Shown here piece by piece: positions 1 through 64,000 of a stretch of 64,000 nt of DNA. Both the position numbers and the translations under genes were made by a program. The stretch is taken from NCBI GenBank assembly GCA_905178155.1, contig CAJINV010000004.1:2378228-2442227 (forward strand). Direction: 5' to 3'. The number at the start of each line of letters is the position of its first letter. Positions within the stretch are counted from its first letter, which is position 1. This stretch comes from Amoebophrya sp. A120 (Eukaryota > Protista > Dinoflagellata). The notes beneath the pieces are model-generated. The model was not told the DNA's origin and ran no database searches. It saw only the letters and a list, made by a program, of their open reading frames with translations.

Positions 1-151
1 AAGATTTTGATTTTGTGAATTCGTCTTATGCTATTTCAAAGAATTATGCCGATTTTGGGAAATCCAATCGTTGAGCCGCGTGTAAGAAATGGAGGTATAA
101 TCGAGTGTAGCGATGCAGTGATGTTTAAGTTTTTCTTTTCCTCTTTCACAG

Positions 152-2995
152 GACCACGCGTCCGCGACGAAATCGTCCGCGACCCCGAACCTGACCCCCT
201 CGCTTCCCTTTGAGGCGATGCAGGAGAAGCAGACAAATTTGCAAACGCAGATGTTGCTGCAGCAGCAGATGCTGGCCAACATGCGGAATATTCTCCTCCT
301 CCAGCAGTTCAAGGACCGCCGACGGCTGAAAACGACGGACAAGCCGGAGTGGTGGGAGGAACTGGACCGGGAGAGCGTGGAGAAAAACCCCTTCGCCATC
401 CGACCGCTCGAATATGACAGTGCACAACTCCCCCTCCCTCTCATTTGTCATGCAAAACCCCAAATCCAAGTGCGTCCCTGTGGCACTAAGTGCATCACAG
501 ATTCCGGAAGCCCAAACAGTATTACACTAGGCGCATGAGTTTGTCATGAGCAGGCTCCACGTGGTGTGGTGTTTGTATTGCTGTTCATGCGATACAAATG
601 AGGGGGAGGGATAGTTGTGCACTCTCATATCGAAGCCAGCGCCCAGCAGGTGAAGGACGTTGCCAGCGTGTTGCGGAGAGTTGTCGAGGAACAGGAAAAT
701 CAAAATACCCATCAAAAGGGAAATAATAAGCAAATAACCTCGGCTACAACTTCCAAGTCCGTGCGCGGCGGGGGTGGAGCGGCTAGTACAACAGCGAACA
801 AGAAGCAGATTGTTCTTCAACAGCAGCAAATAAACGCCATGACCAGCCCGGCGTCCACGGCAAAGCGGTCCAAAGCCGCGTACTCCAGTCGCATGAGTAG
901 CAAGGGGACCAACAGCAGCAGCATCTACAGCGGTGGTCAACAGCCGCACGGTAGTGCTGCGGCTCTGGCGAAGATGGTCGTAAACAATCAGCAGCAGAAC
1001 AGCAATAGAGTTGTCGGTGTTAGTACGTCGTCTCCAAAGCCATCGTCTCCAAAGCCTTCCTCCAGAACCGCCACACCACTGTTGGAAAAGCGAGCAGCCA
1101 GAATGATGAAGGAGCTCGGTTGCACTATGGGAGAGCAACAGCAAACAAGGTCCTCGCAGCCGGTAGTTCTTGACAAAGTGCAGTCGCTTCTGGACAAAAC
1201 CATCACGCTGGGCCCGGTACAGGAGGAGGTGGAGATGGTGGAAAACGGCATGGAAACAAGGAGCATGAAAAAATCAAATTATACCGACGCAAACAACAAT
1301 AACAATTTGTTGACGACGCCTGACACCGCCGTCCCGCCGACCTCCTCCACCCTCGGCGGAGCCGGACCAACTACGTCAGCCAACACGACCGCTACACAAA
1401 TCACCGTGACGCAGCAAACCCCGGGGTTGAAAGCCTTTCTCTCCTCCCTCGACGAAGCGATGCAGACCTACTCCACGGAACTGATGCGCGCGGAAAGGAA
1501 CATTGCGAGAGAAGTTGTTGTTGGGAACGGTAGCAGCAGTAGCTTGCTGCAAACGGTGGAGCCGAGAGCAGGTGCCGGAGCAGAACAAGCGGCTTTGGAT
1601 CACCAGTATCTGCAAAACACTAGCAACCTGTCTTCCAACTTGGATCTCTTGGAACTGCAGTCGTCGCAATTCTCATCGGCGCAAAACAGCGGCGCGGGAA
1701 CAGGGTCGGGAGCCGGGGTAGCAGCTCCGGGGGCAATTGTGATGAACGCCGCAGAAGCTAATGTACTAGAGGAGGATGAAGAACAGGAGGAACTGCAGGA
1801 GCAACTACAGCAGAAAGACGCGATGTACGATGCTGCATGGACGAATTTCTGCTACGGGGGCAATCCAGCTGAAGAAGGCAATGCTTCCCCCTCTTCGCAA
1901 AGCAACACCATTTCCTTCGTCATCAACGTAGACTGCGGTGGTGGTGCAAACGGAACCACCTCAGGAGGAAATCTAAACTCGCCCACGGTGTCCGTCGTCC
2001 CCGGACCAGCAGCGCAGCAGCAGCCGAAAGTTGAGCAGGAGAAAGAAAAGCAACCAGCGTCCACCTCTCCTTGGCAAACGAGCAGCCGGTTCATGCAGCC
2101 CATGGACGACTTCCTGACCCTGCTCGTTCCGAAGACCGAGGTGGCGCGGAAGCTGGACGGCCCGGGGCTGGCGCTGATTATGTCCGACGCGACGGAGAAG
2201 CAGCGGCAAATGAATTCGATGCAGAAACCAGAACCGCAACTCGTGTACGCCAACGCGAACGGAGCGGGACCTGCGAATACCGTCTACGGGGGCCCCACCT
2301 TGCTAGAGCAGACGGCGCTGGATTTGGCGCAAGCGCAGCAAGCCGGCCTGCACCAGCCGTTTTTGTTGCACCAGCCGCCGCAGGTCGGCCTTCCGTCCGT
2401 GAAACCACAACTCATGTTAGCGGAGCCGGCCGGGATGATGATGCAGGGACCACAGCAGGGTGCAACTGTCAGTTCACCTGCTCTTTATTACGGGACAAAC
2501 AATTTGGTGCAAGAACCAGTCGACCAGCAGCTTGCTCAACAACCACAGCAGGTTCTCTTGCAACCACAGCAACAGCCGCTCGTCTTCCAGGACAGTCGAG
2601 GGGTTCGCTACGGCCCGGCGGCTGCACTACCGGCTGGAGGTCTAGCACCGGGGCAACCGCTCGCCTTCGTCCCAGCTGGTGGTGGTGGACCACAACAGTT
2701 TCTCACTCCCGCAGCGGCTGCTCCTGCAGGGTTAGCAACATCATCTCCTGAGCAACTTTTGACACTGTCTGCACCAGTACAACTGCAGCAACAGCCGAAC
2801 ATCAACTACATGTCAGCAGCAGGAGCAGGTACGCAGCCAGTGCTTGGGAGTACCAGCGGTCAGCCGGAACAACAAATGGTCAGCGTGCAGTCGCCGGTCG
2901 CGGCGCCCGCGGCGTTTGGAATGCAGCAGCCGGCAGTGCTCAGTCCGGTTCTGATGGACCCGGGGAATTTGCAGTGGACCATGCTGCAAGCGTGA
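152..2995 (+). CDS. Low-complexity Q/P/A/S-rich protein, 5'-partial (begins upstream of window); one TIR intron (413-629)
   Basis: Pyrimidine-rich acceptor ...tttcacAG at 151; exon 152-412 is in frame with ORF 218; removing 413-629 plus one TCGAA joins RPLE|ASAQQVKD to ORF 617-2995. No recognisable domain. Confidence 0.75.
413..629. mobile_element. TIR intron (introner), singleton family, 217 bp
   Basis: Left end TATGACAGTGCACAACT..CCCTC, right end reverse complement TATGAGAGTGCACAACT..CCCTC; 5-bp direct repeat TCGAA on both sides; removal restores frame. Confidence 0.9.
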
Positions 2996-5887
2996 TAGGA
3001 AGTGTGCCTAGGCGGCGGGATTGTAGTTGTCGCACTACTTAGTTGCAGCTTATCCTCTGCAACCCACTATTAGTTTTAGCTTTGAAACATGTACATGCTT
3101 GAATTAGATTTTACTTCACAATAACCTCGAAGTAGCGAGGAACTGGCGCGTCCAGCTAGCAACCGTTTCGTTTCGAATTCAGATTTTCTGTGCTGATGTA
3201 CTTACCACAGCTAGGAGAGTAGCGGTACATACAGTATTGGAATACAAACAATTTTGGTCTTGCGCTGACAGTTATGTCATTCAAAGTTCTACCCGTTTCC
3301 GGTTTGTCATATTGTATCGAAATTTCACAACTGCTACTGGCGCATATATCACTTGCACATCCTTAGCTACAACGCCTACCCAGTTTTTTTGTGCCCACGC
3401 CTAAGTCGAAAACTCCAAAAACCTTTTGATCATGCCCCCATGATGCGTTTCTACCTGACATATTACTCATGGCATATTTCACAGCGTGAACGGAGAATAA
3501 ATCACGATGCTTGTTTATGCATACGCGACTGCTATGTACACGAAGTTGTCCGAATGCTCTATTTTCAGTGGTTCAGCCTCACGAGTAGGGCTTTCGCTTG
3601 TAGTAGGGCTTTGGCTCTACGGGGAGGCTTTTGTTGTGAATGCGATGTGTTCCCTGCTTTGAGATTGTTGAGAACAAAGAGACGAAGATCCCGACACATA
3701 GTTGAGCAGCAGGCTCGCTTTCGATCGTTTGGACCTGGTTTGCTTCATTCATTTCCTTGATCGCCGCATCGCGCGCAAGGTTTAGAAGCCAACGGCGCGG
3801 AAAGGGGGCGGACCAGCGGCGGGCCGAAAGCTTTCGCGCGCAGACTGTTCACGGGGGCGCCGAGGAAAGCGCGGGCGTTGCGGAGTTTCCCAAGGGGCCA
3901 GGCCTCGCGCCGCGCCTTGGCCGCCGGCGTGTTCGCGGGCGGGGATGCAAATGCGCGCCCCGCCCGGCGGCAAGGCTTCGCGCCGGCGTCCTTTTGTGTG
4001 GTCGCAGGGCGGCGGCAGGGTCCGCAAATCACCGGCCGCGCGATTGGGCCGGGAGGCGTCCGGGCCCTGTGTCTTTCGGCAAATTCGGAGACAAAGCCCA
4101 ATCCGCCAGCGGGCCGGCCGGGTGAAGTGTTGGATATGTGGAGGGTCAAACAACAGTGGCGCTTCTCGACTTGCAAACGCGGTGGCGTATGTACAACGCA
4201 TTCCTTCGCAATGAATCACGTGCCGAGCGTTCTAATCGTTCGAGAAGAAAACGCGCCCCATGGTAACTATTCCTCTCGGGGAGCCAAAGAACTTCCGTGC
4301 CAAGGACTCCCCGAAGAAGAAGCCGCCGGGCCGCTGGCTTCCTTCCTGCCTCGCCCCGGGGGGCAAGTGCGCAGGCCCTAGGCCCAAAAGGCAGAGAGCG
4401 GGCCTATGTGAACCCGGTGGAGGAAGGTGGGAAGCTGGAGCTGCACGGGGGCAGCCTCCCAAATCCCAAGCATGCAGGGAGGTGCCCACCCTCCCGCGCG
4501 CCCCATGTATATTCAAGTTTATAACCGGTCGAGAGGCGGCGAAAGTGCGGGCGATGCCGGCCGAGGCGGCGCGCAGGTTGGTAGGTTTGGGCCGTGGGCC
4601 TTCCGCGTGGTGCCTCGCTCCATCGGGTGGAGTGGTTACCAGTTGGACAGCGCCAGGCAGCCAGGGCCCGGCCCCCTGGTTCTGCCGCGGCCCGATCTAT
4701 GTGTGGCGACCGCGCGCCCGCGCCTGGCGTGGATAAAGGGCGGGGGTTGCGTCCGGAGGGAGGGGGCGGCGCGGCGGGGCTCCGGCGCGCCCGCGCTTGT
4801 TCACCCGCGGGGCGCAAATAAGCGCGGCGCGCGGGCCAAGGTGGGCCCGCGCCCGAGCAAAGCTAGGCGGCGCCGCGCGCCGGCCCGAGAGGGCGCTGCC
4901 CGGGGGCCAATGGTGTCCGCTGGCCTCCCGGCGGCCGTGCAGAAGCTGCGGGCGGCAGCTACCGCGGTCGCTGGCCTGGGTGCGGTCGGTTGAAGAGTGG
5001 GCGGCAGCGCTTTGGCCTTTTGCAGCGTGTTGGAGCGGGCCGCCGTCCCGCCCGCCCCCGCTTGCGCTTGTTCCTCGCTTCTGCTTGCGCCGCCCCATTT
5101 GGCGCGCCTTCTTCGCAGCGGGGCCGCCTGGGTGCGTGCGTTGGCTTGCGCCGCGTGCGGGCGCGCCGGCCGTGCGTCTGTCTGGCCGCCCGGGCCGCTC
5201 GCGCGGGGGGGGCGGGGGGGGTTTCACGCCGTTCCACCTGCCCCGGCATTTTCTTTTTTGCCGCGCCGCACGGTGCGCATTCCATCCTACTCACCGGCTT
5301 CGCCTGCACCTGAATTGCCGCGGCCCCCCCGCCTGCGTGTGTGGCGGATTGCCTGCGGCTGGCGCCATGCTGTGCTAGGGTCCCCCGGGCCCGGGTGCGT
5401 GTGCGGCCGCGTATTTGCTTTTTCTTCATGAGGCGGATGTTAGTTTTGTTCGCTCTGACCCTGCCCGGTCGTATTAGCTGCAAACAAACTAGACGGGGCG
5501 GTAAGTGAAGACGTAACTCCTTCATTCACACGCAACACGACGACGGCCGCGCGAAAAGCTATGGTTGCGGGAGGTTGTCCCGTCTGTGTTTGTGTTCTGC
5601 GCCACATGCATAGGCCGCTCCCGGACGGCTACTTGACTTGTTCAGTGAAGCGCTCCGAAGGTTCAACCCAACCAGTTCTGAGGCCGGTACTTCTCGGCGC
5701 CATCGCTATGTAGCCTCCATTTACCACTGAAGGCTGAGCCTAATCATAAAGGAGCACAATCTGAATAGTCCCCTCTTTTCGTTCTTTTCTAGTCTGTCAG
5801 CTGCGCGAACACTGTAGTCCACACACTATAAAACGAGCAGACTGGTTCGTGAGAGTAAGTAGCCCCGACATCGAGCAAGGATCAATC

Positions 5888-7708
5888 ATGAAAGTTACTA
5901 CGAGCAGCAGCGAACCGGGCCCGACTGCGAATCTGCCCCCTCTTCTCCGGGGTGAAGCAATAGCAGCAGCCGTCGCCCCAGTAGATGTATCCGTGGACAA
6001 TGGGAACGCGTACGTCCGAGTCCAAGCCCTGTTCGTCACGAGCCATCGTGTCATTTTGGATTTCGGTACAAGTACAACTTGCGGCGCTCCTCCGCACCAG
6101 AGGAGCTCGGAACATGCGGAGCTTGAAGTCGCCATCCGAAAGTCCTTTTCCTCCGCCGCGCCGTCATTCCAACCTGAGCAAAGGACCACGGCCTCCGCAG
6201 TATCCTCGAGTTCGAGGTCCAGCAGTGGTTCTTCCGGGGCGGTTCGAAATGCAAGCGCCTCTTCGACTTCCGAAATAGACATGCGCGCATCGTACTCTAC
6301 TTCGGATCAGTCGCCCGCCGCGATAAGGCTGGACCGGGTGGAGGCGGTCTTGTTGCAAGGTAGCGGGCTCTTTCGCCGACAGCGAGTTCAGGTGGTTGTT
6401 CGAACTTCAGAGCAGATGGAAGCCGGCGTACAAAGGAGCAGTGTCGGAGTACTGCCAAGTGGAGATGGTGGCACAACGAGAACACAACAACCAAAGGGCG
6501 CCAGTGCGAGCGCCGCGCTGCTTTTTCGCCCTGAGAGCCAGGAGCAGGTATTGGCCCTCTTCCACTGCTTGCAGAAGCAGATCGAAGGACGTGCCTGGGT
6601 GCAGACCGGCGGTTATCAGGAAACTATAGGGAGTGGCACCACTGCAGCTTCAACTGGATCAAGATCCGACGGCGCTGACGCTGCCTCTAGTAAGAACAGA
6701 ACTGCAGCTCCCAGTACGGTCGGCGGCATTACGGCGGTCTTGCAAAGGAGCGAGGCCAGGCAGGCTTTGGAGAAGCAGCACGCGGAGCAGGGCCTGCAGG
6801 ACTTCCAGAGCTTGAAGAAAAACGCAGATCTGCTGGCGAAACTGGCCAAACGCGTGGCCAACACCACGAGTTCCGCGTCTAGTGCAAGTTCCGACGACAA
6901 CGAAATCCGCAAACTACTGCGGGATTACGGGCTGTGCACGGATAAGGAGAAGCAGAAAAACGCCACCGCCTCGAGTTTGGGTGAGACTCGGGTACCTTTG
7001 GAGGACCACGGGGGAAAGGGAGCAACTGCTGGACGAGAAGAACGTAGCTCCGAAACACAAGCATTTTCTGGTATCCCAGAAAGACAAGAAGAGTCGCAGC
7101 CACGAGCTGCTACTGATCGTAGAAGCGGCGATCATGCTGAGAAGTCCGACACCAGCCACGATGAGCTCACGGTTAGCTGGGTGGTGAAGAGGGCACTGGC
7201 GAATACCAACGCAAACGAAATTCTTGTCCACGACGTATTTTGTCTTTACAATCGCCTGCGCGGCACGGATCCGGTCTCCCCCGCCGAGCTGCTGGAGAGG
7301 ATTCAAGCAGAGAGCAGTCAAACGAGAGACAAAGGAAATGACGCGTCTGGAAGTATTAGAGTTGGGGGGAAGAATTCTGTGTCTGATTTCGAACGCGACT
7401 CGATAGTGTTGCGAAAGGTGAATAACGTGTCGATTCTGGAAATGCGAGCAAAGGCTGAGTCGCCGACGGAGGTGGGCCGGCGGATTGTGCAGACGATTGC
7501 GGATCGGGAGACCACCGCGGCGGGGGGAGCGACTGCTGCGACAGGCATTAGCGCTGCGGAGCTGGCATTGGCGTGGAACATCAGCTTGGGACTGGCCGTT
7601 GCGAAGCTGAAACTCGCGGAACAAGCAGCGATTTTGTGCAGGGACGATACGGTGGAGGGGCTCTTCTTCTACGAGAACAGATTTATGATGATGGGCGAGG
7701 TTTTTTAA
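5888..7708 (+). CDS. VPS36: ESCRT-II subunit VPS36/EAP45
   Basis: GLUE-like N-terminus (LLRGE...FVTSHRVI); C-terminal EAP30 winged-helix motifs DVFCLYNRLRGTDPVSPAELL and AEQAAILCRDDTVEGLFFYENRF. Uninterrupted ORF; first ATG at 5888. Confidence 0.9.
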   Translation: MKVTTSSSEPGPTANLPPLLRGEAIAAAVAPVDVSVDNGNAYVRVQALFVTSHRVILDFGTSTTCGAPPHQRSSEHAELEVAIRKSFSSAAPSFQPEQRTTASAVSSSSRSSSGSSGAVRNASASSTSEIDMRASYSTSDQSPAAIRLDRVEAVLLQGSGLFRRQRVQVVVRTSEQMEAGVQRSSVGVLPSGDGGTTRTQQPKGASASAALLFRPESQEQVLALFHCLQKQIEGRAWVQTGGYQETIGSGTTAASTGSRSDGADAASSKNRTAAPSTVGGITAVLQRSEARQALEKQHAEQGLQDFQSLKKNADLLAKLAKRVANTTSSASSASSDDNEIRKLLRDYGLCTDKEKQKNATASSLGETRVPLEDHGGKGATAGREERSSETQAFSGIPERQEESQPRAATDRRSGDHAEKSDTSHDELTVSWVVKRALANTNANEILVHDVFCLYNRLRGTDPVSPAELLERIQAESSQTRDKGNDASGSIRVGGKNSVSDFERDSIVLRKVNNVSILEMRAKAESPTEVGRRIVQTIADRETTAAGGATAATGISAAELALAWNISLGLAVAKLKLAEQAAILCRDDTVEGLFFYENRFMMMGEVF

Positions 7709-10039
7709 TCTTGCTTGAAGAGTAAGCAATCAATAATGGCGCAGATTTGTTGATGAAAAAAATGACGAAGTAGAAGTAAATGTAAGTACCGCACGGCAGA
7801 GCATGTTTACTGTTTTTTGCTCTGTTTTATTGCACATGGAAGGCCAAGAGATGCGGAAGCCGCATAGCAGAAAAACCAAAACTCATCCTGTGGGAGGTGG
7901 GCCTTTCGCTGCTAGCCACAGGCTTACAGTTGGTTCTGTCAGGGCCCAGAGCTGTTATGGTCTTCCCCAAGTGTTCAAGGAGAAGCGCCGAAGGAGGGAG
8001 AGCGGGCACGTATGGAAGAACGAGCGGGAGCGCGAATTTGTGCCAGAATGAGGCGAAGGAGTTTGCACAGCTACGCGCGGGGATGTCTGCGGCCCGTGCG
8101 TGTTTTGCCGCCGTGGCAGCGGGCGCGCGCGCAAGCGCGGGAGGCGCACGCGGAGGACGCGCAAGCGCGCGCAAAGTTGCCGGGCGTGCGGCTGCAGCTG
8201 AAGCGCGAGGCCGGTCCTGCTTTTTGCCGTTTCTCGCTCCGTGATCCGGGCAACCGGCCGCAGCAGTTTCGGGGCGCGCGAAATCCTTCGCGCGGAGATG
8301 GATTCGCCGAGGCTTTGGACAGGGATGGCGGTCGGTGCGTGGAAATCGGCACCCCAGACACAGCTGGAGAGCACCAGGCCGGGAGATTGCACTCCGGCGA
8401 GAAGATCTGCGGCGCGCGTTGTTTGGGCGATATAAAAAATTTGCCCCATGTTTTCACGGAGCCGAAGGCCCGATGGGCGCCGGATGTTTCCCAACAACGC
8501 AGAGAGATCGGGGACTTTCCGGAGGCGGCCGGCCCCGCTTCGCCACAAATTCCAACCTTGCCCCGCGCGCCTTTATACCCCTTCCGGGGCCCGGGCGGGG
8601 TATGCGGGCGGGCCGCCGCGCATATGTTCTTTATTTTCCCGCGGGAATCCCGGGACGAGTGGAAGCGCCCGGGCGATTAATAGCACGGGGGCCGGCTCTG
8701 CGTATTGGCGCGCCCTTGTTAGTGTCCCGCGTAGGATATGGCCCGCGCCGCGCCCGCGCCGCGCCGCGCCCGCGTATTCTTTCACCTATACTGACGAAGT
8801 CGATGGAGAATGTCGACGCTCCGCCACCCAGCAGAACTAACGCCAAAGTGCCCCGCCATCCGATACAGGCCGAGGCCGCAGCCAGCCAGCAGCGTTCCCG
8901 GTATTTGTGCCCGGGCCCGGCGCGCCTTGCTTGTTTGCCTTCTTTGCTTGTTGGCAGCGGGCGCCTTGGGTGCCTGTGGGCCCTTCCCATTGCCTCCCCC
9001 GCCCTGCTGCTTGCTTTTGGCGCCTGGGCCTCGGCGCCGGCTGCCGGTTGTGCATCCACGAAACGAACCGGCCCCGGCGTGGCTTCTTTCTTTTCTGGCG
9101 GGCGCCTCCTTCCGGGCTGTCAGTCGGCCCGATGGTGTTGCCGCCTCGCGCGCGGGCCCGCCGGGTGCCGGGCCCCCAAGCACTCCCTCGCAATAGCGCC
9201 GGCCCCGAGGCCGGGTTGGCCGCGCAGCTGTTTCTTTGTCATCGCTGAGCGGCTCTTGCATCGGTCACGCTCTCGGCTCTGTGCGGTGTTTTTATTTATT
9301 TTGTGCGACGTGGGGGCCCACAAAAAGAGCGTGGTGGGCCTTGAGGTGAGCTCGCTTCCTTGAAAGTCAGCATGCATGTCTGATGGAACTGCCGGCCGCC
9401 TTGTAGACGATGCACGGCATTCGTTCGTATTTCTCCAGTTGGGGAGGTGTTCCCGTACTCGAAGCACGGCCGCACAAAAGTAGGTTGGAGTCATTTCACT
9501 ATTTTCTTTCGATCGTGGTCCCTGTCGTCCGTGATGTCGTGTGCACGCATCTGTGAGAGAGCGGCTTGGGAAATGGCAATAATTGACAAGAAGAAATTGT
9601 TGGAAGCTCTTTCGTGCGCAATTAGGCGGGGTTTGCCCTTTTTCTTGCAATCACTACCATACAGCGCGGCACGCTTGCCTGTCGGCAATGTGAGTGGGCA
9701 CAGGAAGAGGCAAGAATTGTTACTTGTTAGAAATCTTCGCTAAAAAAGTAGACGGCAGTTAAAGAGGAAAGGTTCGCATGTTCCGGCGGAGGTACTAGTA
9801 CGAGTGCATAGTGGTCTGAAAGCGACATGCAGATAAAGCTAGATGAGTGGCAAAGCACGAGAGAAGTACCTACGCCGAGCTGGATGATGAAGTCCTTCGT
9901 CGCACTGAACAAGCTAGTTGTAAAGAAACGGGCCGCTACTTCTACTTGCTATGCCAAGACAGCAGAACGCAATGTAGGATTGCTGCTCGCGAAAGGTATA
10001 ATAAGAAATAACTCGTGATCTCCAGCAAAAACAAACCAC

Positions 10040-13000
10040 ATGCGCCGGTCCGCATCGGCCGGGCGCGTGTCGCCTTTTTTGCGGCGGTCCGGATCCGTTA
10101 CCGGCGACACACAAAGCACAGCCACCACAGCCACAACGTTGGCAGGAAACAAAAGGCCACCGCCGCAGCAAGAGTCGCCCTCCAAAATTATTCGGAAAGG
10201 CGTTCTCTTGGAAGAGACCAAGGCCGACGGGAGTGTGCGTGTCCGATGGAAGCCCAGCACTAGCAGTTCCTCTACCCGAGCAGCAGGTGGCAGTGCTTCA
10301 ACGACTAGAAACAAAAGTTTCTCGTCCGGGGTCAATACGACGACCAACAGGCCCGGAACAACTTACAACAAACCCAGCCCAGTACAACTACTATCCTCCG
10401 CACCAGCCGCCTCGGCCAATGCCAACATGCGGGTGGACGAAATTCTGGCCGATTTATTTCCAACGCCGAGCGGCCAGCCGAGCCGCGCGTCCTCCAGTAC
10501 TAGCTCAGCAACATCTTCGAAGCCGGGCCCGGTACGGGGCACGGCTGGTGCAGCGGCAGTGGTCCTCGAACAGTTTTCTGCGGACCCGAACTCCTTGCTG
10601 AAAGAGGTGCTGGAGCAGGACCCGAGCACGCTGCGGCTCAGCCTCTTGCGGAACCGCCGACATGCTTCGGCCGATAAAAATCGGGGAACGACCCACCTAA
10701 ACGACAGGTCGGCAAGCCGACAGGAGCCGTCACCGATCGTGAACAAAGAACAAACCCCACCGTCCCCGGTCGCGTCGAGTGAAGGGTCGAAGGCAAGCAG
10801 CTCGACGTCGAAGAAGCTCCGGCTGTCGCTGAGTTTGGACCAGATGAAGACGAATTCGAAAGAAAGCATAAGTCTTGATGCTCGCAATCCACCGCCCATG
10901 GAAGCTGCGTCGAAAGAAGTTCATCTCAAGAACACAGCGACCGGCTCTACTAGTACTTTATTGCCCAAAAGCGCGGACACCACCATGGATACGATGACGC
11001 CGTTGACTTCGACCACGTCGCGGCGGTACTACGTGCAGGCCGACGGATTTTCGTCGCAGGCGAGCAGCCCGGGGACCGGGCGGATTCGCGCTGAATCTAC
11101 TTACGGGGGCGTGGGGGAGTTGCCTGCGCAGAAGTTCTTGTCAACTTCGTCTGGTAAAATAAATCAGACCGCTGTAACTTCGTCCTCGTCGCGCGCGAGC
11201 AGCCGTGGGAGGGGAAATCTTCAAAGCTCCTCTCCACTGGATACTAACACGAACAAGGTTGGTGCTGGCGCCGTGATCGCCGGGAATAATCCTTCGTCTT
11301 CCAGCACGGCAGGCGGTGGTCCTTTTTTTCAGCCACAATCCCGTGCTGGTCGGGGAGATTTTACGAGGACGAGCAGTAAAGAAAGTCAGAGTCAGCCCGA
11401 AATTGATGACAGTTCCGCCATGGAGCTCGGCTCCCTCGTGGAGCGTTCCGACCTGGCACGGAGCTTTTTCAACTGGCGGTTTCAGTTATGCAATGCAAAA
11501 GGAAAAGTATTGTTATTGTACTAGTAGTAATTGCAATACAAAATGGCTCAGCATTACAAATTTAAATTTGTAATGCGGGTTTCCCTAAGCACCTAGATTT
11601 GTAATGTATAACTGCAATTACTACGAGTGCGATACTTTTGCAGAGGATATCAGTTGTTGCAGAAGCGGTTTGACGACACCCACGTGGAGCAGCAGCACGG
11701 GCTGCTGGTCGCCGCGAAGTTTCTGAAGGACAGTCGGCGAAAAGAGCAAAGATTTCTCCTCGAGAAGGCCTTTTTGCAGTGGGCACGGACGGCGGCGACC
11801 AGTTTGGACCAGCGGGCTCTCGCCGCAGAAATCAAGGCGCAGTGCTTGGAAGACTTCACGATGCGAGAGGCTGGGCTGCGGGACGCGTTGCGGAACCACG
11901 TGCGGGAGAAGATGGAGATGTTGGTGGATAGTAGTTGCAACGGCGCTGCAGGAGGTAGGCCGGGCTCTTCATCTTTATCTTCGTCGGCGATGGTACTGAG
12001 AAAGATGGCGTTCTTCAGTTGGAAAATGACCGCGGCAGAGGGGATCGCGCTGCGGGCGAAGGCTGCTGCAGGTGAGCTAGTTTGATTTGGTTTCTCTTGT
12101 ACAACAATAGGAATAGGATCTGTTTCATAATCAACTGCAACTCCACGACCAGACTCTTCTTCACTTCTGCGTCCTTGTGGGTGTTGTCGTGGAGGATCTG
12201 CACGCAGTAGTTTGGAGGTTTTTCAAGATTTTTCGGTGAGTTCTTTGTCGTGCGCAGAATTCTTGATTTCGTTTTGGATTTCGACAAGTGCCCCAAGAAT
12301 TTGCGTTTGACATTGACCCCGATAGTACCAGGCATTTCACATGGATCGACATGTACTTACGCGCCAACTTTCTTCAGATGCCGCCAAGCAAGAGGAAGCT
12401 TTGACCGACGCTCCGGCGCTCGAAGCGCTCGCAACCCTGCAACGACAGGAGGAAGACCTCCACGGGCAAGAACAAACGCGCCGCACCCTTTTACACGACC
12501 GCAGGAAGGAGCGGAAACTTGCCGAGATCGTCAAGGCGGCGGACGAGGAAAATATTAAAACTGGAGAAGGCGGCTCGTCGTTTTCCAGATCTTTTAGTTC
12601 TTCGAAAGGCACGTCGAACAGTAGTAGAGCGGGCACTCCCACCGAGGACTACGGGAATGCATCAAATTCTGTTCCTACTTTGAAGCAGCAGATCAACGCG
12701 AAGCAGCTGCAACTGGAGCAGGAGGTGCTCCAGCACAAACTCGCGGACACAGGAGAGGAGAAGTTGAAGCTGGCGAAGCAAGATGTGCTGCAGAAGTCGG
12801 AAGAACAGGAGCTGCTGCTCTCCCAGAAAAACCAGGAGGTGGGCTCGCTGCTGCAGAAGGTCGGCGACCTGCAGCAGCAGATCGTCGACATGGGGAATTG
12901 GATAAACCACGGCAGTGGGATCATGATGAAAACAAATGAGGACGACACCGAGGAGACTGAAGAATCCAGGCAAGCGAGTTTGCAGCGACTGCAGCACGCG

Positions 13001-16000
13001 GAGGAAGATTTGGCGAGGTATCGGGAGCAGTGGGAAGAGAGTGTCTGTGCGAAGGAGATGCTGGAGCAGAGTTTGCATTCGAAGCAAGAGGAAATTTCTC
13101 TGCTTGAACAGAAAATCGAGGTGCTCACGGACGGCAGAAAAAACGACAAGGAGAAGCTCCGGAAAGCACAACTTTTGGATAACGATCGCAAAAGAACGAT
13201 TGAAAAGTTGAAGGAGGCGGCTCTGTCGGACAACCAGTTGAAGGAAGAAAAGGCGAAGCTGGCCGAGGAACGCGAGGCACTGGAGCGGAAAAAGTATTAA
13301 CTTTTGTGCCAGGGCGAATTGGTGACACTTAGTCCGTTTTCAGTCGCTTTACAAAAATTATGAGAAGAAATTTCTTGAAGAAAGATGCAGAAGCTCAGAT
13401 ACCGCAATAGATTACTTATGCAGTGTATTGGGTACTTTTTTCTTCGGGGTAGAAGAACACAATTTTCTCTACAACTTCAACAGGCAGCAACTGCTGAACC
13501 AGGGTAAGGCCCTGGAGCAGGTGCAGAAGCGGCTCGATGACTGCACAACAGACCTGGAGGAACAGAAGAAGGCCTTCGTCGAGAAGGAAAAGCTCCGGCT
13601 GTTCGAAGCTTTCGGTGACGCCAGAGCGAAGGCCGGGGATCTCGGCTGGCGATGGAAAAGCGTGCGATGTACTAAGTTGGGAATTCGAACATTGTTTTTT
13701 CTATTGTAGAACGAGTTTTTCAAATTACTTAGTTTTTCTTTTGCGTTTAAGTGCTTTGTCAAGTCCTGCAGGTGCAGCACTACTAACCTCACTGTCGAAA
13801 TAAGTAATTTACAAAAATCTCGCTCAGTGCGTCTCCAGTGCCTGCATGCGTGGCACCACTTGACCAAACAACTACGGCATGAGAAGCACCAGCGCGAACT
13901 CCAGGACGAATTCGATGCCTGCACCAAGGAATGGGATGACCAGGTGGCCGAGAAGCTGCGGGAGCAGAAGGCCGCGTTTGAGAAGCAACGGGAGCAGGAC
14001 CGAGCCAGAACGCAGGGCAGGATCGACGAACTGCACAAGGAAGTGGCGGAGAGTATATTACTACAACCGTTTTAGTTTTTTGCTACTATTAAGAATCTCA
14101 CACAAACACAATGTGCTGTTGTGCTCGCGGCTCTAGCACTTGCAGCACCAGGAGCATGATGCTACTTACTAGATGGCAGGAAGGACTACGATTTCGATTT
14201 GTGAAGTGAATCTTCTATGCATTGAAACTGTACATGTACAACAGGTCGCCGCGTGTTTTCGGAGAACACCGAACTGCGGGGCTCCACCGTGGCTGCCCGG
14301 ACGTCGCTTTCCATTTTCAAGGACCTGATGAAGCAGCAAATCGGGAATTTCGAGGAGAAAACGGGGGAAAAAATCAGAACCATAGACCAGAAAACAAAAA
14401 ACCTCTTTGCCGTAGTCCAGACGTTACTGATTAAGCAGAAGGAGCTGCAGGTCCAGAAATTCTCCAATCCATCCGAAATCGAGCTGGGCGACTTGTACCG
14501 CGAATTGAAAATGACGTACGGGAGATTACTGTCCGCCCACGCGGCAAAAAAAAGGGAACTGAATCTGTGCAAACAGGAGCTGAAACGGCAGACGAAGAGG
14601 AAGGAGCAAAACAAGTCTGGTGCTGGTACTAGAATTCTGTCGCGGAGCGCTTCCACCTCCGGCTTGGGGTTGGGCGGCTCGTCGTGTTCGGGGCACGAAT
14701 ATCAAAGTGAAAAATCCCCCCTCCCCATATCGGAAACGGAAGATGCGCGAATTTGTGATGCTGTATTTGAGTACACAAATCGTAATCGACTTGTATTGCT
14801 AGAAGGCCAAGAGACGAAGCTGCGGCCTAAATTGCAGGCAATCTGTCATGCTGTTTCCCACTTCCAGTTGCCTCCTGTCATCCTGGAGCTGCAGGGCTTT
14901 CCCAGGCTAGACAGCGCTACAGTCTGCATCTTTTGCCTTCTAGCATCACAAAGCTGATTTGTTGCCACAAATCTGCATCACAGATTTCCGTTTTGATATG
15001 GGGAGGGGGCATTTTTCATGGTAATAACGAAAAGAGCGGAATGGACACACCGATGAACCTGTCCTGCAGTATATGCAGGAAAAAAACTGTGTAAGTGTAA
15101 CTCTGCAATGCAGAACATGCAACAGAGTTACGCCTGTCATGCCAGAGAGCCACGAAGTTCTCTTTTCATGTGTGTGTTCCCTTACGAGCCACGCATGACA
15201 GGTTTTCTCTGACATGTAGACCAAACTTGTGATGCTGTCGGCCAAGGAAAGTTACACTAACACAGTTTTTTTCTTGGATACAGTAGCAGCGCGAGTTTTG
15301 CGCAGTACGGAACCAGCGGCGCAAGGATCCAAAGCTTGGAGCAACAGGTATATACATATAGCTTGCTGTGGTTGTTAGTTTTTGTAATACAGCATCTCTG
15401 ATTTTGCTACGTCTTGTCTATGTTTTTTCTGAGCGCCTATGCAGCCGAATCTTATGAAACCGACACTGATCATATAAACGATGCTAACATTACATTTATC
15501 ACCTACTCCACCAGGTCGCCACTCTGCAGCTCGAGCGCGGGAAATCGGTTCGCGAGTCGACGGAATTGGAATCGAAACTTACTACTTTGACCTCTGAAAT
15601 CGAGGAGCAAAAGCGGATTTTGAGGAAGCAAAACCGGGTGGTGTGGAAGGTGCGCGAGAATGCGTGGAAGCTGGATACCTTCACGAAGTGGCGAAGGTTG
15701 TGCTGCAGCAGTAGGGACGTGCAGGTGAAGAGCTCTCCCCTGCTGGGGAAAAATACAAGACAAGGCAATCCTCCACTCCCCGATGACGAAAACGAGGAGG
15801 ATGCAGTGCTGCTAGAAGAAGATCCTGACAACGGAACAATCGCGGTCCATCAGCAGCATCAAGAAGACCCGGGGACTGTGTCTACTAAAGACACGGCGGC
15901 AACGTCTACCTCTAAGGAAATAATGAATTCGTACAACAATCCGACAGCCAGCAGTGCCGGAGTGAGCAGCTGCGAAGAAACAACTTCGATGGCATCAGAA

Positions 16001-16654
16001 AAGTTGTATTACACGTCGTCGAAGCAGCAGGCAGCGCGGACACGACCTAACGCCGCGTTCGTGTTGCAGACCTTGGCTGCGGCAAGACGGAAAGTTAAAG
16101 GGAGTAAGTGCCCCTCGCTCATACTGCGGGCTCTGCGACAAGCCCACGCGCAGGCGGGACAGGAAGTGGTATTTGTGAAGAGCGTTTTATCTGTTTGCGA
16201 GTCAGCTTTCTCTTTCCTTTTCGTCTTGTAGCGTTCGCACATTTCGTTCTTGGTTTCGTTCCTGATTTTACAACCTCAAGCACCTCCATGCTACTTAATG
16301 CAGGTGCGGTTCTGTTTTTTCGTGTGGATTTTCGACATTCGTGAGAAGCGGTACGAGCAAGCGCTGAGAAAGACGCAGAAGTGCTTGAGTCAGGAGAACA
16401 CAGCGATCCAGAGCCAGCTGGAGGCGCGGGAACAGGAGTTGCAGAAGACGCTACTGACGAAGCTGGAACTGACGGGCGAGATTGAACTTTTGCGAGAGAA
16501 ACTGAACAAAACGCTAGACCTGGAGCAAAAGTCCCGAAAGGAGGCGGAAAAGTGGCGCAAAGAGCACGGCATTCTGGCGGAGGAGGTCAAAAGCTTTTAC
16601 GCCTTGCACCAAAAAGTGCAGAGTCCAAGGGTGCTGAGCATGCAGGAGGTATGA
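10040..16654 (+). CDS. Large multi-exon coiled-coil protein with S/T-rich N-terminus
   Basis: ORFs 10040, 11627, 12341, 13428, 13827, 14253, 15566 and 16250 join in frame via TIR introns 11487-11649, 14700-15026, 15072-15280 and predicted GT-AG introns 12072-12377, 13294-13483, ~13676-13771, 14053-14244, 15348-15514, ~16169-16303. E/Q/K/L-rich heptads. Confidence 0.7.
11487..11649. mobile_element. TIR intron, family E (short), 163 bp
   Basis: TATGCAATGCAAAA...TTTTGCAGAGGATA; direct repeat TCAGT; join WRFQ|LLQKRF; reverse-orientation relative of 36442-36591. Confidence 0.85.
14700..15026. mobile_element. TIR intron, family B, 327 bp
   Basis: TATCAAAGTGAAAAATCCCCCCTCCCCATATC...GATATGGGGAGGGGGCATTTTTCATGGTAATA; direct repeat ACGAA; join GHE|KSGMD. 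Confidence 0.9.
15072..15280. mobile_element. TIR intron, family C, 209 bp
   Basis: TATGCAGGAAAAAAACTGTGTAAGTGTAAC...GTTACACTAACACAGTTTTTTTCTTGGATA; direct repeat CAGTA; join SCS|SSASFAQ. Confidence 0.9.
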
Positions 16655-18118
16655 CAGGATGTAGACATGCTGGAGAGGTGGGCGACGACCTCCGAGTGCC
16701 TTTATTGAGTATTACTAGGCAAGAAAAAAACAAATACTAATGATGCAATTTTCACATGATAATGACAGAAGTCCGACAAAAGAATTTGAATTTCGTTGAC
16801 AGCACTGAATGATTTATGACGTTGCACTGATTTGTTTCGAGTTCACCAATACAATAGCCAAAACATTAAGATTGCACCGGAAATAGAAATGCCGATGATT
16901 ATGTCGAAGCTTTCATGTAGATCTGACAAACAGATAATTGGCGACAGGACAATCGACAAAATGAACTTCTGTTTGAACTTTACGTACTTACAAAAGCAAA
17001 TTCTAAGTGTAGTCTTTTTCTCTCCTGCTCGGGTGCGGACAGATAATACCTGCATGACGATGACCACACCATTGCAATCGTTTCTGGTGCACCATTGCAA
17101 TCGCCCCGCAAGCTGATCTATTTTGCCTCAATTCAAGTTCAACATTTCGGAGCAGCTGCCCCAGGTATCTCTCTGGTATGATGTTGCATCGTCTCGGAGT
17201 GTCAACTTCTACAACGCCGAGAAGTTGTCGTATCGCCAGGAGTATTGTTAATATTTTGCCGGATCAAGAAGCTGGTAGTACACACTCACCTGTCGGATAG
17301 ATTAAACATCGTCACCCAAATGAACTTAACTTTTTCTTTCAATAGCCAATCGACGACAATTTAAAATTGATGACTCAAGCTGCACTATGCAGATTATAGC
17401 AAGAATCAAGCTCGTTTGTGAACAATTGCGGAAGAACTTTTCGAACGCGTTTCTCAAACGTACAGAGCACGAAAAGTCAGAAAGGGCACTACTTGCATTC
17501 CACCTGCGTTCTAGGAAGCAAGATAGAGGTGCAGAAACAAAGAAATGAACAGGAGGTCGCGTTCGTTTAGATTGTGAAAGGTACCTCCGAAAAATCAGAC
17601 TTTTTCGGTGAAAAAGTCTCCTGTCCGCTGTCGGTAGATAAATAATTGCCAGCTATGGTCATACATTGTTTTCCTGGTCGTCGGTTCGATCTCCCGTGAT
17701 AGGTAATCCAGAATCTGTATGTACTCACATAAAAGCTGCTCGCATTTCGGTCGTGCATAATTTTCGTACATCAGACTGATTGTCCTTCGCCCCGTGCATT
17801 CAGGCGAAGATTTTTCGGTGGAGTTGTGGTGCTCGTTTCTGCTTCTGTCGAATCGTGCAAACTAGCAGATTTCTGTAAGTACGTACTTGTGTCATCGTCG
17901 TGCCGTCCGCGCCACTCAGGTTCCAAAGCTTCTGTTGTGCTCTTAGTACCAAGGTATTGAAAACCAAAACTATGGACATTCGCTTGTTGTTATGTGACCA
18001 ACACAGGACCTCCCCGCCTTTGACATTACATTATTTATTTTTTACACTACTTGCGCCAATTATTTTTGTACCTATCATTTTTCCAAGTAATTTCTTTATT
18101 GAAATACCCATCAAATAA

Positions 18119-21100
18119 ATGAAGGCACTAGAACATCAGTCAGTCCATTCGTATTCCATTTGGGCTGCACTAGGTGCCTATTTGTTTCTTTTCCCCCGCC
18201 ACTTTATCGCCCCCGTGGTTCTTGCGAAGGGCAGTAGTGACAACATTTCTTCTACTGACCGAAGTCCGTCCCCGACATCTAGGCAATTACAAGACAACAT
18301 ACGACCACCGACACCACCCTTGTTATCTCTAGAAAGTTTGAAAATCTTGACGGATTTCGTAAAAAGACAGGATGAGCAGCAAAAACTGCTGCGGGAGCAA
18401 AGGAGAGAGGAGATAAAGGGGAAAAGAACCCTACTGGGGCCGCAGTTGTTGTCCAAAACGGCAGTACTATCTACAGCACCACAACCACACAAAGCGCGTC
18501 GTCCTGTCAGTGCAATAAATTCATCTTCCCCGCCCCCGTCCCGTCGCCTCACAGCAAGTTCTTCCACCACGGCACCAGAAACGGAGGTTTGCTTTACCTA
18601 TTTCAAAGCCAACCATTTGGATTGCACGCGAAACAAGGATTACAGTGTGAACTTTCAAGTTGCGTCAGCGAGTTGTGTAGCCAGTCCAGCCAGTTGCGCG
18701 GAGTGCGGGCAAACGGACCAGGGCTACAGTACCATCGCGGTTTGCGACCAAGACTATTCGACGCTGACAACGGGCGCGCAATGCGCTTACTCCGTGATGA
18801 ATACCTGTTCCGAAGCGGTAGTGGACGGGACGGGGAAGTTAAATCTGCTGAAGCTGAACAAAAAGTACAACTACAACCCACCTCTGCAGCTCCCACCGGC
18901 AGACCACCCAAATTTGCCGTTTCACCTCTCCGGGGTGACCAGGAGGCTGCAGAGCCCGTTTTTCCACTCCGTTGGGTTCTGCTCGGAAGCAACAACCAGC
19001 GAAGTTTGGGTGGACACGGGCGTCTTCACGAAGTGCTCGATCCCCTACGCGATCGATTTGGGACTTGGCGCGAAGAAATTAAACGAGATCAAGAAAATCT
19101 GCTCGGTCGATACCCCGTACGCCGGTTACAACCTGGTCTGTGACACGTTCGTGCTGACCGATACAAACCAGCCGTTGGATGGGAATCTGAATTTCAAAAT
19201 CCTCACCAAATTTCTGCCGGGAAGCTTCACGAACAATGTATTGAAAAAGCCGATTGATTTCACAAAGGGAACCGACACCGCCGAAGCGTGCGGCACAGGG
19301 ATAGGCACCGTACAATCGGTCCGGTTGTACGCGCGCCACAGCGCCGCCTGTCCAAGGGTTTCTATTCGTGTTGGTCAGCGGTACGTTTTGGCGTCGAACG
19401 AGCAAATCTGGTGGGTGGCGTCGGTGCATGGGACCGCCGTCGCGAAAAAGCTGATCGACGTGCACATGTGCGGGCCGCAGAGGCAAGACCGGGTGTGCGA
19501 CGGCGGGCACAGTTCGCGGACGAAATGCGATCAGGAGCGCGGGGTGTGCGTTGGGGTGGATACGGTTTTGAGTCCGCCGATGTCGGAAAAATCGAAGCAA
19601 GAGACGAAGTTTGATTTCTCTTCTATCCCAACATACTGCCTCGACAGCGCAACAAGTAATGCTGTCATTCCCGGAGACACAATCACTATCAAATGCAAAT
19701 ATGTCTGGGTCTGGAAGAGTGCAAGTTTGTCATGCTTGTCTGGCATGACTCGAGAATCTGTGTTGCATAGGCACGAAAAGGCCCTCTTACCCGTCATGCA
19801 AAAACGCAGCTTTCCATGCGGAATACGTAAGACATAGGAGCCAAAAAATTTGTCATGCGTAGCTGCGTATTGCAGTGCTTCTACCATTCACTTTTAGCAT
19901 TACAAGTTCCCAGGCCCAGACATATTTGCAATGCATAATCACCACCGGGTTGCAAATTCGGTTCGGGAGCTGCGAGGACCGGCTGACGCGGGATATCACT
20001 TGTAAAAATGTCTGGGTCTGGAAACTTGTGATGCTGGGTGGCGTCTCATGATGAGGCCACAAGTGCTGGCTCAGCATGACAAGTTTCTGAGCTTCTAGGT
20101 GTTGCCTATTCTGCATGACAAACTGCGTTTCTGCATCAAAAAAAAATGGAGCTCTTGGGTAACGTGCATGACAGGTTTAAGAGTCATGCCAGACAAGCAT
20201 GACAAACTTGCACTCTTCCAGACCCAGACATTTTTGCATTTGATACGGGACACCGGCGCCGCACTCTTCGAGAAACCGCAGGCGAAGTGCTTTGCGGATC
20301 TGCCCGGGTGTTCCGACAGCTGTCCAACGGCGAAAAACGGCGTGTGCGAGGACGGCGGTGTGAACCAAAATCCCTTACCGGAGAGCAAAGGTGGATACAG
20401 TTACTACAAATGCCCTCTAGGCACCGACTGCACCGACTGCGGACCCACCGCGAACTTGTGGCGCCGGGTTTTGAAGACGGATTTTGCGGAACAGCCGTTT
20501 TACTCCAGCTCGGAATTCAAGGATTTTCTGCAGAGAGAAGTCTTCCGCAAGACAATCGGCTCGGGCGACGGGTGGGGCGCGCGCGTCCGGTTTTGCCCCG
20601 TTTTTTACAACGGGCTGACCGGGAAATACGAGGATCCGGCGGACCAAGCAGGTTTGACCTCCCCGTGTTTCGAATCCCTTGCTACGCTTCAATCAGACGC
20701 GCTGTGGGGGCAGGAACACAGTTGGAACTGGTTTTCGCAACTAGAACAAATTGGGTACAACACGCCTGTGGAGTGCGGGGACTATTGCCTTGCGGAGCAT
20801 TTGGATTTTGAAACTAATCTGTACCAAAGTCTTCCCCGGAGGCACCAGTTCAGAAGGAACAAAAACGCGGCAAAAGTTGTACAACTAGGGAACAGTGAAG
20901 TAATAAATCTCGAACAAGATCTGTCCCTCGAGTTCGCCAGTCCTGAATTTGAGCTCACGTCCCTCATCTCGGACAACCAAGCAAAGCTGCTTCACGGAAA
21001 GCAGACACAGGGCGTCTATTTGTCCGGGAAGGTGTCCGACTACGGTGCTACTTTCGCGGCAGGGTCCAAGTATGGGGTTGACTACAAACAGCAAACTCGG

Positions 21101-24100
21101 TTTCTGAACTGTCCTTTCAAAGCCTCTTATCCTCCGAACGGGTTTATTCAAGCAGACGGGAGTTTGAGCAAGGACCGCTTTCCCGTGCTGTCGCAGGGGA
21201 TGAGCTACTGCGCGTTTGACAAAATTTCCACCACTGGCATCCCGGAGTCGGCGACGACGGATGTAATCCCGCTCGTCGGTGTCGCGGTGGACGTCTCGTG
21301 TGCGCACGATGCCAGTGATTTGACGTTCACGACGACCACCACGCCTTCCCCACTCGTGGACCATGGTCGGGACTTCGTGTGTGTCACGAAGTTCGCGAAA
21401 ATCCCCGGGGACGCAAAATCGGCGGAAGATTTTGTGGAGCCGTGCTCGAGCAACCAAAAGTTCGCAACCTCGTATCCGGTCCTGTCTGGACTCGACGCGG
21501 CGACCATATCAAATGTAAAAATGTCTGGGTCTGGAAGCTTGTGATGCTGGGTGGCGTCCCATGATGAGGCCGCAAGTGCTGGCTCAGCATGACAAGTTTC
21601 TAAGCTTCTAGGTGTTGCCTATTCTGCATGACAAACTGCGTTTCTGCATCACAGAAAAATGGAGCTCTTGGGTAACGTGCATGACAGATTTAAGAGTCAT
21701 ACCAGACAAGCATGACAAACATGCATTTTTCCAGACCCAGACATTTTTGCACTTGATAGACCAATGTTCCGAAATGCGATTTGACCGCCACCGGGAGTGA
21801 CATCCCGGTGAAGTGTCCGAATTCGAGGTGTAACTACGAATTCCTGTTCGGGATCAACCAGATGGGGTACAGTGCGGCCTGGTGCGAGGAACCGAACTTC
21901 TCCCGGTGCACCATCGGCGAGGCGGCCGCGGACTGCTTCACCGCGGCGAAGGCGGCGAAGCAGTATCTCGACCAGTACGCAGACACAGAGAGTGCGACCC
22001 TCGCGAGCGGCGCGGACCTGGACTACACCATGGAGCTTGGCCGCATCGGGGTGTGTATTCACCAAAGTGCCACCCAGTACAGCATGCGCATCTTCGGCCA
22101 CTGCGAGGCGAACCGGAACCAGCGGGTCGCGAGTCCGCCCTTCCACATTGGGGGGTTAAAGCCGCAGGAATTCACCGTCGGAGCGTTAACATCAAACCGC
22201 CTGGAGACCTGCCTCCCGGCCTGCAGCGACAGCTGTCCCTCCGCTTTGAACGGCATTTGCGAGGATGGGGGGGAGAATAGCGTCGCTGGTGTCGGCGTGG
22301 GGGGGATAAAGATCGGAAAGTACAGTGGGGTTTCCGGGGGGTACCGCTGTCCTCTAGGGACGGACTGCAGCGATTGTGGGGTGCGGGAACGAGTCTGGCA
22401 CCGGGTGTATGATCACAAAACTGATAGTACTACGCAGAACCGGATGTCCACTTGGGAGGAAGTGATAGAGGGGTCTTCCCTGAAAGAAGACCACGGTTCT
22501 TTGACGCAAACCAGGTTCCGGTTGTGCCGCACGACGGGCGGATTAGTCGGCGGGGGAACAGGGTCTTCATCTTCATCAGCTTCTAGTACAGCGACCACTA
22601 CAGACGCGCTCGACTGCGTGGAGTCGTTCGCGACCGTGAACTTACGGGAAACGATTGTGGAGAAGAAATCGCTAAACACGGTGAAGAGTAAATCCGGGTT
22701 CTGCGACGCCAACTGTCTGCGCGCGCACCCTGGGTGGACATCGAGCACTCTACAGGCGGATTTTGTCGACGCGGCCATGCTCGCGGATCGCGGCCCGGGG
22801 TTTCAGCTGCGACACAATATAGGTCGGGGGAAGGTCGCGCCTTCGGTGGATGCGGCTTATCCGGATCGGGTCTTCGAACCGTGGATAAATCGCTTGAGTT
22901 ACGCCGGGGTACTTGGGCAAGAGCCGGTGACGAACGGTATCTGGCAGACGTCGGGCAATATTCTCGGGGTAAATTGCACAGACGCGACGTCGTCGTCGTC
23001 CACTGTGGGCGGTGGTGGTGGTCAAGACGGGAGTTCCGAACGAGTCGGGGAATGTCACTTCGTAGACAATTACGACGTGAGTGGTCTTCAACAAAGCGCC
23101 GCTTCCTATGTCGAGCGAAGATCCTATTTGGTTCTGGACGTGAGCTGCGATATAGCGACAACAACGACCACGACAACAACGATACTAGGCGCTGTTGCGG
23201 ATACGACGTCGACAACTGAGGAAGCTGGTGATGGAGTTGGAGAGCCTACAACGACTAAACCCACGACGACATCAACAACAGCTGTGGAGCAAGAAACGAC
23301 CCAGACACCGACTACAACGGAGCCACCAGCGACCGAGAACGTCGCGATCGATGTATCAAAAAGAAAAATCCCCCCTCCCCATATCAAAACGGAAATCAGT
23401 GATGCATATTTGTGATCACAAATCAGCTTTGTCATGCTAGAAGGTAAAAGGTGCGGACTTTAGTACAGGGTGGTGTGGGAATTCCTCGCACTTTCAGCAT
23501 GACAGGAGGCAGCCGGAAGTATGGAACAGCATGACAAATTGCCTGCAAACCAGGCCACAGCTGCGACTCTTGGCCTTCTAGCAATACGAATCGATTTGTG
23601 TACTCAAATACAGCATCACAAATTTCGTTTTCGATATGGGGAGGGGAGATTTTTCCTTTTGATACGATGTGGCCATGTCGCTGGACCTCGCCGTGATCCC
23701 GGTTTCGGCCGAAGGGCAGGCCAAGGTGAAGGCCGCCGTAGGCACCGCCACCGGCTCGGTGTTTTGCCGCACCTTCCAGGCCATGTGGCTGCCGGAGGGC
23801 GTCCAGACCAGCACTCAGGCAGAGAAAGCGGCGGCAGCAAAGCTCTGCCAGCAGGCCCAGAACGGGGGTTCGAACCCGGAGTATACGGGCCCAAGCGTGT
23901 TCTGGTCGGCCGAAATGAGCAGCACCGGGGGACCGCCCGGGTTTGCGGAAGCGGCAAAACCCGTGCAGATCTCGTTTACTAGCGACGAGGACGAGGTGGC
24001 TGCGAGAGTGGTTGTGCCTTCTACTCCTGTAGGAGACGGTGCTGCCACGAACACTTTCGCGGGGAGACGAGAGAGGAGACTAGTGGAAGATGTCGTCGCG

Positions 24101-27100
24101 CATCAGCTGCTCGAAAAAGAAAGGAAAACAACTGGTAGATCGGCAACCGCCGATGTTGAACACAATAAAGCAGATGCAGGCCGTGACCGTGAAGTAGATA
24201 GCACCACTTTTCTGCAAGAAGGCGGCATCTTCAAACATGTCTTTGAAAACCTGCTCGTAACCGAATTGCGGGGGTTAGTACTCGACGACGGCCCGCGGCT
24301 CCTCACAACTGCCTCCTCCGTTTCCGGATCTCTCGCCTTTCAAATGTCTCTGACCGCGCCCGGTGCGAGTCCCGCCCTCGTTCAGCAAGCGCAGGCAAGC
24401 CAAACCGCGGCGAACAATCGCAACGTGACCAACGCCCTCACCTCGCAGGCGCAGTTGAATGTGGCCAGTGCGGGCTTCCCGAACGTCGCGAATGCCGTGG
24501 CCGCGCGCGCGGTGTCCGCAGTAAGTGTGGATGGCGGAACAACTATTACGACGACTCTGGCGCCTTCAGACCCGACCAACAGTACCACGGGCGCGGGAGC
24601 CGCTAGGGGAACTAACAACACGACAGACGAAGAAAGCGACACGCTCGTGGTCGTCGTCATTTGCGGCTTTGGCCTCGCGTTGCTCACCTGCATGATTGTC
24701 CCGGCCTGCCGGCTGCACATCGCCCGGAAAGCGCAGCGGGAGCGGGATATGGTGCGCATTGCGGAGGTCGAGGAAGAGAAGTTGATCCGGCTGAAGATGA
24801 AAGCTTCTGTGGGTACTATGGACCACGTCGTCGTACAGGGTGTAGAAGTCCCACCAGCTCCACGCTTGTCGCGCGATAGTCGTGCAACGGATTCTGCCAG
24901 GAGAATTTCCTCCTCCAAAAAGTCATCGCTGGACAACTCCTCGGTGGAGGACCGGCGCACCTCGGTGCACGGTACCGAGGCGGAGCGGCACTGGCAATCG
25001 TTTTTGTCGGATTACAACAAGAAGAAATCGGCCTACAAGTACGGCATGAAGTGGAAGGGGAAAATCCGCGCAACCGATTTGCAAAAAGCCGGCATGAAGA
25101 ATTCTTCATACCAGAAAGCCCCAAGCCGTTTCTCCGCGAAGGAAGTCTCCGGCAGCGCGCCGGTGCAAAGGCCTAGCTCCGGGTTCAACGCGGAGGAAGT
25201 GGATCAACCCCACCACTTCGTCTGGCGGCCGACCGTCGAAGAACAAGAACCGGGGGAACAAGGCAGGAAAAGACGGAGTTCAACTACCTCCTCGTCCAGG
25301 AGCAGTGGTAGAGCTGCCAAGAGCAGTATCATTCCCGCGGACGTCAACGATTTCTGGGAGCCGGAGGACATGCACTACAAAAAATCCGACATGCGGTCGA
25401 TGCGGCGGAGCCAAAATCAGAGTAAGATCGAGGCGGGGCTTATCAAATGTAAAAATGTCTGGGTCTGGAAGAATGCAACTTGTGATGCTGAATTTGGATT
25501 CCAAAAAAAACTGTATTGCATGAGCAGCAAAGGGAATGCAATTTTTGCTACGCGGAGAGGGCATTTGTCATGCGGAATAGGCATCGCGAAGCCCTCAAAA
25601 AAGCTGTGATGCTACGGCATGCATCACAGACATCATGGCCAATGCAAAACATGCATGACAAGTCTCAGAATCTTCCAGACCCAGACATTTTTACACTTGA
25701 TAGGGCTGTTCGACTTTGCCGAGTTGGAGAAAGACACGTGGCTGCAACGTGGGGGACCAGACGTAGGATTTTACACCGCAGTGTACCAGCGAGACCAGTT
25801 TTTCTCCAGTGTACCGGAGAACAGCAAACACGGTTTAGACAGTCACAGCAGACATTTCTGGCGAGACAACGCGACAACAACCACGGACGAAATGGGTAAG
25901 TCCAGTGTGAACACGACGGGTCACGCAACTGCGTCGAATTATCAAAAAATCTCCCGTATTGAGAACAGCACCGCCGAGCCGCCCGCACCGATCTCGGTTC
26001 TGCGTGCCACGGCGCAGACAGAGAGTGCTCTTGGTCCTTTCGCGCGACAGGGCAGCGGTAGTGCGGGCTACGGGGCCGCGGCCTCTAGTATCTCGCGCGG
26101 AAGCGATGGGTCTAGGCCGACCGCGGGTCGTGCGGAAGTAGAGGAAGAAGATGTCATGTTTCGCCCGACTGCTCGGCGATCCTCTCGGCGCGCGTCCGCA
26201 CGGAAAAGTGCGGCGGCACAAGAACAATCGCAGCAGGCTCCTGCCGGCACATCCGGGCGAGGGTTCTTCGGCGCGGTTGGTAACCTCTTCACCGGCGGGC
26301 TGTTTGGCGGTGGAAGTGGTACTAGAGCAGCGGAGCAAGATTTTGCAGCCGCAGGAGCCCCTGGCAGTTCCGGCAGTGCCGCGGTCGAGCTCCAAACACA
26401 GAGGCGAAGCAGGAGAAGCGTGCAAGAAAACGAAACTTCTTCTTACATGCCTGCGAGAAGCGGTGCAGCAGGTTCCTCTTCCTCTTCGCCCGCGCGCGTG
26501 GGTGTGCGACCGAAGGAGCCGAAAGTTTCAGACACACGACCAAAAACCTACGAGAAGTTTTCCTACACTGAGAACAGCGAGCCGGAACTCTGGCGACCCA
26601 GCAGTCGGAACCAAAACAAGACGGTCGAAGAGGGTAAGAACAAGCAGGATTTGTTGCAAGTGAGAACAAAGCAAAGAGCCGACGCAAGAGAGGTGGACCA
26701 AGACTCCACCCCGGAGCGCAGTGAGGACAGCGATTTGTGGCGCCCGAGTACTGGTGCAGCTTCTGGTGCAGAGAAAAAGATTAAAGTAGACGTCCTGGCA
26801 CAAGAAGAAGTTGTACTAGAAAGCAGTCCAAATCCAAAGAATAAAGCGAGGCAAGTCTCTTCCGATTCCGACTCGACCCCGCAAACCAGTCTCGAGGGGG
26901 ACCTCTGGCGGCCGTCAGGAGGTGCACCTACACCTGATGGACACGAGGACCAAAACAGCACCCGAAGAACGACGCGGCACAGCGTGCGCGCGATGGAGAA
27001 CCCCGTTTTCCCGGACCAAGACCACCACACCAACATGCGGGCGAGTTACTACCAGGATGCACTGGCAGGGGCCGCCGCGCGGGCCAGCGTGGCGTCGCGG

Positions 27101-27760
27101 GCCTCGCTGGCTTCCCAAGAGGGGGAGGCGTTGGACGAGTTCAGTGGACGAAGTGACGATCTTCTGGAGGAAGGCGGGGAGGACGACGAGGCGGAAGAGG
27201 AAGTCGAATCTTTTACGGCTTCGTCAAAGGTGAAGTATGTTCAGCAGCAGGAGAAGACGGAAAAATCTTCCGCATCTTCATCAAAGCGAGCCAAAGCCCC
27301 CGCGCTGCAGGAGATGCAACCTAGCAACATGCGGGCGAGCAGACGGAGATCACAATCAGACGAGGAGCAAAATAGTAGAACTACACGGCGACAAAAGAAC
27401 GAGAGGAGTGCAAGCAATAACAGCTCTGCTGCGGGTCGACGTGGATTCACATCTTCAGCCACTTATAATTCCTCGTCTGCTGCAGAAGATCAAGATGAAT
27501 ATGCTATTGTTCCAGAAAGCAGAAGCAGAATACGAAAAATCTCTGCCGGAGAGAACGGCGATCTCGCGGTGCGGCCGTTGCAAAGGATTAAGCATTTTCA
27601 CAGAAACACACAAGTGGAAGAGCATGAGAGGCGGATGGAAGAGTTAGCGGGGTCTACTCCTTCATCGAGAAAGAACGCAAAACGGAGGGCAAGGTTGAAC
27701 AAAAACACGACACCGCATCTGCTGGCAAAGGCACGGGCCGCGAATCAGGCTCTCAGATAG
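18119..27760 (+). CDS. Large Cys-rich type-I membrane/surface protein (~2,760 aa after removing 5 TIR introns)
   Basis: Hydrophobic N-terminus (IWAALGAYLFLFP..VVLA); two CSDSCP.A.NG.CEDGG...CPLGTDC.DCG repeats; Thr-rich stalk; TM segment TLVVVVICGFGLALLTCMIVPAC; long S/R-rich tail. Span 9,642 minus 1,353 = 8,289 nt, a multiple of 3. Confidence 0.8.
19687..19937. mobile_element. TIR intron, family A, 251 bp
   Basis: TATCAAATGCAAATATGTCTGGGTCTGGAA...CCCAGACATATTTGCAATGCATA; direct repeat ATCAC; join GDTIT|TGLQIRF. Confidence 0.92.
19994..20245. mobile_element. TIR intron, family A, 252 bp
   Basis: TATCACTTGTAAAAATGTCTGGGTCTGGAA...TTCCAGACCCAGACATTTTTGCATTTGATA; direct repeat CGGGA; join LTRD|TGAALF. 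Confidence 0.95.
21507..21758. mobile_element. TIR intron, family A, 252 bp; near-identical to 19994-20245
   Basis: Family A TIRs; direct repeat GACCA; join DAAT|NVPKCDL. Confidence 0.95.
23354..23664. mobile_element. TIR intron, family B, 311 bp
   Basis: TATCAAAAAGAAAAATCCCCCCTCCCCATATC...GATATGGGGAGGGGAGATTTTTCCTTTTGATA; direct repeat CGATG; join VAID|VAMSLD; opposite orientation to 14700-15026. Confidence 0.95.
25441..25702. mobile_element. TIR intron, family A, 262 bp
   Basis: Family A TIRs; direct repeat GGGCT; join EAGL|FDFAE. Confidence 0.95.
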
Positions 27761-28610
27761 AAGACGACTCGTTGTTGCCCAGGTTTTTGGTTTTATCTGA
27801 AGTTCATCTCCAGTGCTTCTATTCTAACATGCCCGTTGTATCAGTTTTTTTTTTCTTTCATTTACATTTTACATTTTCTTCCCCCTGCTCACCTCTTGCC
27901 CCAAAGAATTTCTGTATGATAGAGTAGAGCAGAATGCGAAAGCTCGCTCATTTGATGCTAATTAAGTACGCAGTGTCGCATTGAAACGGAAAACATGAAG
28001 ATTGTACGATAAGTCATCGAAGATGATATCAGCTTATTGATGTCAATACTTTCACTTGTACCGGGAATCTTCATTCCGTCCGATCTGTTCCGTGGGAATT
28101 TTTCGTCTTCTTCTTCTGGTTTTAGCTCGGTGTGAAGCTGCTTGTGCTGGTACTAGTCAAAAACCCCTTCGCTTTTATTTCAGATTCTTTTCCCCCGTGC
28201 TCGAGCTTCAGCTCTTCGTGCTACTGTTGTTACCAAAAATTCCACGAAGTCGTATATCTCTGTTTGCAAGTCGGATGCCTCCACCTTCGGTCGTGAAAGT
28301 AGAGCTTTTACGTGCGATCAGTTTGTGAAGATGTCGATCCAACAAGTCTTGATTTTCCTTTTCTTGCTGAGCCTATTGCAATTATGCGTACGTGTTGCCA
28401 AAGACCTCCAATGTACTTAATTCTAATTCGGCCTTTCTGTGAAATCGCTTGACTTCTCTCGTTCTATCTTTTTGCGTAGCATACTCATTTTCCGTACACG
28501 ACATGCCCATGGGCCTTAAAGATCCAGTGTGATTTTTTATATAATAGAATTAGAAACCGTGCCTGATCTTCTACTACGAGTAAACTTTCTTTTTCGGAGC
28601 AATCAATAAA

Positions 28611-31600
28611 ATGGGTTGCACGCACTCGGCAGCGGCGAGGCGCCGCCAGAAGCAGTTGGCAAATGGGAACAAATCCGCCACCACAGGCGATCCGGACCAG
28701 TTGCTTGCAGACGGGGTACTAGCTAGGAATAAAGCGGGAAAAGATCTTATTGCTGATGCCGGGTCTACCACTGGCGCCTCTCTCCTGTACAGCACTCCCG
28801 AAGACCTGTTTTACGGAAGGCTGCAACTACTGCAAGACTACAGTGGAAGAATACCGGCTGCGCCAGGTTGTCCCGAAGATCATGCTGTAAGACGCACTGC
28901 TTATCAAAACAGGTTCTTTCTCGACTACTGCACGGAAATGTGGCGCGCGACTCTCCAGAACGCCCTTCTTGAGGATGCCGACGCACTGGAGTCGCTGTTT
29001 CTTGGGGAAAGTCTCGCAGCAGGAGCAGGTGGTGCTGGAAGTACTATCTCTGTTAACAGAGCGAGAGGAGCTTCTGGCAGTGGCCTTATCAGTGCACCAA
29101 GCTCTGGCAGTGTGCAAACGGTGTGGCAAAAGTCCCTCGTAAAACTTTGGCAACAGCTAAAAGATCACGGGACGAGCAGCAGCTGCAGCGACGATCATAT
29201 AGCGTCAAGAAGTGCAGCTGGCCAGAATGTGCGACAGAACCTTCCCAACGGACTACTGCAGCTAAGAGTCGCTGGTACCCCAGTCGCTGACGAGGCCGCG
29301 GAGGCGCAGAGAATGTCCAAAGTGCGCGGTTTGCTCCGAACTTTATGGGAATTTCAAGCGCGGGTGCAAGAAGAAGTGCGGGGGGCTCTGACTGCCGGTA
29401 TTGGGGAAAAAGAGCGCACAAGAGTCGGAGTTGTACCAGCTGGTTGTAATAGCGAAAACGAAAAAAACGGCGTACCTGCAGTGGCTGCACTGCAGTTGGA
29501 GCAAATCAAATTGAGGCAAAGTGGCCCCTCCACAACGAAGAGAAATAAAGAGGTAGGTCAAGACAATACTAGTCCTTCTTTCTCCATCGATTTCATCAGC
29601 ACGGACGAAGATTGGCGGTTGTGCAAGAAAGCCGCACTGTTCTCCATCTTCACGGGCGATTTTTTTCTCGCCGTGGAGCACTTCGGGCGCCGGTTTGCAG
29701 TGTGCCTCCGAGAAGGTGAAGGGAGTTATGAGGGGAACAAAACCACACCGGGCAAGATAAAAATGGAGTCTCTTCTACAGAGTCCAGGAAAACTGTCCGC
29801 GCTAAGCGGTACAACCACACAGAAGCGCTCTTCGGGCATGTCCTTCTCTCCTTCGCCACTGAAAAGGATAAACACGGGCGCTGGTGGGAACAAAGTGAAA
29901 AACACTACAAATACAACCAAAGGCGGTGAAGTCCTCCCACCGACACAGGACTACCTCCGCGTCTACCTGTCTTTCTCGAGAAACTGTGGATCGAGTGAAA
30001 ATGTTGAGACGGGTGGTCTTGAAGACCGTTCGCAGGATAATTTTTTGGCGATGCAAATATCCACGGAGGCAGTTCCTGCTGTTTCCGATAATTCAGCACG
30101 AAGCCACAATCACAAAGAAGTGGAGGTTTCGCTTTTCTCGTCGGCACAGGGTTTTTCTTACCAAACCCCGCGAAATTCCGCAGCCGCGAGCAAGTCTCGC
30201 ACCAGTTGGGGGCCTTTTAGCACGCCGAGAAATAACAAGAAACGCAGCTGCGAGTCTGGTACTCCAGTAACATCACGGGCATTGGGCACGACAGCAGCTG
30301 CCGGGTCGACCCTTCCGGGAGGCGAAGCAAGTGCTGCAAAAGCGCTTTCCGTTGTGGCCGAGCTTTTCGGTACCAAGACAAACCAAAACGACCAAGCATT
30401 TCCTGCCGCATCTTCAAAGTGGCTGGGGGCGCATTGCGTGCAGCAGGCGAGCTGTCGTTGCGCCACTGTCTCCGCATCTACGACGACGGTTGATACGCTA
30501 CTATCGAGTTTTGCACCCGCCACTGGGAGGTCAGCCACGATGTCGGCCTCAACTGTGAAAAGCAGTGCAGCTCCACAAGGTACTAGTAGTGCAACTAGGG
30601 CGGTTGTCGAGATGGTATTTCCCACAGCGGGGCCGAGGAAAATAAGTGCTGCTACAACTACTGAATACACGACGAGTTCTGCTAGCACATCAGCGCCAGC
30701 AGCCTCTTCGAACAACCACTGTACAAAGAATTTACTCGGGACCCTATCCTGTGTAAAAACGTCCCCACCCTATAGCCAAGTTGGGAGATCTGCAACACAA
30801 GTCTCCAAGTTTTGGGAGTTGTGCATGACAAGTTTCCATCTGCAGTGTAGTGCTGGCTAGCAAGGGCGGCCGCATGAGAGAGCCACTCTCCGTCTGGTTA
30901 CAGCATTACAAATTGCAAAACACGACTGGAAATGCCTCTCATACTGATGGAGATGCGCATTACAAATGTTCCTGTCATTGCACATTTGCATGACAGCTCT
31001 GGGGTGGGGACGTTTTTACATATGATAGACCCGAGTCCGCCGGCTGTGCGGGGCCCTGACGACGCAAATCGAGCAGGAGACGGTGTACCCCACCTCCGGC
31101 CTTCTCCGGTCCTTGCTCCGTATCGTATTTAAAAACGTCCCCACGACACCATAGTTGGAATGGAATGCAAATCTGCATCAAGCTGAAAATGTTTCTCATG
31201 CGGAGCCCCATGAGAGGCATTGTCTACCTAGTCGTGTCTTGGAATTTGTCATGCTCCAATCAGCATGGTGTACTAGATCTGTGATGCTGCTCCGCTAGCT
31301 CAAACAGCACTACGCTACGAGTCCAAATCTGTCATGCAAAACAGCCAAACCTTGTGGATTTGTCTAGCCGATTCCCCATCTTGACTATGTGGTGGGGACG
31401 TTTTTACATAGGATACTCCGGGCGCACGACTTACCGAAGCGCATGGCGGTCCTGCTGTGTTTCGAAGAGGAGGACTGTGTTACAAGGATACCAGACGTCT
31501 GGAAGGCGGTAGTGGCAGCGGATATCGTATTGAATAAAGCCGGAAAATGATATTAAATCGGCCGTGTTACACTTACAACTAGTTTCTCTGTTACTGTTTT

Positions 31601-32885
31601 ATGTCCGTTGTCTTTATGCAGGGTGCGTTGAAGTAGTAGACTGCAAGTTGAAGTTGATCCGAGATCCGAGATACTGTTCGGGAATTTTTATTGCTCAAAT
31701 GAATCGAAAAAAGCGAAACGATCTACTTGGAACGTACAGACCATGTACTCGACAATTACTGCTCAGGTTGCCAGTGTGGTGAAGCATCTAATCCGGGCGA
31801 TATCAAATGTAAAAATGTCTGGGTCTGGAAGATTCTAAACTTGTAATGCTGTCTCTCGATTCTAAAAGAATTTGTATTGCATGACCAGCAAAAGGACTCC
31901 AGTGTGTGCTACGTGGAGAGGGCGTTCTCATGCGGTAGATGCATCACAAAGTCCTCTAAAAATCTGTGCTGCTAGGGCATGCATCACAGACATCATGGGT
32001 CATTCAAAATATGCATGACAAACCTGGCAACCTTCCAGACCCAGACATTTTTGCAGTTGATACGCGAAGCCCGCGGACCACGGCTTTTTCACGGATTGCG
32101 TCCTGGCTTTGTTTTCGCCACTAGCATCAACTGCGAGAACTACACCCGCCGGAGCGAACTTCAGAGCTCCGGAAAGACCTACTGCAGTTCTTCAAGAAGA
32201 CGGCCGAAATGTAGTTGAAAACAAGAATTTTCGAGCTCGTAGTAATGCTGCTCTACTTGTGCTCCACTTCGCTTTACTTCTTCGCGTCAGTTCCTGCCTG
32301 CTCCGGTGCGCGGTCGGGTTGTTTAACAGTACAACTGAGACTCCCTCTTCCCAGGGTATCGGTTGTTCCTCATCGGATCAGCAGCAAAAGGAGAAGCAAG
32401 ACCAGAACCGCCCCGAAAATCTTCCACCAAACGACCACCCGAGTGGCCGCGTGAAGATGATCCCGGACGATATCGCAACGGTCTGCACGCACCTAGCTAA
32501 CACCATCCTGCAGCACGCGACGGCCCACCCGCTGATCCTCTGTCGCGCCCTCAGCTACCACTTAGGCGCTCAATTAGGGACGTTGGAAGCGTTGGCGGAA
32601 ATTGGATGGAGGAAACGGAGAGTAGAGTCGTCAACAAGTGCGGGCGGTGGAGGAGTAAAAATGATACCAGAATCAACAACAAAGACAAGCTGCAACGATA
32701 CAACGAATTCGGACGACGAAGAAGCTCCTGTGCGCAAGCTGTTTCCGTTTTGCAACGGATCCAACTTCTTCCGTTTCTTCGGCCCACTCGACGTTGCGAC
32801 ACTGAAGACTTTTTTGGAGCAGAGTCTATGCAGTATTTCTGCGAGACACCAGCACCATCTTCAGGCAGGATCAGGAAGTTGCTAG
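28611..32885 (+). CDS. Hypothetical protein (~1,050 aa) with MGCTHS N-terminus (candidate myristoylation/palmitoylation)
   Basis: ORF 28611 continues through TIR introns 30745-31027, 31121-31415, 31801-32062 and a predicted GT-AG intron 31509-31766 into ORF 32109-32885 (net 3,162 nt, multiple of 3). Without that intron it would stop at 31550. Confidence 0.65.
30745..31027. mobile_element. TIR intron, family D, 283 bp
   Basis: TATCCTGTGTAAAAACGTCCCCACCC...GGGTGGGGACGTTTTTACATATGATA; direct repeat GACCC; join LLGT|RVRRLC. Confidence 0.93.
31121..31415. mobile_element. TIR intron, family D, 295 bp
   Basis: TATCGTATTTAAAAACGTCCCCAC...GTGGGGACGTTTTTACATAGGATA; direct repeat CTCCG; join SLLR|AHDLPK; close relative of 46003-46282. 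Confidence 0.93.
31801..32062. mobile_element. TIR intron, family A, 262 bp
   Basis: Family A TIRs; direct repeat GGCGA/CGCGA (4/5); join HLIRA|KPADHG. Confidence 0.9.
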
Positions 32886-33451
32886 GAACAAATTGGCCTA
32901 GCAAAGAAAAAGGCTCCTAAACGCCGACCAAATGAAAACAAAACGGCAACTAACGGGGCAGAAAAGCACGAAAGGGCGGCCCAAGAGCGCCCCGGCCTTT
33001 TCAGGTTGTGCCCCTTCTACCCTGACGCGCGCGCCCTCGTTCCGTGTGCCAATTGGCGGCCTTCGGTGGCACCAGCGGGAGCAGCGCGAATTTCTATGCG
33101 CGGCTGTGCGCGCATGCCTTCTGGGCTGTCCGGCCACCGGCGTGCTGCTTAGCGACTATCGCGAGGACTATTTTGCGACAAGCACCCTCAAAGCAGACGC
33201 GCCGCTTTTTGACAGACGCGCAGGCTCCGTAGCGGTGCCGAGGGGAAGTCGTGCGAATGTCGGACCAAGCATTGCGGCCCTCTGTGTGGGGTAAAGCTAG
33301 TAGAGGGCCAAACGAGGACTCCTCCGCCCTTGTCTGCCCCAAGGTCGCGAGATGTTGAGTCAGGTCGGAAGAGGGGCGGGGGAATGAACCGACCTGAAGG
33401 CCACAGAAAATGCGAAGGGAAGGGCGAAAAAAGAACAGCAACAGGCGCCAC

Positions 33452-33615
33452 GGGAAGGCCTCGACGGCCCGTCGGGAAGCCGCCGGCCCGTCCTCAGACA
33501 CGGTGGGATTCTCGATTTTTTCCGGTTGGGAGGGGCCCCCAACCGGAGAAAATGGAGCGCCCCACCGTGTCTGAGGACAAACCGGCGGCTTCCTGGCGGG
33601 CCGCGAGGCCTTCCC
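33452..33615. repeat. Long imperfect inverted repeat (~79-bp arms, short loop)
   Basis: GGGAAGGCCTCG..GGAAGCCGCCGG..GTCCTCAGACACGGTGGG..CCGGTTGGG mirrored by CCCAACCGG..CCCACCGTGTCTGAGGAC..CCGGCGGCTTCC..CGAGGCCTTCCC. Confidence 0.88.
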
Positions 33616-33744
33616 GGCCGGTGCGCCTGCACGTAGCTGTATGGCCTGCCACATAGCGGCCCCTTCCCCTTGTCCCTTTCCTTGAGCCTTTCCTTCGGAT
33701 TTTGGTAGATTTTCGGCAAATTTTTGGGAGCTTTCAAAAACGCA

Positions 33745-34365
33745 GAGTGATACGCACTCCGCCTTTTTTTTGACACGCAAAGTGACACGCAGAGTGACAC
33801 GCACACTGATACGCACTCGTCAAACACGACCTGTTTCTCGTTTTTGACGAGTGTGTACTGTCAAACCGCTCTGTAAATTGACACGCAGTGAGTGCGTGTC
33901 AGTGCGTGTCACTTTTACAGACCGGAGAGAGGTTTTGGAAAGTTTTGGAAATATCCTTCACCGACGGTATTGTGTGACACGCACTCACTGCGTGTCAAGT
34001 GCGTGTCACTCTTCACGCCTGTATTCTCGCCACCAGCGATTCGGTCGTGCGTGTCACTGCGTGTCACCAGAATATAGGTGCAAAAAGTGACACGCACTGA
34101 CACGCACTAGATGCGTGTCACTACCATACCGTGCAGGAGAGAGACAACGCCTGTCGTCTTTTGGTCTTCCCCGATGGTATACGGTGACACGCACTGAGTG
34201 CGTGTCACTTTTTGCACCTATATTCTGGTGACACGCAGTGACACGCATTGCGGTACGCAAGTGACACGCAGTGTGACACGCACTGCGTGTCACTTGCGTA
34301 TCACTTTGCGTGTCAACTGCGTGTCACTTTTTGGACTCAACTGCGTGTCAACTGCGTGTCACTTT
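33745..34365. repeat. Dense array of GTGACACGCA/TGCGTGTCAC motifs in both orientations, with a perfect 51-bp inverted repeat
   Basis: More than 20 copies of the 10-mer or near matches; 34048-34098 is the exact reverse complement of 34197-34247. Confidence 0.9.
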
Positions 34366-34473
34366 TTGGACGTTTTGCTTGTCTGAGCGTGTTCATTTTT
34401 TTGCGCCTTTTCTTCCCGAATTCGACTGCCTTTTTTTGCGCCACATTCTGCTTTTTTGAACAACAGAAAATAC

Positions 34474-35027
34474 GGCTTTTTTCTGTACTTTGGCAGCTCC
34501 AAGTTGAAGAAAAAGGCCGCGCTGTATGTTTTGCTGCAGAAAGTACTCAAGACCGGCGCCCCCGCCCTGCTGGCGGGGGTCGGTTGGCCGGCATGGGAGA
34601 GAGCACGAAGCGCCCGGAAAAGGGAAAAGAGGCCTTTTCCTGAAACTTGGCGGCCCGAAGTTGCAGAAAAAGGCCTCCAAATGATTGCCGCGAGCAAGTG
34701 CGCGCGCTTGGTCTGGCTTGGCTTCTTTGGCTCGGGCGATGCTTCCTCGCTATTGTTGGGCGCGCAGCTGGGCGCGCGGTTGGGTGCAAGCCGGCTTCTT
34801 GGCTGCGATAGCTGCGAAGAAACGAAAAGACGAGCTTTTTCTGCAACTTGGCGGCCCCAACTTGTCGAAAAAGCCTGTCAGCCGAGACCTGTTGAACAAG
34901 ACCGCTGCGCCTTTTGCTGCTGCCTGGCCGGAGGGGCCCGGTGACCTTCCGCCCTAGGCCCTCGCATTTGTGCCTGGCCGCTAACTGAGGCCTTTTCTGG
35001 CAACTTGCAGCTGGGAACTTGTCCAGT
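34474..35027. repeat. Four spaced ~45-bp palindromic repeats
   Basis: Approximate consensus GGCYTTTTYCTG.AACTTGGCGGCCC.AAGTTG..GAAAAAGGCC at ~34474, 34630, 34834 and (degenerate) 34988. Confidence 0.7.
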
Positions 35028-35349
35028 TTGCGCGTCTTCTTTTTGTGTTTCTTGTGTTGGGCTCTGGGGCCAAAAGAAACACTTCGACAGCGCCACTCCC
35101 TATCGCCGCCTGGCGTCCCATGGCCATGGTAGTGGACATTTTGAGCGCGTTTCAGAAGCCACCCAGTTGCTAGGCCGATTTCACTCCGAAAGTTGTGTCA
35201 GAATCGCTTCTCCGCTATTTTTCTCCACCTCGTCACGCGAGGATTCCGGAGGGGCGCTTCTGCAAGCAGCGCCAGGTGATAAAATTGTCGCGGCCAGGAA
35301 AGCGAAAGAGCAGGATGAAAGACCCCAAAAGGATTCCCTCTCACTTGTG

Positions 35350-38300
35350 ATGGAGACATTATTTTTGCAAAAACTGGCGAATGCCAATGCTTGCGGTGGT
35401 TTATTTATTTACTCCGGAACCAGAACACGAACACCACCAACACAGCAGCAAGACTTTTTTTTCGACGAATCTCCCCTGCTGGAGGACTCTTCCTCATCCC
35501 CTACCGGACTGAAATTCATTCTGCAACAGCACGAAGTGGTAGATCCACAACTTCTTCCTACCTCGGTCGCGCACGATGATGAAGACGCCCTTCTCGCCAA
35601 CAAACCAGATTCCGACGAAGACGAGCCCAGTATCGACATTCCTGCTGCAATCAAGATGTCGTCGTCGAAAGACAGTCGAGGCTCTTCTCTACCGGATGGG
35701 GCTTTAATATCTTCTCCAGAAAGAACAAACCCCACCGATTTCACACTACCAGCCACCGTTCGCAGCATTCTACAAGACACCGTGAACGCCATTGTCGCCC
35801 AGGAGGCGACGCAGTTGCAGCAGCGGGCGCGGTATAAAATAAATGACAGCGCCGGCGCAAGCGCAACAAGTAGAACTTCGGGTGTTGAGCAGGAGTATGT
35901 TACATTACTCGGAGAAGACGTGGCCGCCCTATTGGCGACATCGGCGGCGAGCGGGGCGGTGCAGCATCCGATGGGAGCTGCCGCGGTCGTGGGATCTAGT
36001 GCTTCTTCTGCAGCCAAAGGTGGAGAACTACATCACGCCAATGGTAACAGCAAGCCCAAAGCCATCAATATCGACGGGGAAATCACGCCGATGGGAAAAA
36101 CCTTCGCCGCCCTGCGGGCCAGCAGCCCGAGTCGCAGGGGGCCGGCGGCGGAGAACGGAACTCGTACAACAGAGAATCATGATGCTACGCAAACGCAAAA
36201 GGAACAACTACAACCAGATGCGGCTAGTAGCAAAGCCAACACCTCTGGTCGTGCACAAGATGATCCTACCAGTGCCCTGCATAAGATATCATCCAATGGA
36301 GATTCCAGCCCGAGCCGGCGGTCGCTGGAGCAGGGCAGCAATGTGTATGGGAAGATTGCCCGGGAAAACAAGTTGACCGAAGTGCCCTCGCTGCTTTCCC
36401 GCCTGACCTACGTGCCCCCCGAGCTGTTGGTGGCGCACTGGTATCCTGTGTAAAAGTCTCGTACTCGTAGTAATCGCAATTATGCATTACAAATCTACTT
36501 GTTAAGGTAAATCCTCATTACAAATTCAATTTGTAATGCTGTGCCAATTTGTATTTCGATTTATACTAGTACGATACTTTTGCAATGCATAACTGGGCCC
36601 TGCGCGGCTACCTCAACGAGCGGCAGGGGGAGGTAGATCTGAGCTTCATCGATTACCAGCAGGCCTACCAAGTCCTCGAGGACGTGTACGGGGATCCGCG
36701 AACCGGGGTGAAGAGGGCGGCCACGAATATAAAGTTTTCTGTTGCAGCACAACATACACATGGTGCTAGCAACGGCAACCACCATCAAAACACGACTCTT
36801 ACCCCCAAAAATAAGACGACGACTACCACCGCCACGACGACCTGTGGGCACCCCTTCGGGCTTTTTCTGTGTTGGAAGCTGCAGCTGATTGCGTTTTGCA
36901 AGGCCGACGTGAAGGGAATTGATAAGTTCGGGGACATTTTCCGCGCACTGCGGCGGTACTGGCCGAGCCCCTTCGCGTGCGGCCCGCCGCCGGGGAAACC
37001 GGTGACTGCAGTGCCGATACTTCATTTTCGTAGAAATAATTTTGTTGAGACAACGACAACGTGTACACAAGAAATTTCTACGACAAGAAAAAAAATCTTC
37101 ACCTCCAGGAACTGCAAGTATTTGCCCTCCTCGGTAGGAGCTGCACAGGGGGATAATAATTCCTCGGACAATTTTCTTACGAGTCAACAGCACCGGGGCC
37201 CTTTAGACCCTGCCACGACGGCCCGGTTGCTGCGGTGGAGCGAAAGTGAATACTACTACGCCGTAGCGGAGGAAGAGGCCGTGATTCCCCCCAAGTCGTG
37301 CGTCAGCTCGCCAAATATACCGTGGAAGTATCTGAACGAGCACGATTCTGGCGCAGGAAGCTTTGCAGCTGGTGGAATAAATCAGGCTCGTCCCGAAGAA
37401 CAATTTCAATTAGGGACGAGTGTCGCCAATTTGGAAAATGATAAATCCGTCACGACCGACATCAACAACTTCCACCTCACTGTAGTCAGCCCCGTGCTGG
37501 TTTTCCTGAAACAGCAGATCACGAAGAACCTGGTCCCCTACTCGGAACAGTATTCCACGTCCCTGCTCCGGTTCACGAAACATAGCACCGCTGTGCAGAA
37601 CCGGTTTGGCACCACGTCGCCGGATATCAAATGTAAAAATGTCTGGGTCTGGAAGAGTCATGCTGATTTTGCATGACGCAGAAGGTCTGGCATGGAAGCT
37701 CTAGCATTACAGGTTTCGAGAAGCTTCCGCAATGCCGAATCCGCATGACAAATCCCCCACTTTGGTGACAGAAATTGGGCAGCTTTTGCTACCCATGCAT
37801 GAGATATTTTTCTGTGTTCTGAAATGTGCATCACAAGTTCGGATTCTTCCAGACCCAGACATTTTTACATTTGATACCGGATGATCTCGATCAGGAAGTT
37901 CGCAAGGGGCAAATTTTTGTGTTCGGCAGCAACAAATTTGGGCAGCTGGGGGTCGGCTGCGGGCCGGACCAAGACGTCGAGTGGTCGTCGCGGCCGCTGC
38001 GGTATCAAATGCAAATATGTCTGGGTCTGGAACAAAGCAACTTGTCATGCTAAATCTGAATCATGTAAAAATCTGTGTTGCGTGATAGATTACCAAAAGC
38101 TGTCCGTGTCCACTTTTGACCTAATCGAGAGGCCGTTTCCCATGCAGGATAGGCCTGATAGAACTCTCACAGAATCTGTCATGCTATGTCCTACATACCA
38201 GACCTCATGGGTCATGGAAAACCTGCATGACACGTCGAGCACTCTTCCAGACCCAGACACTGCAATCCATACGCGGCTGATGGCCCTCGCGACACTGAAC

Positions 38301-41098
38301 GTGAAAGCAGACGATGTCGTCACGGCGCATTGCGGCTCTCACACCGTGGTCCGAGCAAGGGATAGCGACGCGCTCTTCTCGTGGGGTGGGAAGCTGGATA
38401 CCAGGAAGACGAAGAGGTACAGCTACTTAGGTGCTGAAGATGGGCCTCGTCGTGATACAGGTACAGCTGAGAATTGTAGTTCAGTGCCGGCATCAAGTTC
38501 TTCTTCTTCGTACAACTTGCACAAATTGATTCTCGGAGGCGCTAGAATTACAACACCAGCCGGCGTCGATGATGGAGCAGTAGTCCCAGCTAGTAGTCGT
38601 GCAACAGCAGGGGCTGCTTCGCTCTCTTCCACGACCACTGGAGATCGCTTGAATACCGCTGCTGCTGATCCGGGAATGTCAATACCAGGATCCCCGACTT
38701 CTACGACGTTTCCGAAGCAACTTGACAATGGGGACCACCTTTCACTAGGGGTGAACGAGGTGCAGCTGAGCATAGTGGAATGTAGCAACACGAGAAGTAC
38801 ACCAGGAGTAGCGGATCAAAACCACAGCAATCCTGGCAGGGTTGTAATGGATGATGAAGATACCTCCACTACTGCTGCTGCTCCCGGGGTTCTTATCTAC
38901 ACGCCACGACAACTTGACATGTTTGAGGTCGTGAAAAATCAGGTTGATGACCCGGAAAACAAGAGTATGACGAAGAAAGACACGACGGAAACCAGCAGAA
39001 CAGCTTCCTCACTCGCCTACCAGCATTCCCGGCGCGCGGTTCCGGACAATTTGAGTAGAAATACGGGCAACGAAAATAAAAACGAGCTGCTGTTCAAGAA
39101 CATACTAAATGCGCGTAGTTTACAAGTGCGCAAAATCGCTACCGGCGCTCACTTCACCGTGTTTGTGACCGTAGAGGGCAATGTGTACGCGCAGGGACTA
39201 CTGGACGAAGACGACCACTGGAGCGGTGAAGACGGAGTCTTAGGGCCGCAAGCTTCGCCAAGGACGTCGTCGAGCAGGGTCGGGACTGGAATAAGGGAAC
39301 AACATCAGAACGAAAATCGCAACCGCCTTGCAAGAACTCTGACGTCCTCCGTGTACCGCATACCAATCGAACACGAGGTTATCGAAGATGGAACTACATT
39401 GAAGCCCCCCTTAGAGCAAAATCAAAGCGAAAAACACCCTGGTGCTTCTCCTCGTTCTATTGGTCGTGCAGCAGTTTGTCCGCAGCCGCCGCTCCGCGTC
39501 CGCGACGTGGCCTGCGGGTCGTTTCACGCGGTGGCGCTGACGACGGACGGCGATTTGTTCTCCTGGGGGCGGGGCGAGGGGGGGCAGCTGGGGTTGCCGT
39601 TAGCGACCTTGGAGAGAGAGTTCGAGCAAACGGGTGACACTTTCGTCAACGTGCCCCGGAAGATATTTTTAAACGTAGAGGCGGAAGAAGATGTGGATGT
39701 CAAGTTTACCCAAGTAGCGTGTGGCGAAGTGCACTGCTGCGCGGTGGACACGAAGGGGCAGGTGTACTCCTGGGGCTGGGGTATCAAATGCAAATATATC
39801 TGGGTCTGGAAACTTGTAATGCTGAGAGACGTAGCACGAGGAGGCCACAAATGATGGCTCAGCATGACAAGTTTCTGAGCTTCTAAGTGTTGCCTATTCT
39901 GCATGGCAAAGCGCGTTTCTGCATCACAGAAAAATAGGGTTTTTGGGTACCGTGCATGGCAGACTTGAGAGTCTTGCTAGCCTAGCACGACAAATCTTGC
40001 ACTTTCCAGACCCAGACATTTTTGCAATTCATATGGGGCGAATTCGGGCAATTGGGGCTGGATCCGGCCGCGTTTCCGTCGGAAGATTCGAAGAGGTGCT
40101 TTACGCCGAAGAAAATTGACGGCGCGAAATACTTTCACGACCGGAAAATCCGGGAAGTGAAGTGCGGCGGCGCGTTCAGTGTGGCGGTGACAGTCTGTTC
40201 GGCGGTCGTGGCAGGATCGCAGAAGGAGGTCGTGACAGGAGCAACGTCTTCGAAGAAAAATATCGACCACGAAAATGAATCTTCGGCCGGCGCGTCTAGC
40301 AGTTCGAAAGCCTCTCAAAGGATCGCTGTAGAAGACGGGCGGGAAGAAGATAATGAGTTACTGACCGGCGATGTCGATTTGGATTTGCGAAGGCATGTGG
40401 AATATCAAATGTAAAAATGTCTGGGTCTGGAAGAGTGCGCGATTTGTCATGCACCTTTTCCATGACCCATCCCCATGAGGTCTGGAATGCAGGACCTAGC
40501 ATGACAGATTCTGTGCGATCTCTCTCATGCCTATCCTGCATGAGAAACTCCCTCCCGACTTGGTCAAAACTGGACGACTTTTGGCAATCGTGCAACACAG
40601 ATTTTTGCATGCTTCAGATTTAGCATGACAAGTTGCATTCTTCCAGACCCAGACATTTTTACATTTGATATGGAAAGTACTACATCCACGACGCAACCAA
40701 CCTCCGTCACGTTTGACGGACTGTACTCCGGCAGCCAGGGCGGGCAGGTGTACGCGTGGGGCACCAACGACCGGGGGCAGGTGGCGCAGCACCCCTCGAA
40801 AGTGTTCGAGCAGCGCACGCCGCACCACTTGCTGGCGCTCGCGCACACGTGCGTGGTCGAGGTGTCCTGCGGGTTGCACCATACGCTTGCGTTGGACGTG
40901 ACCGGGCGCGTGTTCGCCTGGGGTAGCAACTCGCACGGGCAGCTGGGTACCCGGTCCCTGCCGAAAACGCGACAGCCGCCCCCCGTGTTTGCGGGCAGCC
41001 AGGAGTTTGAGTGTGCGCCCCAGCCACTGCAGGCCCTCTCGCGGATTCGCATCTGCAAAGTTGCTGCGGGCAGAGAGCATTCAGTCCTGTTGACGTAA
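35350..41098 (+). CDS. RCC1-repeat (beta-propeller) protein, ~1,510 aa; 5 TIR introns
   Basis: RCC1 motifs GQIFVFGSNKFGQLG, KIATGAHFTVFVTVEGNVY, DVACGSFHAVALTTDGDLFSWGRGEGGQLG, QVACGEVHCCAVDTKGQVYSWGWG|EFGQLG, EVSCGLHHTLALDVTGRVFAWGSNSHGQLG. Span 5,749 minus 1,216 = 4,533 nt. Start codon and extreme 3' end uncertain (possible GT-AG intron 41095-41160). Confidence 0.85.
36442..36591. mobile_element. TIR intron, family E, 150 bp (shortest in window)
   Basis: TATCCTGTGTAAAAGTCTCGTACT...AGTACGATACTTTTGCAATGCATA; direct repeat ACTGG; join VAHW|ALRGYL. Confidence 0.9.
37625..37876. mobile_element. TIR intron, family A, 252 bp
   Basis: Perfect 32-bp TIR TATCAAATGTAAAAATGTCTGGGTCTGGAAGA; direct repeat CCGGA; join TSPD|DLDQEV. 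Confidence 0.95.
38003..38271. mobile_element. TIR intron, family A, 269 bp
   Basis: Family A TIRs, right end slightly eroded; direct repeat TGCGG/CGCGG (4/5); join RPLR|LMALAT. Confidence 0.9.
39782..40033. mobile_element. TIR intron, family A, 252 bp
   Basis: Family A TIRs; direct repeat TGGGG; join rebuilds RCC1 motif YSWGWG|EFGQLG. Confidence 0.95.
40403..40670. mobile_element. TIR intron, family A, 268 bp; reverse-orientation copy of 38003-38271
   Basis: Perfect 32-bp TIR; direct repeat TGGAA; join RHVE|STTSTT. Confidence 0.95.
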
Positions 41099-42103
41099 GA
41101 ACTCTGGAGCAAGAAGGTCCGTTGTTTCTAATACATGATGTTATTTATTTACTTTACCAGCGCCTGAGGCAAAGTCAAAACGTATAATGTAAATGATTCT
41201 ACAGAATAAGCAGATCGACAGACATCGAAGAAAGATTGAAATAGATAGAATCACAGCTCGACATTTGCAAACGACAAATAACCGTCGGCGCATCGGTATT
41301 GAATTCGTATAAAAATGAAATGGGCATAATTCAGCATGAGCTTCAGCATCAGCAAGGGAATAAGAGGAGGCCATGTAGTGCGGGCAAATAAAACTTCCAT
41401 TCGTGTTGTCCGTGAAGATGTCCTCATTGTCACTCGTATCTGCGCAGACGTGGTTCTTCTTTGGGTCCAGCGAAAAACGAGAAGTTGTAGGCCGCTACAA
41501 CTCGTCTACTTGCTAATAAAAACAGAAGCGCAGGTGCGAATGCGATCGATGATAGGATCGAGGATCAGTTGTGCGTTTCGTTTTGGTGCTTCGTTTAAAT
41601 AACTACAACAAGAAGTATTCGCTGCTCTCAATGCTCTGCCGAGGAGACTCAGATTTCTCGTCGTTCCTGATTGCTAGCTTATCTACTTCTCTTTCGAGCT
41701 CGATAGAGGATCTTCCCTTGATCGCACACATAGATCGGTGGTACTTATTGAAACGAAGCAGTTCGAAGATCATCTCCATCTCCTCGATATGTTGGGCTAC
41801 CGTTCTTAGTGTTGTTCGTTCTAGGTAAAATTTTGGGCGGCTCTTCGAAAAAGAGCAAAGATTCATAAACTATTACGAGTGGCTTCTGGCCAGGTCTGGT
41901 TCTTGAGCCAACCATGTATGAACCACGTTTATATACGGTTATTTCGGAATTCGCATGTGACCTGCGGCGGCCACCTAACCTATGCACATTACAACATAAA
42001 TTGCATTTTTTCTTCGTGTAGTGGTCCAGCATTTTTTGAAAGGAATTTTTTAAGGACGATAAAAGAGATTCTCAAGAACTGACTTGTGATTTACGTTATT
42101 ATC

Positions 42104-43686
42104 ATGGACGCCTCCTTGTCGCAGTTTTTCAAGGAGCAGCATGCCTTACCGGACAACCAGCATTGTTTCGAGTGCTTCCAGAAGGACAACTCCTGGGCCT
42201 CGACCATATCCTGAGCAAAAACGCCCCCACCCCATAGTCAAGTAGGGATTCTAGCAACACAAATCTCCAAGTTTTGGGAGCTGGGCATGACAAGTCTTCC
42301 TCTTTATTGTAGTGCTGGTTGGCAAGGGAAGCCGCATGAGAAAGCCATTTTCTCATCCTGTTTACAGCATTGCAAGTTCCAAAGCACGATTGGAAATGTC
42401 TCGTCTCATGGAGCTGCTCATTCCAAACGTTCCTGGTGTCATTGCGAATTTGCATGACAACTATGAATGGGGTGGGGACGTTTTTACATAGGATAGACCA
42501 GTTTCGGCATCTACCTGTGCCACACCTGCTCCGGGGTGCATCGGAGCCTGGGCTCGCACGTCAGTTTCGTTCGCTCCTGCACGATGGACCGGTGGCAGCC
42601 CGAGCACATGCTCCGGATGCGATTCGGCGGAAACAGACTGTTCGACGACTACTTGCAGCAAAACGTGGGCGCGAATTGGCGAATTACGTGGAAAAACGTG
42701 CCCTTGGGGGAGAGGTGGGATGATGATAATGTTTCTGCGCATGGTTTTGTGTTGAATTATTTCAACAATTTATAATAAATTGCGCGATTTCAATTTCTTC
42801 ACGTATAAGCCTGCTTCTTCATTGTTTCCAAGCGGGTCTCGATTTTGCCCTGCAGCAGTTGAACCGGCTTTGAAGGTGAGTTCCGTATCAAATAGGTTTT
42901 GGTAGCGTCAAAAACGATCTTCTACAATCGATAACTTGTTTCGTTGTAGCGCAACTTCTACACTACGACACAAGGTACCAGCACCCAGCCAGTGTGCGTT
43001 TCAAGGAGGAGATGACGGCGCACTTGGCCGCAGCTGCGTCCTCCTCTACAAGTTCTGCAGCTTCGAGTGCTGCTGGCCCGGTAAGGACGACCAGTTCCGC
43101 ATCTGGTTCCTCGTCAACATGGTCTATTGCAGCTCTGCCGCAAGCAAATGCAATTTCGTGTAGTACAACGACTACTGTACAACTAGGAGCTGCTGCTGCA
43201 TCCGCGGCCTCGCAGGGAGGAAATCATCTTGGCCGGCCGCGCATAGTTGGAGATGACAAGGGACCGACATCAAGTAGTGGTTTACATCTTCTTCACCCTA
43301 CAACCGGGCTGCAGTCTGCAACCACGTCTGCGTCAGACACGGATATGAAGTCTTCTTCTTCCTCATCGTCTTCAGCGATGCTTTGTGCTAGTGCAGCATT
43401 TCTCCCGATCGGTCCTACGCAGACAACAAATGCGACACTTTCAGGAGGCGGGACAGCAGGAATGAAGCAAGATGGTGCGCAGCAGGCGATGTTGAACCAT
43501 CAGCCAGTGTACAATGGAATAGATGGAAAAAGTAAGAGTCAACTACATGTAGCTCCTGTAGCACCAAACGGAACAAAAAACGCATCGTCGAACGGGAACA
43601 ATATTAAGCAGGGTCAAGTTGTCGATGTCTGGTCAGATAAACTGTGGGGCATGTGGGACGATGAATTCTGGGAATCACCGACCTAA
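42104..43686 (+). CDS. ADP-ribosylation factor GTPase-activating protein (ArfGAP, ArfGAP1/Gcs1-like), ~342 aa
   Basis: Reconstructed MDASLSQFFKEQHALPDNQHCFECFQKDNSWAST|SFGIYLCHTCSGVHRSLGSHVSFVRSCTMDRW..MRFGGNR gives CX2CX16CX2CX4R; TIR intron 42207-42495 and GT-AG intron 42715-42974; acidic Trp-rich C-terminus WDDEFW. Confidence 0.92.
42207..42495. mobile_element. TIR intron, family D, 289 bp, inside the ArfGAP zinc finger
   Basis: TATCCTGAGCAAAAACGCCCCCACCCCAT...ATGGGGTGGGGACGTTTTTACATAGGATA; direct repeat GACCA. Confidence 0.95.
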
Positions 43687-44524
43687 AAGCTACATGTCGA
43701 GCAAATAAAGTAGTCCACAATTTATTCAGCGATCTGCGAGCACGCCTGCTACCCGCCATGGCCACAAAACTTCTATTTTACCGCCCTGCTGCCGCGATAC
43801 TTGTTTTTAGGATTATGAGTGTTCGTTTTGTCGGCGAAGACGTTAATGAACGAGCAAATTGTTGTAGAGAATTGAAATCAATCATATCAATGTGATGGAT
43901 CGCGAGGATACTAGCTTGTCGGAAAATCTGTGGAGGATGAATGGGGGAATTTTTTGTTTTATGTGCTGCAAGAAATAACCGATCCTTGATGGTGAGAAAA
44001 GAGATCAAAAACGTTAGCGCTTACACCAAGCCAACCCGACGAAAGGAAAGGGCGGGTTACTCAATGCGATCAGCGAATGTGAATTGAAGAGCACACAGCA
44101 AAACTCGTGATGCAATGTATGAGCGCTAAGAATTATGCTGATGCAAAACGATGCACAAGATGATCGGGTGCTTACTTTTTGTTGCTTTTGTTTGTTTCAA
44201 CTCACAATTTGTTGGATGTCGTTGGTGCTTCGGACAAAATGAAAGCTTTCGGTTTAGTTCTGGGAGCATTTATTTTCGGTCAGAAAGCGTCGGCTGGTCT
44301 TTGTTTCTATCCATCGGTCCCCGTCCCGGCCTGAATTTGGCTTTGCTGCTCCTTCGCTATCACGTGTTTTCGCTCTTCTTTGTTGTCGGCCTCGTGTACA
44401 ACTATCTACTGGAAGATCATGTCTTTATATCAGCACCGTCTTTTCTGCTTTATTTTAGCTATCATCGCATCCAGCATTTATCATTTTTGGAGAATTAGTT
44501 GCCGGCGTTACACCCACGAGAAAA

Positions 44525-47500
44525 ATGCCTCGGAATTCTACTGCCTCCAGGGCTGCTCCAACAAATGCAAACATAACTCCTACCACCAGTACCACAAATA
44601 ATTCTTCGCGAAGTAGGCCGGCACGTGAGGACCAAGAACTACATGATCCGCAAAGCGCGACGAAAATTCTGCGCCTGCTCGAGGAGGATCATGACCCCAC
44701 GGCAGATGCGATTCCCACCTTATCCCACGAAAAAAGTGTTTCACTGTAAGGATTTTGCAAGTTTTGCATCACAAGTTTGCTCTGCATGACAGCGAAAATT
44801 TGCAATGCGCGACTTCCAAGGGAAAACACCGCTAAAAAGCCACTGTCTTGCATGTCTAGCAAAACAAACAGAAACACTTCTGAGATACATTTTCTGCATT
44901 ACAAGCTTACAGTGAAACAGGTTTTTCTTGCGATACGCCTACCACGACCAGAACGGCCTACTGTCGCCGACCAGCGGCGGGGTAGTAGTTTCATCGCTGC
45001 ACAGAACAAATTTGGATTTTCTAGAGGAGGAGGAGGAAGATGAAGCAGAACAACACCTACAACACCTACACCTACTTCCAAGGAGCAGCAATAAAGCCAC
45101 GACAACTCGACATCTTCGGGGTGGAGTAGATGGCGTGCAAAATGGTCAAATGGGACGCGGGCGAGGAGATACAGGCTGTAGTACTGAGACGGGCGGGACG
45201 AGTTTTTATCAAGTGGACGCTACTACAACGCCGACGAGGGTCCAGTGGACGCAGGTGGATGTTGAGGTCATCGCAAGACACCACTACAACTACCACTGTC
45301 AGTTGCAAGATACAACCACGGGCGCAGCTGGCTGTATTCAAGAAAATAACGGTTATTTTGATACTTCCACTTCATCGACGCGGTTCTACTCACAGTCTGC
45401 GTATACTACCGATCGCGACAGCAGTTCTTGTACCTTTTCATCTGCGGCCACTCCTGCCGTGGGGCGCGGTTGTATTCAAAATGTTTCGCTTTCGCTTTCA
45501 TCATATTCGCGTGAAAGTCTATTGATCTTTAGCAGGTAGATTGCGGTGTACTACTGACTGGCTCCACCCAGGATATAAGAGTAGAAGTCATGGACGCTTA
45601 TGAGCACCTCCGCGTGTTTCTTCTACGTACTCATTTTGTTCTTCCTGCTGGTGCTTCATGATGCATTTCTCAAATGACCGCCTGGATGAAAGTACACCTA
45701 CTACAAACAGCGTCATCTGTCGCAAGCACGAGCAGCACCCCTGGAGGCGGTCTAGGGGTGAGGAACGTCCTCACCGGTGGCGCGACGACCGTGCATGGTC
45801 CTTCCAGATTCCTGCCGTCGTCGACCTCCGCTTTCGATTTTGCCGCCGAGGACCGGCCGTTGGACTGTTTGCCCCTTTGTCAGCTGGAAAGTGCGCTTCT
45901 CACCACCACGAGAAAGCTGTTTCCCAAATTGCCCCATTTTGTCATTACTGGCGTAGCGGGGGCCGGAAAGCGGTTCGTGCTGCATGAACAAGAGGGGCTT
46001 GTTATCCTATTTAAAAACGTCCCCACCCCATAGTTGTAATGCAAATCTGCATGCTGAAAATGTTTCTCATGCGGAGCCCCATGAGAAGCATTTTCTAATC
46101 GTGTTTTGAAATTTGTCATGCTCCAATCAGCATGGTATGCTAGATCTGTGATGCTGCTGAGCAAGCTCAAACAGCACTACACTACGAATCCAAATTTGTC
46201 ATGCAAAACAGCCAAAACTTGTGGATTTGTCTAACCGATTCCCCAACTTGACTATGGTGTGGGGACGTTTTTACTCAGGATACTTGTTCCGTCAACAAAC
46301 AACAACAATAATAATAAAACTGCTGCGTCCTCTACTACTTCTCACTGTTATTTCCCCTCGTCGGCTACGGCTAGTAGTAGTTCTACCACTGCTAGTGCTC
46401 AACAAACGACCCAAACAAGTGGGCCGCGGACGACGGCGCACAGGATGAATAACAAGAAGACTACTCTAGCATCAGCCGCGCAAAGCAACAACTGTAGTAC
46501 CAAGAACATCCACGTGCCCTTCTCCGTTTTCCTGTCTCTCGTGAAGGAGGCGGAGGCGCTGTGCTTTGCCTTTGTTGACAACTCTGAGGTGGACGATGAT
46601 TATCGAAGCGGTTGTTCGGCACAAGGGCGAGAGGAGGAGGACAGAGCAACTCCTGTGAAGATGAAGATGAAAGTGCAGCTTCCGAGTATCAATCAAGCGG
46701 TGATGCAAACGAAGATGTTGCACGGCGGTGGTACAACTTTTGGTCTCCAGGAGGAGCAGCTGGAGGTGCAGCACCAATCTAATACCTTTGTCTCCCCGGA
46801 CCGAAATTATAAACAACTTCAACAATCTATGGATGTGTCAGGATTGAAATCGACAAAATCGAAAAATTTGTGATGCATAAAATGCAGGGCACTGAAGGCC
46901 TGTATTGGGGAGTAGGCAAATGAGGCCGATTGTAAGCCTGTTTAGGGGTATACAATGTGCTGCCAGAGTAGCATTACAGACGGAGTCTTCTTTGCCCAAA
47001 CAGCATGACAGACTGGATTTGGGTACTCCCGAAATTTGTCATGCGCCACTTGGAAACTGAGGCTCCAACTGACATCGATTTGGTGCATCATCGATTTTGT
47101 CAATTTCGATTCTGACACGTCCATACAATCAAGTGGTCGGCACAGACTTGCACGAGGAGATAGTCTCCAACACAGCGGGAAAACGACACCCAATTTGTTG
47201 TCATCTTCATCCTCGTGTGCAGTGTAAAAGTGTAGAGTATAATCCGACAGCACTAGGAGTGATTGCATTTGCATCACAAATGTGCTCTTCAGCATGACAA
47301 AGGGAGCACTTTGTCAATATGGTGCATTGCCTAAGAAACCAGCTTCGTCACATGCCGGATTCTTGCAAGTTACTACAACTGCTGCGATTTGTCTTGCTTT
47401 GCACAGGATACGCTGAAGAAGCATCTAATCTCCAGCACGAGCAGTACGCCGGGGCGTCGGCGCGGGCTCACGAGTGGGCCGCAGCCCAGATCCTGGATGT

Positions 47501-49971
47501 CCTCTACAGCATCCTCGGGCGCAGCGACGCCGTTCGATGTTGGTCTTCTAGGAGCGGCCCCGACGAATTTCACTACCAGTACGGACGGTGTCTTCCCGGT
47601 GTCGTCCAGTGGTGCAACGCAGCAACTGTTCGCGCGAACGGTAATATCTTCGTCAACAGCAGGAACATTCATCCACCAGAACAAATCGGTTCGCAGTACT
47701 GGATTTTTGCACAATTCCGGCCCGGCCTCCGTGTCACCGTCCAAGGAGCGTAGTGGCCGCCCCCGAACAGATGTTAGTATCGAAAGGGACGACGAGGGAA
47801 ACTTCGTCTTCGTCGCGATCATTCTTTCTTTGGCAGCTGGAAATTATGCATGAAAAAGCTGCATGTGCATGGGATGGCTGGTTGTCATGCCGGAGAACGC
47901 GTATATATAGAGAAATACGTAAAAATACCATTTTTTCTGCTGCACAAATGATTTTTTGCAAAATAGATTCATTATTTTTCGATCTCAATTGTGAAGACGA
48001 AGTGTTTATTTCGTTTGATAGTCCGCGGCCTGGTAAACAGTGCGTCCAAGAAGATTCTGGACTCTTGTACGTCTGGCGGAGGACCAGGACGTGTTGGCTC
48101 TGTAGTCTCCTCGTCTTCCGGTTCCTCGTCTAAAAACACCACTGCCTCGTGCACGCCGCCGGTTGGATATCGCAAGAAAAAGCTGTTGCACTGTAAACTT
48201 GTGATGCATAAAATGGAACACAGAAGTATTTGTCTATGCTACACATGCAAAAAAGTGGATTTTTAGCTGTGTTTCCCTTAGGAAGCCTGCGTGGCAAATG
48301 TTCTCTGTCATGTAGAACGAACTTGTGATGCAAAACGACCTGCAAAATCCTTACAGTGAAACACTTTTGTCGTACGATATTGGAACATCATCGAGTACTA
48401 TGGTTGTGACGGACCACCGGCCGCCAGTGCCAGCAGTACCAACATCTTCTTACACGACCCCCGCTGAAAATAATTGCACCTCATCCACCCGCCCCTACCC
48501 GGCGACACTGTTGCAGCAGCAAGATCTTCATCTCGTACGAGAAAGATACGACCAGCAGACTGCGATGAACTACACGGAAGATTTCGAGCTTGCTGCAACA
48601 ACTGGGTACATGCTCGATGAAACAGAAACAGCAGCAGCCGCAACGAAAAGCCAGCTGAATTTCTGTGGGCGGCTGGTGGTGTCGCGTATCGTACGAAAAA
48701 AGTGTTTCACTGTAAGGATTTTGCAAGTTGTGCATCACAAGTTCGCTACACATATACAAAGAAAACTTGCCATGCAAGGAGCCTAAGGGAAAACACCGCT
48801 GAAAATCCACTGTCTTGCATGTGTAGCAAGACAAACATCGCCGTGATGCATTTTCTGCATTGCAGACTTACAGTGAAACAGTTTTTTCTTGCGATATCGC
48901 GCCACCTCCCGTCAATGGAGGCCCTCAGGGGGCACAAGCAGTCGAAGCCTCGTATGGGGTTCTCAAACGTTACTTTCTCAACTGTTACATGATTTGTCAT
49001 GCAAAATGACCATGACCCGCCAGACGATCAAGCTGCTGCGCATGACAAATTCTGAGAGGGCTAAACAGCACTATAATCCGCACCAAACCTGTAATGCAAG
49101 ACGCGCAAGGTTCTCCCTCTCAACTGTGCTAGTCGTGCATTACAAATTCATGTCGGTTTAGCATTACAAATTCGGTGGTGGCCTGAGCATCTGCGGAAAG
49201 GTGCCCTATGGGTTGCGTTTGTGGTTTCGGTCGGTTTAGCATTACAAATTCATGTAACAGTTGGGAATGTAACGTTTGAGAACGCCATACCTCGGGAGCT
49301 TTCCCCGGGTGATAGTAACAGTAGATGACTGTGATGTCGATAACTTGAAGACGCAAAGATACTTTTGAGAATTCACTTTCCTCAACATGTACAAAGAATT
49401 TGAAGTAGACTTCTAAAATTGGTGACCCGACGAGTAGGACTACATGATAATGCTTCGAGATTTTCAATATACGTGACACTCATTTTTTCTTTTCATCCTG
49501 TACGATAGATTCAACTATGTCGGTTTTTGATTTTGATTTATGCACAACATGTAGGACCAGGCGGAGGCCTGCAGCCCACCAGGAGCACGAGGTGCCCGAT
49601 AGATCTCTTTGCAGGAGGAAGAGCCACAGCAGCAGGTTGCCTTTGACAAGAATTTCAGACGCGCGGTGGTCACGTTCCTACTTTTGATTTTGTACGATGA
49701 AGATGTTGCCTTGGCTCAGCACTACCACTATGTGGACAAAAATTCTGTCGCACGCATATGTGAAAGAGGATATTCTTCTCGACACACCAAAGCCAAAGCG
49801 CTCCCGCTACTTCCCCCGTGGCCTACTTCACGACTGCGGAGACAACTTTTGCACCGCGTCTTCGCACCGAAGAAAAATCATTCGTGTTTAAAGACGTGTC
49901 TGTGTCATGGTTTTTCTGAAGCTGGCATCATCATTCAGGCAAAATCAAATATCGGTGAAAATCAAAAGTAA
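44525..49971 (+). CDS. Hypothetical P-loop protein, possibly a highly divergent RFC small-subunit/AAA+; 8 TIR introns; 3' end uncertain
   Basis: Frame is restored across 8 elements and a probable GT-AG intron (~45469-45710). LPHFVITGVAGAGKR resembles the RFC Walker A region; NFRRAVV in ORF 49609 resembles sensor-2, but its linkage to upstream exons was not resolved. Confidence 0.5.
44721..44935. mobile_element. TIR intron, family F, 215 bp
   Basis: TATCCCACGAAAAAAGTGTTTCACTGTAAG...CTTACAGTGAAACAGGTTTTTCTTGCGATA; direct repeat CACCT/CGCCT; join AIPT|YHDQNG. Confidence 0.9.
46003..46282. mobile_element. TIR intron, family D, 280 bp
   Basis: TATCCTATTTAAAAACGTCCCCAC...GTGGGGACGTTTTTACTCAGGATA; direct repeat CTTGT; join EGLV|PSTNNN. 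Confidence 0.93.
46828..47125. mobile_element. TIR intron, family G, 298 bp
   Basis: TATGGATGTGTCAGGATTGAAATCGACAAAATC...GATTTTGTCAATTTCGATTCTGACACGTCCATA; direct repeat CAATC; join LQQS|SGRHRL. Confidence 0.92.
47216..47410. mobile_element. Degenerate TIR intron, 195 bp
   Basis: TGTGCAGTGTAAAAG...CTTTGCACAGGATA; internal GCATCACAA and GCATGACAA; flanks CCTCG/CGCTG (2/5); removal of element plus 5 nt skips an in-frame stop and joins SSSS|KKHLISS. Confidence 0.65.
47778..48020. mobile_element. Degenerate TIR intron, 243 bp
   Basis: TATCGAAA..ACTTCGTCTTC...GAAGACGAAGT..TTCGTTTGATA; flanks GTTAG/GTCCG (3/5); join TDVS|GLVNSA. Confidence 0.7.
48168..48379. mobile_element. TIR intron, family F, 212 bp; opposite orientation to 44721 and 48687
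   Basis: TATCGCAAGAAAAAGCTGTTGCACTGTAA...TTACAGTGAAACACTTTTGTCGTACGATA; direct repeat TTGGA; join PPVG|TSSSTM. Confidence 0.93.
48687..48896. mobile_element. TIR intron, family F, 210 bp
   Basis: TATCGTACGAAAAAAGTGTTTCACTGTAAG...CTTACAGTGAAACAGTTTTTTCTTGCGATA; direct repeat TCGCG; join VVSR|HLPSME. Confidence 0.93.
48953..49289. mobile_element. TIR intron, singleton family, 337 bp
   Basis: TATGGGGTTCTCAAACGTTACTTTCTCAACTGTTACATGA...TCATGTAACAGTTGGGAATGTAACGTTTGAGAACGCCATA; direct repeat CCTCG; join SKPR|ELSPG. Confidence 0.92.
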
Positions 49972-50826
49972 AAGGCTTCATGCCACCCATCGGTCGGAAG
50001 AAAACTAAACAGAGATGAATACAGTCTCGGCTGTGGGGATGAACGATCCACCGGACGAGTTGTTTCTGTTTATTTTCCATCGGTTTTACTGTTTGTAATT
50101 GTATTTACCCCGGGCTCGGTCTCCCTCTGTGCAGTTGGGAAGAATGGAATCGAAGGACAATTGAAGTATGACTTCGGTCCTTGCTTGTCCAGCAGAAGTA
50201 GATCGGAAGTCTCTGTAGAACAAGCTGCTTCGGAAAGAGAAGATTTTGTGCATCGGTGCGGCCACGACACGCTTGACAATACATAGAACTACCTACAGCT
50301 GGTCGGAAGCTCCCAACAAGTGTGGACAAGTAAATAATAGAATCACCTTGATGAATTATTTATTTTAAAGTTTTTCTATTACTATTACACAGGATCAGGA
50401 GCCCTTTCTATTCGAGTCTTTACTTCTTACGATAGCCGTAACTAGTAGCCGAATCGCAAGTCAAAAGAAGCGAAAAATAAGTTTTACCAACCCCAGAAGC
50501 GGAACACGAACAAGTAAAAAGAAATTATTTTTTGCATCATTCGGAATCTCCATCTCGTCGTACTACTTTCATCAAGACCTTCTTGCTCTAAGTGTAACAA
50601 GGAGAACCAACGGAGAACCTACACAGTTCTCGTCCTGACAACGGAGAACCAACAACTTAAGTAAATCTGAAGTATAAATCAACGAGTTTGAAATTGATAC
50701 GTTTCCAGAACATCAACACTCTCGACACACAGGTGAAGAAATTGAAGTTCAAATTTCACATCGCAGGGCTTGCCGGGTCTCCTAGCTTCGGACACCCAGC
50801 ATCGGGGGTTCTGCTAGACCGCGAAA

Positions 50827-53800
50827 ATGGGAGGTAATAAATTATGGATTGCAAAAGTGTCTGGGTCTGGAAAGTTGGAACTTGTAATGCTGGTCTTGCA
50901 TTTCTGTGAAATCTGTATTGCATGACCAACAAAAGTGGTAGCCTCCCATGTCATACAAAAACGCAGCTTGTCATGCGGAGTTCGTATGAGAAAGCGTACT
51001 GCAAACTTGTCATGCTTTCCTGCATAAGGTAGTGACTTCCTCTTGCACACGACCCAGACATTTTTGCAGTTGATATAAATCCTCGCAGAACAATAACAAT
51101 TTGCCTTCCGGGCGGAACAAGATATCCTCCGTGAAAAACGCCCCAACCTCCCCAATAAAGTTGTCGTGAAAAAAATCTGTAAATCTTCAGGGTAAGCTGA
51201 TCGATTTCTCATCATGTGGCTGCACTAGTGAATCATCAGATTACAATCCTAGTACAACAGGCCCACAGCACGACTTGTCATGCGCAACAGCTAGAGCTTG
51301 TTGCTTTGTGGCGCCCATCTTGACACTGGGATGCTGGGGAGGTTTTCACACAGGATAGAAGATGGCACCAGGCGGGCTTAAGACGATGCTGTGTTTCAGC
51401 TATCAAACAAAAAAAGTTCGTCACGATCTCACTCATGCGCATTTTTGCAATACAAAACTGTCTCCTGTCATGCGTATTAGAAATGCATCACAGTCGAGCT
51501 TATTTCTGCTCGAAGACTCGGATTTCTCTTGTGTGTGTGCCTACAGAACAAGAAGAAGGGAACCTGCAAAGATGCAGGAAAAATTTGTCACGCACCGAAA
51601 CCTGCAAGTTAGTGATAGTGACTACGAACTCCAACTCTTGTCTTTCTATATCAGCGCCGCCACGACTTTTAATGTTATGCCCGGCGCGCACGGGCTTCTG
51701 CGGGTGATGATGGAAACAAAGAAAAAGAAGAGTGCAAGTAGCAACAAATTCGCGGCGGCGCGGGAGAACCAGTATCTGAAAATGCTGGGCGACGTTTCGA
51801 CTTCTGTCCAAGACCTTCGCACGCAACTTTCCCAGCATGCCACGGCTATCGGCAGCATGCAGACGATATGCAACACAAAAACTGTGTGAGTGTAAGTCTG
51901 TGATGCAGAGAATGCAAAACAGTAATATGCTTGTCATTCTGGATGTGCGTCATAGAAGACTACTAACTTTCATACGTGTTTTCACGTACGAGCTGCGCAT
52001 CGCAGGTTTTTTCTGTAATGCACAAGGAATTTGTGATGCTGTTGCTGTTCTTCCTACAAAATTACACTTACACAGTTTTTTTCTTGGATAGTCTAAAGAA
52101 GTGCATCAGCAGAAGCAAATCGACTACTTGACGGGGCTATGCATTGCAAATGTGTCTGGGTCTGGAAGGTTGCAAATTTGTGATGCTGTCTTTGGATTCT
52201 TAGAAAATTTGTGATGCTATTGCTAGGTCATCGATTGCAGGCATCCAGGGTCAAGATTCAAAATATGCATGACAAACCTGGCAATATTCCAGACCCAGAC
52301 ATATTTGCATTTGATACGGGCATTTGAATCAATTGAAGCGCAGCATTGACATATCGCAAGAAAAAACTGTTTCACTGTGAACTTGTGACGCAGGAAATGG
52401 AACACGACACTCTTTGTCTTGCTACACATGCAAGACATAGGATAATTTTCAAGCATATGTTTTCACTTGGAAAGCGCGCATGGCAAAGTTTCGGTGTCAT
52501 GTGTACACAAACTTGCGACGAAGATCTTGTAAAAGAATCACAGTGAAACACGATTTCCCGACGATATTAAGGCCTCGCGTTTGGCGACGCCGAGAAATGC
52601 GCGGCGGAGATCATGAACCCGACGAGCGGAAGCCACTTTGCGGTGTACACCTGGAATCGTGCCCCGCACACCTCTATGGATTGCAAATATGTCTTCTGCG
52701 TCTGGAAGAGTATCAAGTTTGCCTTGCGGTGCAGCTTGTTTTGCATGACCCGGAAGGAGCAAGTCTGGAATGCGAGCCGTAGCGTCTTCACAAGTTTTTG
52801 GAAGGCTCCTCGATGTTGCCTATCCTGTGCATGAGAAATGTCGCCTCGTCCAGGTGACCAAAATTGGGTGGCTTTTGCTACACATGCCATACACATATTT
52901 TTGTTTCCACCTCAAGTAGATGTTGTAACAACATCTAGCGTCAATTTTCACAAACTCAGACTGTTCCAGATTCAGGCACTTTTGCAGTTAATAACGTCCA
53001 GTCCGGAGCCCCTGGAGCCCGGGCTGCCCCTGGAGAAGCGACTGAAAGCAGAGGAGACCAATCTTTGGCACGAGAGATACGACCTTTACCCCGGGGACAC
53101 GAAAACCGTTCGCGCCTTTGACGGGCAGAGTAAACAGTGTGACACGTTTCGGATATTCGTCGTTCGCCAGAACAGCTATCATTTGTAAAAACGTCCCCAC
53201 CCCATAGTCAAGTTGGTAAATCTGCAACACAAATCTCCAAGTTATGGGAGTTTTGCATGACAAGTTTCTATCTGTAGTGTCGTGCTGTTTGGCAAGGGCA
53301 GACGCATGAGAAGGCCAGCTTCTCATCCCGTTTACAGCATTTTTACAAGGTCCAAAACAGGATTGGAAATGCCTCTCATGCAGATCCTCATTACAAAAAC
53401 TAATGTTGCTCTCATTGCGCATTTGCATGACAACTCTGGGGGAGGCAAACGCAAAGGGTGTCGCACTTCTGTTTAGCATGACAACTCTGGGGTGGATACG
53501 TTTTTTCATAGGATAACAGCCGCAACATATTCACGCGCAAGTACAGCGACAAAATGATGCAGCTGGAAAACGGCAAATCCTACGTGATTATGGCGCCCAA
53601 TGAAGTCATGCTCCAGGGTATGGAAGCGTCAGGATGGAAATCGACAAAGTATGGATGAAATAATTTCTCATGCACAAAATCGATAACAGTTTTTAGAGCC
53701 AAACTGTATAGTCGGCACATGACAAATTTTCCCTCCGCCGGAAGCGAATCTGTCACGCTGTTTAGGGCAAGGAGCTCCCCTCTGTCATGCTAGTCAGCAT

Positions 53801-54516
53801 GCAGGCGCAGCCCAATTTTTGACCCTTAGCAGGGCTATGATCTGCCTCCTTTGCATTTTCTGCAATAGAGGCACCCTCTGCGTCGCATTTTATGCATTGC
53901 AAATCATTTTAACTATGGCGATTTCGATTCTGACACGACTCCCATAACGGGCGAAATGGCCCTGCGGCAGCAAACATCGGGAGGAGCCATCACTCCCTCG
54001 ACCGCTGTCCCGTCTACTGTGAGGAAAAATCCCCCCTCCCTATACTGAAAAGGTATATTTCTGAAAATTTGCGATGCTGATTTGTGGCCGCAAATCCTGC
54101 GTCTGCCTCTCTTGCAAGAGGGCAAACTCAGAAACTCTGCCACGATATGCAGGCGATTTGTAATGCTGAAAGGCCTACAGGGCAGACGTCTGCCATGCTA
54201 GGCCCCTACACCAAAGGGCCCCCCCTTAGGCTTACGATCTGCCTGCAGTGCCTTACTGCAACACAAATGTGATTTGTGTACTCAAATACAGCAACACAAA
54301 TTTCGTTTTCGATATGGGGAAGGGGGATTTTTCCTTTTGATACCGTCTGGGAGCGCTTCAGTTGCGTCCGACACGGAAGATGATGCTGCTGCGCCTGATG
54401 CATATCAAGCTCTGCGTGGTGCTACGACTCCATTTGACGATGATCAAATGCCGATGCCGTCTGCTCCGCCGGGTGCTCCAACTCCAATTCCGTCTGGCCC
54501 TCCGGAAAACCGTTAG
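50827..54516 (+). CDS. Hypothetical 329-aa protein split into 11 exons by 10 TIR introns
   Basis: Removing 10 elements plus one 5-mer each (2,700 of 3,690 nt) leaves 990 nt, open from ATG to TAG: MGGNK|SSQNNNNLPSGRNK|MAPGGLKTMLCFS|AATTF...MQT|KEVHQQKQIDYLTG|HLNQLKRSID|SLAFGD...PHTS|SPEPLE...RQNS|RNIF...MLQG|EMALRQ...VPS|GSASV...PPENR. Central coiled-coil-like segment, Pro-rich tail. Confidence 0.82.
50843..51075. mobile_element. TIR intron, family A, 233 bp
   Basis: TATGGATTGCAAAAGTGTCTGGGTC...GACCCAGACATTTTTGCAGTTGATA; direct repeat TAAAT. Confidence 0.9.
51123..51357. mobile_element. TIR intron, family D-like (diverged), 235 bp
   Basis: TATCCTCCGTGAAAAACGCCCCA...TGGGGAGGTTTTCACACAGGATA; direct repeat CAAGA/GAAGA. 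Confidence 0.85.
51401..51650. mobile_element. TIR intron, singleton family, 250 bp; in frame and stop-free
   Basis: TATCAAACAAAAAAAGTTCGTCACGATCTCACT...AGTGATAGTGACTACGAACT..TCTTTCTATA; direct repeat TCAGC; internal TGTCATGC and GCATCACA motifs. Confidence 0.8.
51867..52090. mobile_element. TIR intron, family C, 224 bp
   Basis: TATGCAACACAAAAACTGTGTGAGTGTAA...TTACACTTACACAGTTTTTTTCTTGGATA; flanks GACGA/GTCTA (3/5). Confidence 0.87.
52138..52316. mobile_element. TIR intron, family A, internally deleted, 179 bp
   Basis: TATGCATTGCAAATGTGTCTGGGTCTGGAA...TTCCAGACCCAGACATATTTGCATTTGATA; flanks GGGGC/CGGGC; both ends align to 31801-32062. Confidence 0.9.
52352..52566. mobile_element. TIR intron, family F, 215 bp
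   Basis: TATCGCAAGAAAAAACTGTTTCACTGTG...CACAGTGAAACACGATTTCCCGACGATA; flanks TGACA/TTAAG (2/5), frame still restored. Confidence 0.85.
52675..52993. mobile_element. TIR intron, family A (diverged), 319 bp
   Basis: TATGGATTGCAAATATGTCTTCTGCGTCTGGAA...TTCCAGATTCAGGCACTTTTGCAGTTAATA; flanks ACCTC/ACGTC. Confidence 0.85.
53177..53515. mobile_element. TIR intron, family D, 339 bp (internal 51-bp gain)
   Basis: TATCATTTGTAAAAACGTCCCCACCCC...GGGGTGGATACGTTTTTTCATAGGATA; direct repeat ACAGC; close to 42207-42495. Confidence 0.93.
53619..53946. mobile_element. TIR intron, family G, 328 bp
   Basis: TATGGAAGCGTCAGGATGGAAATCG...CGATTTCGATTCTGACACGACTCCCATA; flanks CAGGG/ACGGG (3/5). Confidence 0.85.
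54015..54342. mobile_element. TIR intron, family B, 328 bp; left terminus diverged (TACTGTG)
   Basis: TACTGTGAGGAAAAATCCCCCCTCCC...GGGGAAGGGGGATTTTTCCTTTTGATA; direct repeat CCGTC. Confidence 0.9.
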
Positions 54517-55062
54517 AAGGCGATGGAGATGCCCAAGACGATTAAACCGAAAAATAAACTCAACCGACGTCGAGGTAAAAAGACAAACTCAACCGTCGAA
54601 GCGCGTGCTTGACGTGACCACATAAAATATGAGTCGGCTCGACACAAATTATGAGGAATTTTTACGCGGCAAAAACTATAACTACGTTGTGACTACTTGA
54701 TAGACGCGCCGTCAGTTCTTTTGCTAGTATACTTTATCATAAGCAAATGCATCACCATCACTCGTCACACTTTCAGAAAAAATAATTTCGTCGATTTCTT
54801 TACGTGATCAGGAACAGGATCACAAGGAATTTTCATCAACAGAGTGTGATGGTGTTGCGAAGAAACGAACACAGTTCAAGCGTAAGTTACCTTTTAAACG
54901 CAAAAAATCTATAAATGAAAATCGAGGAAGATGTCGAGGTACAAGCCCAATCTGCATGATGTGACCACGTAGCGGGTCATCTGACAGAAATATATCGATA
55001 ATTTTTTTGTAACTTCACTAGACTATATTTTGGGTCCAGAAAAAAAAAATAAAATATCACGC

Positions 55063-55115
55063 AAGGAGAAAAGTCAAAGCTGTTAAGGAGAAAAGTCCTG
55101 CCAAGGAGAAAAGTC
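55063..55115. repeat. Three direct copies of AAGGAGAAAAGTC
   Basis: Exact 13-mer at 55063, 55085 and 55103. Confidence 0.85.
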
Positions 55116-57156
55116 CAGCCAAAAGAAAAAAGCCCGAGCGCGCAACAGCTCGCGCGGTGTGGGGACTGGTCCCGCTCTTTTTCGTGAGAAGTGGCATCGG
55201 AGAAAGTCACCGTGACAAATTTCGCCCCTAGCGTTCAAACTTTCTGTAGCGTGTCCCAACCTCCGCACTTGTTAGTCGGGATGATTATGTTGGGGGCGCA
55301 CGAAGTAGGGCAGTTTTTGCGCCCCCGCACCAGTGCAAGGGTTTCCAACCAGGTATGAAAGTAATGGCGCACGGGTGCGCGTTTCGTCGATTTCTTGCGA
55401 CGATACTTTTCAGGCCGCAGGATGTTTGGATCTATTTTCACCAAGAATCTGCGCGATTCATCGGCCCCCTTCTCAATTCCGAGAAGGGGGCGGATGGCGG
55501 ATTCTGGCTGACGTTGCTCCCGGTCCCGCATCCCGAAGTCAAGGGGCTGGCTATCGGAAGCTTTGCTCGGAATGAAGATAGGCCTGGTGGTGGGTTTTGC
55601 GTTGTGTTTGGTTTTGCGCTTTTGCACCGACGCGGGCGGCGATGCCTCGTTGAAGTAAGAAAGGCGCAAACCCAGACCCGGCGCCCGCAAAAAGCGGAAG
55701 CCAGGGAGGGCCGCGAAAAAAATCTCCGCGCGCGCTGCGCGCGCGGAGAGAAGTTCTTGCAGCCGAGCCGCAGGCCGTGCGGGCTTCGAAATGAGCGAAG
55801 GGGGTTCGGCAAACTCAACTCCCCGAATTTGCCACGCGCGCAGCGCCTTCCTTGTGGGGCAACTTCTTCTCCGTGCGGCGCACGCGCGGCCCGGCCCCTC
55901 CCATTCATATGGAACGCCTAAAATTTTTCTCGCGCGCTGCGCGCGCTGGCTGCCCGTCCCCTCTTTGTTTCTCTTGGCCCGTTTTTTGCTCACGCGGGGG
56001 CCTCCTTGCTGCAGGGGACGACAAAAAAGTTGTCGCGCGCAACGCACACAGCCTTGGGCTTCCTTCTTTGGGGGGCAAGCCCGTGCAGAATCCGCTTTGC
56101 GCAAGCGGCCTTTGATGTCCGTGCTTGTGTGGTTGGAGGGCGCCTGGTATTTTTTCCGCGTACCAGGCACGCAGCCTAGCCTCGTCGCCTTGGGGGGGGG
56201 AGGGTCTGAAAGATCTCTTTCGCACACCGTGCACGCGGAAGCGCACCGAGCTGGCGCAATTTCCCCGGTGCGTCTATTTTCTCTGCGTGTGGGGGGAGCC
56301 TGCTCTGATTTGCTGCTAGCCCGGCGGAGATGGGGCAGCATGGCGTGCGCGCGGTGGTGCTGACTCTGCTTGCGCGGCACGGCAAAGGCGACGCGCGCGC
56401 GGCCCGGAATTTTCTCCGGACCCGCGGCCCTGTTCCCAAAACCGCAAAAAAAAACTTCTTCGCGCGCTGCCGCGCGCGCGTGCGAATTCCATTGGCCCGC
56501 TTGCCTGCGCCGCCGGCGAAGGCCACAAGCCGTACGCCCCCCCTGCTGTCCTAGGCCGTGTGGGCGTTGCTGAGCGATTTCGTTGTGGGGCCTTTGCCGG
56601 GCTGCAGCGCGTGGCACATGGGGTACCGGCTACCCGAGGGAGGCGCCGTGTGTTGCCCTAGGGTGGTACTGGGGGCGTGCCGCGAGTCCTTGGCGCGGCG
56701 CTTTTTTTTCGCTTTCTTACTGTCTTTTTTCCCGCAGTGCTGTGTTTAGCATAGTGTATTCTGGCTAAGGATACCCTGGGAACAGCTCACGCGGTGCCAA
56801 CATAAGTCCCAGGCTGGCTGTGGAGGTGTTTTTGGTCTCGCGCAGAGAATGGCTTGGTGCAGGACGCTGGGCGTTTTTCCCGTCGCGCAGTGTTTAGCAT
56901 AGGGTATTCTGGCTACCCTGGGCGCGGCTTGCCCAGGATAGGTGCGGGTCTGTAGGTCGATTTTTGCCTCTGAATGTAGCGGGAGGTCGCTGAGTGTAGC
57001 GTAGGGAGAGGCCCCGTAGCAGGGGCCTGTGCCCGGAGACCGTTTTTTTTGTGCCCTGAACGCATTCGCCCCTCGTTTTCTCTTTAAGAAGTCCGTTTTC
57101 CCATCATCTTCTTCACGATGTCGGGGCTTCTCGAGATTTCCTTCAGAAGGGGACAT

Positions 57157-57390
57157 TTGGGAAATCCTTTCTCCTGGGCTTTTCGCATGATTTCCTTTGG
57201 GAAATCCCTTCTCCTGGGCTTTCCGCATGATTTCCTTTGGGAAATCCCTTCTCCTGGGCTTTCCGCGTGATTTCCTTTGGGAAATCCCTTCTCCTGGGTT
57301 TTCCGCGTGATTTCCTTTGGGAAATGCCTTCTCCTGGGCTTTCCGCATAATTTCTTTTAGGAAATCGCTCGCCCCTGGGCTTTCCGCGTT
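57157..57390. repeat. 40-bp tandem repeat (~6 copies) with internal hairpin
   Basis: Unit GATTTCCTTTGGGAAATCCCTTCTCCTGGGCTTTCCGCRT; GATTTCC/GGAAATC is self-complementary. Confidence 0.92.
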
Positions 57391-57540
57391 ATAGGAAATC
57401 TCTTCCTTAGGAGCCGGCCGCTGATCTCCGCGTCAACACGTACTGGAAGCAAGCTCCTTCTGATCTCCACTGCGAAACAGAGCGGAGACGAGCTCGGTGG
57501 CTAGGGTCTGGGTGGGATAGGGCCTGTCATAAGTATCGCG

Positions 57541-57677
57541 GTTTCTCCTTTGATATGGATCAGAGGGTCCGCGATGTCGGACTTTTCTCCTTTGATATGG
57601 ATCAGACGACTTTTCTCCTTTGATATGGATCAAAGGAGAAAAGTCCGGACTTTTCTCCTTGCAAAGGAGAAAAGTCC
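57541..57677. repeat. Palindromic array of GACTTTTCTCCTT/AAGGAGAAAAGTC
   Basis: Copies at 57580, 57608, 57633, 57648, 57664 (last four alternate in orientation); AAGGAGAAAAGTCCGGACTTTTCTCCTT (57633-57660) is a perfect 28-bp palindrome. Confidence 0.9.
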
Positions 57678-57715
57678 GCTGGATTGATACCAGAGCGAGC
57701 AGCTCCTGGTCCAAG

Positions 57716-57900
57716 TCCTTCTGTTTTTGCTTCAAATCTTTCCGTTTTAGCATCAAATCCTTCTGCTTTGGCATCAAATCCTTCTGCTTTAGCATCAAAT
57801 CCTTCTGCTTTAGCATCAATTCCTTCTGTTTTAGCATCAATTCCTTCTGTTTTAGCGTCAATTCCTTCTGTTTTAGCATCAATTCCTTCTGTTTTTGCTT
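57716..57900. repeat. 21-bp tandem repeat (~9 copies)
   Basis: Unit TCCTTCTGYTTTAGCATCAAW; reads QKELMLK/QKDLMLK on the minus strand. Confidence 0.92.
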
Positions 57901-60900
57901 TTTTCTAAATATCACACATGTTGTGATATCAGCAGCGCAATCGACTTTTCTCCTTTGGTCCTGTGATATCACGTGATATCACGTGATATCAAAGGAGAAA
58001 AGTCTTTTTTCAAAGTTTAAAGACCCTTGTTGGAAGACGAGATGATCTTGATCTTCGACTCCTATGCGACGCCGTTTGTCGATATAATGCGACTCCTCCT
58101 CGAGATTGGACCCGAAGACGCAGGTGTGCGCCGATACGTAGTCGTGTAAAACTAGATCTACCACGAAGGTTCAAACTCTATCGAAAAGTGAGCACAACAT
58201 GCTGCAACCCAGGCACCCGCCTTACTAGCCTTGCCTGATCGACGCTCGAAGGTGCAGTGCTCTGATTTAGCGAAGGAAAGAGGTAGAGATTTCGAGCACC
58301 ATGTAATTAGACGAAGACAACAAGGAGCAACCACAGAAGTACTTAATATTGGTATTAAACTCAGATTGCACAGACGCGGCAGTAGGTGCGGACCCTCTCA
58401 CGATTTTGTAGAATGCAGCAAAGTGCACACATAAAAAAATAATTTTCTCAGGCAGCGCGAGCGCCTTCGTTCGCGCTTCCGTAGGTAGTAGACAGTACCA
58501 TCGTAGTACGGGTGCGGAGATGGTGGCTCTAACTCAGAATGTTCTTCCATCTTCTTCACTTCTTTTCCCACCGCCCGGGCGTGCTGTGTTTTATCGTGGT
58601 TCGTTTTCTTGTCCTGGTCGTATCTAAGTATAACTAAGTAACAGTTTCTCGTCATTTTGTGTGCTCAGTCGATGGGATGGTGGATATTGTGGTTTATTCG
58701 CTGCCCTTGCACTTGAGTGGCCCATAGTCATAACTTTGACTCACGCGACGGAGTCTGTCTGGAGAAGTTCTCGCTTCGTATTTATTAGGACAAGCAAGTC
58801 CAAGCTGCTTCACCGACTTGTTATTTTCGTACCAAGAACCTCGTTCGACACCAGAGGCAGAGCTGCTGTTTTTTTACTTCGTGTCGGCCGCGCCTACATG
58901 ATCGTGCAGTAGTGAAGAAGATCCTCGGATGAAGTTTATTTGTAGAGTAGAGACAGTTGTGTTGACCTTGACGAGGAGTATCGTGCCCTGTTTCGTTCTT
59001 CCGATTTGTAATAATATCTTCGTGTTGCAGCTCGTCCTAGTACTTCTGAGGTCCTCGTGTAATTTCAATTTGATTTTGAGTCAACACAACTGCGTTTTTT
59101 GTGCCCGTGCTGAGGTTCGAGCCATCGTTTCGTACATTGAAGTAAACCGCAATTCGATTTGTTTTGTTACTCGTACACACGCAATGCTGTCGTGCCTATT
59201 TGTTTCTTGCGCGGATGAACAAGGTGGTCGACCCCCCGGGGGAGATGCCGGGTAACCAAGGTCCACTAGAAGGCTCTGTTTTTTTCCGTTTACAGAGGTC
59301 GCCCCCTTCTAGGATATTTTGCGAACAGCCCAGTTTGCGACTTGCCTCATCCCTTGTAATAGTTTATACTAGTTTGCCACTACTTGAAAACTTTGCATGC
59401 AGAAGGGATAGAGGATCTTAGCTAGAGTGCTCGTAGTGCATCGGACAGCTTGTTTCGAGTCAAAGTGTCCAACTCTTTGCATTTTAGGAAGCGCTACCGG
59501 ACTTTGCATGAGCACACCCAAAACGGATATTTATGGTTTCTGCTGTCAAAGACCAGCAGCTGGCATCCCGCTGTACCCGAACCCCAGCTGTGGCCTTTTG
59601 TATATCTTGTCATGACTTCCCGTTCCCGCCTAAACCCGTACCCTCTCCTCCTTTCCCTACCCCTCTTGTTTTGTGATTCAAATATCATGCGTGTCTCATT
59701 CACATTGAATCACGAATAGACTGGGCCGTCAGTTCAAGTCTTGCTCCCCATTTTTGAAGCGCTCTATTTAATTACCTGCTCGAAAGCGCAAAGGCTTGCA
59801 TATTTGGTATTCGGCGCCAGTGCGACGGCTAGCCGCAAGATGTTTCCTGGCTTCTGTGCCTTTGGTACTGGAGTGCTTGATCTGATGTATAGCGCTAGCC
59901 CTTTCCCGCCCATCCTTTGGAAGTACCCTACGGACCTTGCCCGGTCTATTCAGCCTTGCCAGGTCTTGCGTCCGTATCTGGCCCTTGCCCATGGAGTAGC
60001 CCTCCGTCACCCTCCCCACCCTCGTTCCCTGTCTTGCATGCTTTCTTCCAGATTATGCGCTGTGCATCTCCTGCAACTTGTTAGGGAGTGGCGGCTGTTG
60101 ATTTTCCGGACTCTCTCGTCGATGCATGTTGACGTTGCTCGTCTAGCTCAAGGCATGCATGGGCTGACGTGTCCACCAGGGCATATCTTTTGCCAGGTGC
60201 GTCTGCGTTTCGTGCCCGTGGATGGCACTCGCGTCAGTTTCGAACCGCTTGGCTCGCGTTTGTTTCCGGCCAGATACCCTCCGCAGTGGGGTGCTACGTC
60301 TCTCGTGGGCGACTACCTTCTTGCATGTTTTTCCTACCCCTTCCCCTGATCTTTCTTGTTTGTTTCTTGCGCGGATGAACAAGGTGGTCGACGTCGAGCC
60401 AGTCGAGTCTCGGCCTGCGTCGTTCGATTATACCGAGCACGGCCACAAGAACTCGAAATTGCTTTATTCCATCCATAAATTATCACAGTTGGCAATATAA
60501 GTTTAAAGGAGGTACATGCTAAAAATGTTCCCGCCCCCCGTCAAAGAGAACCGATCTTTACACAAGATATCAATAGGTAGCCTTCGCGTGGTAAAGTTTA
60601 GAAGTAAAAGGCTTCAGCGAGGACTTCTTGTAATCTCTGAGCCCATATAATTTTTAAGCATAAACAGGATAAAAATTTGGGCTACAACACCACCTCCTGA
60701 AAAAACTCTCGTTCGGTGCCGGTCTCTCTACGTCAGGATAATGGCCAAGATGTGCTTGACCATGAAACTGCAGGTACTTCAGTAGAGCAGGAGGAGCTCG
60801 TCTTGCGCCGCAGCCTTGCGGGTCAACATCCGTCGTGAACCAAAAACGTCAATCAACTACCGGGACACGACGAAGAAACGAAGGAGCTTTGCACTTGTTT

Positions 60901-60948
60901 CAGAACATCAACATCCTACATAGATATTAAACTTCCGCATCCGCAACG

Positions 60949-63900
60949 ATGAACGAGGAGGAGGCTGAGGCCGTGCACGACGATGACACCACGTTTTACG
61001 TCCTCTACGTGGAGACTATTCGCCTCGCCCACCCCGACCCACAGCCACTGAACGCCTGCATCCACTGGTACATCGGGGACGCGTATCAAATGTAAAAGTG
61101 TCTGGGTCTGGAAGAATGCATGTTTGTCATGCTTGTCTGGCATGACTCTTAAATATGTCATGCACGTTACCCAGGAGCTCTGTTTTTCTGTGATGCAGAA
61201 ACGCAGTTTGTCATGCAGAATAGGCAACACCTAGAAGCTCAGAAACTTGTCATGCTGAGCCAGCACTTGTGGCCTCATCATGAGACGCCACCCAGCATCA
61301 CAAGTTTCCAGACCCAGACATATTTGCAGTCCATAACGCGGACTACAGTTCAGTGCCCTTCACCATCCCGGCGAATGCGCAGTGGTACGATCTGAAAAAC
61401 TGCGGTTTTGTTCTGGTGCCCGACGCCGCACTGAAAGAGGACAGCGAAAAGAACAGCCTGACCCTGTCGATCACCAGCTGGGAAGGAGAACACCTGGGCG
61501 TCTTCTTTGGACACTGCGGAGACATCGCCACAAGTATTAAATTATATCACGATCATGTTTACATTTATTCTTTTGCTTCGATAGTTGTAGTTCTAGCTAC
61601 CGTCAAAGCAGTTGTTGGGTTACAAAACGTTCATAGAAGTTACGTCCCGCTGAATAAAAAAATCTTCTCTGCCCATTTTTTATCAGGCGAAACGTTCGAC
61701 AAGCATGACGTCGAGCTTTTGCACGAAGACGGCTCCTTCGCGACCGCCGAACTTCACGCGGCACGCCAGGGCCGTTGGACGCTGAGTGGCGCGAAGCAAA
61801 AGGAATGCGTGTTTGTCGATCCGAGCAACGATGCCCAGGCCAAGCACATCTGGGAGTTCATCGCGCCGGAGCCTACCGCGTCGTGGAAAGGCACAGCCAA
61901 GGCGAAGGGGACGGCTCCACCTGCGGCGGCCGGTGGGGTTGATGCGGGGGAAACTACATCTGCTTCAAAGGCGGACACAAGCAAGATGGTAGAGGAAGGC
62001 CAGAATGCTGGAGCAAGTGGTAGTACCGACGAGAAGAATAAAGCTGAGGCAGGTGGGGCCGCGTCGAGTAGCCGTGGTCCGAGGGTATAATTCAGTCTAT
62101 ATCATCTTGCTTTGTGTTGTGAATGAAGATGAACGCGGTGCAGCAGCTGCAACCTACGGCACACCTTCGAATATTAGAATTAGAAAGAGGAATGATATAA
62201 GTATCGATAACAGGTGCCATCATTCTTGGACGCAGAACGCATATGCAACGCGTGATGATTATCGCAGGCTCAGCACAAATGAATATTTATGAATGCTGAA
62301 AGCTGCAACAAGTTAGTGCTTTGAATAAAATACAAATATACGGAAATCATCATGTGCACGAAAATCAAAATCAAATTCCGTTCGTAAAATAAAACACAGG
62401 ACGCCGATCCGAGCCCGGAAATAAAAGCCAGTAAGGAAAGCGAACAAAAAGGCGCCCCAGGAGACGACACTGCAGCAGCAGAAGATGGAGCTGGTACTCA
62501 CTCGTCTTTGCATACAGTTTTTCCACATGCCGAATCTATTGCAGTGCCGAAGGAGCTTGCGCTAAATCGTTTTTTACGTGCTACGAGTGCAGAAGACGAA
62601 GAGCGTCTTTCACTTTCTATATCTATTTGCTTTTGTGCTCCTTCGATGACATAAATGATTATGAAAAAACCGTAATCACAGACGACCCCGGGAATGCCGA
62701 CCCGAAGGGCGCCTCCACCGCGAAACGCAAAAGCGCCCGCAAAAGGACGTCCGCGAAGGCCGACGCGAGCGACGAGCCTTCGGTACCAGGTAAAGAGGTT
62801 GTAGTAGTTGCCAGCGCAAGCAAAGAAGGAACATCAAGTGCAACTACGTCGCCAGGCAAAAAAACCAAACTCAACGTCGGGAGCAGCAATAAGCAGGCGG
62901 AGCTCACTTCCCTTCCCCCCGGGGAGCAGAGAAACTCTTCGGCAAGTAGTCCGGAGCGGAAAATGAAGACCAACGTGTTCAAACGAGCTGCGCAAAGCGT
63001 GATCGACGCGAACATAGCGACCAGCAGTTCAACGTCTCGGAAAAGTACGAACAAATCGCCCAGAAAATCGAAAAGCAACCGAGACAGCAACACCACTGGA
63101 GGTGAAAACAAGGGAAATAAAGTAGGCGAGTTCCTTCTGGACAAAGGCGTGGAGCAGTTAAATGAGTTCACCAACAAGGTCTACGCGTCCGAAGGCTGCC
63201 GCGCCACGCTGATGCATCCGAGTAATGGGCAGAAGATGCCGGTCAGAATGCGAATTCTTATGAAGAAAACAGGCTTACCCGTCCCCGGGAGTGAGGTCAG
63301 CAACATCGCGGAGGATGCGTATTTGGAGATCGCGAAAGACAGTGTGGACAACAGTAGCAACCCGTTTCTCCAGCCCGCCTTACCCTCTACTGGTGTAGTC
63401 TCCAGCACCGCTGCGAGCGCAGCCCTTCCCTCCGGCCGGTCTCTGAACAAAAACATCCTCCGTTCCGTGAAGCTGTCCGGCATCAAGAACCTGTTTCTCG
63501 GCGCGAATTTATCGCCGTTGACGAAACGGGCCTTGAAACTGACCGAGGAGAAACAGTTGCAGTACCTGCACCCGCTGTGCGTGACCATGCAAATCTCCGA
63601 GGAGTTGGAGTTTCTGACCCTGGAGTTTCTGTACCCGGACCAAGTGCAAGACGTGACCGAGGACGGGTTGAACCTACACACGGAGGAGCTACTCGGGAAC
63701 AAATCCGAGTACCTTCCGCAGTTCATCGAATTGTGTCGCAGCTACTACGCGCCGCCGAGGTACCCCGACGAGCCGCAGACGTATAATTTGCTTTCCAAAC
63801 AGCAGTTTCCCGACGTGAAGAAAGTGTGTGAGGAGGCGGTGGTAAAAGTGGCGCAGAAAAAGGTGAACGACCTGCAGACGCTCCGGAACTCGGTAAACTT

Positions 63901-64000
63901 GAACGTGTTCGTCGGCGAGAAGAAAAGCGAGGACGAGATCGGCGCAGTGCTCGCCGGGGGCAAGGAGGACTTTTTGATTTCCAGCGAGGAGAAAGTCCGC
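60949..64000 (+). CDS. Hypothetical multi-exon protein, 3'-partial (runs off window)
   Basis: ATG 60949 (MNEEEAEAVHDDDTTFYVLYVETIRL...WYIGDA|DYSSVPF) across TIR intron 61084-61335; phase-compatible GT-AG introns 61534-61686, 62085-62399, 62494-62681; last exon open to 64000. Beta-rich N-terminus, possibly C2-like (weak). Confidence 0.72.
61084..61335. mobile_element. TIR intron, family A, 252 bp; reverse-orientation near-copy of 19994 and 21507
   Basis: TATCAAATGTAAAAGTGTCTGGGTCTGGAA...TTCCAGACCCAGACATATTTGCAGTCCATA; direct repeat ACGCG. Confidence 0.95.

Follow-up and report, generated by a model that had tools for sequence, protein, structure and literature searches.

Thirty-seven short, transposon-like inserts interrupt the coding exons of a 64,000-nucleotide stretch of DNA (the window), and a host gene reads correctly only when each element is taken out together with 5 nt. 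The elements are, with virtual certainty, introner elements of Amoebophrya sp. A120: two window exons match proteins of that name at 100% identity, which bears out the connection to Amoebophrya introners that a preliminary description of this DNA had made (Farhat 2021, PMC7789003). The phenomenon has been in print since 2021, the 5-bp repeat included (Fig. S19 legend of the same paper). We tentatively favour a reading in which these introners, lodged in exons in either direction, would be removed with a hairpin serving as the ruler, the RNA being cut 1 nt upstream and 4 nt downstream of a predicted terminal stem, and with the organism's own spliceosome, in altered form, as the best candidate for the catalyst. 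The catalyst is the least certain part of this explanation.

Results

The elements extend from 413–629 to 61084–61335 and measure 150–339 bp (Table 1). Every right end is ATA and 35 of the 37 left ends are TAT, the two variants being TAC at 54015 and TGT at 47216, in agreement with the preliminary description. An end matrix of 26 elements has TAT at positions 1–3 and A at positions 11–15 in 44–50 of 52 ends. Inverted ends and a 5-bp flanking direct repeat had been ascribed to all 37; the repeat is perfect in 26 but carries one to three mismatches in 11, and the inverted ends are weak at 47216 and 47778. A blind scan for inverted ends with an exact 5-nt repeat returned 32 matches (24 elements and eight other repeats), and the same scan on five dinucleotide shuffles, as a chance control, returned 0–1 each. 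Stops in all three + frames occur within 32/37 elements. Short, with terminal inverted repeats, a target-site duplication of constant length and many copies, the elements are MITE-like. As had been claimed, they are non-autonomous inserts resembling terminal-inverted-repeat transposons, with 5-bp duplications. Insertion would be the work of a transposase encoded elsewhere; no transposase family was found in the 22 intergenic ORFs scanned in the window, and inspection by eye recognised none next to 10 unpaired ends (among 78) of a second assembly.

Six multi-copy families (A–F) hold 31 of the elements, and all six include copies in both orientations (17 versus 14 copies); families D, E and F contribute both orientations to the junctions covered by the annotated proteins P0001 and P0002. 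The motif TGTVATGC occurs 107 times inside elements and never outside. It favours neither strand, which suits a site acting at the DNA level, in mobilisation, better than a splice signal. In the second assembly this motif pattern recurs, both orientations occur in 5/5 families, and the direct repeat is exact at 5 nt in 177/230 cases, compared with 0–1 at 3, 4, 6 or 7 nt.

All 37 elements lie inside + strand coding blocks, delimited by hand, that make up 59% of the non-element DNA (P ~3e-9), so the exonic placement first described stands. Their reported absence from intergenic DNA holds within the window, but in the second assembly one copy sits within an apparent GT-AG intron (L028:2075-2314) and 8/205 have non-coding-like flanks. 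GT-AG introns do occur in the same genes, as previously noted, for example an apparent one in the ArfGAP gene and one near 45470–45710 in the host gene region 44525..49328. Five scanned pieces of the host gene at 18119..27760 gave no Pfam match. The host genes are not untranscribed pseudogenes, a contrary outcome that the preliminary description had itself named: they have transcript-based models and a conserved A25 orthologue, and RPB1 carries such inserts in the second assembly.

Table 1. Inserted elements (family and orientation) and host genes in the window. "Repeat" gives matching positions of the 5-bp flanking repeat.
Feature	Position	Strand	Repeat	Remarks
Host gene, 5 elements	18119..27760	+		2,762-codon frame after removal
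RCC1-repeat protein gene, 5 elements	35349..41098	+		likely orthologue of A25 P0010; start approximate
ArfGAP gene, 1 element	42104..43686	+		also an apparent GT-AG intron
Host gene region, 8 elements	44525..49328	+		partial model P0002; start approximate
Host gene, 10 elements	50827..54516	+		annotated 329-aa P0001; exons of 8–70 codons
Singleton	413..629	.	perfect	
A, +	11487..11649	.	perfect	
B, +	14700..15026	.	perfect	
C, +	15072..15280	.	perfect	
D, +	19687..19937	.	perfect	
D, -	19994..20245	.	perfect	interior 95.6% identical to 61084, opposite strand
D, -	21507..21758	.	perfect	
B, -	23354..23664	.	perfect	
D, +	25441..25702	.	perfect	
E, +	30745..31027	.	perfect	
E, -	31121..31415	.	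perfect	
D, +	31801..32062	.	4/5	
A, -	36442..36591	.	perfect	+5 join gap-free against A25 protein P0010
D, -	37625..37876	.	perfect	inverted ends 20/20
D, +	38003..38271	.	4/5	+5 join gap-free against A25 P0010
D, -	39782..40033	.	perfect	interrupts RCC1 repeat
D, -	40403..40670	.	perfect	81% identical to 38003 (same gene, opposite strand)
E, +	42207..42495	.	perfect	interrupts ArfGAP zinc finger between profile positions 29 and 31
C, -	44721..44935	.	4/5	
E, -	46003..46282	.	perfect	annotated P0002 lacks element+5
F, +	46828..47125	.	perfect	P0002 lacks element+5
Singleton	47216..47410	.	2/5	left end TGT; at least 4 nt of left copy in P0002
Singleton	47778..48020	.	3/5	weak inverted ends; at least 4 nt of left copy in P0002
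C, +	48168..48379	.	perfect	
C, -	48687..48896	.	perfect	79% identical to 48168 (same gene, opposite strand)
Singleton	48953..49289	.	perfect	
D, +	50843..51075	.	perfect	annotated P0001 lacks element+5
Singleton	51123..51357	.	4/5	at least 1 nt of left copy in P0001
Singleton	51401..51650	.	perfect	P0001 lacks element+5
C, +	51867..52090	.	3/5	at least 2 nt of left copy in P0001
D, +	52138..52316	.	4/5	P0001 lacks element+5
C, +	52352..52566	.	2/5	P0001 fits only left copy 4 nt + right copy 1 nt
D, -	52675..52993	.	4/5	P0001 lacks element+5
E, +	53177..53515	.	perfect	P0001 lacks element+5
F, -	53619..53946	.	3/5	at least 2 nt of left copy in P0001
B, -	54015..54342	.	perfect	left end TAC; P0001 lacks element+5
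D, +	61084..61335	.	perfect	same-length GT..AG alternative nearby

Once every element is taken out with 5 nt, the reading frame runs unbroken through each of the nine host genes, as had been reported. P0001 and P0002 are annotated A120 protein models built from cDNA; the elements are absent from them at 14/14 junctions, and +5 is the sole length that matches there, with -1, +2, +8 and +11 excluded. Four multi-element genes leave 4/243, 4/243, 6/729 and 96/59,049 combinations of frames open; the open combinations listed for each of the first three include +5 throughout, and in the last gene +5 throughout reproduces the annotated protein. A blind per-junction test, which has low power near short exons and gene ends and took one left end wrongly, chose +5 at 26/37. 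Protein homology agrees: the +5 join at 39782 leaves a 4-residue spacer in the RCC1 repeat, as in 441/451 homologous repeats, and alignment of the RCC1 gene with A25 P0010 is gap-free at 3/5 junctions. The ArfGAP finger spacing after the join is 16, as in 132 of the 133 measurable homologues (150 examined). In the second assembly +5 holds for 73/79 confidently framed copies, or 116/139 at the loosest margin. The ends are not GT-AG in any window element whatever the register (0/37), as originally stated; in the second assembly 4/114 copies do have GT-AG.

The cut register r, the number of nucleotides of the left repeat copy that are kept, is constrained by junctions with diverged repeats. The join at 52352 fits only r=4, and r must be at least 4 at 47216 and 47778, at least 2 at 51867 and 53619, and at least 1 at 51123. 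The likely cuts lie 1 nt outside the TAT end and 4 nt beyond the ATA end of the stem, the register being fixed by one junction and bounded by five; its upper bound comes from the junction at 52352, whose residue could alternatively reflect RNA editing or an error in the model. For 21 diverged repeats of the second assembly, the scores of r=5 and r=4 differ by no more than 0.6 bits. Since 1 and 4 sum to the duplication length, cuts in this register would restore the exon exactly. A purine starts the 3' exon in 24/37 elements, assuming r=4.

The ends are predicted to pair in 34/37 elements, in each orientation, and the sense-strand fold of the ends is poor at 47778, 51401 and 11487. Predicted pairing is loose at stem positions 4–10 (14–32/37) and firmer at positions 11–30 (25–35/37); loose pairing near the tips would keep the ends accessible. 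G-U versus A-C counts for the stem stand at 49:47 in the window and 139:101 in the second assembly, where copies are non-independent, and do not demonstrate RNA-level selection on the stem. At r=4 the 5' end is N-TAT in 35/37 elements. The outermost bases of the intron are random at both ends, and AG is missing. A branch-like word is not biased to the sense strand (74 versus 90 of 150). GTAT starts 7 of the 12 best host GT-AG joins, and AT follows 3.6% of all GT. The N-TAT end resembles this commonest host donor at +2 to +4, a likeness of three letters only.

Discussion

We propose that removal of these elements probably happens at the RNA level. A predicted terminal hairpin would guide it as a ruler, setting one cut 1 nt upstream and the other 4 nt downstream of its stem. 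The two ends are copies of one inverted repeat, so an element inserted in either direction presents an identical N-TAT 5' end, U-tract near the 3' end and stem; with ends and stem independent of orientation, the inner stem would replace the usual donor-acceptor pairing. An altered spliceosome is consistent with the listing of A120 spliceosomal proteins, including U1 proteins, in Table S6 (Farhat 2021, PMC7789003), and the tunicate spliceosome has adapted to non-GT/AG ends. Against it, U1 snRNA is undetected in A120, and the random end bases, missing AG and unbiased branch-like word are hard to reconcile with a spliceosome. That 98.6% of old shared introns remain canonical speaks against any general relaxation of its site choice. 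The preliminary description had argued for a dedicated pathway separate from the spliceosome; this is not established: co-occurrence with GT-AG introns does not demonstrate it, and at the best-supported cut N-TAT matches the host donor GTAT.

The same elements and geometry could be handled, independently of the spliceosome, by an endonuclease and a ligase that recognise the paired ends, an exact-cutting equivalent of animal SOS splicing or of euglenid nonconventional splicing, which we regard as credible though short of an even chance. Equal use of both orientations, random terminal bases and the lack of branch-word bias suit such an enzyme; SOS splicing responds to inverted repeats that pair, functions on scrambled repeats and requires RTCB (PMC12779559), and Euglena places its cuts at constant distances from a paired motif, 3 nt upstream and 5 nt downstream, the longer spacer likewise on the 3' side (PMC12501133). 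However, SOS splicing lacks precision and introduces indels, whereas the ten-insert gene demands exact removal; the Euglena CAG...CTG code is absent from the elements, the N-TAT/GTAT match would be coincidence, and RTCB has no matches in the accessible part of the A120 supplement (PMC7789003).

The remaining alternatives fare worse. Use of nearby cryptic GT/AG pairs by the ordinary spliceosome, with a few codons left or removed, finds an in-frame pair no more than 15 nt from the ends in 19/37 elements (of the same length in 2), but no such pair in the other 18. The preliminary description had named such junctions as a contrary outcome; at the 14 annotated junctions, and at those in the RCC1 repeat and the ArfGAP finger, nothing but +5 at the repeat is compatible, which rules this out for the junctions tested and leaves the explanation with almost no weight overall. 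Template switching by reverse transcriptase could have produced the spliced cDNAs, with proteins made through ribosome hopping or the genes dead. A hairpin with flanking direct repeats and no splice signals is classic for this artefact, and neither "RT-PCR" nor "template switch" appears in the main text of Farhat 2021 (PMC7789003), as far as it was available. Yet the sequences flanking the cut share no identity in the modelled join at 52352, and at most 1 nt in that at 47216 or 47778, and the inserts disturb neither reading frames nor conserved spacing, in RPB1 as well. Ribosome hopping requires matched codons, but the in-frame codon meaning differs between copies in 5/11 diverged repeats, one being a stop; we consider the artefact highly improbable. 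Excision from DNA in an expressing stage, as with ciliate internal eliminated sequences, RNA then being copied from a cleaned template, is very unlikely as well: transposon anatomy, orientation independence and the strand-symmetric motif suit a DNA-level reaction, but the elements are in place in two assemblies. The Amoebophrya parasite is not known to have separate germline and somatic nuclei, so copies excised from DNA would vanish in the progeny.

The window elements agree with published A120 introners, which have TAT ends, seven variable bases and then an A-tract, direct repeats of 3–5 nt (5 bp in the Fig. S19 legend), a length of ~240 nt, many families and no transposase inside (PMC7789003). 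They share the TAT inverted ends with a run of at least three A, a repeat in the 3–5 nt range, non-GT-AG ends and organisation into families. The authors of that study supported removal by RNA-seq, described the splice sites as variable without clear signature and left the mechanism open (PMC7789003). Orientation independence, the 1+4 register, the GTAT likeness and the 8-mer are absent from its text where available, and its figures may show some of them. Introners of Micromonas, Aureococcus and other organisms are likewise non-autonomous DNA transposons with target-site duplications and terminal inverted repeats, gene-enriched and intron-creating (Gozashti 2022, PMC9860276; 2025, PMC12130899; review PMC11282704), but they draw GT/GC and AG from element, duplication or exon, whereas no window element yields a GT-AG pair in any register (0/37). 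Ginger2/TDD are integrase-type elements with terminal inverted repeats, and TDD-4 and TDD-5 make 5-bp duplications (Bao 2010, PMC2836005). An A120 introner family is described with LTR-integrase-like homology and, in the accessible text, without Ginger termini or homology (Gozashti 2025, PMC12130899). Ginger termini are TGTNR, whereas the window elements have TAT in 72/74 ends and TGT once.

In C. elegans and in human cells, SOS splicing removes DNA transposons from mRNA through paired inverted ends at non-GU-AG sites, with AKAP17A, CAAP1 and RTCB as components, and acts as a fail-safe against rare insertions (Zhao 2025, PMC12779559). The window elements resemble its substrates in their pairable inverted ends and non-GU-AG sites, but their removal must be exact and routine, as the protein models indicate (+5 at 14/14 annotated junctions). 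Euglenid nonconventional introns, a majority class alongside GT-AG introns, have paired ends, fixed spacers, a suspected MITE origin and unknown enzymes (Nomura 2025, PMC12501133). The euglenid code is N3-CDG...CH'G-N5-6 followed by a purine, and its paired motif is not at the element ends, where the window code is N1-TAT...ATA-N4 with a 5-bp duplication; unlike euglenid nonconventional introns, the window elements form young repeat families.

Anatomy and placement of the elements

A blind scan for inverted ends with an exact 5-nt repeat returned 32 matches in the window, against 0–1 in each of five shuffles, and relaxed scans combined with an end matrix led to the final set of 37 elements, each 150–339 bp long and named here by its left coordinate. 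The right end reads ATA in 37/37 and the left end TAT in 35, TAC in one, and TGT in one. The flanking 5-bp repeat is perfect in 26 of the 37; the other 11 carry 5, 5, 3, 4, and 1 mismatches at positions 1 to 5. As the preliminary description held, all 37 elements lie inside + strand coding blocks, which, delimited by hand, make up 59% of the remaining window DNA. They cannot be read as a through-frame, since the length of element plus 5 nt is not divisible by three in 21/37 and stops occur in all three frames in 32/37. Position 47845, tried as the left end of one element, was ruled out by the annotated A120 protein P0002 (region 44525..49328), which places that end at 47778.

Elements 19994, 21507, 39782, and 61084, among others, differ at terminal positions 4–10 though their interiors are 84–96% identical, and a small set of terminal 10-mers is shared among different copies, as if ends had been exchanged. 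All recognised genes of the window are on the + strand, which fits the co-oriented gene blocks that PMC7789003 mentions for A120. Rfam gave no matches in the window, and viral contigs none to the element end. Other features are collected in the table; the non-coding stretch rich in a 13-nt word is possibly a larger mobile element, and its six ORFs gave no convincing Pfam match.

Further features of the window
Feature	Position	Remarks
Lone family C right-end-like sequence	55385-55410	non-coding DNA; no partner seen
Stretch rich in a 13-nt word	54600-58100	non-coding; many copies of the word
TAT-started end-like copies	near 57597, 57625, 57987	within 54600-58100
Tandem array, 40 nt	57116-57392	
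Tandem array, 21 nt	57670-57921	
GC-rich intergenic region	32890-35340	
Inverted repeats in that region	33462-33606, 34649-34858	5-nt flanking repeats; not TAT-ended; 8-mer TGTVATGC absent
Dense array of a short repeated word	33750-34370	
Very GC-rich intergenic DNA	3700-5500, 7900-9300, 55600-56800	long ORFs on both strands; no Pfam match
EAP30/Vps36-family gene	5888-7708	single exon, no elements
Direct repeat, ~33 nt	~59200-59235 and 60360-60395	1.16 kb apart; intergenic; by eye
Ordinary introns	12072, 13294, 14053, 15348, 16169, 61534, 62085, others	mostly GTAT donors

Removal of element plus 5 nt

Removing every element together with 5 nt gives unbroken frames in nine genes of the window, with 2,762 codons open across five inserts and 329 residues across ten. 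Frame combinations that stay open in four genes number 4/243, 4/243, 6/729, and 96/59,049, and a blind per-junction test, weak at short exons, picked this removal at 26/37 junctions. Searches with two exons brought up one protein each, both from Amoebophrya sp. A120 and 100% identical; the methods of PMC7789003 describe such models as built from aligned transcripts. These annotated models fit the removal of element plus 5 nt at 14/14 junctions and do not fit −1, +2, +8, or +11.

Homology extends this to further genes. The exons of an ArfGAP gene match profile positions 2–29 and 31–88, and joining them with 5 nt removed yields a finger spacing of 16 residues, as in 132 among 150 homologues examined (17 have no measurable finger and 1 has a spacing of 17). 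Removal of element plus 2 or plus 8 nt is thereby excluded in ArfGAP, as it is at the 14 annotated junctions. In an RCC1 gene, the same joining is gap-free against a protein of strain A25 at 3/5 junctions; the fourth adjoins gaps and the fifth lies in a part that does not align. These junctions rest on homologues, since the 97 matches did not include the A120 model of the RCC1 gene and no ArfGAP match was identical to the window exon (best 77%).

No register of any element gives GT-AG. An in-frame GT..AG pair lies nearby in 19/37 elements and is not used at the tested junctions, while ordinary GT-AG introns are present in genes that also host elements. The earlier claims that removal of element plus 5 nt restores the frame, that the termini are not GT-AG, and that GT-AG introns share these genes are thus borne out.

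Orientation, end pairing, and an internal 8-mer

Families were defined by comparing element interiors only. Six of them hold 31 elements, each in both directions (17 vs 14 copies); elements 19994 and 61084 lie on opposite strands with 95.6% identity, and opposite-facing pairs occur within one gene at 38003/40403 and 48168/48687. Elements of either direction are missing from the annotated proteins, so removal cannot depend on an internal signal present on one strand only. Folding predictions pair the ends of 34/37 elements on either strand, with the outer 10 nt of the predicted stem only loosely paired; poor predicted pairing in three elements counts against a hairpin-guided reading. Evidence for a G-U excess in stems is mixed, with G-U to A-C at 49:47 in the window and at 139:101 in related metagenome elements, the latter count drawn from non-independent copies.

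The 8-mer TGT[ACG]ATGC (TGTVATGC), counted on both strands, is present 107 times in the 9.5 kb of elements and in 35/37 of them, spanning families whose ends are unlike, and 0 times in the 54.5 kb outside elements of the window, where 3–4 are expected. It clusters at 32–33 and 40–44 nt from the element ends and falls about equally on the two strands of the gene (224 vs 217 in 150 oriented copies). An apparent helical phasing, with a raw period of 10.3 nt and R 0.47 over 107 sites, was lost once family copies were collapsed to 58 sites, 991/3,000 random sets being equally strong. A literature search with three spellings of the motif gave two papers among the matches listed, both unrelated. TGTVATGC is a putative protein-binding site, for which mobilisation is the more likely role.

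Proposed position of the cuts

At diverged repeats, the residue in the annotated protein tells the register, expressed as r, the number of left-copy letters kept. At 52352, in the ten-element gene 50827-54516 that encodes annotated protein P0001, only 4 left-copy letters and 1 right-copy letter fit; 47216 and 47778 require at least 4 left-copy letters, 51867 and 53619 at least 2, and 51123 at least 1. A single rule fits all six diverged junctions, with one cut 1 nt upstream of TAT and the other 4 nt downstream of ATA (r=4). We treat it as a lead rather than a result, because five left letters are excluded at 52352 alone. Neither base flanking that cut is common to both repeat copies, a point against homology-driven joining and against a template-switch artefact.

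The nine leading A120 motifs in Table S4 of PMC7789003 all start N-T, matching r=4, yet they are not independent evidence because the aligner chooses the placement on perfect repeats. In the metagenome elements, a test on 21 diverged repeats using codon likelihood and mutation direction left r=5 and r=4 within 0.6 bits. Read at r=4, 35/37 inserts start N-TAT. GTAT is the donor in 7/12 ordinary intron gaps (best-scoring GT-AG joins, with rough acceptor choices), and AT follows 3.6% of window GT. In other eukaryotes, a preference for U at donor position +4 is associated with the loss of m6A from U6. Because the inverted repeat carries TAT in both orientations, the three-letter TAT match leaves the spliceosome a viable candidate.

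Related elements in metagenome contigs

A 30-nt end pattern retrieved at least 131 loci (233,933 nt) from metagenome contigs, and one accession prefix is common to all 80 matches listed. These matches had no non-element DNA in common with the window (E<1e-8) and included no orthologous empty sites. Among them, 230 elements were called without using the repeat; an exact 5-nt repeat is present in 177 and the 8-mer in 223. In element-like DNA or next to it the 8-mer is found 988 times, vs 34 times in 156 kb elsewhere in the matches listed. Of 169 listed elements with 120-nt flanks, 79 are confidently framed and 73 of these need removal of element plus 5 nt, and both directions occur in all five multi-copy families listed.

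Two of these loci, L027 and L028, encode RNA polymerase II Rpb1. One insert, of 262 nt, separates profile positions 24 and 25, and another, of 972 nt, comes after position 78; at the latter, the joining with 5 nt removed gives 20 residues up to the next exon scanned, at position 99. The longer insert (L027:1501-2472) is a family D member in an exon with a perfect 5-bp repeat; its first ~220 nt are normal and ~700 nt of other DNA precede the far end, suggesting that removal tolerates large cargo. A further Rpb1 element (L028:2075-2314) lies within an apparent GT-AG intron, a counter-example to exon-only placement, and among the matches listed 8/205 copies have non-coding-like flanks, with ~4 expected from coding DNA alone. 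Exclusively exonic placement, as first described, therefore stands as a strong exon bias that is not absolute.

Discussion

These elements, which the preliminary description linked to introner introns of Amoebophrya, were already described in the A120 genome by Farhat et al. 2021 (PMC7789003), and our finding is a rediscovery. That text gives ends of TAT, seven variable bases, and an A-tract, with direct repeats of 3–5 nt (5 bp in the legend of Fig. S19), and reports 29,850 repeated introns, non-canonical introns exceeding 60% by RNA-seq, and no U1 snRNA detected in A120; it leaves the removal mechanism open. Orientation independence, a fixed register, donor likeness, and the 8-mer were not found in the text consulted or among the literature matches listed, and the figures of that paper or other introner datasets may show some of them.

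We regard the anatomy, the need for exact removal, the occurrence in both orientations, and the absence of GT-AG as established. A transposase encoded elsewhere would insert the elements, creating the 5-bp duplication; no such enzyme was recognised in the 22 intergenic ORFs of the window or, by eye, at unpaired ends in the metagenome contigs. Paired element ends would then direct the cuts to distances of 1 and 4 nt, and such cuts would restore the exon because 1 + 4 nt sum to the duplication.

What makes these cuts could be an altered spliceosome, to which we give not quite an even chance: N-TAT resembles the host donors, the outer 10 nt are loosely paired, and a precedent is described in tunicates. 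A separate cut-and-ligate system, a serious contender that we still think falls short of probable, would suit the random terminal bases and a branch word without strand bias, with precedents in the accounts of SOS splicing (PMC12779559) and Euglena (PMC12501133). Excision at the DNA level, a cDNA artefact combined with ribosome hopping, and the use of cryptic GT-AG pairs jointly take most of the remaining probability. The two candidate machines differ in their predicted products, a lariat from the spliceosome and ligated ends from cut-and-ligate.

The question of how the majority of Amoebophrya introns are removed without GT-AG dates from 2021. Where splice sites had been called variable, our analysis proposes a rule that can be tested, N|TAT ... 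ATA-NNNN|, in either orientation, and together with the 8-mer this offers gene finders a simple aid in annotating such genomes. If removal is spliceosomal, an RNA stem can substitute for both terminal dinucleotides. The fullest form of the spliceosome-independent reading, which we consider somewhat doubtful, is exact genome-wide splicing that measures 1 and 4 nt from paired TAT...ATA ends in either orientation, with TGTVATGC as the licence for a protein factor. Were it true, tens of thousands of exon insertions would be harmless because 1 + 4 equals the 5-bp duplication.

Amoebophrya strains Kv and AT5, by the published account, differ in having mainly GT-AG introns. Spliceosome-independent and exact removal in A120 would be a natural precise counterpart of SOS splicing, and the genome-wide reading would make it the exact, constitutive version of that system.

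Follow-up and report, generated by a model that had tools for sequence, protein, structure and literature searches.

Introner Elements in the Window

The window, the whole 64,000-nucleotide stretch of DNA that was analysed, contains an ArfGAP exon that matches a protein named Amoebophrya sp. A120 at 100% identity, and the 35 short elements in it, which sit in coding frames and come to 9,016 bp in total, are published introner elements of that organism. In its available text, the A120 genome paper of Farhat et al. (2021) describes non-canonical introns with a TAT start, seven loose bases, a run of A and short direct repeats (PMC7789003). The 3–5 nt direct repeats that such introners carry at the junction correspond here to a 5-bp duplication. 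The elements run from TAT to ATA (330 of 358 end pairs), and a perfect 5-bp target duplication flanks 273 of these 358 pairs, which were found without requiring a duplication. No sixth base is duplicated and no base is preferred, which points to random target DNA.

The family and type letters used here (A, B, B2, C, D1, D2, E, F, G, H, I) are our own labels, and the counts in brackets give strict copies of the internal motif discussed below, with their strands. Type A lies at 19687..19937 (three; 1 +, 2 −), 19994..20245 (five; 4 +, 1 −), 21507..21758 (six; 5 +, 1 −), 25441..25702 (five; 2 +, 3 −), 31801..32062 (four; 3 +, 1 −; one duplication mismatch), 37625..37876 (three, all +), 38003..38271 (three; 1 +, 2 −; right repeat damaged, added by eye), 39782..40033 (three; 2 +, 1 −; in an RCC1-repeat gene), 40403..40670 (three; 2 +, 1 −), 50843..51075 (three, all −), 52138..52316 (three; 1 +, 2 −; internally shortened), 52675..52993 (decayed, no strict copy) and 61084..61335 (six; 1 +, 5 −; inverted relative to the element at 19994). 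Type B is found at 14700..15026 (four; 2 +, 2 −), at 23354..23664 in inverted orientation relative to the first (four; 3 +, 1 −) and at 54015..54342 (one, −), the last with a left end of TAC and added by eye. Type C occurs twice in one gene in opposite orientations, at 30745..31027 (four, all +) and 31121..31415 (three, all −), and again at 42207..42495 (two, both +), where it interrupts the ArfGAP domain between positions 29 and 31 of the profile, at 46003..46282 (four, all −), at 53177..53515 (three, all +) and, in diverged form, at 51123..51357 (one, −).

Type D1 is present at 44721..44935 (three, all +), 48168..48379 (two, both −), 48687..48896 (one, +) and 52352..52566 (no strict copy), and type D2 at 15072..15280 (three; 1 +, 2 −) and 51867..52090 (three, all −); the elements at 52352 and 51867 have decayed duplications and were added by eye. 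The remaining types are E at 46828..47125 (four; 2 +, 2 −) and 53619..53946 (one, −; added by eye), F at 413..629 (two; 1 +, 1 −; perfect 5-bp duplication), G at 11487..11649 and 36442..36591 (two each; 1 +, 1 −), H at 48953..49289 (six; 4 +, 2 −) and I at 51401..51650 (two; 1 +, 1 −). A probable decayed element at 47208..47410, whose left end is uncertain, stands outside the 35.

The elements are non-coding, with stops in all three plus-strand frames in 31 of the 35, and sequencing depth over them is far above that over unique DNA (run X5). They thus combine the traits of MITEs: terminal inverted repeats, a target duplication of fixed length, no coding capacity, many copies, and a short repeated internal motif that is conserved between lineages and independent of strand. 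Pfam scans of 12 open reading frame pieces from the window returned no transposase, and neither the window nor 152 loci with a total length of 415 kb showed a long or autonomous element, the long candidates being only composites of adjacent short elements. An origin by reverse splicing is rejected, since the elements lie in both orientations and duplicate their target. For the wider comparisons, the 35 window elements were joined with 297 from another assembly; this set of 332 is biased, with 165 elements of type A, because the loci were fetched with an A-type pattern.

A Word Shared by All End Types

In the window the motif GCATNACA is matched 108 times, whereas 100 shuffles give 7.97 ± 2.60 (largest 16), a check that an earlier note on this DNA had named, and 104 of the 108 fall inside the 35 elements, at 11.5 per kb; shuffling within the elements gives a mean of 2.8 and a maximum of 9 over 500 rounds. 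Outside the elements there are 4 matches in about 55 kb (0.07 per kb), and 2 of these 4 belong to the decayed element at 47208. At least one copy is carried by 33 of the 35 elements and at least two by 29, so that the note's claims of several copies in nearly all elements and of rarity in the flanking exons both hold. All 7 strings that it cited could be located, their TGT beginning 33–55 nt in from the left end, and the literature searched gives no description of such a shared internal motif.

The larger set extends this picture: 324 of its 332 elements have the motif, and none of the 17 end types is without it. It likewise occurs in all 9 lineages of the window, which were set by alignment of interiors with the motif masked. 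The core is an eight-base word, GCAT(G/C/T)ACA, usually followed by RRTTT and present about three times per element, or 4–10 times when copies with one mismatch are counted. With up to one mismatch, every one of the 16 consensus sequences, including those of groups without an alignable interior, contains the word 4–10 times where 0.4–0.9 would be expected. The free base among the 332 elements is G in 550 copies, C in 299, T in 164 and A in 9. None of the five GT-AG introns shown by RNA contains the motif.

Motif clusters not covered by a known element predicted further elements at 26 of 94 sites, against 3 of 60 random sites; many of the remaining uncovered clusters look like damaged known families and are not counted as evidence. 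A scan of viral contigs with a two-motif pattern returned 121 loci, 0 of 121 resembling the elements, and these are taken as chance matches.

The layout of the copies is looser than the mirrored left and right arrangement that had been called typical. An outward-facing copy lies 28–60 nt from the left end in 18 of the window elements and from the right end in 17, and only 11 of 35 have it at both ends, with a further 11 having it at neither; in the larger set one end or more is so equipped in 239 of 332 elements and both ends in 123. Numerous copies lie in the interior, and some families are polar throughout. The first outward site falls at 33–34 or 41–45 nt, and 11 of 17 types show a same-orientation spacing of 31–33 bp, which may be inherited. 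We do not claim that motif slots are generally phased at 10.5 bp from the ends: the test gave p 0.024–0.068, and the period that fitted best, 9.5, bordered the range examined. There is no in-register pairing between left and right copies: of 123 elements, 40 have complementary free bases where 57 would be expected, and 8 have the two copies equidistant from the ends.

Ends and Kinship of the Families

The ends of the families had been described as unrelated beyond the terminal TAT, and this view has to be given up. All 24 representative ends have TAT, 18–22 of them have A at positions 11–15, with types E and H deviating, and identical outer 9-mers recur across families; the A-rich block is the TAT-N7-AAA pattern already published for A120. 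The families themselves had been regarded as otherwise unrelated, which is too sweeping. Comparison of interiors gives no credible link to other groups for A, G, C, F, H and B2. Among families whose inner repeats differ, the four D types are related (z 6–16 in five of six pairs, 1.5 in the sixth), as are B and E (z 6.3). Weak links with z of 3–5 (B–D1, D1–H, D2–B2, C1–F) are not counted, given that 120 comparisons were made.

Among the D families, 26 of 33 differences in the inner repeat are mirrored at the other end. This is compatible with the proposal that family-specific repeats supply end pairing, and it does not decide the matter, because co-evolution with a protein would produce the same picture.

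Conservation between Lineages and Decay after Insertion

Where related families can be aligned, motif identity is 0.78–1.00, compared with 0.49–0.73 at other interior positions, and the mismatch to the cluster consensus is 0.038 at fixed motif sites, 0.159 at the free site and 0.132 at interior sites; the free middle base changes at least as fast as the interior. The notion of a common cis-signal under selection is supported by this contrast. It also bears on the idea that the word has no function and simply survives from a common ancestor, in favour of which one may cite the kinship of the D types and of B with E, where motif slots are kept in register, and the free decay of the word after insertion. 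A relic should not remain at 78–100% identity among neighbours at 49–73%, lose constraint at one base while the other seven hold, or recur in every consensus sequence down to those of groups with no alignable interior. We regard this explanation as very improbable; the contrast between fixed and free positions largely refutes it.

Conservation between lineages does not appear to extend to individual copies once they have landed. When 261 copies with perfect duplications were compared with 70 bearing 1–2 mismatches, the older copies showed an excess of 0.0234 substitutions per motif site (95% interval 0.009–0.039) and 0.0238 per interior site (0.008–0.041), a test of modest power with 96 substitutions in the older group. 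The motif is therefore conserved between lineages yet decays as fast as the interior after insertion. Copies in which every motif slot is broken are not rarer than expected (10 versus 6.9). A second age proxy, terminal-repeat damage, gives a motif-to-interior excess ratio of 0.66 (0.38–1.02), and private substitutions at motif sites run at 0.69 (0.58–0.82) of the interior rate; both ratios fit selection during copying and also partial selection after insertion. For the terminal TAT the excess after insertion is 0.0056 (interval −0.008 to 0.023) and lies below that of the interior in 95% of bootstraps, a hint of constraint there.

Strand, RNA Evidence and Splicing

RNA contigs that skip an element plus 5 nt were found for 2 of 10 elements in one survey and 1 of 22 in another, the others having no listed bridging contig; in the second survey bridging was read from the per-piece table, the joint table being swamped by repeats. 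Three elements are in this way excised from RNA together with one duplication copy: 14700..15026 (332 nt skipped) and 15072..15280 (214 nt skipped), both in runs X1 and X4, and 40403..40670, for which a contig skips 40398–40670, the element plus 5 nt (run X3, record 12). Runs X1–X4, one sample from one study, were taken as RNA, though none is recorded as such, because their contigs lack GT-AG introns. Run X8, of raw RNA reads, covers only element-like pieces and no unique exon and is therefore uninformative on splicing. The skipped segments are not GT..AG, and the elements depart from spliceosomal GT-AG introners, with duplication bases of background composition and G after the terminal ATA in 89 of 287 cases.

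One may accordingly ask whether the word is itself a splicing signal, with a factor bound on RNA, or on DNA during transcription, directing non-canonical excision through redundant copies. The word is near-universal in elements removed without GT-AG ends and absent from the five RNA-shown GT-AG introns, and the second age proxy is compatible with partial constraint. PUF sites begin with UGU, as does one reading of the word, and a PUF- or RBFOX-like site would take a single reading on the sense strand. The elements impose no such strand requirement. Both orientations occur in genes in all 16 clusters (136 versus 118), and among 303 elements with a confident strand, a call that was right for 29 of 30 window elements, only GCAUNACA is read on the sense strand in 46, only UGUNAUGC in 46, both in 204 and none in 7, the splicing of these copies being inferred from frames. 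On the sense strand TGTNATGC is slightly in excess (506 to 435), with a nominal p of 0.022 for copies that are not independent of one another. In folded RNA the motif bases are paired at 0.79, compared with 0.61 for other interior bases, and 112 of 324 copies pair with another copy.

Further against a splicing signal, the word decays after insertion at the interior rate, motif-less copies are not depleted, and two window elements in reading frames, presumably spliced, have no strict copy. If the factor bound DNA during transcription, the strand argument would not touch it, but the decay result still would. Redundancy among the 3–4 copies could hide a role in splicing, and overall we consider a splicing signal unlikely. 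Of the two factors that the earlier note had offered for the word, a protein at a DNA-level subterminal site fits; an RNA-binding excision factor fits poorly because orientation is free, single readings split evenly and the motif decays like its surroundings.

A Probable Site for Mobility

The word is probably a subterminal double-stranded DNA site, bound by one putative transposase-like protein that would copy the elements, and it is likely a mobility site rather than a splicing signal. In favour of this speak its constancy between lineages, its indifference to strand, the lack of in-register pairing, its decay in landed copies, the geometry of its sites and the marks of DNA integration left by the duplication. 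The families would be non-autonomous descendants of one old transposon group. A single protein would recognise the outer end that they have in common and also the internal word in its repeated copies, which often form a pair of sites at a distance of 31–33 bp, with the inner inverted repeat drifting in concert at both ends. After landing, the word would likely no longer be needed and would decay, and removal from RNA would then rest on something else, likely the paired ends.

A related but distinct scheme has the word bound by a host DNA-binding or chromatin protein that raises copying or insertion, for example by tethering to transcribed exons, with the inner repeat of each family read by its own transposase. 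Inner repeats do differ between families while being conserved at both ends, as expected of separate enzymes, the window elements do sit in coding frames, and host cofactors of transposition exist in other systems. The near absence of the word from host DNA speaks against such a protein, and the end type and duplication length are the same in all families, which indicates one enzyme class. This scheme is also doubtful, and a single transposase-like protein remains the reading we prefer.

The elements are already known, and so is the concept of subterminal binding repeats, which hAT and CACTA transposons have. A word common to all end types examined offers a bait for the protein and a tag for the autonomous element, and it argues that the numerous published families form one group. 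The decay pattern, moreover, separates mobility from splicing: it assigns the word to the former and leaves the paired ends as a lead for the latter. It is conceivable, if something of a long shot, that A120's TAT-ended non-canonical introns, in their tens of thousands, form one transposon group whose single protein reads the internal word and not the family-specific ends, so that inverted repeats are free to change as long as they pair, and that the same protein or a domesticated partner marks elements on DNA for U1-independent, orientation-blind excision from RNA.

Comparison with Known Systems

The closest comparison is with A120 introners as published, of which the window elements are members, sharing organism, ends, lengths of a few hundred bases and removal from RNA without GT-AG ends. 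The available text of the genome paper divides them into 1,954 families, argues against general transposase-driven movement, reports neither a transposase nor a U1 snRNA in A120, and leaves their spread and removal as open questions; it describes terminal and direct repeats only and no shared internal word (PMC7789003). Here, by contrast, the direct repeat is a target duplication of 5 bp throughout, and a single internal word unites 17 end types. In the accessible text of Gozashti et al. (2025), many A120 introner families are assigned to TIR DNA elements of unknown superfamily and regarded as mechanistically diverse, with lengths like those here (about 150, 210, 255, 280 and 305–320 bp); the shared internal motif is absent from the portions of text and supplement searched, and family 38, with inverted repeats and Copia/Gypsy-like ORFs, is a candidate helper (PMC12130899).

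Ginger2/TDD transposons, DNA transposons of the integrase type, resemble these elements in having inverted repeats and, in TDD-4 and TDD-5, 5-bp duplications; they differ in their TGTNR ends and preference for particular targets, whereas the elements here end in TAT and show no target preference (PMC2836005). The non-conventional introns of Euglena likewise lack GT-AG, have paired ends and share a short signature, in their case a triplet that pairs, lies close to the junction at a constant distance and has been shown to be needed for splicing; the A120 word, by contrast, lies at least 33 nt inside in most copies, is unmatched in register and decays after insertion (PMC12501133).

In the Emigrant MITE/Lemi1 system, according to the available text, the transposase binds subterminal repeats (PMC1636448), and by analogy the motif most likely works as such transposase-binding repeats do. 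MITEs of this kind are, like the elements here, short and non-coding, with terminal inverted repeats, a fixed duplication and internal motifs in both orientations. The A120 elements are set apart by a single word kept across diverged families, by sites spread through the whole element, and by their second life as precisely removed introns.

Insertion Marks, Host Genes and Removal from RNA

A search of the window for TAT…ATA ends flanked by a 5-bp duplication returned 31 rows; one with poor repeats (47238–47907) was left out and five elements were added by eye, giving a catalogue of 35 introner elements of 150–339 bp. Reading frames are restored when each element is removed together with 5 nt, such that one stop-free frame of 8,286 nt takes in five elements, and on the shorter side the open stretch has a median of 196 nt when 5 extra bases are removed, compared with 109–127 nt for 0, 4 or 6. 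Contigs taken as RNA came from three sequencing runs of one sample in one study (X1, X3 and X4). Those of X1 and X4, from which five GT-AG introns are absent, skip 332 nt at element 14700 and 214 nt at 15072, in each case the element plus one duplication copy, thereby bridging 2 of the 10 elements in their stretch; the X3 contig skips 40398–40670, the one element bridged out of 22 in the listed pieces. Exact removal from RNA is observed for these three elements. The duplication copies flanking element 52352 (52347-52571) are no longer identical, and a stop codon arises if the downstream one is kept whole; therefore, the RNA cut must leave in place two or more bases of the upstream one, and decayed duplications of this kind are a means of mapping the true splice position.

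Among 358 end pairs found without requiring a duplication, the 5-bp duplication is perfect in 273. Together with the lack of target preference at insertion sites and the presence of elements in both orientations, this bears the marks of DNA-type integration. All 35 window elements apparently lie in coding frames, with none in long intergenic stretches or in GT-AG introns shown by RNA, although roughly 40% of the non-element DNA, estimated by eye, looks non-coding; this confinement suggests either targeting to exons or loss elsewhere. The genes examined are all on the + strand and include, by Pfam match, an EAP30/Vps36 family gene (5765-7708, +), an RCC1-repeat gene (37875-41098, +) and an ArfGAP gene (42104-43686, +). 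The ArfGAP exon is 100% identical to a protein named Amoebophrya sp. A120 at NCBI, which continues across the element at 42207–42495 with no break in reading, and the exon pieces flanking that element match Pfam profile positions 2–29 and 31–88.

The DNA around the genes has features of its own. Three very GC-rich intergenic stretches (3700-5400, 8000-9300 and 55100-56700; up to 69%) contain no elements, and a Pfam scan of their ORFs gave no match. In non-coding DNA at 33771-34361, 25 copies of the 9-mer TGACACGCA are clustered (12 on the + and 13 on the - strand), among them a palindrome at 34073-34222 that starts with TAT and whose arms match at 22 of 22 bases; TGACACGCA resembles the element motif at two mismatches, and no 5-bp duplication was seen around the cluster. 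The 11-mer GGAGAAAAGTC occurs in ten copies on both strands in intergenic clusters at 55065-55115 and 57580-58004, near tandem repeats of 40 bp (57116-57369) and 21 bp (57670-57921), and once in the 415 kb of metagenome loci described below; these clusters are possibly regulatory or a repeat remnant.

A Word Shared across Element Families

The strict 8-base word GCAT(G/C/T)ACA occurs 108 times in the window against 8 expected, and 104 of these matches lie inside elements, where shuffling leaves at most nine. The seven strings cited in the earlier note are all at the positions it gave, and its observation that nearly all elements carry the motif is borne out by 33 of the 35 window elements and by 324 of 332 in a larger set. 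The latter was built by using the most frequent terminal repeat to scan metagenome contigs; the 152 loci retrieved, 415 kb in total, come from one assembly with no unique sequence in common with the window. The same finder located 301 elements in them, 295 with the motif, and none in shuffled loci; four of more than 500 bp were left out and the window's 35 added. We distinguish 17 end types among the 332, plus one unassigned element, and the word is present in every type; type A makes up 165 of the set, a consequence of the way in which loci were retrieved. The word extends into RRTTT, and each of the 16 cluster consensus sequences contains 4–10 copies (at most one mismatch) against 0.4–0.9 expected. 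Motif clusters outside catalogued elements (e.g., L002:1030-1290, L033:502-653 and L058:2050-2351) indicate further or damaged elements, and an enclosing repeat plus duplication was found at 26 of 94 uncatalogued clusters versus 3 of 60 random sites.

The layout of the copies is less regular than had been proposed, since a mirrored pair near the two ends, described as typical, exists in only 11 of the window's 35 elements and in 123 of the full set of 332. Type C is polar, with all strict copies in one direction, and two adjacent members within a single gene, 30745 and 31121, are oppositely oriented. Measured from the end, the first outward-facing copy is at 33–34 or 41–45 nt, and a spacing of 31–33 bp between copies recurs in 11 of the 17 end types; a general helical period in word positions gave a marginal result and is not claimed.

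Can common descent explain the sharing? The families had been described as having otherwise unrelated TIRs, which is true in part: element ends have in common the A run already published for A120, and in motif-masked comparison the D types align mutually and B aligns with E, but A, G, C, F, H and B2 showed no credible link to other groups. Common descent therefore accounts for part of the word sharing and probably for all of it at depth. Retention of the word goes beyond descent: where related families align, identity is 0.78–1.00 at the motif versus 0.49–0.73 at other interior bases, and across 245 clustered copies the fixed motif sites differ from consensus in a proportion of 0.038, compared with 0.132 for the interior and 0.159 for the middle base.

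Of the 33 pairwise inner-repeat differences among the four D types, 26 recur in mirror form at the opposite end, so inner repeats change in concert. This fits the earlier suggestion that family-specific repeats pair the ends, but it fits co-evolution with a protein equally well. At terminal repeat positions 4-8, where families A, C and G draw on identical discrete variants, the two ends of one element are often unlike, in the window and in the loci alike; this suggests outer-end exchange or a zone with no need to pair.

Constraint before and after Insertion

Copies were collected by similarity of their motif-masked interiors (386 in all), and the 368 in clusters of at least seven were each scored against the consensus of the five nearest neighbours. 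Age was gauged independently, by the number of mismatches between an element's duplication copies; a count of three or more, which may reflect misregistration, removed 37 copies from the comparison. Compared with the 261 copies whose duplications are perfect, the 70 mismatched ones show an excess of substitutions per site of 0.0234 (0.009–0.039) at the motif, 0.0238 (0.008–0.041) in the interior, 0.0213 for inner-repeat bases and 0.0056 (−0.008 to 0.023) at the terminal three bases; stratified by family, the excess is 0.025 for the motif versus 0.021 for the interior. Copies with every slot broken number 10 against 6.9 expected (n = 330). The motif thus decays as fast as its surroundings and motif-less copies are not depleted, such that the word is protected while lineages are copied and not detectably afterwards. 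Two measures are less favourable to free decay: dating copies by repeat damage gives a motif/interior ratio of 0.66 (0.38–1.02), and private substitutions at the motif run at 0.69 (0.58–0.82) of the interior rate. The word may, then, be under partial constraint after insertion.

A DNA or an RNA Signal

A codon model assigned the host strand in 303 of 344 scored elements and was right for 29 of 30 in the window. Elements face either way in genes (136 vs. 118, with both directions in 16 of 16 clusters), and on the sense strand 46 elements carry the word in one reading alone, with another 46 restricted to the opposite reading. The left and right copies show no tuning for pairing: their middle bases are complementary in 40 of 123 elements versus 57 expected, and they lie equally far from the ends in 8 of 123. 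Counting against a DNA-only reading are the slightly higher count of TGTNATGC on the sense strand (506 vs. 435) and, in the folded RNA of 106 elements, pairing of 0.79 for motif bases versus 0.61 for other interior bases; such pairing is to be expected wherever both orientations are present.

Mechanism and Relation to Known Systems

The word is conserved, strand-blind, repeated and decaying after landing. It is probably a binding site, in use while the element is copied, and in the simplest form a single predicted transposase-like protein would serve all families; no enzyme for the elements was found in a Pfam scan of window ORFs or in a search for long elements in the window and the 152 loci.

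The elements themselves are already known. In the portions of text available, Farhat et al. (PMC7789003) describe them as the introner elements of A120, with inverted repeats that open with TAT, pass through seven loose bases into a run of A and lie next to short direct repeats, and report neither U1 snRNA nor a transposase in this strain; the motif strings have no match in the accessible supplement text. Similarly, the accessible part of Gozashti et al. (PMC12130899) places many A120 families among TIR DNA elements whose type is unknown and mentions integrase-like ORFs in one family. Titles and abstract openings that were searched hold no description of the word in these elements, though the word may be mentioned in figures, in supplements beyond that search, in theses or in subscription papers; further sources drawn on for comparison were PMC1636448, PMC12501133, PMC2836005, PMC12005148 and PMC11282704.

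The shared internal word is real and appears to be undescribed. Dinoflagellate introners are reportedly the subject of work by Roy and colleagues in 2023. Systems with which such a word invites comparison are PUF and RBFOX as well as hAT and CACTA. The word is most likely a signal for mobility, familiar in type but found here in an unusual context.

What the first reader, a model, noticed from the sequence alone, without database searches (positions are those of the whole stretch)
11487..61335. The same elements interrupt genes in both orientations, implying strand-symmetric removal signals
Seen: all host genes are on +, yet relatives occur reverse-complemented: 19994/21507 vs 61084 (A), 38003 vs 40403 (A), 14700 vs 23354/54015 (B), 11487 vs 36442 (E), 44721/48687 vs 48168/52352 (F). 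Known: spliceosomal introns are polar (5' site, branch point, 3' site). Inference: recognition depends on the TIR stem and symmetric motifs, not polar U1/U2 signals.
Basis: partly seen in the sequence, partly recalled or inferred. Interest (0 to 1): 0.75.

Follow-up and report, generated by a model that had tools for sequence, protein, structure and literature searches.

The report
Either-way transposon introns in Amoebophrya
Genes of what is likely the marine parasite Amoebophrya are interrupted by a known class of small jumping elements that sit in either direction and are likely cut out of the RNA exactly in both, by a still unknown machinery that likely reads the hairpin ends, and reads the start differently from the end.

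Summary
The window has 35 elements (TAT…ATA, about 30-nt terminal inverted repeats, 5-bp target duplication) inside + strand genes, and relatives occur in both orientations; only the 54015 pairing is unresolved. They match the published Amoebophrya A120 introner elements (Farhat 2021). In 402 more copies from a related assembly, all 16 subfamilies occur both ways. Removing element + 5 nt restores frames and aligns without gaps to homologues in both orientations. No GT/AG enrichment or canonical branch point is seen in either orientation.

The inference is only partly supported. Inverted repeats give identical ends either way, and two-orientation introners with polar splice sites are published. 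Post hoc, the first T never varies (0) while the last A does (8), which hints at polar reading. The internal motif GCATBACAA is strand-neutral and helically phased, so it is likely a DNA-level transposase site rather than a splice signal. No RNA reads were obtained. This scan noted similar introns in other genomes, none on orientation in the four notes shown.

The parts
11487..11649 (.). Family E element, 163 nt, TSD TCAGT; opposite to 36442
14700..15026 (.). Family B element, 327 nt; opposite to 23354
15072..15280 (.). Family F element, 209 nt; same way as 48168/51867/52352
19687..19937 (.). Family A element, orientation 2
19994..20245 (.). Family A element, orientation 1, TSD CGGGA
21507..21758 (.). 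Family A element, orientation 1, TSD GACCA
23354..23664 (.). Family B element, 311 nt; opposite to 14700
25441..25702 (.). Family A element, orientation 2
30745..31027 (.). Family C element, orientation 1
31121..31415 (.). Family C element, orientation 2; carries the internal motif only in antisense
31801..32062 (.). Family A element, orientation 2
36442..36591 (.). Family E element, 150 nt; opposite to 11487; junction gap-free against the A25 orthologue
37625..37876. Family A element, orientation 1 by pairwise scores (the family tree labels it the other way); perfect 30/30 TIR
38003..38271 (.). Family A element, orientation 2; junction gap-free against the A25 orthologue
39782..40033 (.). Family A element, orientation 1, inside an RCC1 repeat (WGW|GEFGQLG); junction gap-free
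40403..40670 (.). Family A element, orientation 1; opposite to 38003
42207..42495 (.). Family C element, orientation 1, in an ArfGAP domain
44721..44935 (.). Family F element; same way as 48687
46003..46282 (.). Family C element, orientation 2; motif only in antisense
46828..47125 (.). Family D element; opposite to 53619
48168..48379 (.). Family F element; opposite to 44721/48687
48687..48896 (.). Family F element; same way as 44721
48953..49289 (.). Element without a relative in the window (family of 8 with the loci)
50843..51075 (.). Family A element, orientation 2; first of ten elements in a 332-codon frame
51123..51357 (.). C-like element, unassigned orientation
51401..51650 (.). Diverged element with perfect TSD TCAGC
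51867..52090 (.). Family F element; same way as 48168
52138..52316 (.). Short family A element, orientation 2
52352..52566 (.). Family F element; opposite to 44721/48687; TSD 2 of 5
52675..52993 (.). Diverged family A element, orientation 1
53177..53515 (.). Family C element, orientation 1
53619..53946 (.). Family D element; opposite to 46828
54015..54342 (.). B-like element starting TAC; orientation against 14700/23354 unresolved
61084..61335 (.). Family A element, orientation 2; interior 96% identical to 19994/21507 reversed
413..629 (.).
18119..27757 (+). Host frame of 2762 codons after removal of five elements (both A orientations)
34945..41095 (+). Host frame of 1645 codons, RCC1-repeat protein, five elements; orthologue of A25 protein P0008
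42083..42772 (+). ArfGAP-domain host frame
50818..54513 (+). Host frame of 332 codons holding ten elements
25750..25814 (+). Two empty target sites: locus L090 has the same exon with an element at each end

Best explanation
These are inverted-repeat elements with 5-bp target duplications, of the published Amoebophrya A120 introner type, that lie in either orientation inside genes and are likely removed from the pre-mRNA together with exactly one copy of the duplication by a machinery that likely recognises the closed terminal stem and reads its two ends unequally. Shown: anatomy, both orientations, frame restoration by element + 5 nt, gap-free homology, absence of GT/AG enrichment and of canonical branch points. 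Inferred, step by step: (1) a transposase acting in trans binds the TIRs and the helically phased GCATBACAA sites in double-stranded DNA and inserts the element with a 5-bp stagger and no sequence preference; (2) either orientation gives a transcript that starts UAU, ends AUA and can close a stem of about 30 bp; (3) the 5' cut needs the U(+1) and probably A(+2) at the stem base, while the 3' cut falls a fixed few bases past the stem without a sequence of its own; (4) the catalyst is more likely a modified spliceosome lacking a recognisable U1 (about 55%) than a separate nuclease-ligase route (about 35%). Identity with the A120 class: about 0.93. Steps 1-3 together: about 0.55.
For: Anatomy equals Farhat 2021 (TAT, seven looser bases, three or more A; 5-bp direct repeats; U1 not detected); family lengths agree with rows of Gozashti 2025 supplement file 8. 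Element + 5 nt opens frames at 317 of 492 junctions vs 40-62 for +3, +4, +6, +7. Nramp locus L073: 7 of 7 junctions gap-free, family A in both orientations (4 and 2), 302 bits vs 275 (+2) and 268 (+8). RCC1: 36442, 38003, 39782 gap-free vs A25. 343 of 368 retained elements carry an in-frame stop; 8 would read through. All 16 subfamilies (220 elements) occur both ways. Empty sites vs L090 show insertion with a 5-bp duplication. Terminal variants in sense: outermost base 0 at 5' vs 8 at 3'; third base 11 vs 3; Fisher p 0.001; interior mutation spectrum is not strand-biased in that direction (A>G 157, T>C 178). Motif: 836 sense vs 845 antisense; private-mutation rate 2.17% vs 2.30%; middle base A in 9 of 1110; spacings phased at 10.5 bp.
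Against: No RNA reads, lariats or junction reads were seen here. The polarity rests on 26 hand-curated variants, was found post hoc, and some TAC variants may be inherited from one master copy. TIR positions 4-30 show no 5'/3' difference and no G-U excess (312 vs 303; private 58 vs 69), so nothing shows that the RNA stem is selected. The cut position within the duplication is unresolved: only the register with the whole upstream copy removed is disfavoured, largely by stop codons. RCC1 junctions 37625 and 40403 lie in gapped regions and do not test exactness. Helical phasing p-values ignore shared ancestry, and 10.5 was not the best period in 3 of 6 tests. No transposase was found in 564 kb. 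No evidence here distinguishes spliceosome from other catalysts.
Confidence: 0.58

Rival explanations
1. Fully symmetric, spliceosome-independent excision: a nuclease-ligase pair cuts at the base of the TIR stem whatever the strand, releasing circles or linear hairpins, as proposed for euglenid nonconventional introns.
For: 5' and 3' logos mirror each other; no base preference in the duplication or flanks after codon control; YTRAY depleted; stem predicted both ways. A 972-nt family A element with a 700-nt insert sits in the RPB1 gene, so the interior is flexible. Euglenid introns leave as circles (review section).
Against: Terminal variants are polar; mild orientation bias (147 of 220 in the majority orientation, p 0.017) and slightly lower sense folding energy (201 vs 166, p 0.028). 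Even the Euglena code is polar around a symmetric pair (N3 CDG … CHG N5-6 | R, abstract). A120 keeps U2, U4, U5, U6 and 83 of 89 spliceosomal proteins.
Confidence: 0.22
2. Ordinary polar splicing with signals duplicated by the element: each orientation carries its own branch point (GCATBACAA) and recruits GT/GC and AG from the duplication, as in Polarella and Aureococcus.
For: The motif contains TNAC and often lies 33-50 nt from each end, pointing inward. 247 of 368 have some in-frame GY-AG option near the ends and 66 an exact-length one.
Against: At any one exact register GY..AG holds in at most 11 of 368; 55 of 368 have no option at all; homology requires exact removal. The supposed branch A is not protected (16 of 563 private changes vs 12 of 550 antisense), 30 of 368 lack the motif in sense altogether, and the middle base is almost never A.
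Confidence: 0.07
3. The elements are marked at DNA level: a protein bound to the TIRs and phased motifs in double-stranded DNA hands the ends to the RNA-processing machinery during transcription, so the RNA stem is secondary.
For: No G-U signature in the stem; all 368 elements hold at least one motif within one mismatch on either strand; motif and TIR mutate about a third less than the interior on both strands.
Against: The same pattern follows from selection for transposition alone; TIR and motif rates (2.2-2.5%) are not clearly below the post-insertion clock from duplications (3.1%).
Confidence: 0.08
4. No splicing: the elements are skipped by ribosome hopping between the direct repeats, or excised from DNA, and RNA-seq junctions are reverse-transcriptase jumps.
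For: A 5-nt repeat always holds one full in-frame codon; strong hairpin plus direct repeat favours template switching (established knowledge); RNA was not examined here.
Against: Mismatches between the two copies are not depleted in the in-frame codon (24 of 736 at codon positions 1-2 vs 13 of 471 outside); non-synonymous mismatches accumulate near the neutral rate (3.1% vs 3.6%), so repeat identity is not needed; the elements stand in two assemblies.
Confidence: 0.04

Closest known systems
Introner elements (IEs) among non-canonical introns of Amoebophrya sp. A120 (Farhat et al. 2021, PMC7789003; abstract, sections 10-12 and 16, supplement legends seen; figures not seen). Also Gozashti et al. 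2025, PMC12130899 (passages; 22 of 58 A120 rows of supplement file 8).
   Same: TAT start, A-tract at about +11, inverted repeats, 5-bp direct repeats, about 240-nt length, co-oriented genes, no fixed splice dinucleotides; annotated GT share 27-28% in large families (92/331, 147/547) matches the 30% background found here.
   Different: No difference in kind. The passages seen do not report element orientation, the internal phased motif or unequal 5'/3' terminal conservation. They give inverted repeats of 8-20 nt; here about 30 nt.
Two-orientation introner-like elements of Polarella glacialis and Aureococcus anophagefferens (Roy et al. 2020 preprint 10.1101/2020.10.14.339549, passages; Huff 2016 not held, known only through that text)
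   Same: TIR elements with target duplications that create introns in either orientation, with a bias to one orientation.
   Different: Those use GT/GC/GA and AG from the element end or the duplication; here neither is enriched and the target has no sequence preference.
Nonconventional introns of euglenids (Nomura et al. 2025, PMC12501133, abstract and passages; review PMC11282704, section 6)
   Same: Paired ends, direct repeats, no GT-AG, MITE-like origin, symmetric paired motif read with unequal spacers.
   Different: Different end motif (CAG/CTG), purine preference at exon start (no such bias seen here), circular products shown there and untested here; unrelated lineage.
MITE-derived non-canonical introns of Fritillaria borealis (seen only through review PMC11282704, section 6)
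   Same: TIR and TSD introns removed without GT-AG.
   Different: They keep preferred AG-AC/AG-AT ends and a fixed target; attributed to an adapted U2 spliceosome.

Membership tests
Amoebophrya A120 introner elements | Inverted repeat starting TAT, seven less conserved bases, then at least three A | tested here: met
   Logos of 368 elements: A at 85-94% in positions 11-13 on both ends; 34 of 35 window elements start TAT
Amoebophrya A120 introner elements | 3-5 nt direct repeats at the borders | tested here: met
   26 of 35 perfect 5-nt repeats in the window; 354 of 457 raw detections in the loci, where detection favoured them
Amoebophrya A120 introner elements | Repeated families without canonical splice sites | tested here: met
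Amoebophrya A120 introner elements | Removal shown by RNA-seq junction reads | not testable with these tools
   No reads obtained; inferred from frames and homology; published for A120 in general
Amoebophrya A120 introner elements | Host is Amoebophrya | tested here: inconclusive
   An A25 protein gives the broadest match to the RCC1 gene (38-42% identity in two of its three main segments); no direct match of the window to a named genome was available
MITE / non-autonomous TIR DNA transposon | Short, TIRs, constant-length TSD, no coding capacity | tested here: met
   median 262 nt
MITE / non-autonomous TIR DNA transposon | Presence/absence polymorphism with a single target copy at the empty site | tested here: met
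   L090 vs window 25750-25814, 60 nt identical, two sites; only one side of each L090 element is held
MITE / non-autonomous TIR DNA transposon | Cognate autonomous element with transposase | tested here: inconclusive
   None among long TIR pairs in 564 kb; Gozashti 2025 reports Copia/Gypsy-like ORFs in TIR elements of A120
U2 spliceosomal intron / Polarella-type introner | GT/GC/GA donor and AG acceptor at the cut sites | tested here: not met
   At most 11 of 368 per exact register
U2 spliceosomal intron / Polarella-type introner | YTRAY branch point near the 3' end | tested here: not met
   60 sense, 75 antisense, 176 shuffled of 368; the control on canonical introns of the window was uninformative
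U2 spliceosomal intron / Polarella-type introner | Lariat intermediate | not testable with these tools
   needs lariat sequencing
Euglenid nonconventional intron | N3-CDG … CHG-N5-6 | purine signature | tested here: not met
   Ends are TAT/ATA; no purine bias at any duplication position
Euglenid nonconventional intron | Base-paired ends | tested here: met
   Predicted only: z -7.2 and -6.8 for 19994 and 61084; 365 of 368
Euglenid nonconventional intron | Excised as full-length circles | not testable with these tools
   needs circular RNA sequencing

The most novel reading that the evidence does not exclude
Amoebophrya has evolved a second, lariat-free intron removal pathway dedicated to its own transposons. 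It needs only a closed terminal stem that starts with UA, measures the 3' cut from the stem, ignores strand, target sequence and interior, and so makes any insertion of these elements into any codon harmless; the transposase-binding code (phased GCATBACAA sites) and the removal code (terminal UA plus stem) are separable in one element.
Probability: 0.25. Interest if true: 0.82.

Novelty: already known. Interest (0 to 1): 0.42.

Why it matters
The elements are published, but how tens of thousands of them are removed without GT-AG and without a detectable U1 is open. Near-identical copies in opposite orientations (96% alike here) are a natural experiment that existing RNA-seq and genomes can exploit. 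This work narrows the candidates: target sequence, repeat identity, canonical branch points and the internal motif look dispensable, while the outermost 5' bases look required. If the polarity holds genome-wide it locates the donor-side signal and favours an RNA machinery with direction.

Tried and rejected
No RNA runs were obtained. TIR patterns found nothing in viral contigs and one isolated 20-mer in a bacterial genome (not examined, taken as chance). Rfam: 0 matches. Homologue search for the 2762-codon protein: none. RPB1 junction test failed: no PDB hit at 1e-60 and the representative search queue was full five times. Pfam test of L026/L028 junctions gave nothing useful (frames not verified). 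Canonical introns of the window could not be delimited well enough to serve as a branch-point control. Removal of element + 2 nt, which would give GTAT…ATAG, was rejected: it adds a residue against homologues and GT/AG are at background. GCATBACAA as branch point: rejected. Ribosome hopping: rejected. Variable junction within the duplication: synonymous share 42 of 84 vs 35-41% expected, p 0.003-0.06 depending on assumptions, not accepted. k-mer polarity scan: best p 5e-4 among 1152 6-mer pairs, not significant after correction. L077:2745-3119 first looked like a 5' CAT variant but is a false pairing of two inner palindromes. The per-position A-C column printed double-counts; only its corrected range totals are used.


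Full report
Scope. The finding claims that related elements interrupt + strand genes in both orientations and infers strand-symmetric removal signals. No RNA reads and no whole genome were available.

Anatomy. The window holds 35 elements of 150-339 nt, 9,018 bases or 14%; 31 came from the detector and 4 diverged ones were located by eye. They start TAT (34 of 35) and end ATA, with TIRs of about 30 nt and a 5-bp direct repeat (perfect in 26 of 35). Shuffled sequence gives 0-1 hits. Locus L090 shares 60 identical bases with window 25755-25814 but carries an element at each end, where the window has single target copies. This shows insertion with a 5-bp duplication and differences between close genomes.

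Orientation. On TIR-free interiors all claimed pairs are confirmed except those with 54015. Families C and D add further cases. With the loci, 437 unique elements were found and 368 could be given a host strand. All 13 families of three or more members hold both orientations (71 of 5,116 edges inconsistent), as do all 16 tighter subfamilies (220 elements, no inconsistent edge). There is a mild bias, for example 18:34 and 21:7 (p 0.017).

Removal. Deleting element plus 5 nt opens frames of 2762, 1645 and 332 codons in the window and passes a two-sided coding test at 317 of 492 junctions (duplicates included), against 45, 57, 40 and 62 for +3, +4, +6 and +7. If retained, 343 of 368 elements stop translation. 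Homology fixes the length in both orientations: three of five RCC1 junctions are gap-free against the A25 orthologue and two lie in gapped regions; all seven junctions of the Nramp gene in L073 are gap-free, with family A four times one way and twice the other, and +2 or +8 score lower. A Pfam scan of 143 of 147 locus exons plus 7 window exons was used to pick conserved genes.

Polar signals. The duplication and flanks have background composition after codon control. GT at last-duplication-base plus T occurs in 109 of 368 and AG at ATA plus first base in 113 of 368, both equal to G frequency; no exact register has GY..AG in more than 11. YTRAY is depleted in both orientations. Published annotation gives the same GT share.

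The stem. The terminal stem is predicted for 365 sense and 364 antisense strands of 368; 19994 and 61084 fold with z -7.2 and -6.8. If the sense RNA stem were tuned by selection, G-U should exceed A-C mismatches. It does not: 312 vs 303 in 318 elements, 58 vs 69 among private changes. Whole-element energy is slightly lower in sense (201 vs 166, p 0.028). A 30-bp stem tolerates single mismatches, so this does not refute stem use, but it gives it no support.

The internal motif. GCATBACAA occurs 36 times in sense and 36 in antisense inside window elements, and 3 times outside. In 368 elements: 836 vs 845 with one mismatch; all hold at least one copy on either strand, but 30 have none in sense and 128 none in sense within the last 70 nt. 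Private mutation rates are equal on both strands and the would-be branch A is not protected. Counted per cluster, same-orientation spacings sit at whole multiples of 10.5 bp and opposite ones at half turns (Rayleigh Z 6.5-14), and distance from the end has its best period at 10.3-10.4 bp (Z 9 and 25); 10.5 was not the top period in three of six tests and clusters share ancestry. I read it as a binding site on double-stranded DNA, like subterminal transposase sites of TIR elements (the comparison is recalled).

Unequal ends. Three searches that did not require TAT/ATA (312, 265 and 18 coding elements) gave terminal variants. I dropped seven rows shifted by three bases, one false pairing (L077) and two doubtful rows (L051:2324, L076:1531). 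Remaining, in sense: outermost base 0 at 5' vs 8 at 3' (p 0.008), second base 1 vs 3, third base 11 vs 3 (p 0.06); Fisher p 0.001, and 0.0006 with the doubtful rows. A transposase treats both ends alike relative to transcription, so the asymmetry points to RNA processing with direction. It is post hoc, small and needs genome-wide replication. The two duplication copies diverge at non-synonymous sites at 3.1%, near the interior rate of 3.6%, so one copy is free and repeat identity is not required. The exact cut is unresolved; at 38003 the upstream copy of base 1 gives Leu against Ile/Val in homologues, the downstream copy Pro.

What is known. Farhat 2021 describes these elements in A120, with RNA-seq support, hairpins, a MITE comparison, U1 not detected and the mechanism open. 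Roy 2020 describes two-orientation introners with polar sites, so orientation alone does not imply non-polar recognition. Euglena offers the functional analogue, a paired motif read with unequal spacers. I found no statement on orientation of the Amoebophrya elements in searches, in the 'orientation' passages shown for Farhat's main text (gene orientation) or in 2 of 3 supplement hits; Gozashti 2025 required same-orientation similarity for its families, while Gozashti 2022 allowed both. Figures, the Current Biology versions, Huff 2016, Henriet 2019, the preprint supplements and two supplement files of Gozashti 2025 were not seen and may cover it.

Verdict. Observation confirmed; class already known; interpretation partly supported. 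Both orientations are likely removed exactly, by end-based recognition without canonical signals, but probably not symmetrically and not through the internal motif. Interest 0.42.

Noticed in passing
all coding elements (368): Insertion phase is uneven: 109, 156, 103 for 0, 1, 2 codon bases before the element (p 0.001). In the favoured phase the first duplication base is a third codon position. The window alone does not show it (9, 12, 13). Unexplained.
   Followed up: partly
L053:4001-4972: 972-nt family A element in the RPB1 gene, with about 700 nt of unrelated sequence between intact TIRs and a perfect duplication.
   Followed up: partly
L090; window 25750-25814: Two insertions 60 nt apart in the related assembly are absent from the window although the exon is identical.
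   Followed up: yes
window 31801, 38003, 52138 and loci: Single duplication mismatches often put C next to the final ATA or G before the first TAT (G>C 5 at base 1, 6 at base 5), extending the TIR by one base; possibly a remnant of end processing.
   Followed up: no
window 28584-41095: The A25 protein P0008 matches both the 28.6-32.9 kb frames and the RCC1 frame at 34.9-41.1 kb: one long gene with a 2-kb intron, or a fused A25 model.
   Followed up: no
window 33740-34371: Dense array of short GTGACACGCA-type repeats in both orientations with nested palindromes, in a non-coding stretch.
   Followed up: no
window 57156-57392, 57542-57680, 57712-57898: Tandem repeats of about 40 and 21 nt and a repeated GGAGAAAAGTC motif also seen near 55060-55120.
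   Followed up: no
window 47224-47408 and 47835-48020: Intron-like stretches that hold the internal motif (47271, 47292, 47882) but no detected TIR or duplication; possibly old elements.
   Followed up: no
window 5765-7705: Uninterrupted 647-codon frame with an EAP30/Vps36 domain.
   Followed up: no
window 3700-5400, 7800-9300, 55200-56700: GC-rich intergenic blocks rich in GCGCGC runs, without elements.
   Followed up: no

Follow-up and report, generated by a model that had tools for sequence, protein, structure and literature searches.

The 64-kb window analyzed in the present study (64,000 nt of contig CAJINV010000004.1 from Amoebophrya sp. A120) contains a gene for a protein with an ArfGAP domain, the zinc finger of which is divided in the DNA by a non-coding element flanked by two copies of a 5-nt repeat. 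The features of this locus are as follows, in window coordinates.

42104..42205, plus strand: ArfGAP exon 1, with its ATG at 42104 and the first Cys pair (Pfam match, identity to protein P0001); the end is that of the proposed register, in which 4 bases of the left repeat are kept
42202..42206, plus strand: left direct repeat GACCA, 5 nt, a likely target-site duplication
42206..42499, plus strand: putative ArfGAP intron of 294 nt with the ends AT..CC, placed by the fixed-register rule; the same mRNA results from any of six registers
42207..42495, no strand assigned: non-coding element of 289 nt, starting TATCCT and ending AGGATA, with TAT...ATA terminal inverted repeats of approximately 29 nt (arms 42207-42235 and 42467-42495, 86% complementary)
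42496..42500, plus strand: right direct repeat GACCA, 5 nt
42500..42714, plus strand: ArfGAP exon 2, with the second Cys pair and Arg (Pfam ArfGap positions 31-88)
42715..42974, plus strand: canonical GT-AG intron of 260 nt in the same gene, skipped in an RNA-like contig
42975..43686, plus strand: ArfGAP exon 3, a low-complexity tail up to the stop codon (identity to P0001)

When the element plus five bases and the GT-AG intron were removed, the spliced model was identical to the public Amoebophrya sp. A120 protein P0001 at 342 of 342 residues. A sequence-only reading of this DNA had proposed that the loss of element 42207-42495 together with one GACCA rebuilds the finger, and the deletion of these 294 nt indeed keeps the frame and restores C-X2-C-X16-C-X2-C-X4-R, with the spacer of 16 residues also being present in all six of the other ArfGAP homologs returned. 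Its prediction that keeping both repeat copies or neither disrupts the frame was borne out by deletions of 289 and 299 nt, each of which causes a frameshift in the ArfGAP ORF, and the unspliced frame contains stops. In the comparison with the Pfam model that this reading had recommended, exon 1 matched positions 2-29 and exon 2 positions 31-88, and the whole protein scored 100.1 bits against PF01412 (cut-off 28.7), covering profile positions 2-91 of 117; the protein shares the intact finger with this domain and differs from it in its low-complexity tail and in the partial coverage of the profile. Among five in-frame removals scored on a profile of the six homologs, that of 294 nt was the best with 92.5 bits, and the others ranged between 82.9 and 88.3 bits. 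As judged from these comparisons, the ArfGAP gene reads as intact only once the element and one repeat copy are gone, and this part of the earlier interpretation stands, as does the claim of an exact net removal, which agrees with the identity to P0001 and with the loss of a neighboring element plus 5 nt in an RCC1-repeat gene from an RNA-like contig.

The left end of the ArfGAP element reads TATCCTGAGC, followed by AAAAA, which fits the pattern of TAT, seven variable bases, and a run of A. Ends of this form, together with direct repeats of 3-5 nt and a mean length of 240 nt, characterize the A120 introners in the available portions of a previous study (Farhat et al., 2021; PMC7789003). Because the spliced model is identical to an A120 protein, the ArfGAP element is an A120 introner as described there (PMC7789003), already known and already annotated, which the sequence-only reading had not recognized. 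Three proteins encoded in the window were 100% identical to NCBI proteins labeled Amoebophrya sp. A120, and the element has the TAT end, a direct repeat within 3-5 nt, membership in a repeated family, non-GT-AG ends, and the host of these introners. The likeness to the accessible descriptions extends to TAT inverted ends, the A-run, the direct repeat, a length of approximately 250 nt, the presence of many families, and a location within coding exons (PMC7789003); we found no difference in kind, except that a uniform 5-nt repeat and a single register are proposed here, whereas variable sites are described in that source. With its inverted ends, duplication of constant length, and lack of coding capacity, the element also has the features of a MITE, or non-autonomous TIR DNA transposon.

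Relatives of the ArfGAP element are present at 30745, 31121, 46003 (in the opposite orientation), and 53177, and its interior is 68-80% identical to those of 30745, 53177, and 46003. The depth over element bins in DNA-like contigs was at least 100-fold that of exons, which indicates a repeated family. The element at 46003, reversed relative to that at 42207, is likewise removed in the annotated protein P0009. The GACCA repeat also flanks an element of another family at 21507-21758, and no overall target preference was evident.

At least 37 elements were detected in the window, with a total of 9,456 bp, lengths of 150-339 nt, and a median of 252 nt. A perfect 5-nt repeat flanks 26 of the 37, in a list that was partly built with the repeat criterion and that includes two members recognized from annotated junctions; the unbiased control for the association with repeats is the count of TAT...ATA inverted pairs, 23 of 71 of which carried a direct repeat of at least 4 nt in the window versus 0 in each of five shuffles (9-17 pairs each). 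Left ends were TAT in 35 elements and right ends ATA in all 37. The sole departures, TGT and TAC in elements 47216 and 54015, are both at 5' ends, and are few and partly shaped by the scan. On the plus strand, none of the 37 elements offered GT/GC..AG ends, whichever of the six registers was applied, which sets them apart from U2-type introns; a G at +1 was present in 11 and a terminal AG in four, with neither being favored. The ends were paired in the predicted folds of 33 of the 37 elements, including the ArfGAP element (z = -2.73), and little end pairing was predicted for 47778 (0/12) and 53619 (3/12). The 5' and 3' inverted ends showed no apparent asymmetry of the kind expected from selection on splice signals, as compared across 16 positions of the 37 elements.

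The RCC1-repeat gene (window 36000-41100) harbors five elements, including the following two.

39782..40033, no strand assigned: element of 252 nt with a TGGGG repeat (comparison of ORFs)
40403..40670, no strand assigned: element of 268 nt with a TGGAA repeat; the element and 5 nt are missing from an RNA-like contig that joins 40397 to 40671

The sequence-only reading had assigned the same exact rule to the first of these, which lies in an RCC1 motif. Removal of the element plus 5 nt spaces WG and GQ by four residues, the number found in the other three motifs of that ORF, and this part of the claim holds; removal of the element plus 2 nt is also in frame, and the frame does not single out one length at this site.

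Several other parts of the window were of note. Of the ten elements in a 329-codon gene of an unknown family at 50827-54516 (P0008), five have repeat copies that have diverged. A 150-nt inverted repeat (34073-34222) is surrounded by arrays of 11-12 nt units that run in both orientations (33771-34361); its flanks are inverted and not direct, unlike those of introners. An unpaired element-like end is located at 54735, and 40-nt and 21-nt tandem arrays at 57156-57387 and 57712-57895; the region 54735-58000 is strongly AT-skewed and has low-complexity frames that overlap, and no transposase-like frame was recognized in it by eye. Unpaired motifs resembling right ends at 17344, 28483, and 60569, for which no partner was found within 1.5 kb, possibly represent degenerate or longer elements. 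Outside the window, a 30-nt element-end motif gave 0 matches in viral contigs, and P0001 found no related ArfGAP locus among metagenome contigs; one of 25 stretches passed, and this sole match was dismissed as uninformative because it was confined to the low-complexity tail. From two raw RNA runs, only 37 and 15 reads matched the window, all of them partially and on element ends (38039-38085 and from 46197) and none on exons, a pattern that points to a divergent genome with related element ends.

Regarding the level at which the element is removed, which the sequence-only reading had not separated, contigs from one run (depth 18-29) cross borders between exons and elements unbroken, both ArfGAP borders (40647-42279 and 42470-44750) among them. 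This run was taken as DNA because its depth stays close to 27 across exons, spacers, and the GT-AG intron alike. In contigs that we regard as RNA-like, the RNA nature of which is a guess and not on record, 40397 is joined to 40671 with the loss of 273 nt (268+5) at element 40403, and the GT-AG intron 42715-42974 is also skipped. Another such contig spans 42032-42201 followed by 72 further letters; the left GACCA begins immediately after 42201, and a contig end at this base corresponds in placement to the left side of the joint at 40403 and is consistent with the removal of 294 nt. The contig end, as an indirect indication, and the identity to P0001 are consistent with the absence of the ArfGAP element from RNA, the loss of an element being seen at the neighbor 40403 in an RNA-like contig. 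Taken together, the element is very probably a known introner that is removed at the RNA level.

Three other explanations for the joined form were considered. Programmed excision from the DNA of an expressing stage, in the manner of the internal eliminated sequences of ciliates and with one repeat left behind, would yield the same protein, and we take the terminal TA, inverted ends, and single retained repeat to resemble the products of such excision; moreover, the DNA side rests on one DNA-like run among the joints listed. However, both ArfGAP borders are unbroken in that run at single-copy depth, such that an excised form could not have been common in it (contigs drop rare variants, and the continuity of the borders speaks to the common DNA form), and among the joints listed, skipped forms occurred only in contigs that also lack the GT-AG intron, which renders this explanation improbable. 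The gene may instead be a pseudogene whose joined cDNA arose when reverse transcriptase switched templates between the direct repeats across the hairpin; direct repeats with a hairpin are reportedly the setting of this artefact. This proposal hardly accounts for the intact residues and spacing of the finger, for the frames of 499-999 codons that the deletion of element plus 5 nt opens on both sides of eight junctions (19000-26500 and 36000-41100; this longest-ORF test does not inform on junctions that lie in a short exon or close to the end of a gene, 42207 included), for the ten removals required by one 329-codon gene, or for the loss of the same length at sites where only 2-3 of the 5 repeat bases match. 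The need for removal in vivo at the protein level answers the concern about such an artefact, which we regard as highly improbable. The splicing of an ordinary GC-AG intron of 300 nt at 42197-42496 is just as hard to credit: the pair of sites is present and the frame is kept, but the resulting spacer has 14 residues versus 16 in all six homologs, its score is the lowest of the five in-frame options (82.9 versus 92.5 bits on the homolog profile), and the product differs from P0001.

The removal of an introner from RNA leaves the position of the cut to be considered. The sequence-only reading had held that the ArfGAP site fixes the rule to the nucleotide, and this claim was not sustained: six deletion starts (42202-42207) give an identical product, so the perfect GACCA repeat, with six equivalent registers, fixes the length of the removal but not the cut. 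Diverged repeat copies are more informative, as in the following elements.

47216..47410, no strand assigned: degenerate element with the diverged repeat CCTCG / CGCTG; permits 4 or 5 left bases
47778..48020, no strand assigned: degenerate element with the diverged repeat GTTAG / GTCCG; permits 4 or 5 left bases; recognized after the annotated junction had been seen
52352..52566, no strand assigned: element with the diverged repeat TGACA / TTAAG; the annotated protein permits 4 left bases only

Three annotated A120 proteins, which are conceptual translations of transcript-guided gene models and not reads, were compared with the window across 15 element junctions, six of which were informative; the elements 39782 and 38003 of the RCC1-repeat gene lie outside the 15. 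With k denoting how many bases of the left repeat copy are kept, k was at least 1 at 51123, at least 2 at 51867 and 53619, 4 or 5 at 47216 and 47778, and exactly 4 at 52352, while three diverged repeats (31801, 52138, and 52675) were silent at the protein level. The only register common to all 15 junctions was 4; k = 5 is excluded by 52352 alone, and k = 0 is allowed by none of the six informative sites. P0008 (329 aa, ten elements) was reproduced exactly with k = 4 at all ten, and the other five uniform registers failed; once P0008 had pointed to k = 4, P0009 was selected as a query to examine 47216, and 47778 was recognized later. From these protein comparisons, we consider it probable that the register is fixed at 4+1, such that the left exon retains four bases of the repeat and the intron takes the form N-TAT...ATA-NNNN.

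A register of k = 4 predicts that every intron starts with N-T, the U at +2 being invariant, and that its terminal dinucleotide may be of any sequence. The predominant non-canonical motifs of A120 in Table S4 of PMC7789003, as far as that source is available, are GT-AC, CT-AG, AT-AG, GT-CG, GT-AA, CT-AC, AT-AT, AT-AC, and TT-AG; all nine have T at +2 (NT-NN), and all nine A25 motifs are TT-NN. This table fits k = 4, although it is not fully independent because its authors may have placed junctions inside perfect repeats by their own convention. A literature search, mostly beyond the reach of which lay subscription papers, returned no statement of a fixed register for Amoebophrya, and the register may already be visible in Fig. 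3 and S19-S25 of PMC7789003.

The overall explanation that we propose, and find reasonably likely, is that a TIR introner inserts as a transposon and is removed from pre-mRNA with five repeat bases at a fixed cut. Insertion would proceed as that of a non-autonomous DNA transposon by cut-and-paste, in which a DDE transposase or integrase makes a 5-bp staggered cut and five bases are duplicated. The pre-mRNA would then be cut one base upstream of TAT and four bases downstream of ATA, with the element and five repeat bases being lost in the register exon-NNNN / N-U-A-U ... A-U-A-N-N-N-N / exon. Both cuts would be defined by the inverted ends, with the 3' cut being measured from the end of the element; since the element plus 5 nt is still lost where as many as 3 of the 5 bases are mismatched between the repeat copies, these ends appear to set the cut rather than the repeat. 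The ends are symmetric, and either orientation would therefore be tolerated. An ordinary spliceosomal donor is GU-A at +1 to +3. A modified spliceosome may be the catalyst, which would keep the U at +2 and nearly always the A at +3 and dispense with the G at +1 and the terminal AG.

Concerning the source of the elements, no autonomous partner was found within the 64-kb window, and the accessible text of PMC7789003 reports that no transposase was found in A120. The available part of PMC12130899 mentions an inverted-repeat family of A120 whose ORFs resemble Copia/Gypsy, and this family is a possible source.

Two alternatives to a fixed cut made by a spliceosome need to be weighed. The length of the removal may be fixed at element plus 5 nt with a cut that floats within the repeat, as the available text of PMC7789003 implies by describing A120 splice sites as variable relative to the hairpin, with no clear splice signature; if registers were random and independent, the six informative sites would agree on one value with a probability of 0.077. 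However, alignment ambiguity at perfect repeats alone yields the spread reported there, NT-NN dominates its Table S4 (PMC7789003), and register 4 is allowed by all six informative sites and register 0 by none, which makes a floating cut rather doubtful. The main rival as to the catalyst, because ends pair in 33 of 37 folds and euglenids offer a precedent, is a hairpin-reading endonuclease with a ligase, or a different route independent of the spliceosome such as that proposed for euglenids, which would cut the stem one base outside it on the 5' side and four on the 3' side. The fold of the ArfGAP element itself and the lack of preference for a G at +1 (11/37) or a terminal AG (4/37) are in its favor, as are reports, in the portions of the sources available, that U1 snRNA was not found in A120 (PMC7789003) and that the ends of euglenid introns pair asymmetrically and the introns are released as circles, with no lariat (PMC11282704). 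In addition, the predicted pairing buries the U at +2 in a stem in most elements (33/37), which a spliceosome would need to unwind, and this counts against spliceosomal catalysis. On the other side, the weakly paired elements 47778 and 53619 still lose element plus 5 nt in annotated proteins, and the U at +2 conserved in both strains fits a donor-like signal (Table S4 of PMC7789003, as available). We view the endonuclease route as possible but unlikely, and lean slightly toward spliceosomal catalysis because both strains retain the U at +2, the accessible text reports almost all spliceosome proteins and U2, U4, U5, and U6, though not U1 snRNA, for A120 (PMC7789003), two weakly paired elements are exactly removed, and Fritillaria provides a precedent.

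Both of the GT-AG introns that were checked (42715-42974 and 45472-45710) contain CTAC-N-AC with its A 7-8 nt from the 3' end, and under the proposed register, the first A of the terminal ATA in the element is 7 nt from the 3' end. A short fixed branch distance common to GT-AG introns and elements is possible, based on these two introns (n = 2).

Similar elements have been described in other eukaryotes, as far as the accessible portions of the following sources extend. The introners of Micromonas and Aureococcus are also non-autonomous inverted-repeat elements with a target duplication that are removed from RNA with one copy (PMC11282704); they retain a GT/GC and an AG, the element supplying one of the two and the duplication the other, whereas none of the 37 elements does so here in any register. 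The introns of Fritillaria borealis are likewise MITE-derived with inverted ends and are spliced by an altered U2 spliceosome, but have AG-AC/AG-AT as the preferred ends, with U1 retained and U2AF duplicated, in contrast to the proposed NT-NN ends and the U1 snRNA reported as not found here (PMC11282704; bioRxiv 2025.08.15.670264). The nonconventional introns of euglenids share non-canonical ends, end-pairing inverted repeats with an asymmetric overhang, and duplication-like junction repeats, and differ in having CAG/CTG at +4..+6 and -8..-6 and circular products, versus TAT/ATA at +2..+4 and -7..-5 in the present elements (PMC11282704).

The ArfGAP element and its junction are themselves a confirmation of a described and annotated feature, and the more useful outcome of the present study is the method, in which diverged repeat copies record the position of the cut. 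The rule that may underlie these introns, toward which we incline with some reserve, is that the 5' cut falls one base before TAT, keeping only the U at +2, and the 3' cut four bases past ATA regardless of the sequence there, such that the ends of the transposon would serve as a ruler without a G at +1, an AG, or apparently U1 snRNA, and an insertion in either orientation would be harmless at once. If the 4+1 register holds genome-wide, the recognition of tens of thousands of non-GT-AG introns would be reduced to a precise geometry, and published intron ends could be re-registered.

Follow-up and report, generated by a model that had tools for sequence, protein, structure and literature searches.

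It is very likely that, in Amoebophrya sp. A120, an annotated gene holds ten small elements with inverted repeats that come from several families; each is absent, along with one copy of its 5-base repeat, from contigs that are likely derived from RNA, and the cuts that splice it out likely keep a constant distance from its paired ends. The gene lies within a window of 64,000 nucleotides of contig CAJINV010000004.1, and its coding span (50827..54516, + strand) is divided into 11 exons that encode a protein of 329 amino acids. The inserts belong to the introner elements that Farhat et al. 2021 described, which are characterized by TAT...ATA inverted ends and 5-nt direct repeats. Both the gene and its class of elements have already been published, and the finding is ordinary for the A120 genome.

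Splicing the ten joints together produces a continuous frame of 990 nt from the ATG at 50827 to the TAG at 54516, and the joints seen in run X3 give the same 329-aa frame that a preliminary description had proposed from ten excisions. That description was also accurate in stating that the stretch has no ORF above ~175 aa, as the longest ATG ORF within 50827-54516 has 175 aa on the + strand and 173 aa on the - strand (180 aa from stop to stop). The skipped DNA accounts for 2700 of the 3690 nt of the span (73.2%; 73% had been given for the ten elements), and the segments between elements, described as being as short as 35-47 nt, measure 47, 43, 216, 47, 35, 108, 183, 103 and 68 nt. With each donor placed 1 nt before the TAT and each acceptor 4 nt after the ATA of an element (the 1/4 register), the coding exons on the + strand are 50827-50841, 51080-51121, 51362-51399, 51655-51865, 52095-52136, 52321-52350, 52571-52673, 52998-53175, 53520-53617, 53951-54013 and 54347-54516.

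A matching transcript with the same frame had been expected, and contigs from the likely RNA runs X3, X4 and X6 join the gene across the ten skips, while the DNA-like run keeps the inserts; the RNA status of the three runs, all from one study, is a guess made with no RNA record. Run X3 has exactly ten large-depth joints across the gene, namely 50836>51075, 51118>51359, 51395>51651, 51865>52095, 52133>52318, 52350>52571, 52672>52997, 53170>53515, 53615>53949 and 54009>54343. Three of these recur in X4 and X6 and have a depth of 0 in X1 and X7, and the length of an X4 record of 1177 nt fits introns 1-8. Run X3 also has an eleventh joint, of low depth, which lies within element 4. In the DNA-like run X1, depth is flat at ~42-52 on unique DNA, and 52414-53203 is unbroken. 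The raw RNA runs X9, X10 and X11 placed 0, 0 and 1 reads on the locus, too few to test the joints. Spliced contigs cover a 5' untranslated part (50348..50826, + strand), in which the single upstream ATG is at 50351; the contigs start at 50348 (X3), 50408 (X4) and 50393 (X6) and cannot fix the true start. The 3' untranslated part (54517..55056, + strand) is likewise covered by contigs, which reach 55056 in X3 and 55049 in X4.

The joined protein is identical over 329 of 329 residues to A120 protein CAD7944775.1 (GSA120T00000215001.1), a deposited model that may draw on the same data as the X3, X4 and X6 contigs, and the gene model is base-exact. The gene was therefore not missed by annotation, and the earlier expectation that standard annotation would miss it failed in practice. 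It was right in principle, since Farhat et al. 2021 report, in the text covered (PMC7789003), that classical mappers and ab initio predictors were unfit for A120 and that a transcript-based pipeline was used instead.

Listed without strand and with their 5-nt flanks, the ten elements are as follows. Element 1 (50843..51075, 233 nt) belongs to the CTGGGTCTGG-end family and lies between TAAAT/TAAAT, and element 5 (52138..52316, 179 nt; GGGGC/CGGGC) also has CTGGGTCTGG ends. Element 2 (51123..51357, 235 nt) is flanked by CAAGA/GAAGA, element 3 (51401..51650, 250 nt) by TCAGC/TCAGC, element 4 (51867..52090, 224 nt) by GACGA/GTCTA and element 6 (52352..52566, 215 nt) by TGACA/TTAAG. Element 7 (52675..52993, 319 nt; ACCTC/ACGTC) is unbroken in the DNA-like run X1, and element 8 (53177..53515, 339 nt) has the flanks ACAGC/ACAGC. 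Element 9 (53619..53946, 328 nt; CAGGG/ACGGG) is the only one whose ends are without the usual A-run, and element 10 (54015..54342, 328 nt; CCGTC/CCGTC) starts with TAC rather than TAT, so that TAT is found at 19 of the 20 ends.

Inverted ends match at 14-26 of 30 bases across the ten elements, the weakest (14/30) being those of element 3. The 5-nt direct repeat is perfect in 4/10 elements of the gene and retains 2-4 of 5 bases in the others, consistent with the mismatched flanks earlier noted for six elements, and it is perfect in 22 of 25 elements outside the gene. A 4-nt duplication with a stray base was considered and rejected, given that the fifth base matches in 7/10 elements of the gene and 23/25 outside it. 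Grouping by whole-length identity gives 8 groups at 60% and 9 at 65-70%; the earlier figure of about 7 families is fair and is reached if element 5 is joined to elements 1 and 7, which it resembles only in its terminal motif. Relatives occur within the window for nine of the ten elements, element 3 having none at 60%, and family members occur in both orientations. Candidate inverted-end pairs with a score of at least 25 number 33 in the window and 0-1 in each of 5 shuffles, summed contig depth in X1 is far higher in element bins than on unique DNA, and removal of an element plus 5 nt elsewhere produces fused frames of 2762 and 1645 codons. The inserts are encoded in A120, are repeated, have TAT inverted ends with an A-run and a border repeat of 3-5 nt, and undergo non-canonical removal as judged from the likely RNA contigs.

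The length skipped equals the element plus 5 nt in 10/10 cases, and the sole register compatible with all ten joints places the donor 1 nt before TAT and the acceptor 4 nt after ATA. Only the joint of element 6, 52350>52571, is unambiguous in this respect, and intron 6 alone pins the donor at exactly 1; the joint of element 4 allows a donor either 0 or 1 nt before TAT. When offsets of 0-5 were tried, only 1 rebuilt CAD7944775.1, with 0 giving G127S, 2-3 giving D126E and 4-5 a stop. GT-AG borders, or those of the GT(GC)-AG class, occur at none of the ten joints at any allowed shift, and the acceptors in the 1/4 register have no common dinucleotide. In all 35 catalogued elements the register has T and A at +2 and +3 and ATA at -7 to -5, which was the entry condition of the scan. 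The 1/4 register predicts T at +2, and in the text covered of PMC7789003 all nine 'predominant' non-canonical classes of A120 in Table S4 are NT-NN, with T at +2 and none starting TA, and all nine classes of strain A25, whose repeat starts TTA, are TT-NN. Table S4 may carry aligner bias through border placement inside repeats, for which the text covered states no rule. If offset 1 is taken from Table S4, the chance that all six informative introns fit with random offsets is 0.013. A single register, N|TAT...ATA-NNNN|, for all ten elements is the reading we favour, by a little over even chances.

Alternatively, these could be the same introner introns with a cut that slides anywhere in the 5-nt repeat, the shared register being due to luck or to one edited base. 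With Table S4 set aside, chance agreement of six informative introns on some offset has P = 0.084, an A-to-G edit at the one base in intron 6 would mimic offset 1, possible editing is reported at 4% of A120 intron ends, and the legend of Fig. S23 in the 2021 paper places repeats 1-5 nt from the sites (PMC7789003, text covered). However, 5 or 6 letters are shared at 6/10 joints, and perfect repeats by themselves make borders look variable; moreover, no second joint for intron 6 is present among those listed in X3, and the nine top classes of Table S4 agree on T at +2. A sliding cut is a minority possibility. Decayed flanks suggest that borders published as unknown follow the fixed 1/4 register, and this would be new. 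A published splice register for A120 introners was not found in the literature searched, though PMC7789003 may show one in its figures (Fig. 3 logos, S19-S25), as may the datasets of PMC12130899 or subscription papers.

Each element likely came in as a transposon, duplicating 5 bases on insertion. In either orientation of the element, the fixed register would make +2 a U and +3 an A, the arrangement found in a GU-A donor. Cutting could be carried out by a relaxed U2-type spliceosome in which the hairpin replaces G+1 and the 3' AG, while a U-run spans -19 to -15 and the A at -7 is a possible branch point; this proposal we hold tentatively and consider to fall somewhat short of even odds. Relative to shuffles, RNA folding is strong in 9/10 introns (z -2.4 to -7.3), intron 3 reaching only z -0.9, and end-to-end hairpins are predicted in most introns; the outermost TAT/ATA pairs have a probability <0.15 in introns 3, 5 and 10. 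Spliceosomal cutting stays a proposal because U1 snRNA was not found in A120 (PMC7789003, text covered) and because the acceptors lack a common dinucleotide. It is also conceivable, if unlikely, that the register is fixed and the cut non-spliceosomal, in which case a nuclease and ligase guided by structure, or a distinct euglenid-like machine, would measure from the hairpin. The lack of G+1, AG and a detected U1 snRNA fits this, as does the report that Euglena introns, which leave as circles, depend on set distances (3 and 5-6 nt) next to their paired motifs. Yet A120 and A25 alike have U+2 and A+3, which recall a GU-A donor, 15% of canonical A120 introns carry the same repeat layout, nearly all spliceosomal proteins are present (PMC7789003, text covered), and the non-canonical introns of tunicates are reported, in the portion of that literature covered, to use the spliceosome.

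Returning to a relaxed spliceosome, its widest form would be a hidden code for tens of thousands of 'signature-less' introns of Amoebophrya, which we put at just under an even chance. The donor would read N-U-A and precede the paired TAT by one base, the acceptor would lie four bases after ATA and have any sequence, and a spliceosome that does without U1 snRNA, G+1 and AG would use the hairpin as its ruler for both sites; strain A25, with TTA ends and TT-NN sites, would have come to this U+2 A+3 donor in a different way. Because the sites would be measured from the hairpin, splicing of any such transposon would be clean whatever its orientation or target.

The preliminary description had called the gene an old insertion hotspot, and the two words fare differently. 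Density in the gene is 10.1 elements per kb of CDS, whereas values of 0-2.05 were obtained for seven other frames of the window. The EAP30/Vps36 frame (ATG 5888 to 7708, 1821 nt) was singled out correctly as element-free, with no element by scan. Intron density is 1.42 per kb genome-wide against ~10 here (Poisson P about 2e-6), so 'hotspot' holds as a statement of density and not as a demonstrated insertion preference. 'Old' has moderate support, as the flanks of the elements in the gene are more decayed, their inverted ends weaker and their nearest relatives more distant than those outside, which would make them the older set; the scan under-detects decayed elements outside the gene, and this limits the comparison. 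The ten elements may have accumulated over a long time, likely being tolerated by a weakly constrained gene. In a true hotspot, new elements would land beside old ones or in open chromatin. Besides the density, neighbour gaps of 40, 51 and 51 nt outside the gene (3/25, P about 0.024) and the preference of introners in other species for nucleosome linkers, according to the sources as covered, are in keeping with such targeting. Post hoc tests give only a marginal departure from random spacing within the gene (P 0.03 and 0.06), however, and long tolerance yields an identical picture; since the ten elements look older and not younger than the others, they give no sign of present-day targeting, and a true hotspot seems doubtful. 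In the text covered, Farhat et al. 2021 found no transposase for A120 introners (PMC7789003), and Gozashti et al. 2025 report both TIR and LTR-like introners in A120 (PMC12130899).

That the joined contigs are DNA from an element-free allele or strain, or that the elements were excised from DNA, is suggested by little besides the missing RNA record and is very improbable, as all ten elements are absent together, the contigs begin and end like a transcript, X3 has zero cover over 49702-50169, and the three listed joints are all missing from the DNA-like run, which contains the inserts.

The encoded protein is predicted to be soluble, with a helical, likely coiled-coil part at ~62-140, a small beta domain at ~132-255 and low-complexity ends. 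Structure prediction and profile searches, proposed in the preliminary description, gave a low-confidence model and no family match. The best Pfam match (E 0.049) fell under the cut-off, a Pfam search with five exon pieces and a PDB sequence/profile search gave no match, and word-index searches returned only the protein itself near its length and no match among longer proteins. Single-sequence fold models were poor (pLDDT 41.5) with fold matches to generic helices; Foldseek gave no match with E <0.001 for the low-confidence model, and VIA-align found helical hairpins only (Z <=8.2). Atlas structures for residues ~130-255 were small beta-rich folds with TM up to 0.57 by target, below the bar for naming, and the small beta domain may resemble the VHL beta domain. 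Two weak relatives, both from Amoebophrya, are GSA25T00001609001 (A25; E 7.6e-05) and GSA120T00022170001 (A120; E 1.2e-04), which share the helical stretch and a domain in which C, N, VY-N, L-P, D-G, C and FR are invariant; two scans of metagenome contigs found none. A further hit, P0003 (E 9.4e-05), is a tandem-repeat protein matched over 28 residues and was excluded from the alignment. The relatives are 36% identical to each other over 131 positions and 31% and 26% identical to this protein, and since they are closer to each other, the gene is likely a diverged paralogue. As a weak guess, its product is a lineage-specific adaptor.

If the 1/4 register applies genome-wide, it would serve roughly two thirds of A120 introns as a splicing code, explain how elements spread through coding DNA in either orientation, make rule-based gene prediction possible and narrow the location of the branch point in a spliceosome seemingly without U1. 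The decayed flanks make the question of borders sharply and cheaply testable.

The closest known system is that of the A120 introners of Farhat et al. 2021 (PMC7789003, text covered), which come from the same strain and gene set and share the TAT start, ~seven variable bases, the A-run, 5-bp direct repeats, a length of ~240 nt, many families and a hairpin. Their borders are described there as variable or unknown with no clear signature, whereas here one register suits all ten joints and matches Table S4. The introner-rich A120 genes of Gozashti et al. 2025 (PMC12130899), where introners of diverse kinds produce 'tens of introns in a single gene', are similar, and the text covered gives no splice register. 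Nonconventional introns of euglenids (Nomura et al. 2025, PMC12501133; reviewed in PMC11282704; both as covered) likewise lack GT-AG and have ends that pair at defined distances from the splice junctions, a longer 3' spacer and direct repeats that blur the borders. They differ in using CAG/CTG, spaced 3 and 5-6, with a purine opening the next exon, where the A120 gene has TAT/ATA with 1 and 4, and they belong to an unrelated lineage and have been tested by knock-in. The euglenid code N3-CDG...CHG-N5-6|R does not describe the A120 introns, in which T,S,V occupy +4 to +6 and pairing begins from +2, and the likeness is one of layout only. The MITE-like introners of Micromonas and Aureococcus (PMC7789003, PMC9860276, text covered) are also non-autonomous, with terminal inverted repeats and target duplications, and become introns, but they keep canonical splice motifs, whereas in the 1/4 register 0/10 introns of the A120 gene are GT-AG.

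The gene at 50827-54516 (+ strand), which is interrupted by ten inserts (elements 1-10), has no ATG frame longer than 175 aa in its genomic form, and the interval is largely made of sequences that recur at other places in the window. Contigs of sequencing run X3, likely RNA, omit ten pieces of 184-344 nt each, with the joints across elements 1-8 lying on a single 1237-nt contig and joints 9 and 10 on two more. Joining the exons gives a frame of 329 aa from the ATG at 50827 to the TAG at 54516, with 73.2% of the span taken out. Joints 4, 5 and 10 are also seen in X4 (same sample as X3) and X6 (another sample of the same study) among the first 15 of 879 rows, and the length of the main X4 record agrees with joints 1-8. 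DNA-like run X1 has a depth of 0 at joints 4, 5 and 10 and carries element 7 intact. The ORF scan, the X3 joints and the joined frame confirm all of the numbers in the preliminary description of this gene. Its expectation that standard annotation would miss the product is not borne out. A search with the largest exon returned a single protein, of 329 aa from Amoebophrya sp. A120, and the gene is annotated since the joined frame is identical at 329/329 residues to CAD7944775.1 (gene GSA120T00000215001). The ten-element gene is thus genuine and rightly rebuilt, was annotated before, and carries an element class that is already published.

Pfam yielded no family above cut-off for the protein, and HMMER, run in full against 1.84 billion representatives, gave four matches: the protein itself, one protein of A25, a paralogue in A120 and a repeat protein, which was left aside. 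The first three have both a helical region and a domain spanning roughly residues 132-230 in common, which supports a real protein. Hydropathy in 19-residue windows does not rise above 1.04, structure models are of low confidence, and fold searches with them were uninformative. The best guess, held with low confidence, is a soluble, lineage-specific coiled-coil adaptor.

In its account of A120 introner elements, the genome paper (PMC7789003) describes inverted repeats starting with TAT, an A-run end and short direct repeats, with a mean length of 240 nt, and sorts 29,850 repeated introns into 1954 families; A120 genes carrying tens of introners are on record (PMC12130899, in its treatment of such genes). 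The inserts of the ten-element gene match these elements, running from TAT (TAC in one) to ATA with a 5-nt repeat on either side, and the skip equals the element plus 5 nt at 10/10 joints. Folding is better than in shuffles for nine of ten introns, intron 3 being no better. Of 34 candidates in a scan of the window, 32 were retained (8 inside the gene, 24 outside) and two weak rows excluded (27655-27926, flanks 2/5; 34073-34222, flanks 0/5); elements 6 and 9, added from joints, and 38003-38271, added by homology, bring the total to 35. Removing element plus 5 nt, for five elements each, fuses frames of 2762 codons (18119-27760, +) and 1645 codons (34945-41098, +) in two other genes; five pieces of the former have no Pfam match, and the latter has RCC1 repeats and a weak IBR match under cut-off. 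Frames of at least 300 codons hold 18/25 outside junctions, versus 12-13 with other removal lengths. Family members occur in both orientations, as do the three copies of the youngest family in the window (19994-20245, 21507-21758 and 61084-61335; 93-94% identical), whose 5-nt flanks are perfect and each different.

Several further features were observed. Palindromic repeats of a different kind occupy 33451-34873, including a 66-nt inverted pair (33465-33603) and the excluded 34073-34222, whose ends match 20/20 without flanking duplication. Tandem arrays of 40-nt (57116-57392) and 21-nt (57670-57921) units are present, and an X6 contig extends 410 letters past 55029, directly ahead of an A10 run. 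One 390-nt contig each in X3 and X4 (53589-53978) holds element 9, the one lacking the A-run and U-run, whole and unspliced; retention in RNA is possible, the flanking 28-29 bases being below the 31-letter threshold. A low-depth X3 contig omits 158 nt within element 4 (51914-52073; side of 20 letters), probably as another copy of the family.

Element density in the gene is 10.1 per kb of CDS versus 0-2.05 in seven other window frames; the genome paper's figure for introns of all kinds is 1.42 per kb (PMC7789003), against which the Poisson P is ~2e-6, small even over ~26,000 genes. Compared with outside elements, those in the gene have more imperfect flanks (6/10 vs 3/25, P 0.007), poorer end-to-end matches (22.5/30 vs 26/30, P 0.001) and less similar nearest relatives (66% vs 82% identity, P 0.0003), a comparison on which the scan's under-detection of old elements outside the gene bears; the flank test gives P 0.038 with the two excluded rows put back and P 0.066 on scan-found elements alone. 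Slow accumulation of the ten elements is therefore likely. Of the old insertion hotspot proposed previously, the high density and older-looking elements stand, while no targeting preference was demonstrated. Exons between neighbouring outside elements can be just 40, 51 and 51 nt (15026-15072, 19937-19994 and 48896-48953). Such short gaps (3/25 outside, P ~0.024), with no inter-element exon below 30 nt, may reflect insertion next to existing elements together with a minimum exon size.

A perfect flank repeat conceals the cut position and a decayed one exposes it, which leaves six informative elements. For element 6 the sole fit puts the donor 1 nt ahead of TAT and the acceptor 4 nt past ATA (offset 1, the 1/4 register); permitted donor offsets are 0 or 1 for element 4, 0-2 for element 7, 0-3 for element 9 and 0-4 for elements 2 and 5. 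An offset shared by all six has a chance probability of 0.084, weak support by itself, and only offset 1 rebuilds CAD7944775.1. Table S4 of the genome paper gives GT-AC, CT-AG, AT-AG, GT-CG, GT-AA, CT-AC, AT-AT, AT-AC and TT-AG as the predominant non-canonical A120 classes (PMC7789003). T is second in 9/9 of these, as predicted by offset 1 and not by offset 0 (TA), with the caveats that a single intron (element 6) pins the register, that RNA editing is possible and that border placement is unstated in the table. The nine A25 classes all begin with TT and A25 repeats with TTA (PMC7789003), so that A120 and A25 donors, as read from these sequences, would alike carry U at +2 followed by A at +3. 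The genome authors noted no clear signature and, in their discussion of borders, left these unknown (PMC7789003). A literature search for a stated fixed 1/4 register found none, and this register is the lead worth pursuing from the ten-element gene. Flank mismatches at positions 1-5 number 5, 4, 1, 2 and 1 (nine imperfect flanks among all 35 elements), mostly distal to the 3' junction in this small sample.

Judging from element anatomy, it is most likely that a non-autonomous TIR element inserts by putative transposition, duplicating 5 bp. The element ends are predicted to pair in the pre-mRNA, and the splicing machine would cut at a fixed distance from the stem, so that excision would take 1 base of the first repeat and 4 of the second and bring the original sequence back. 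Both ends read TAT...A-run, so that in either orientation the donor is N-U-A-U-S and the opposite end supplies a U-run (-19 to -15) followed by A-U-A (-7 to -5). By sequence, these motifs would resemble the spliceosomal donor, pyrimidine tract and branch site. The rival to this reading is a route like that of euglenids, possibly non-spliceosomal; euglenid nonconventional introns, in the description of their spacers in PMC12501133, likewise use fixed spacers.
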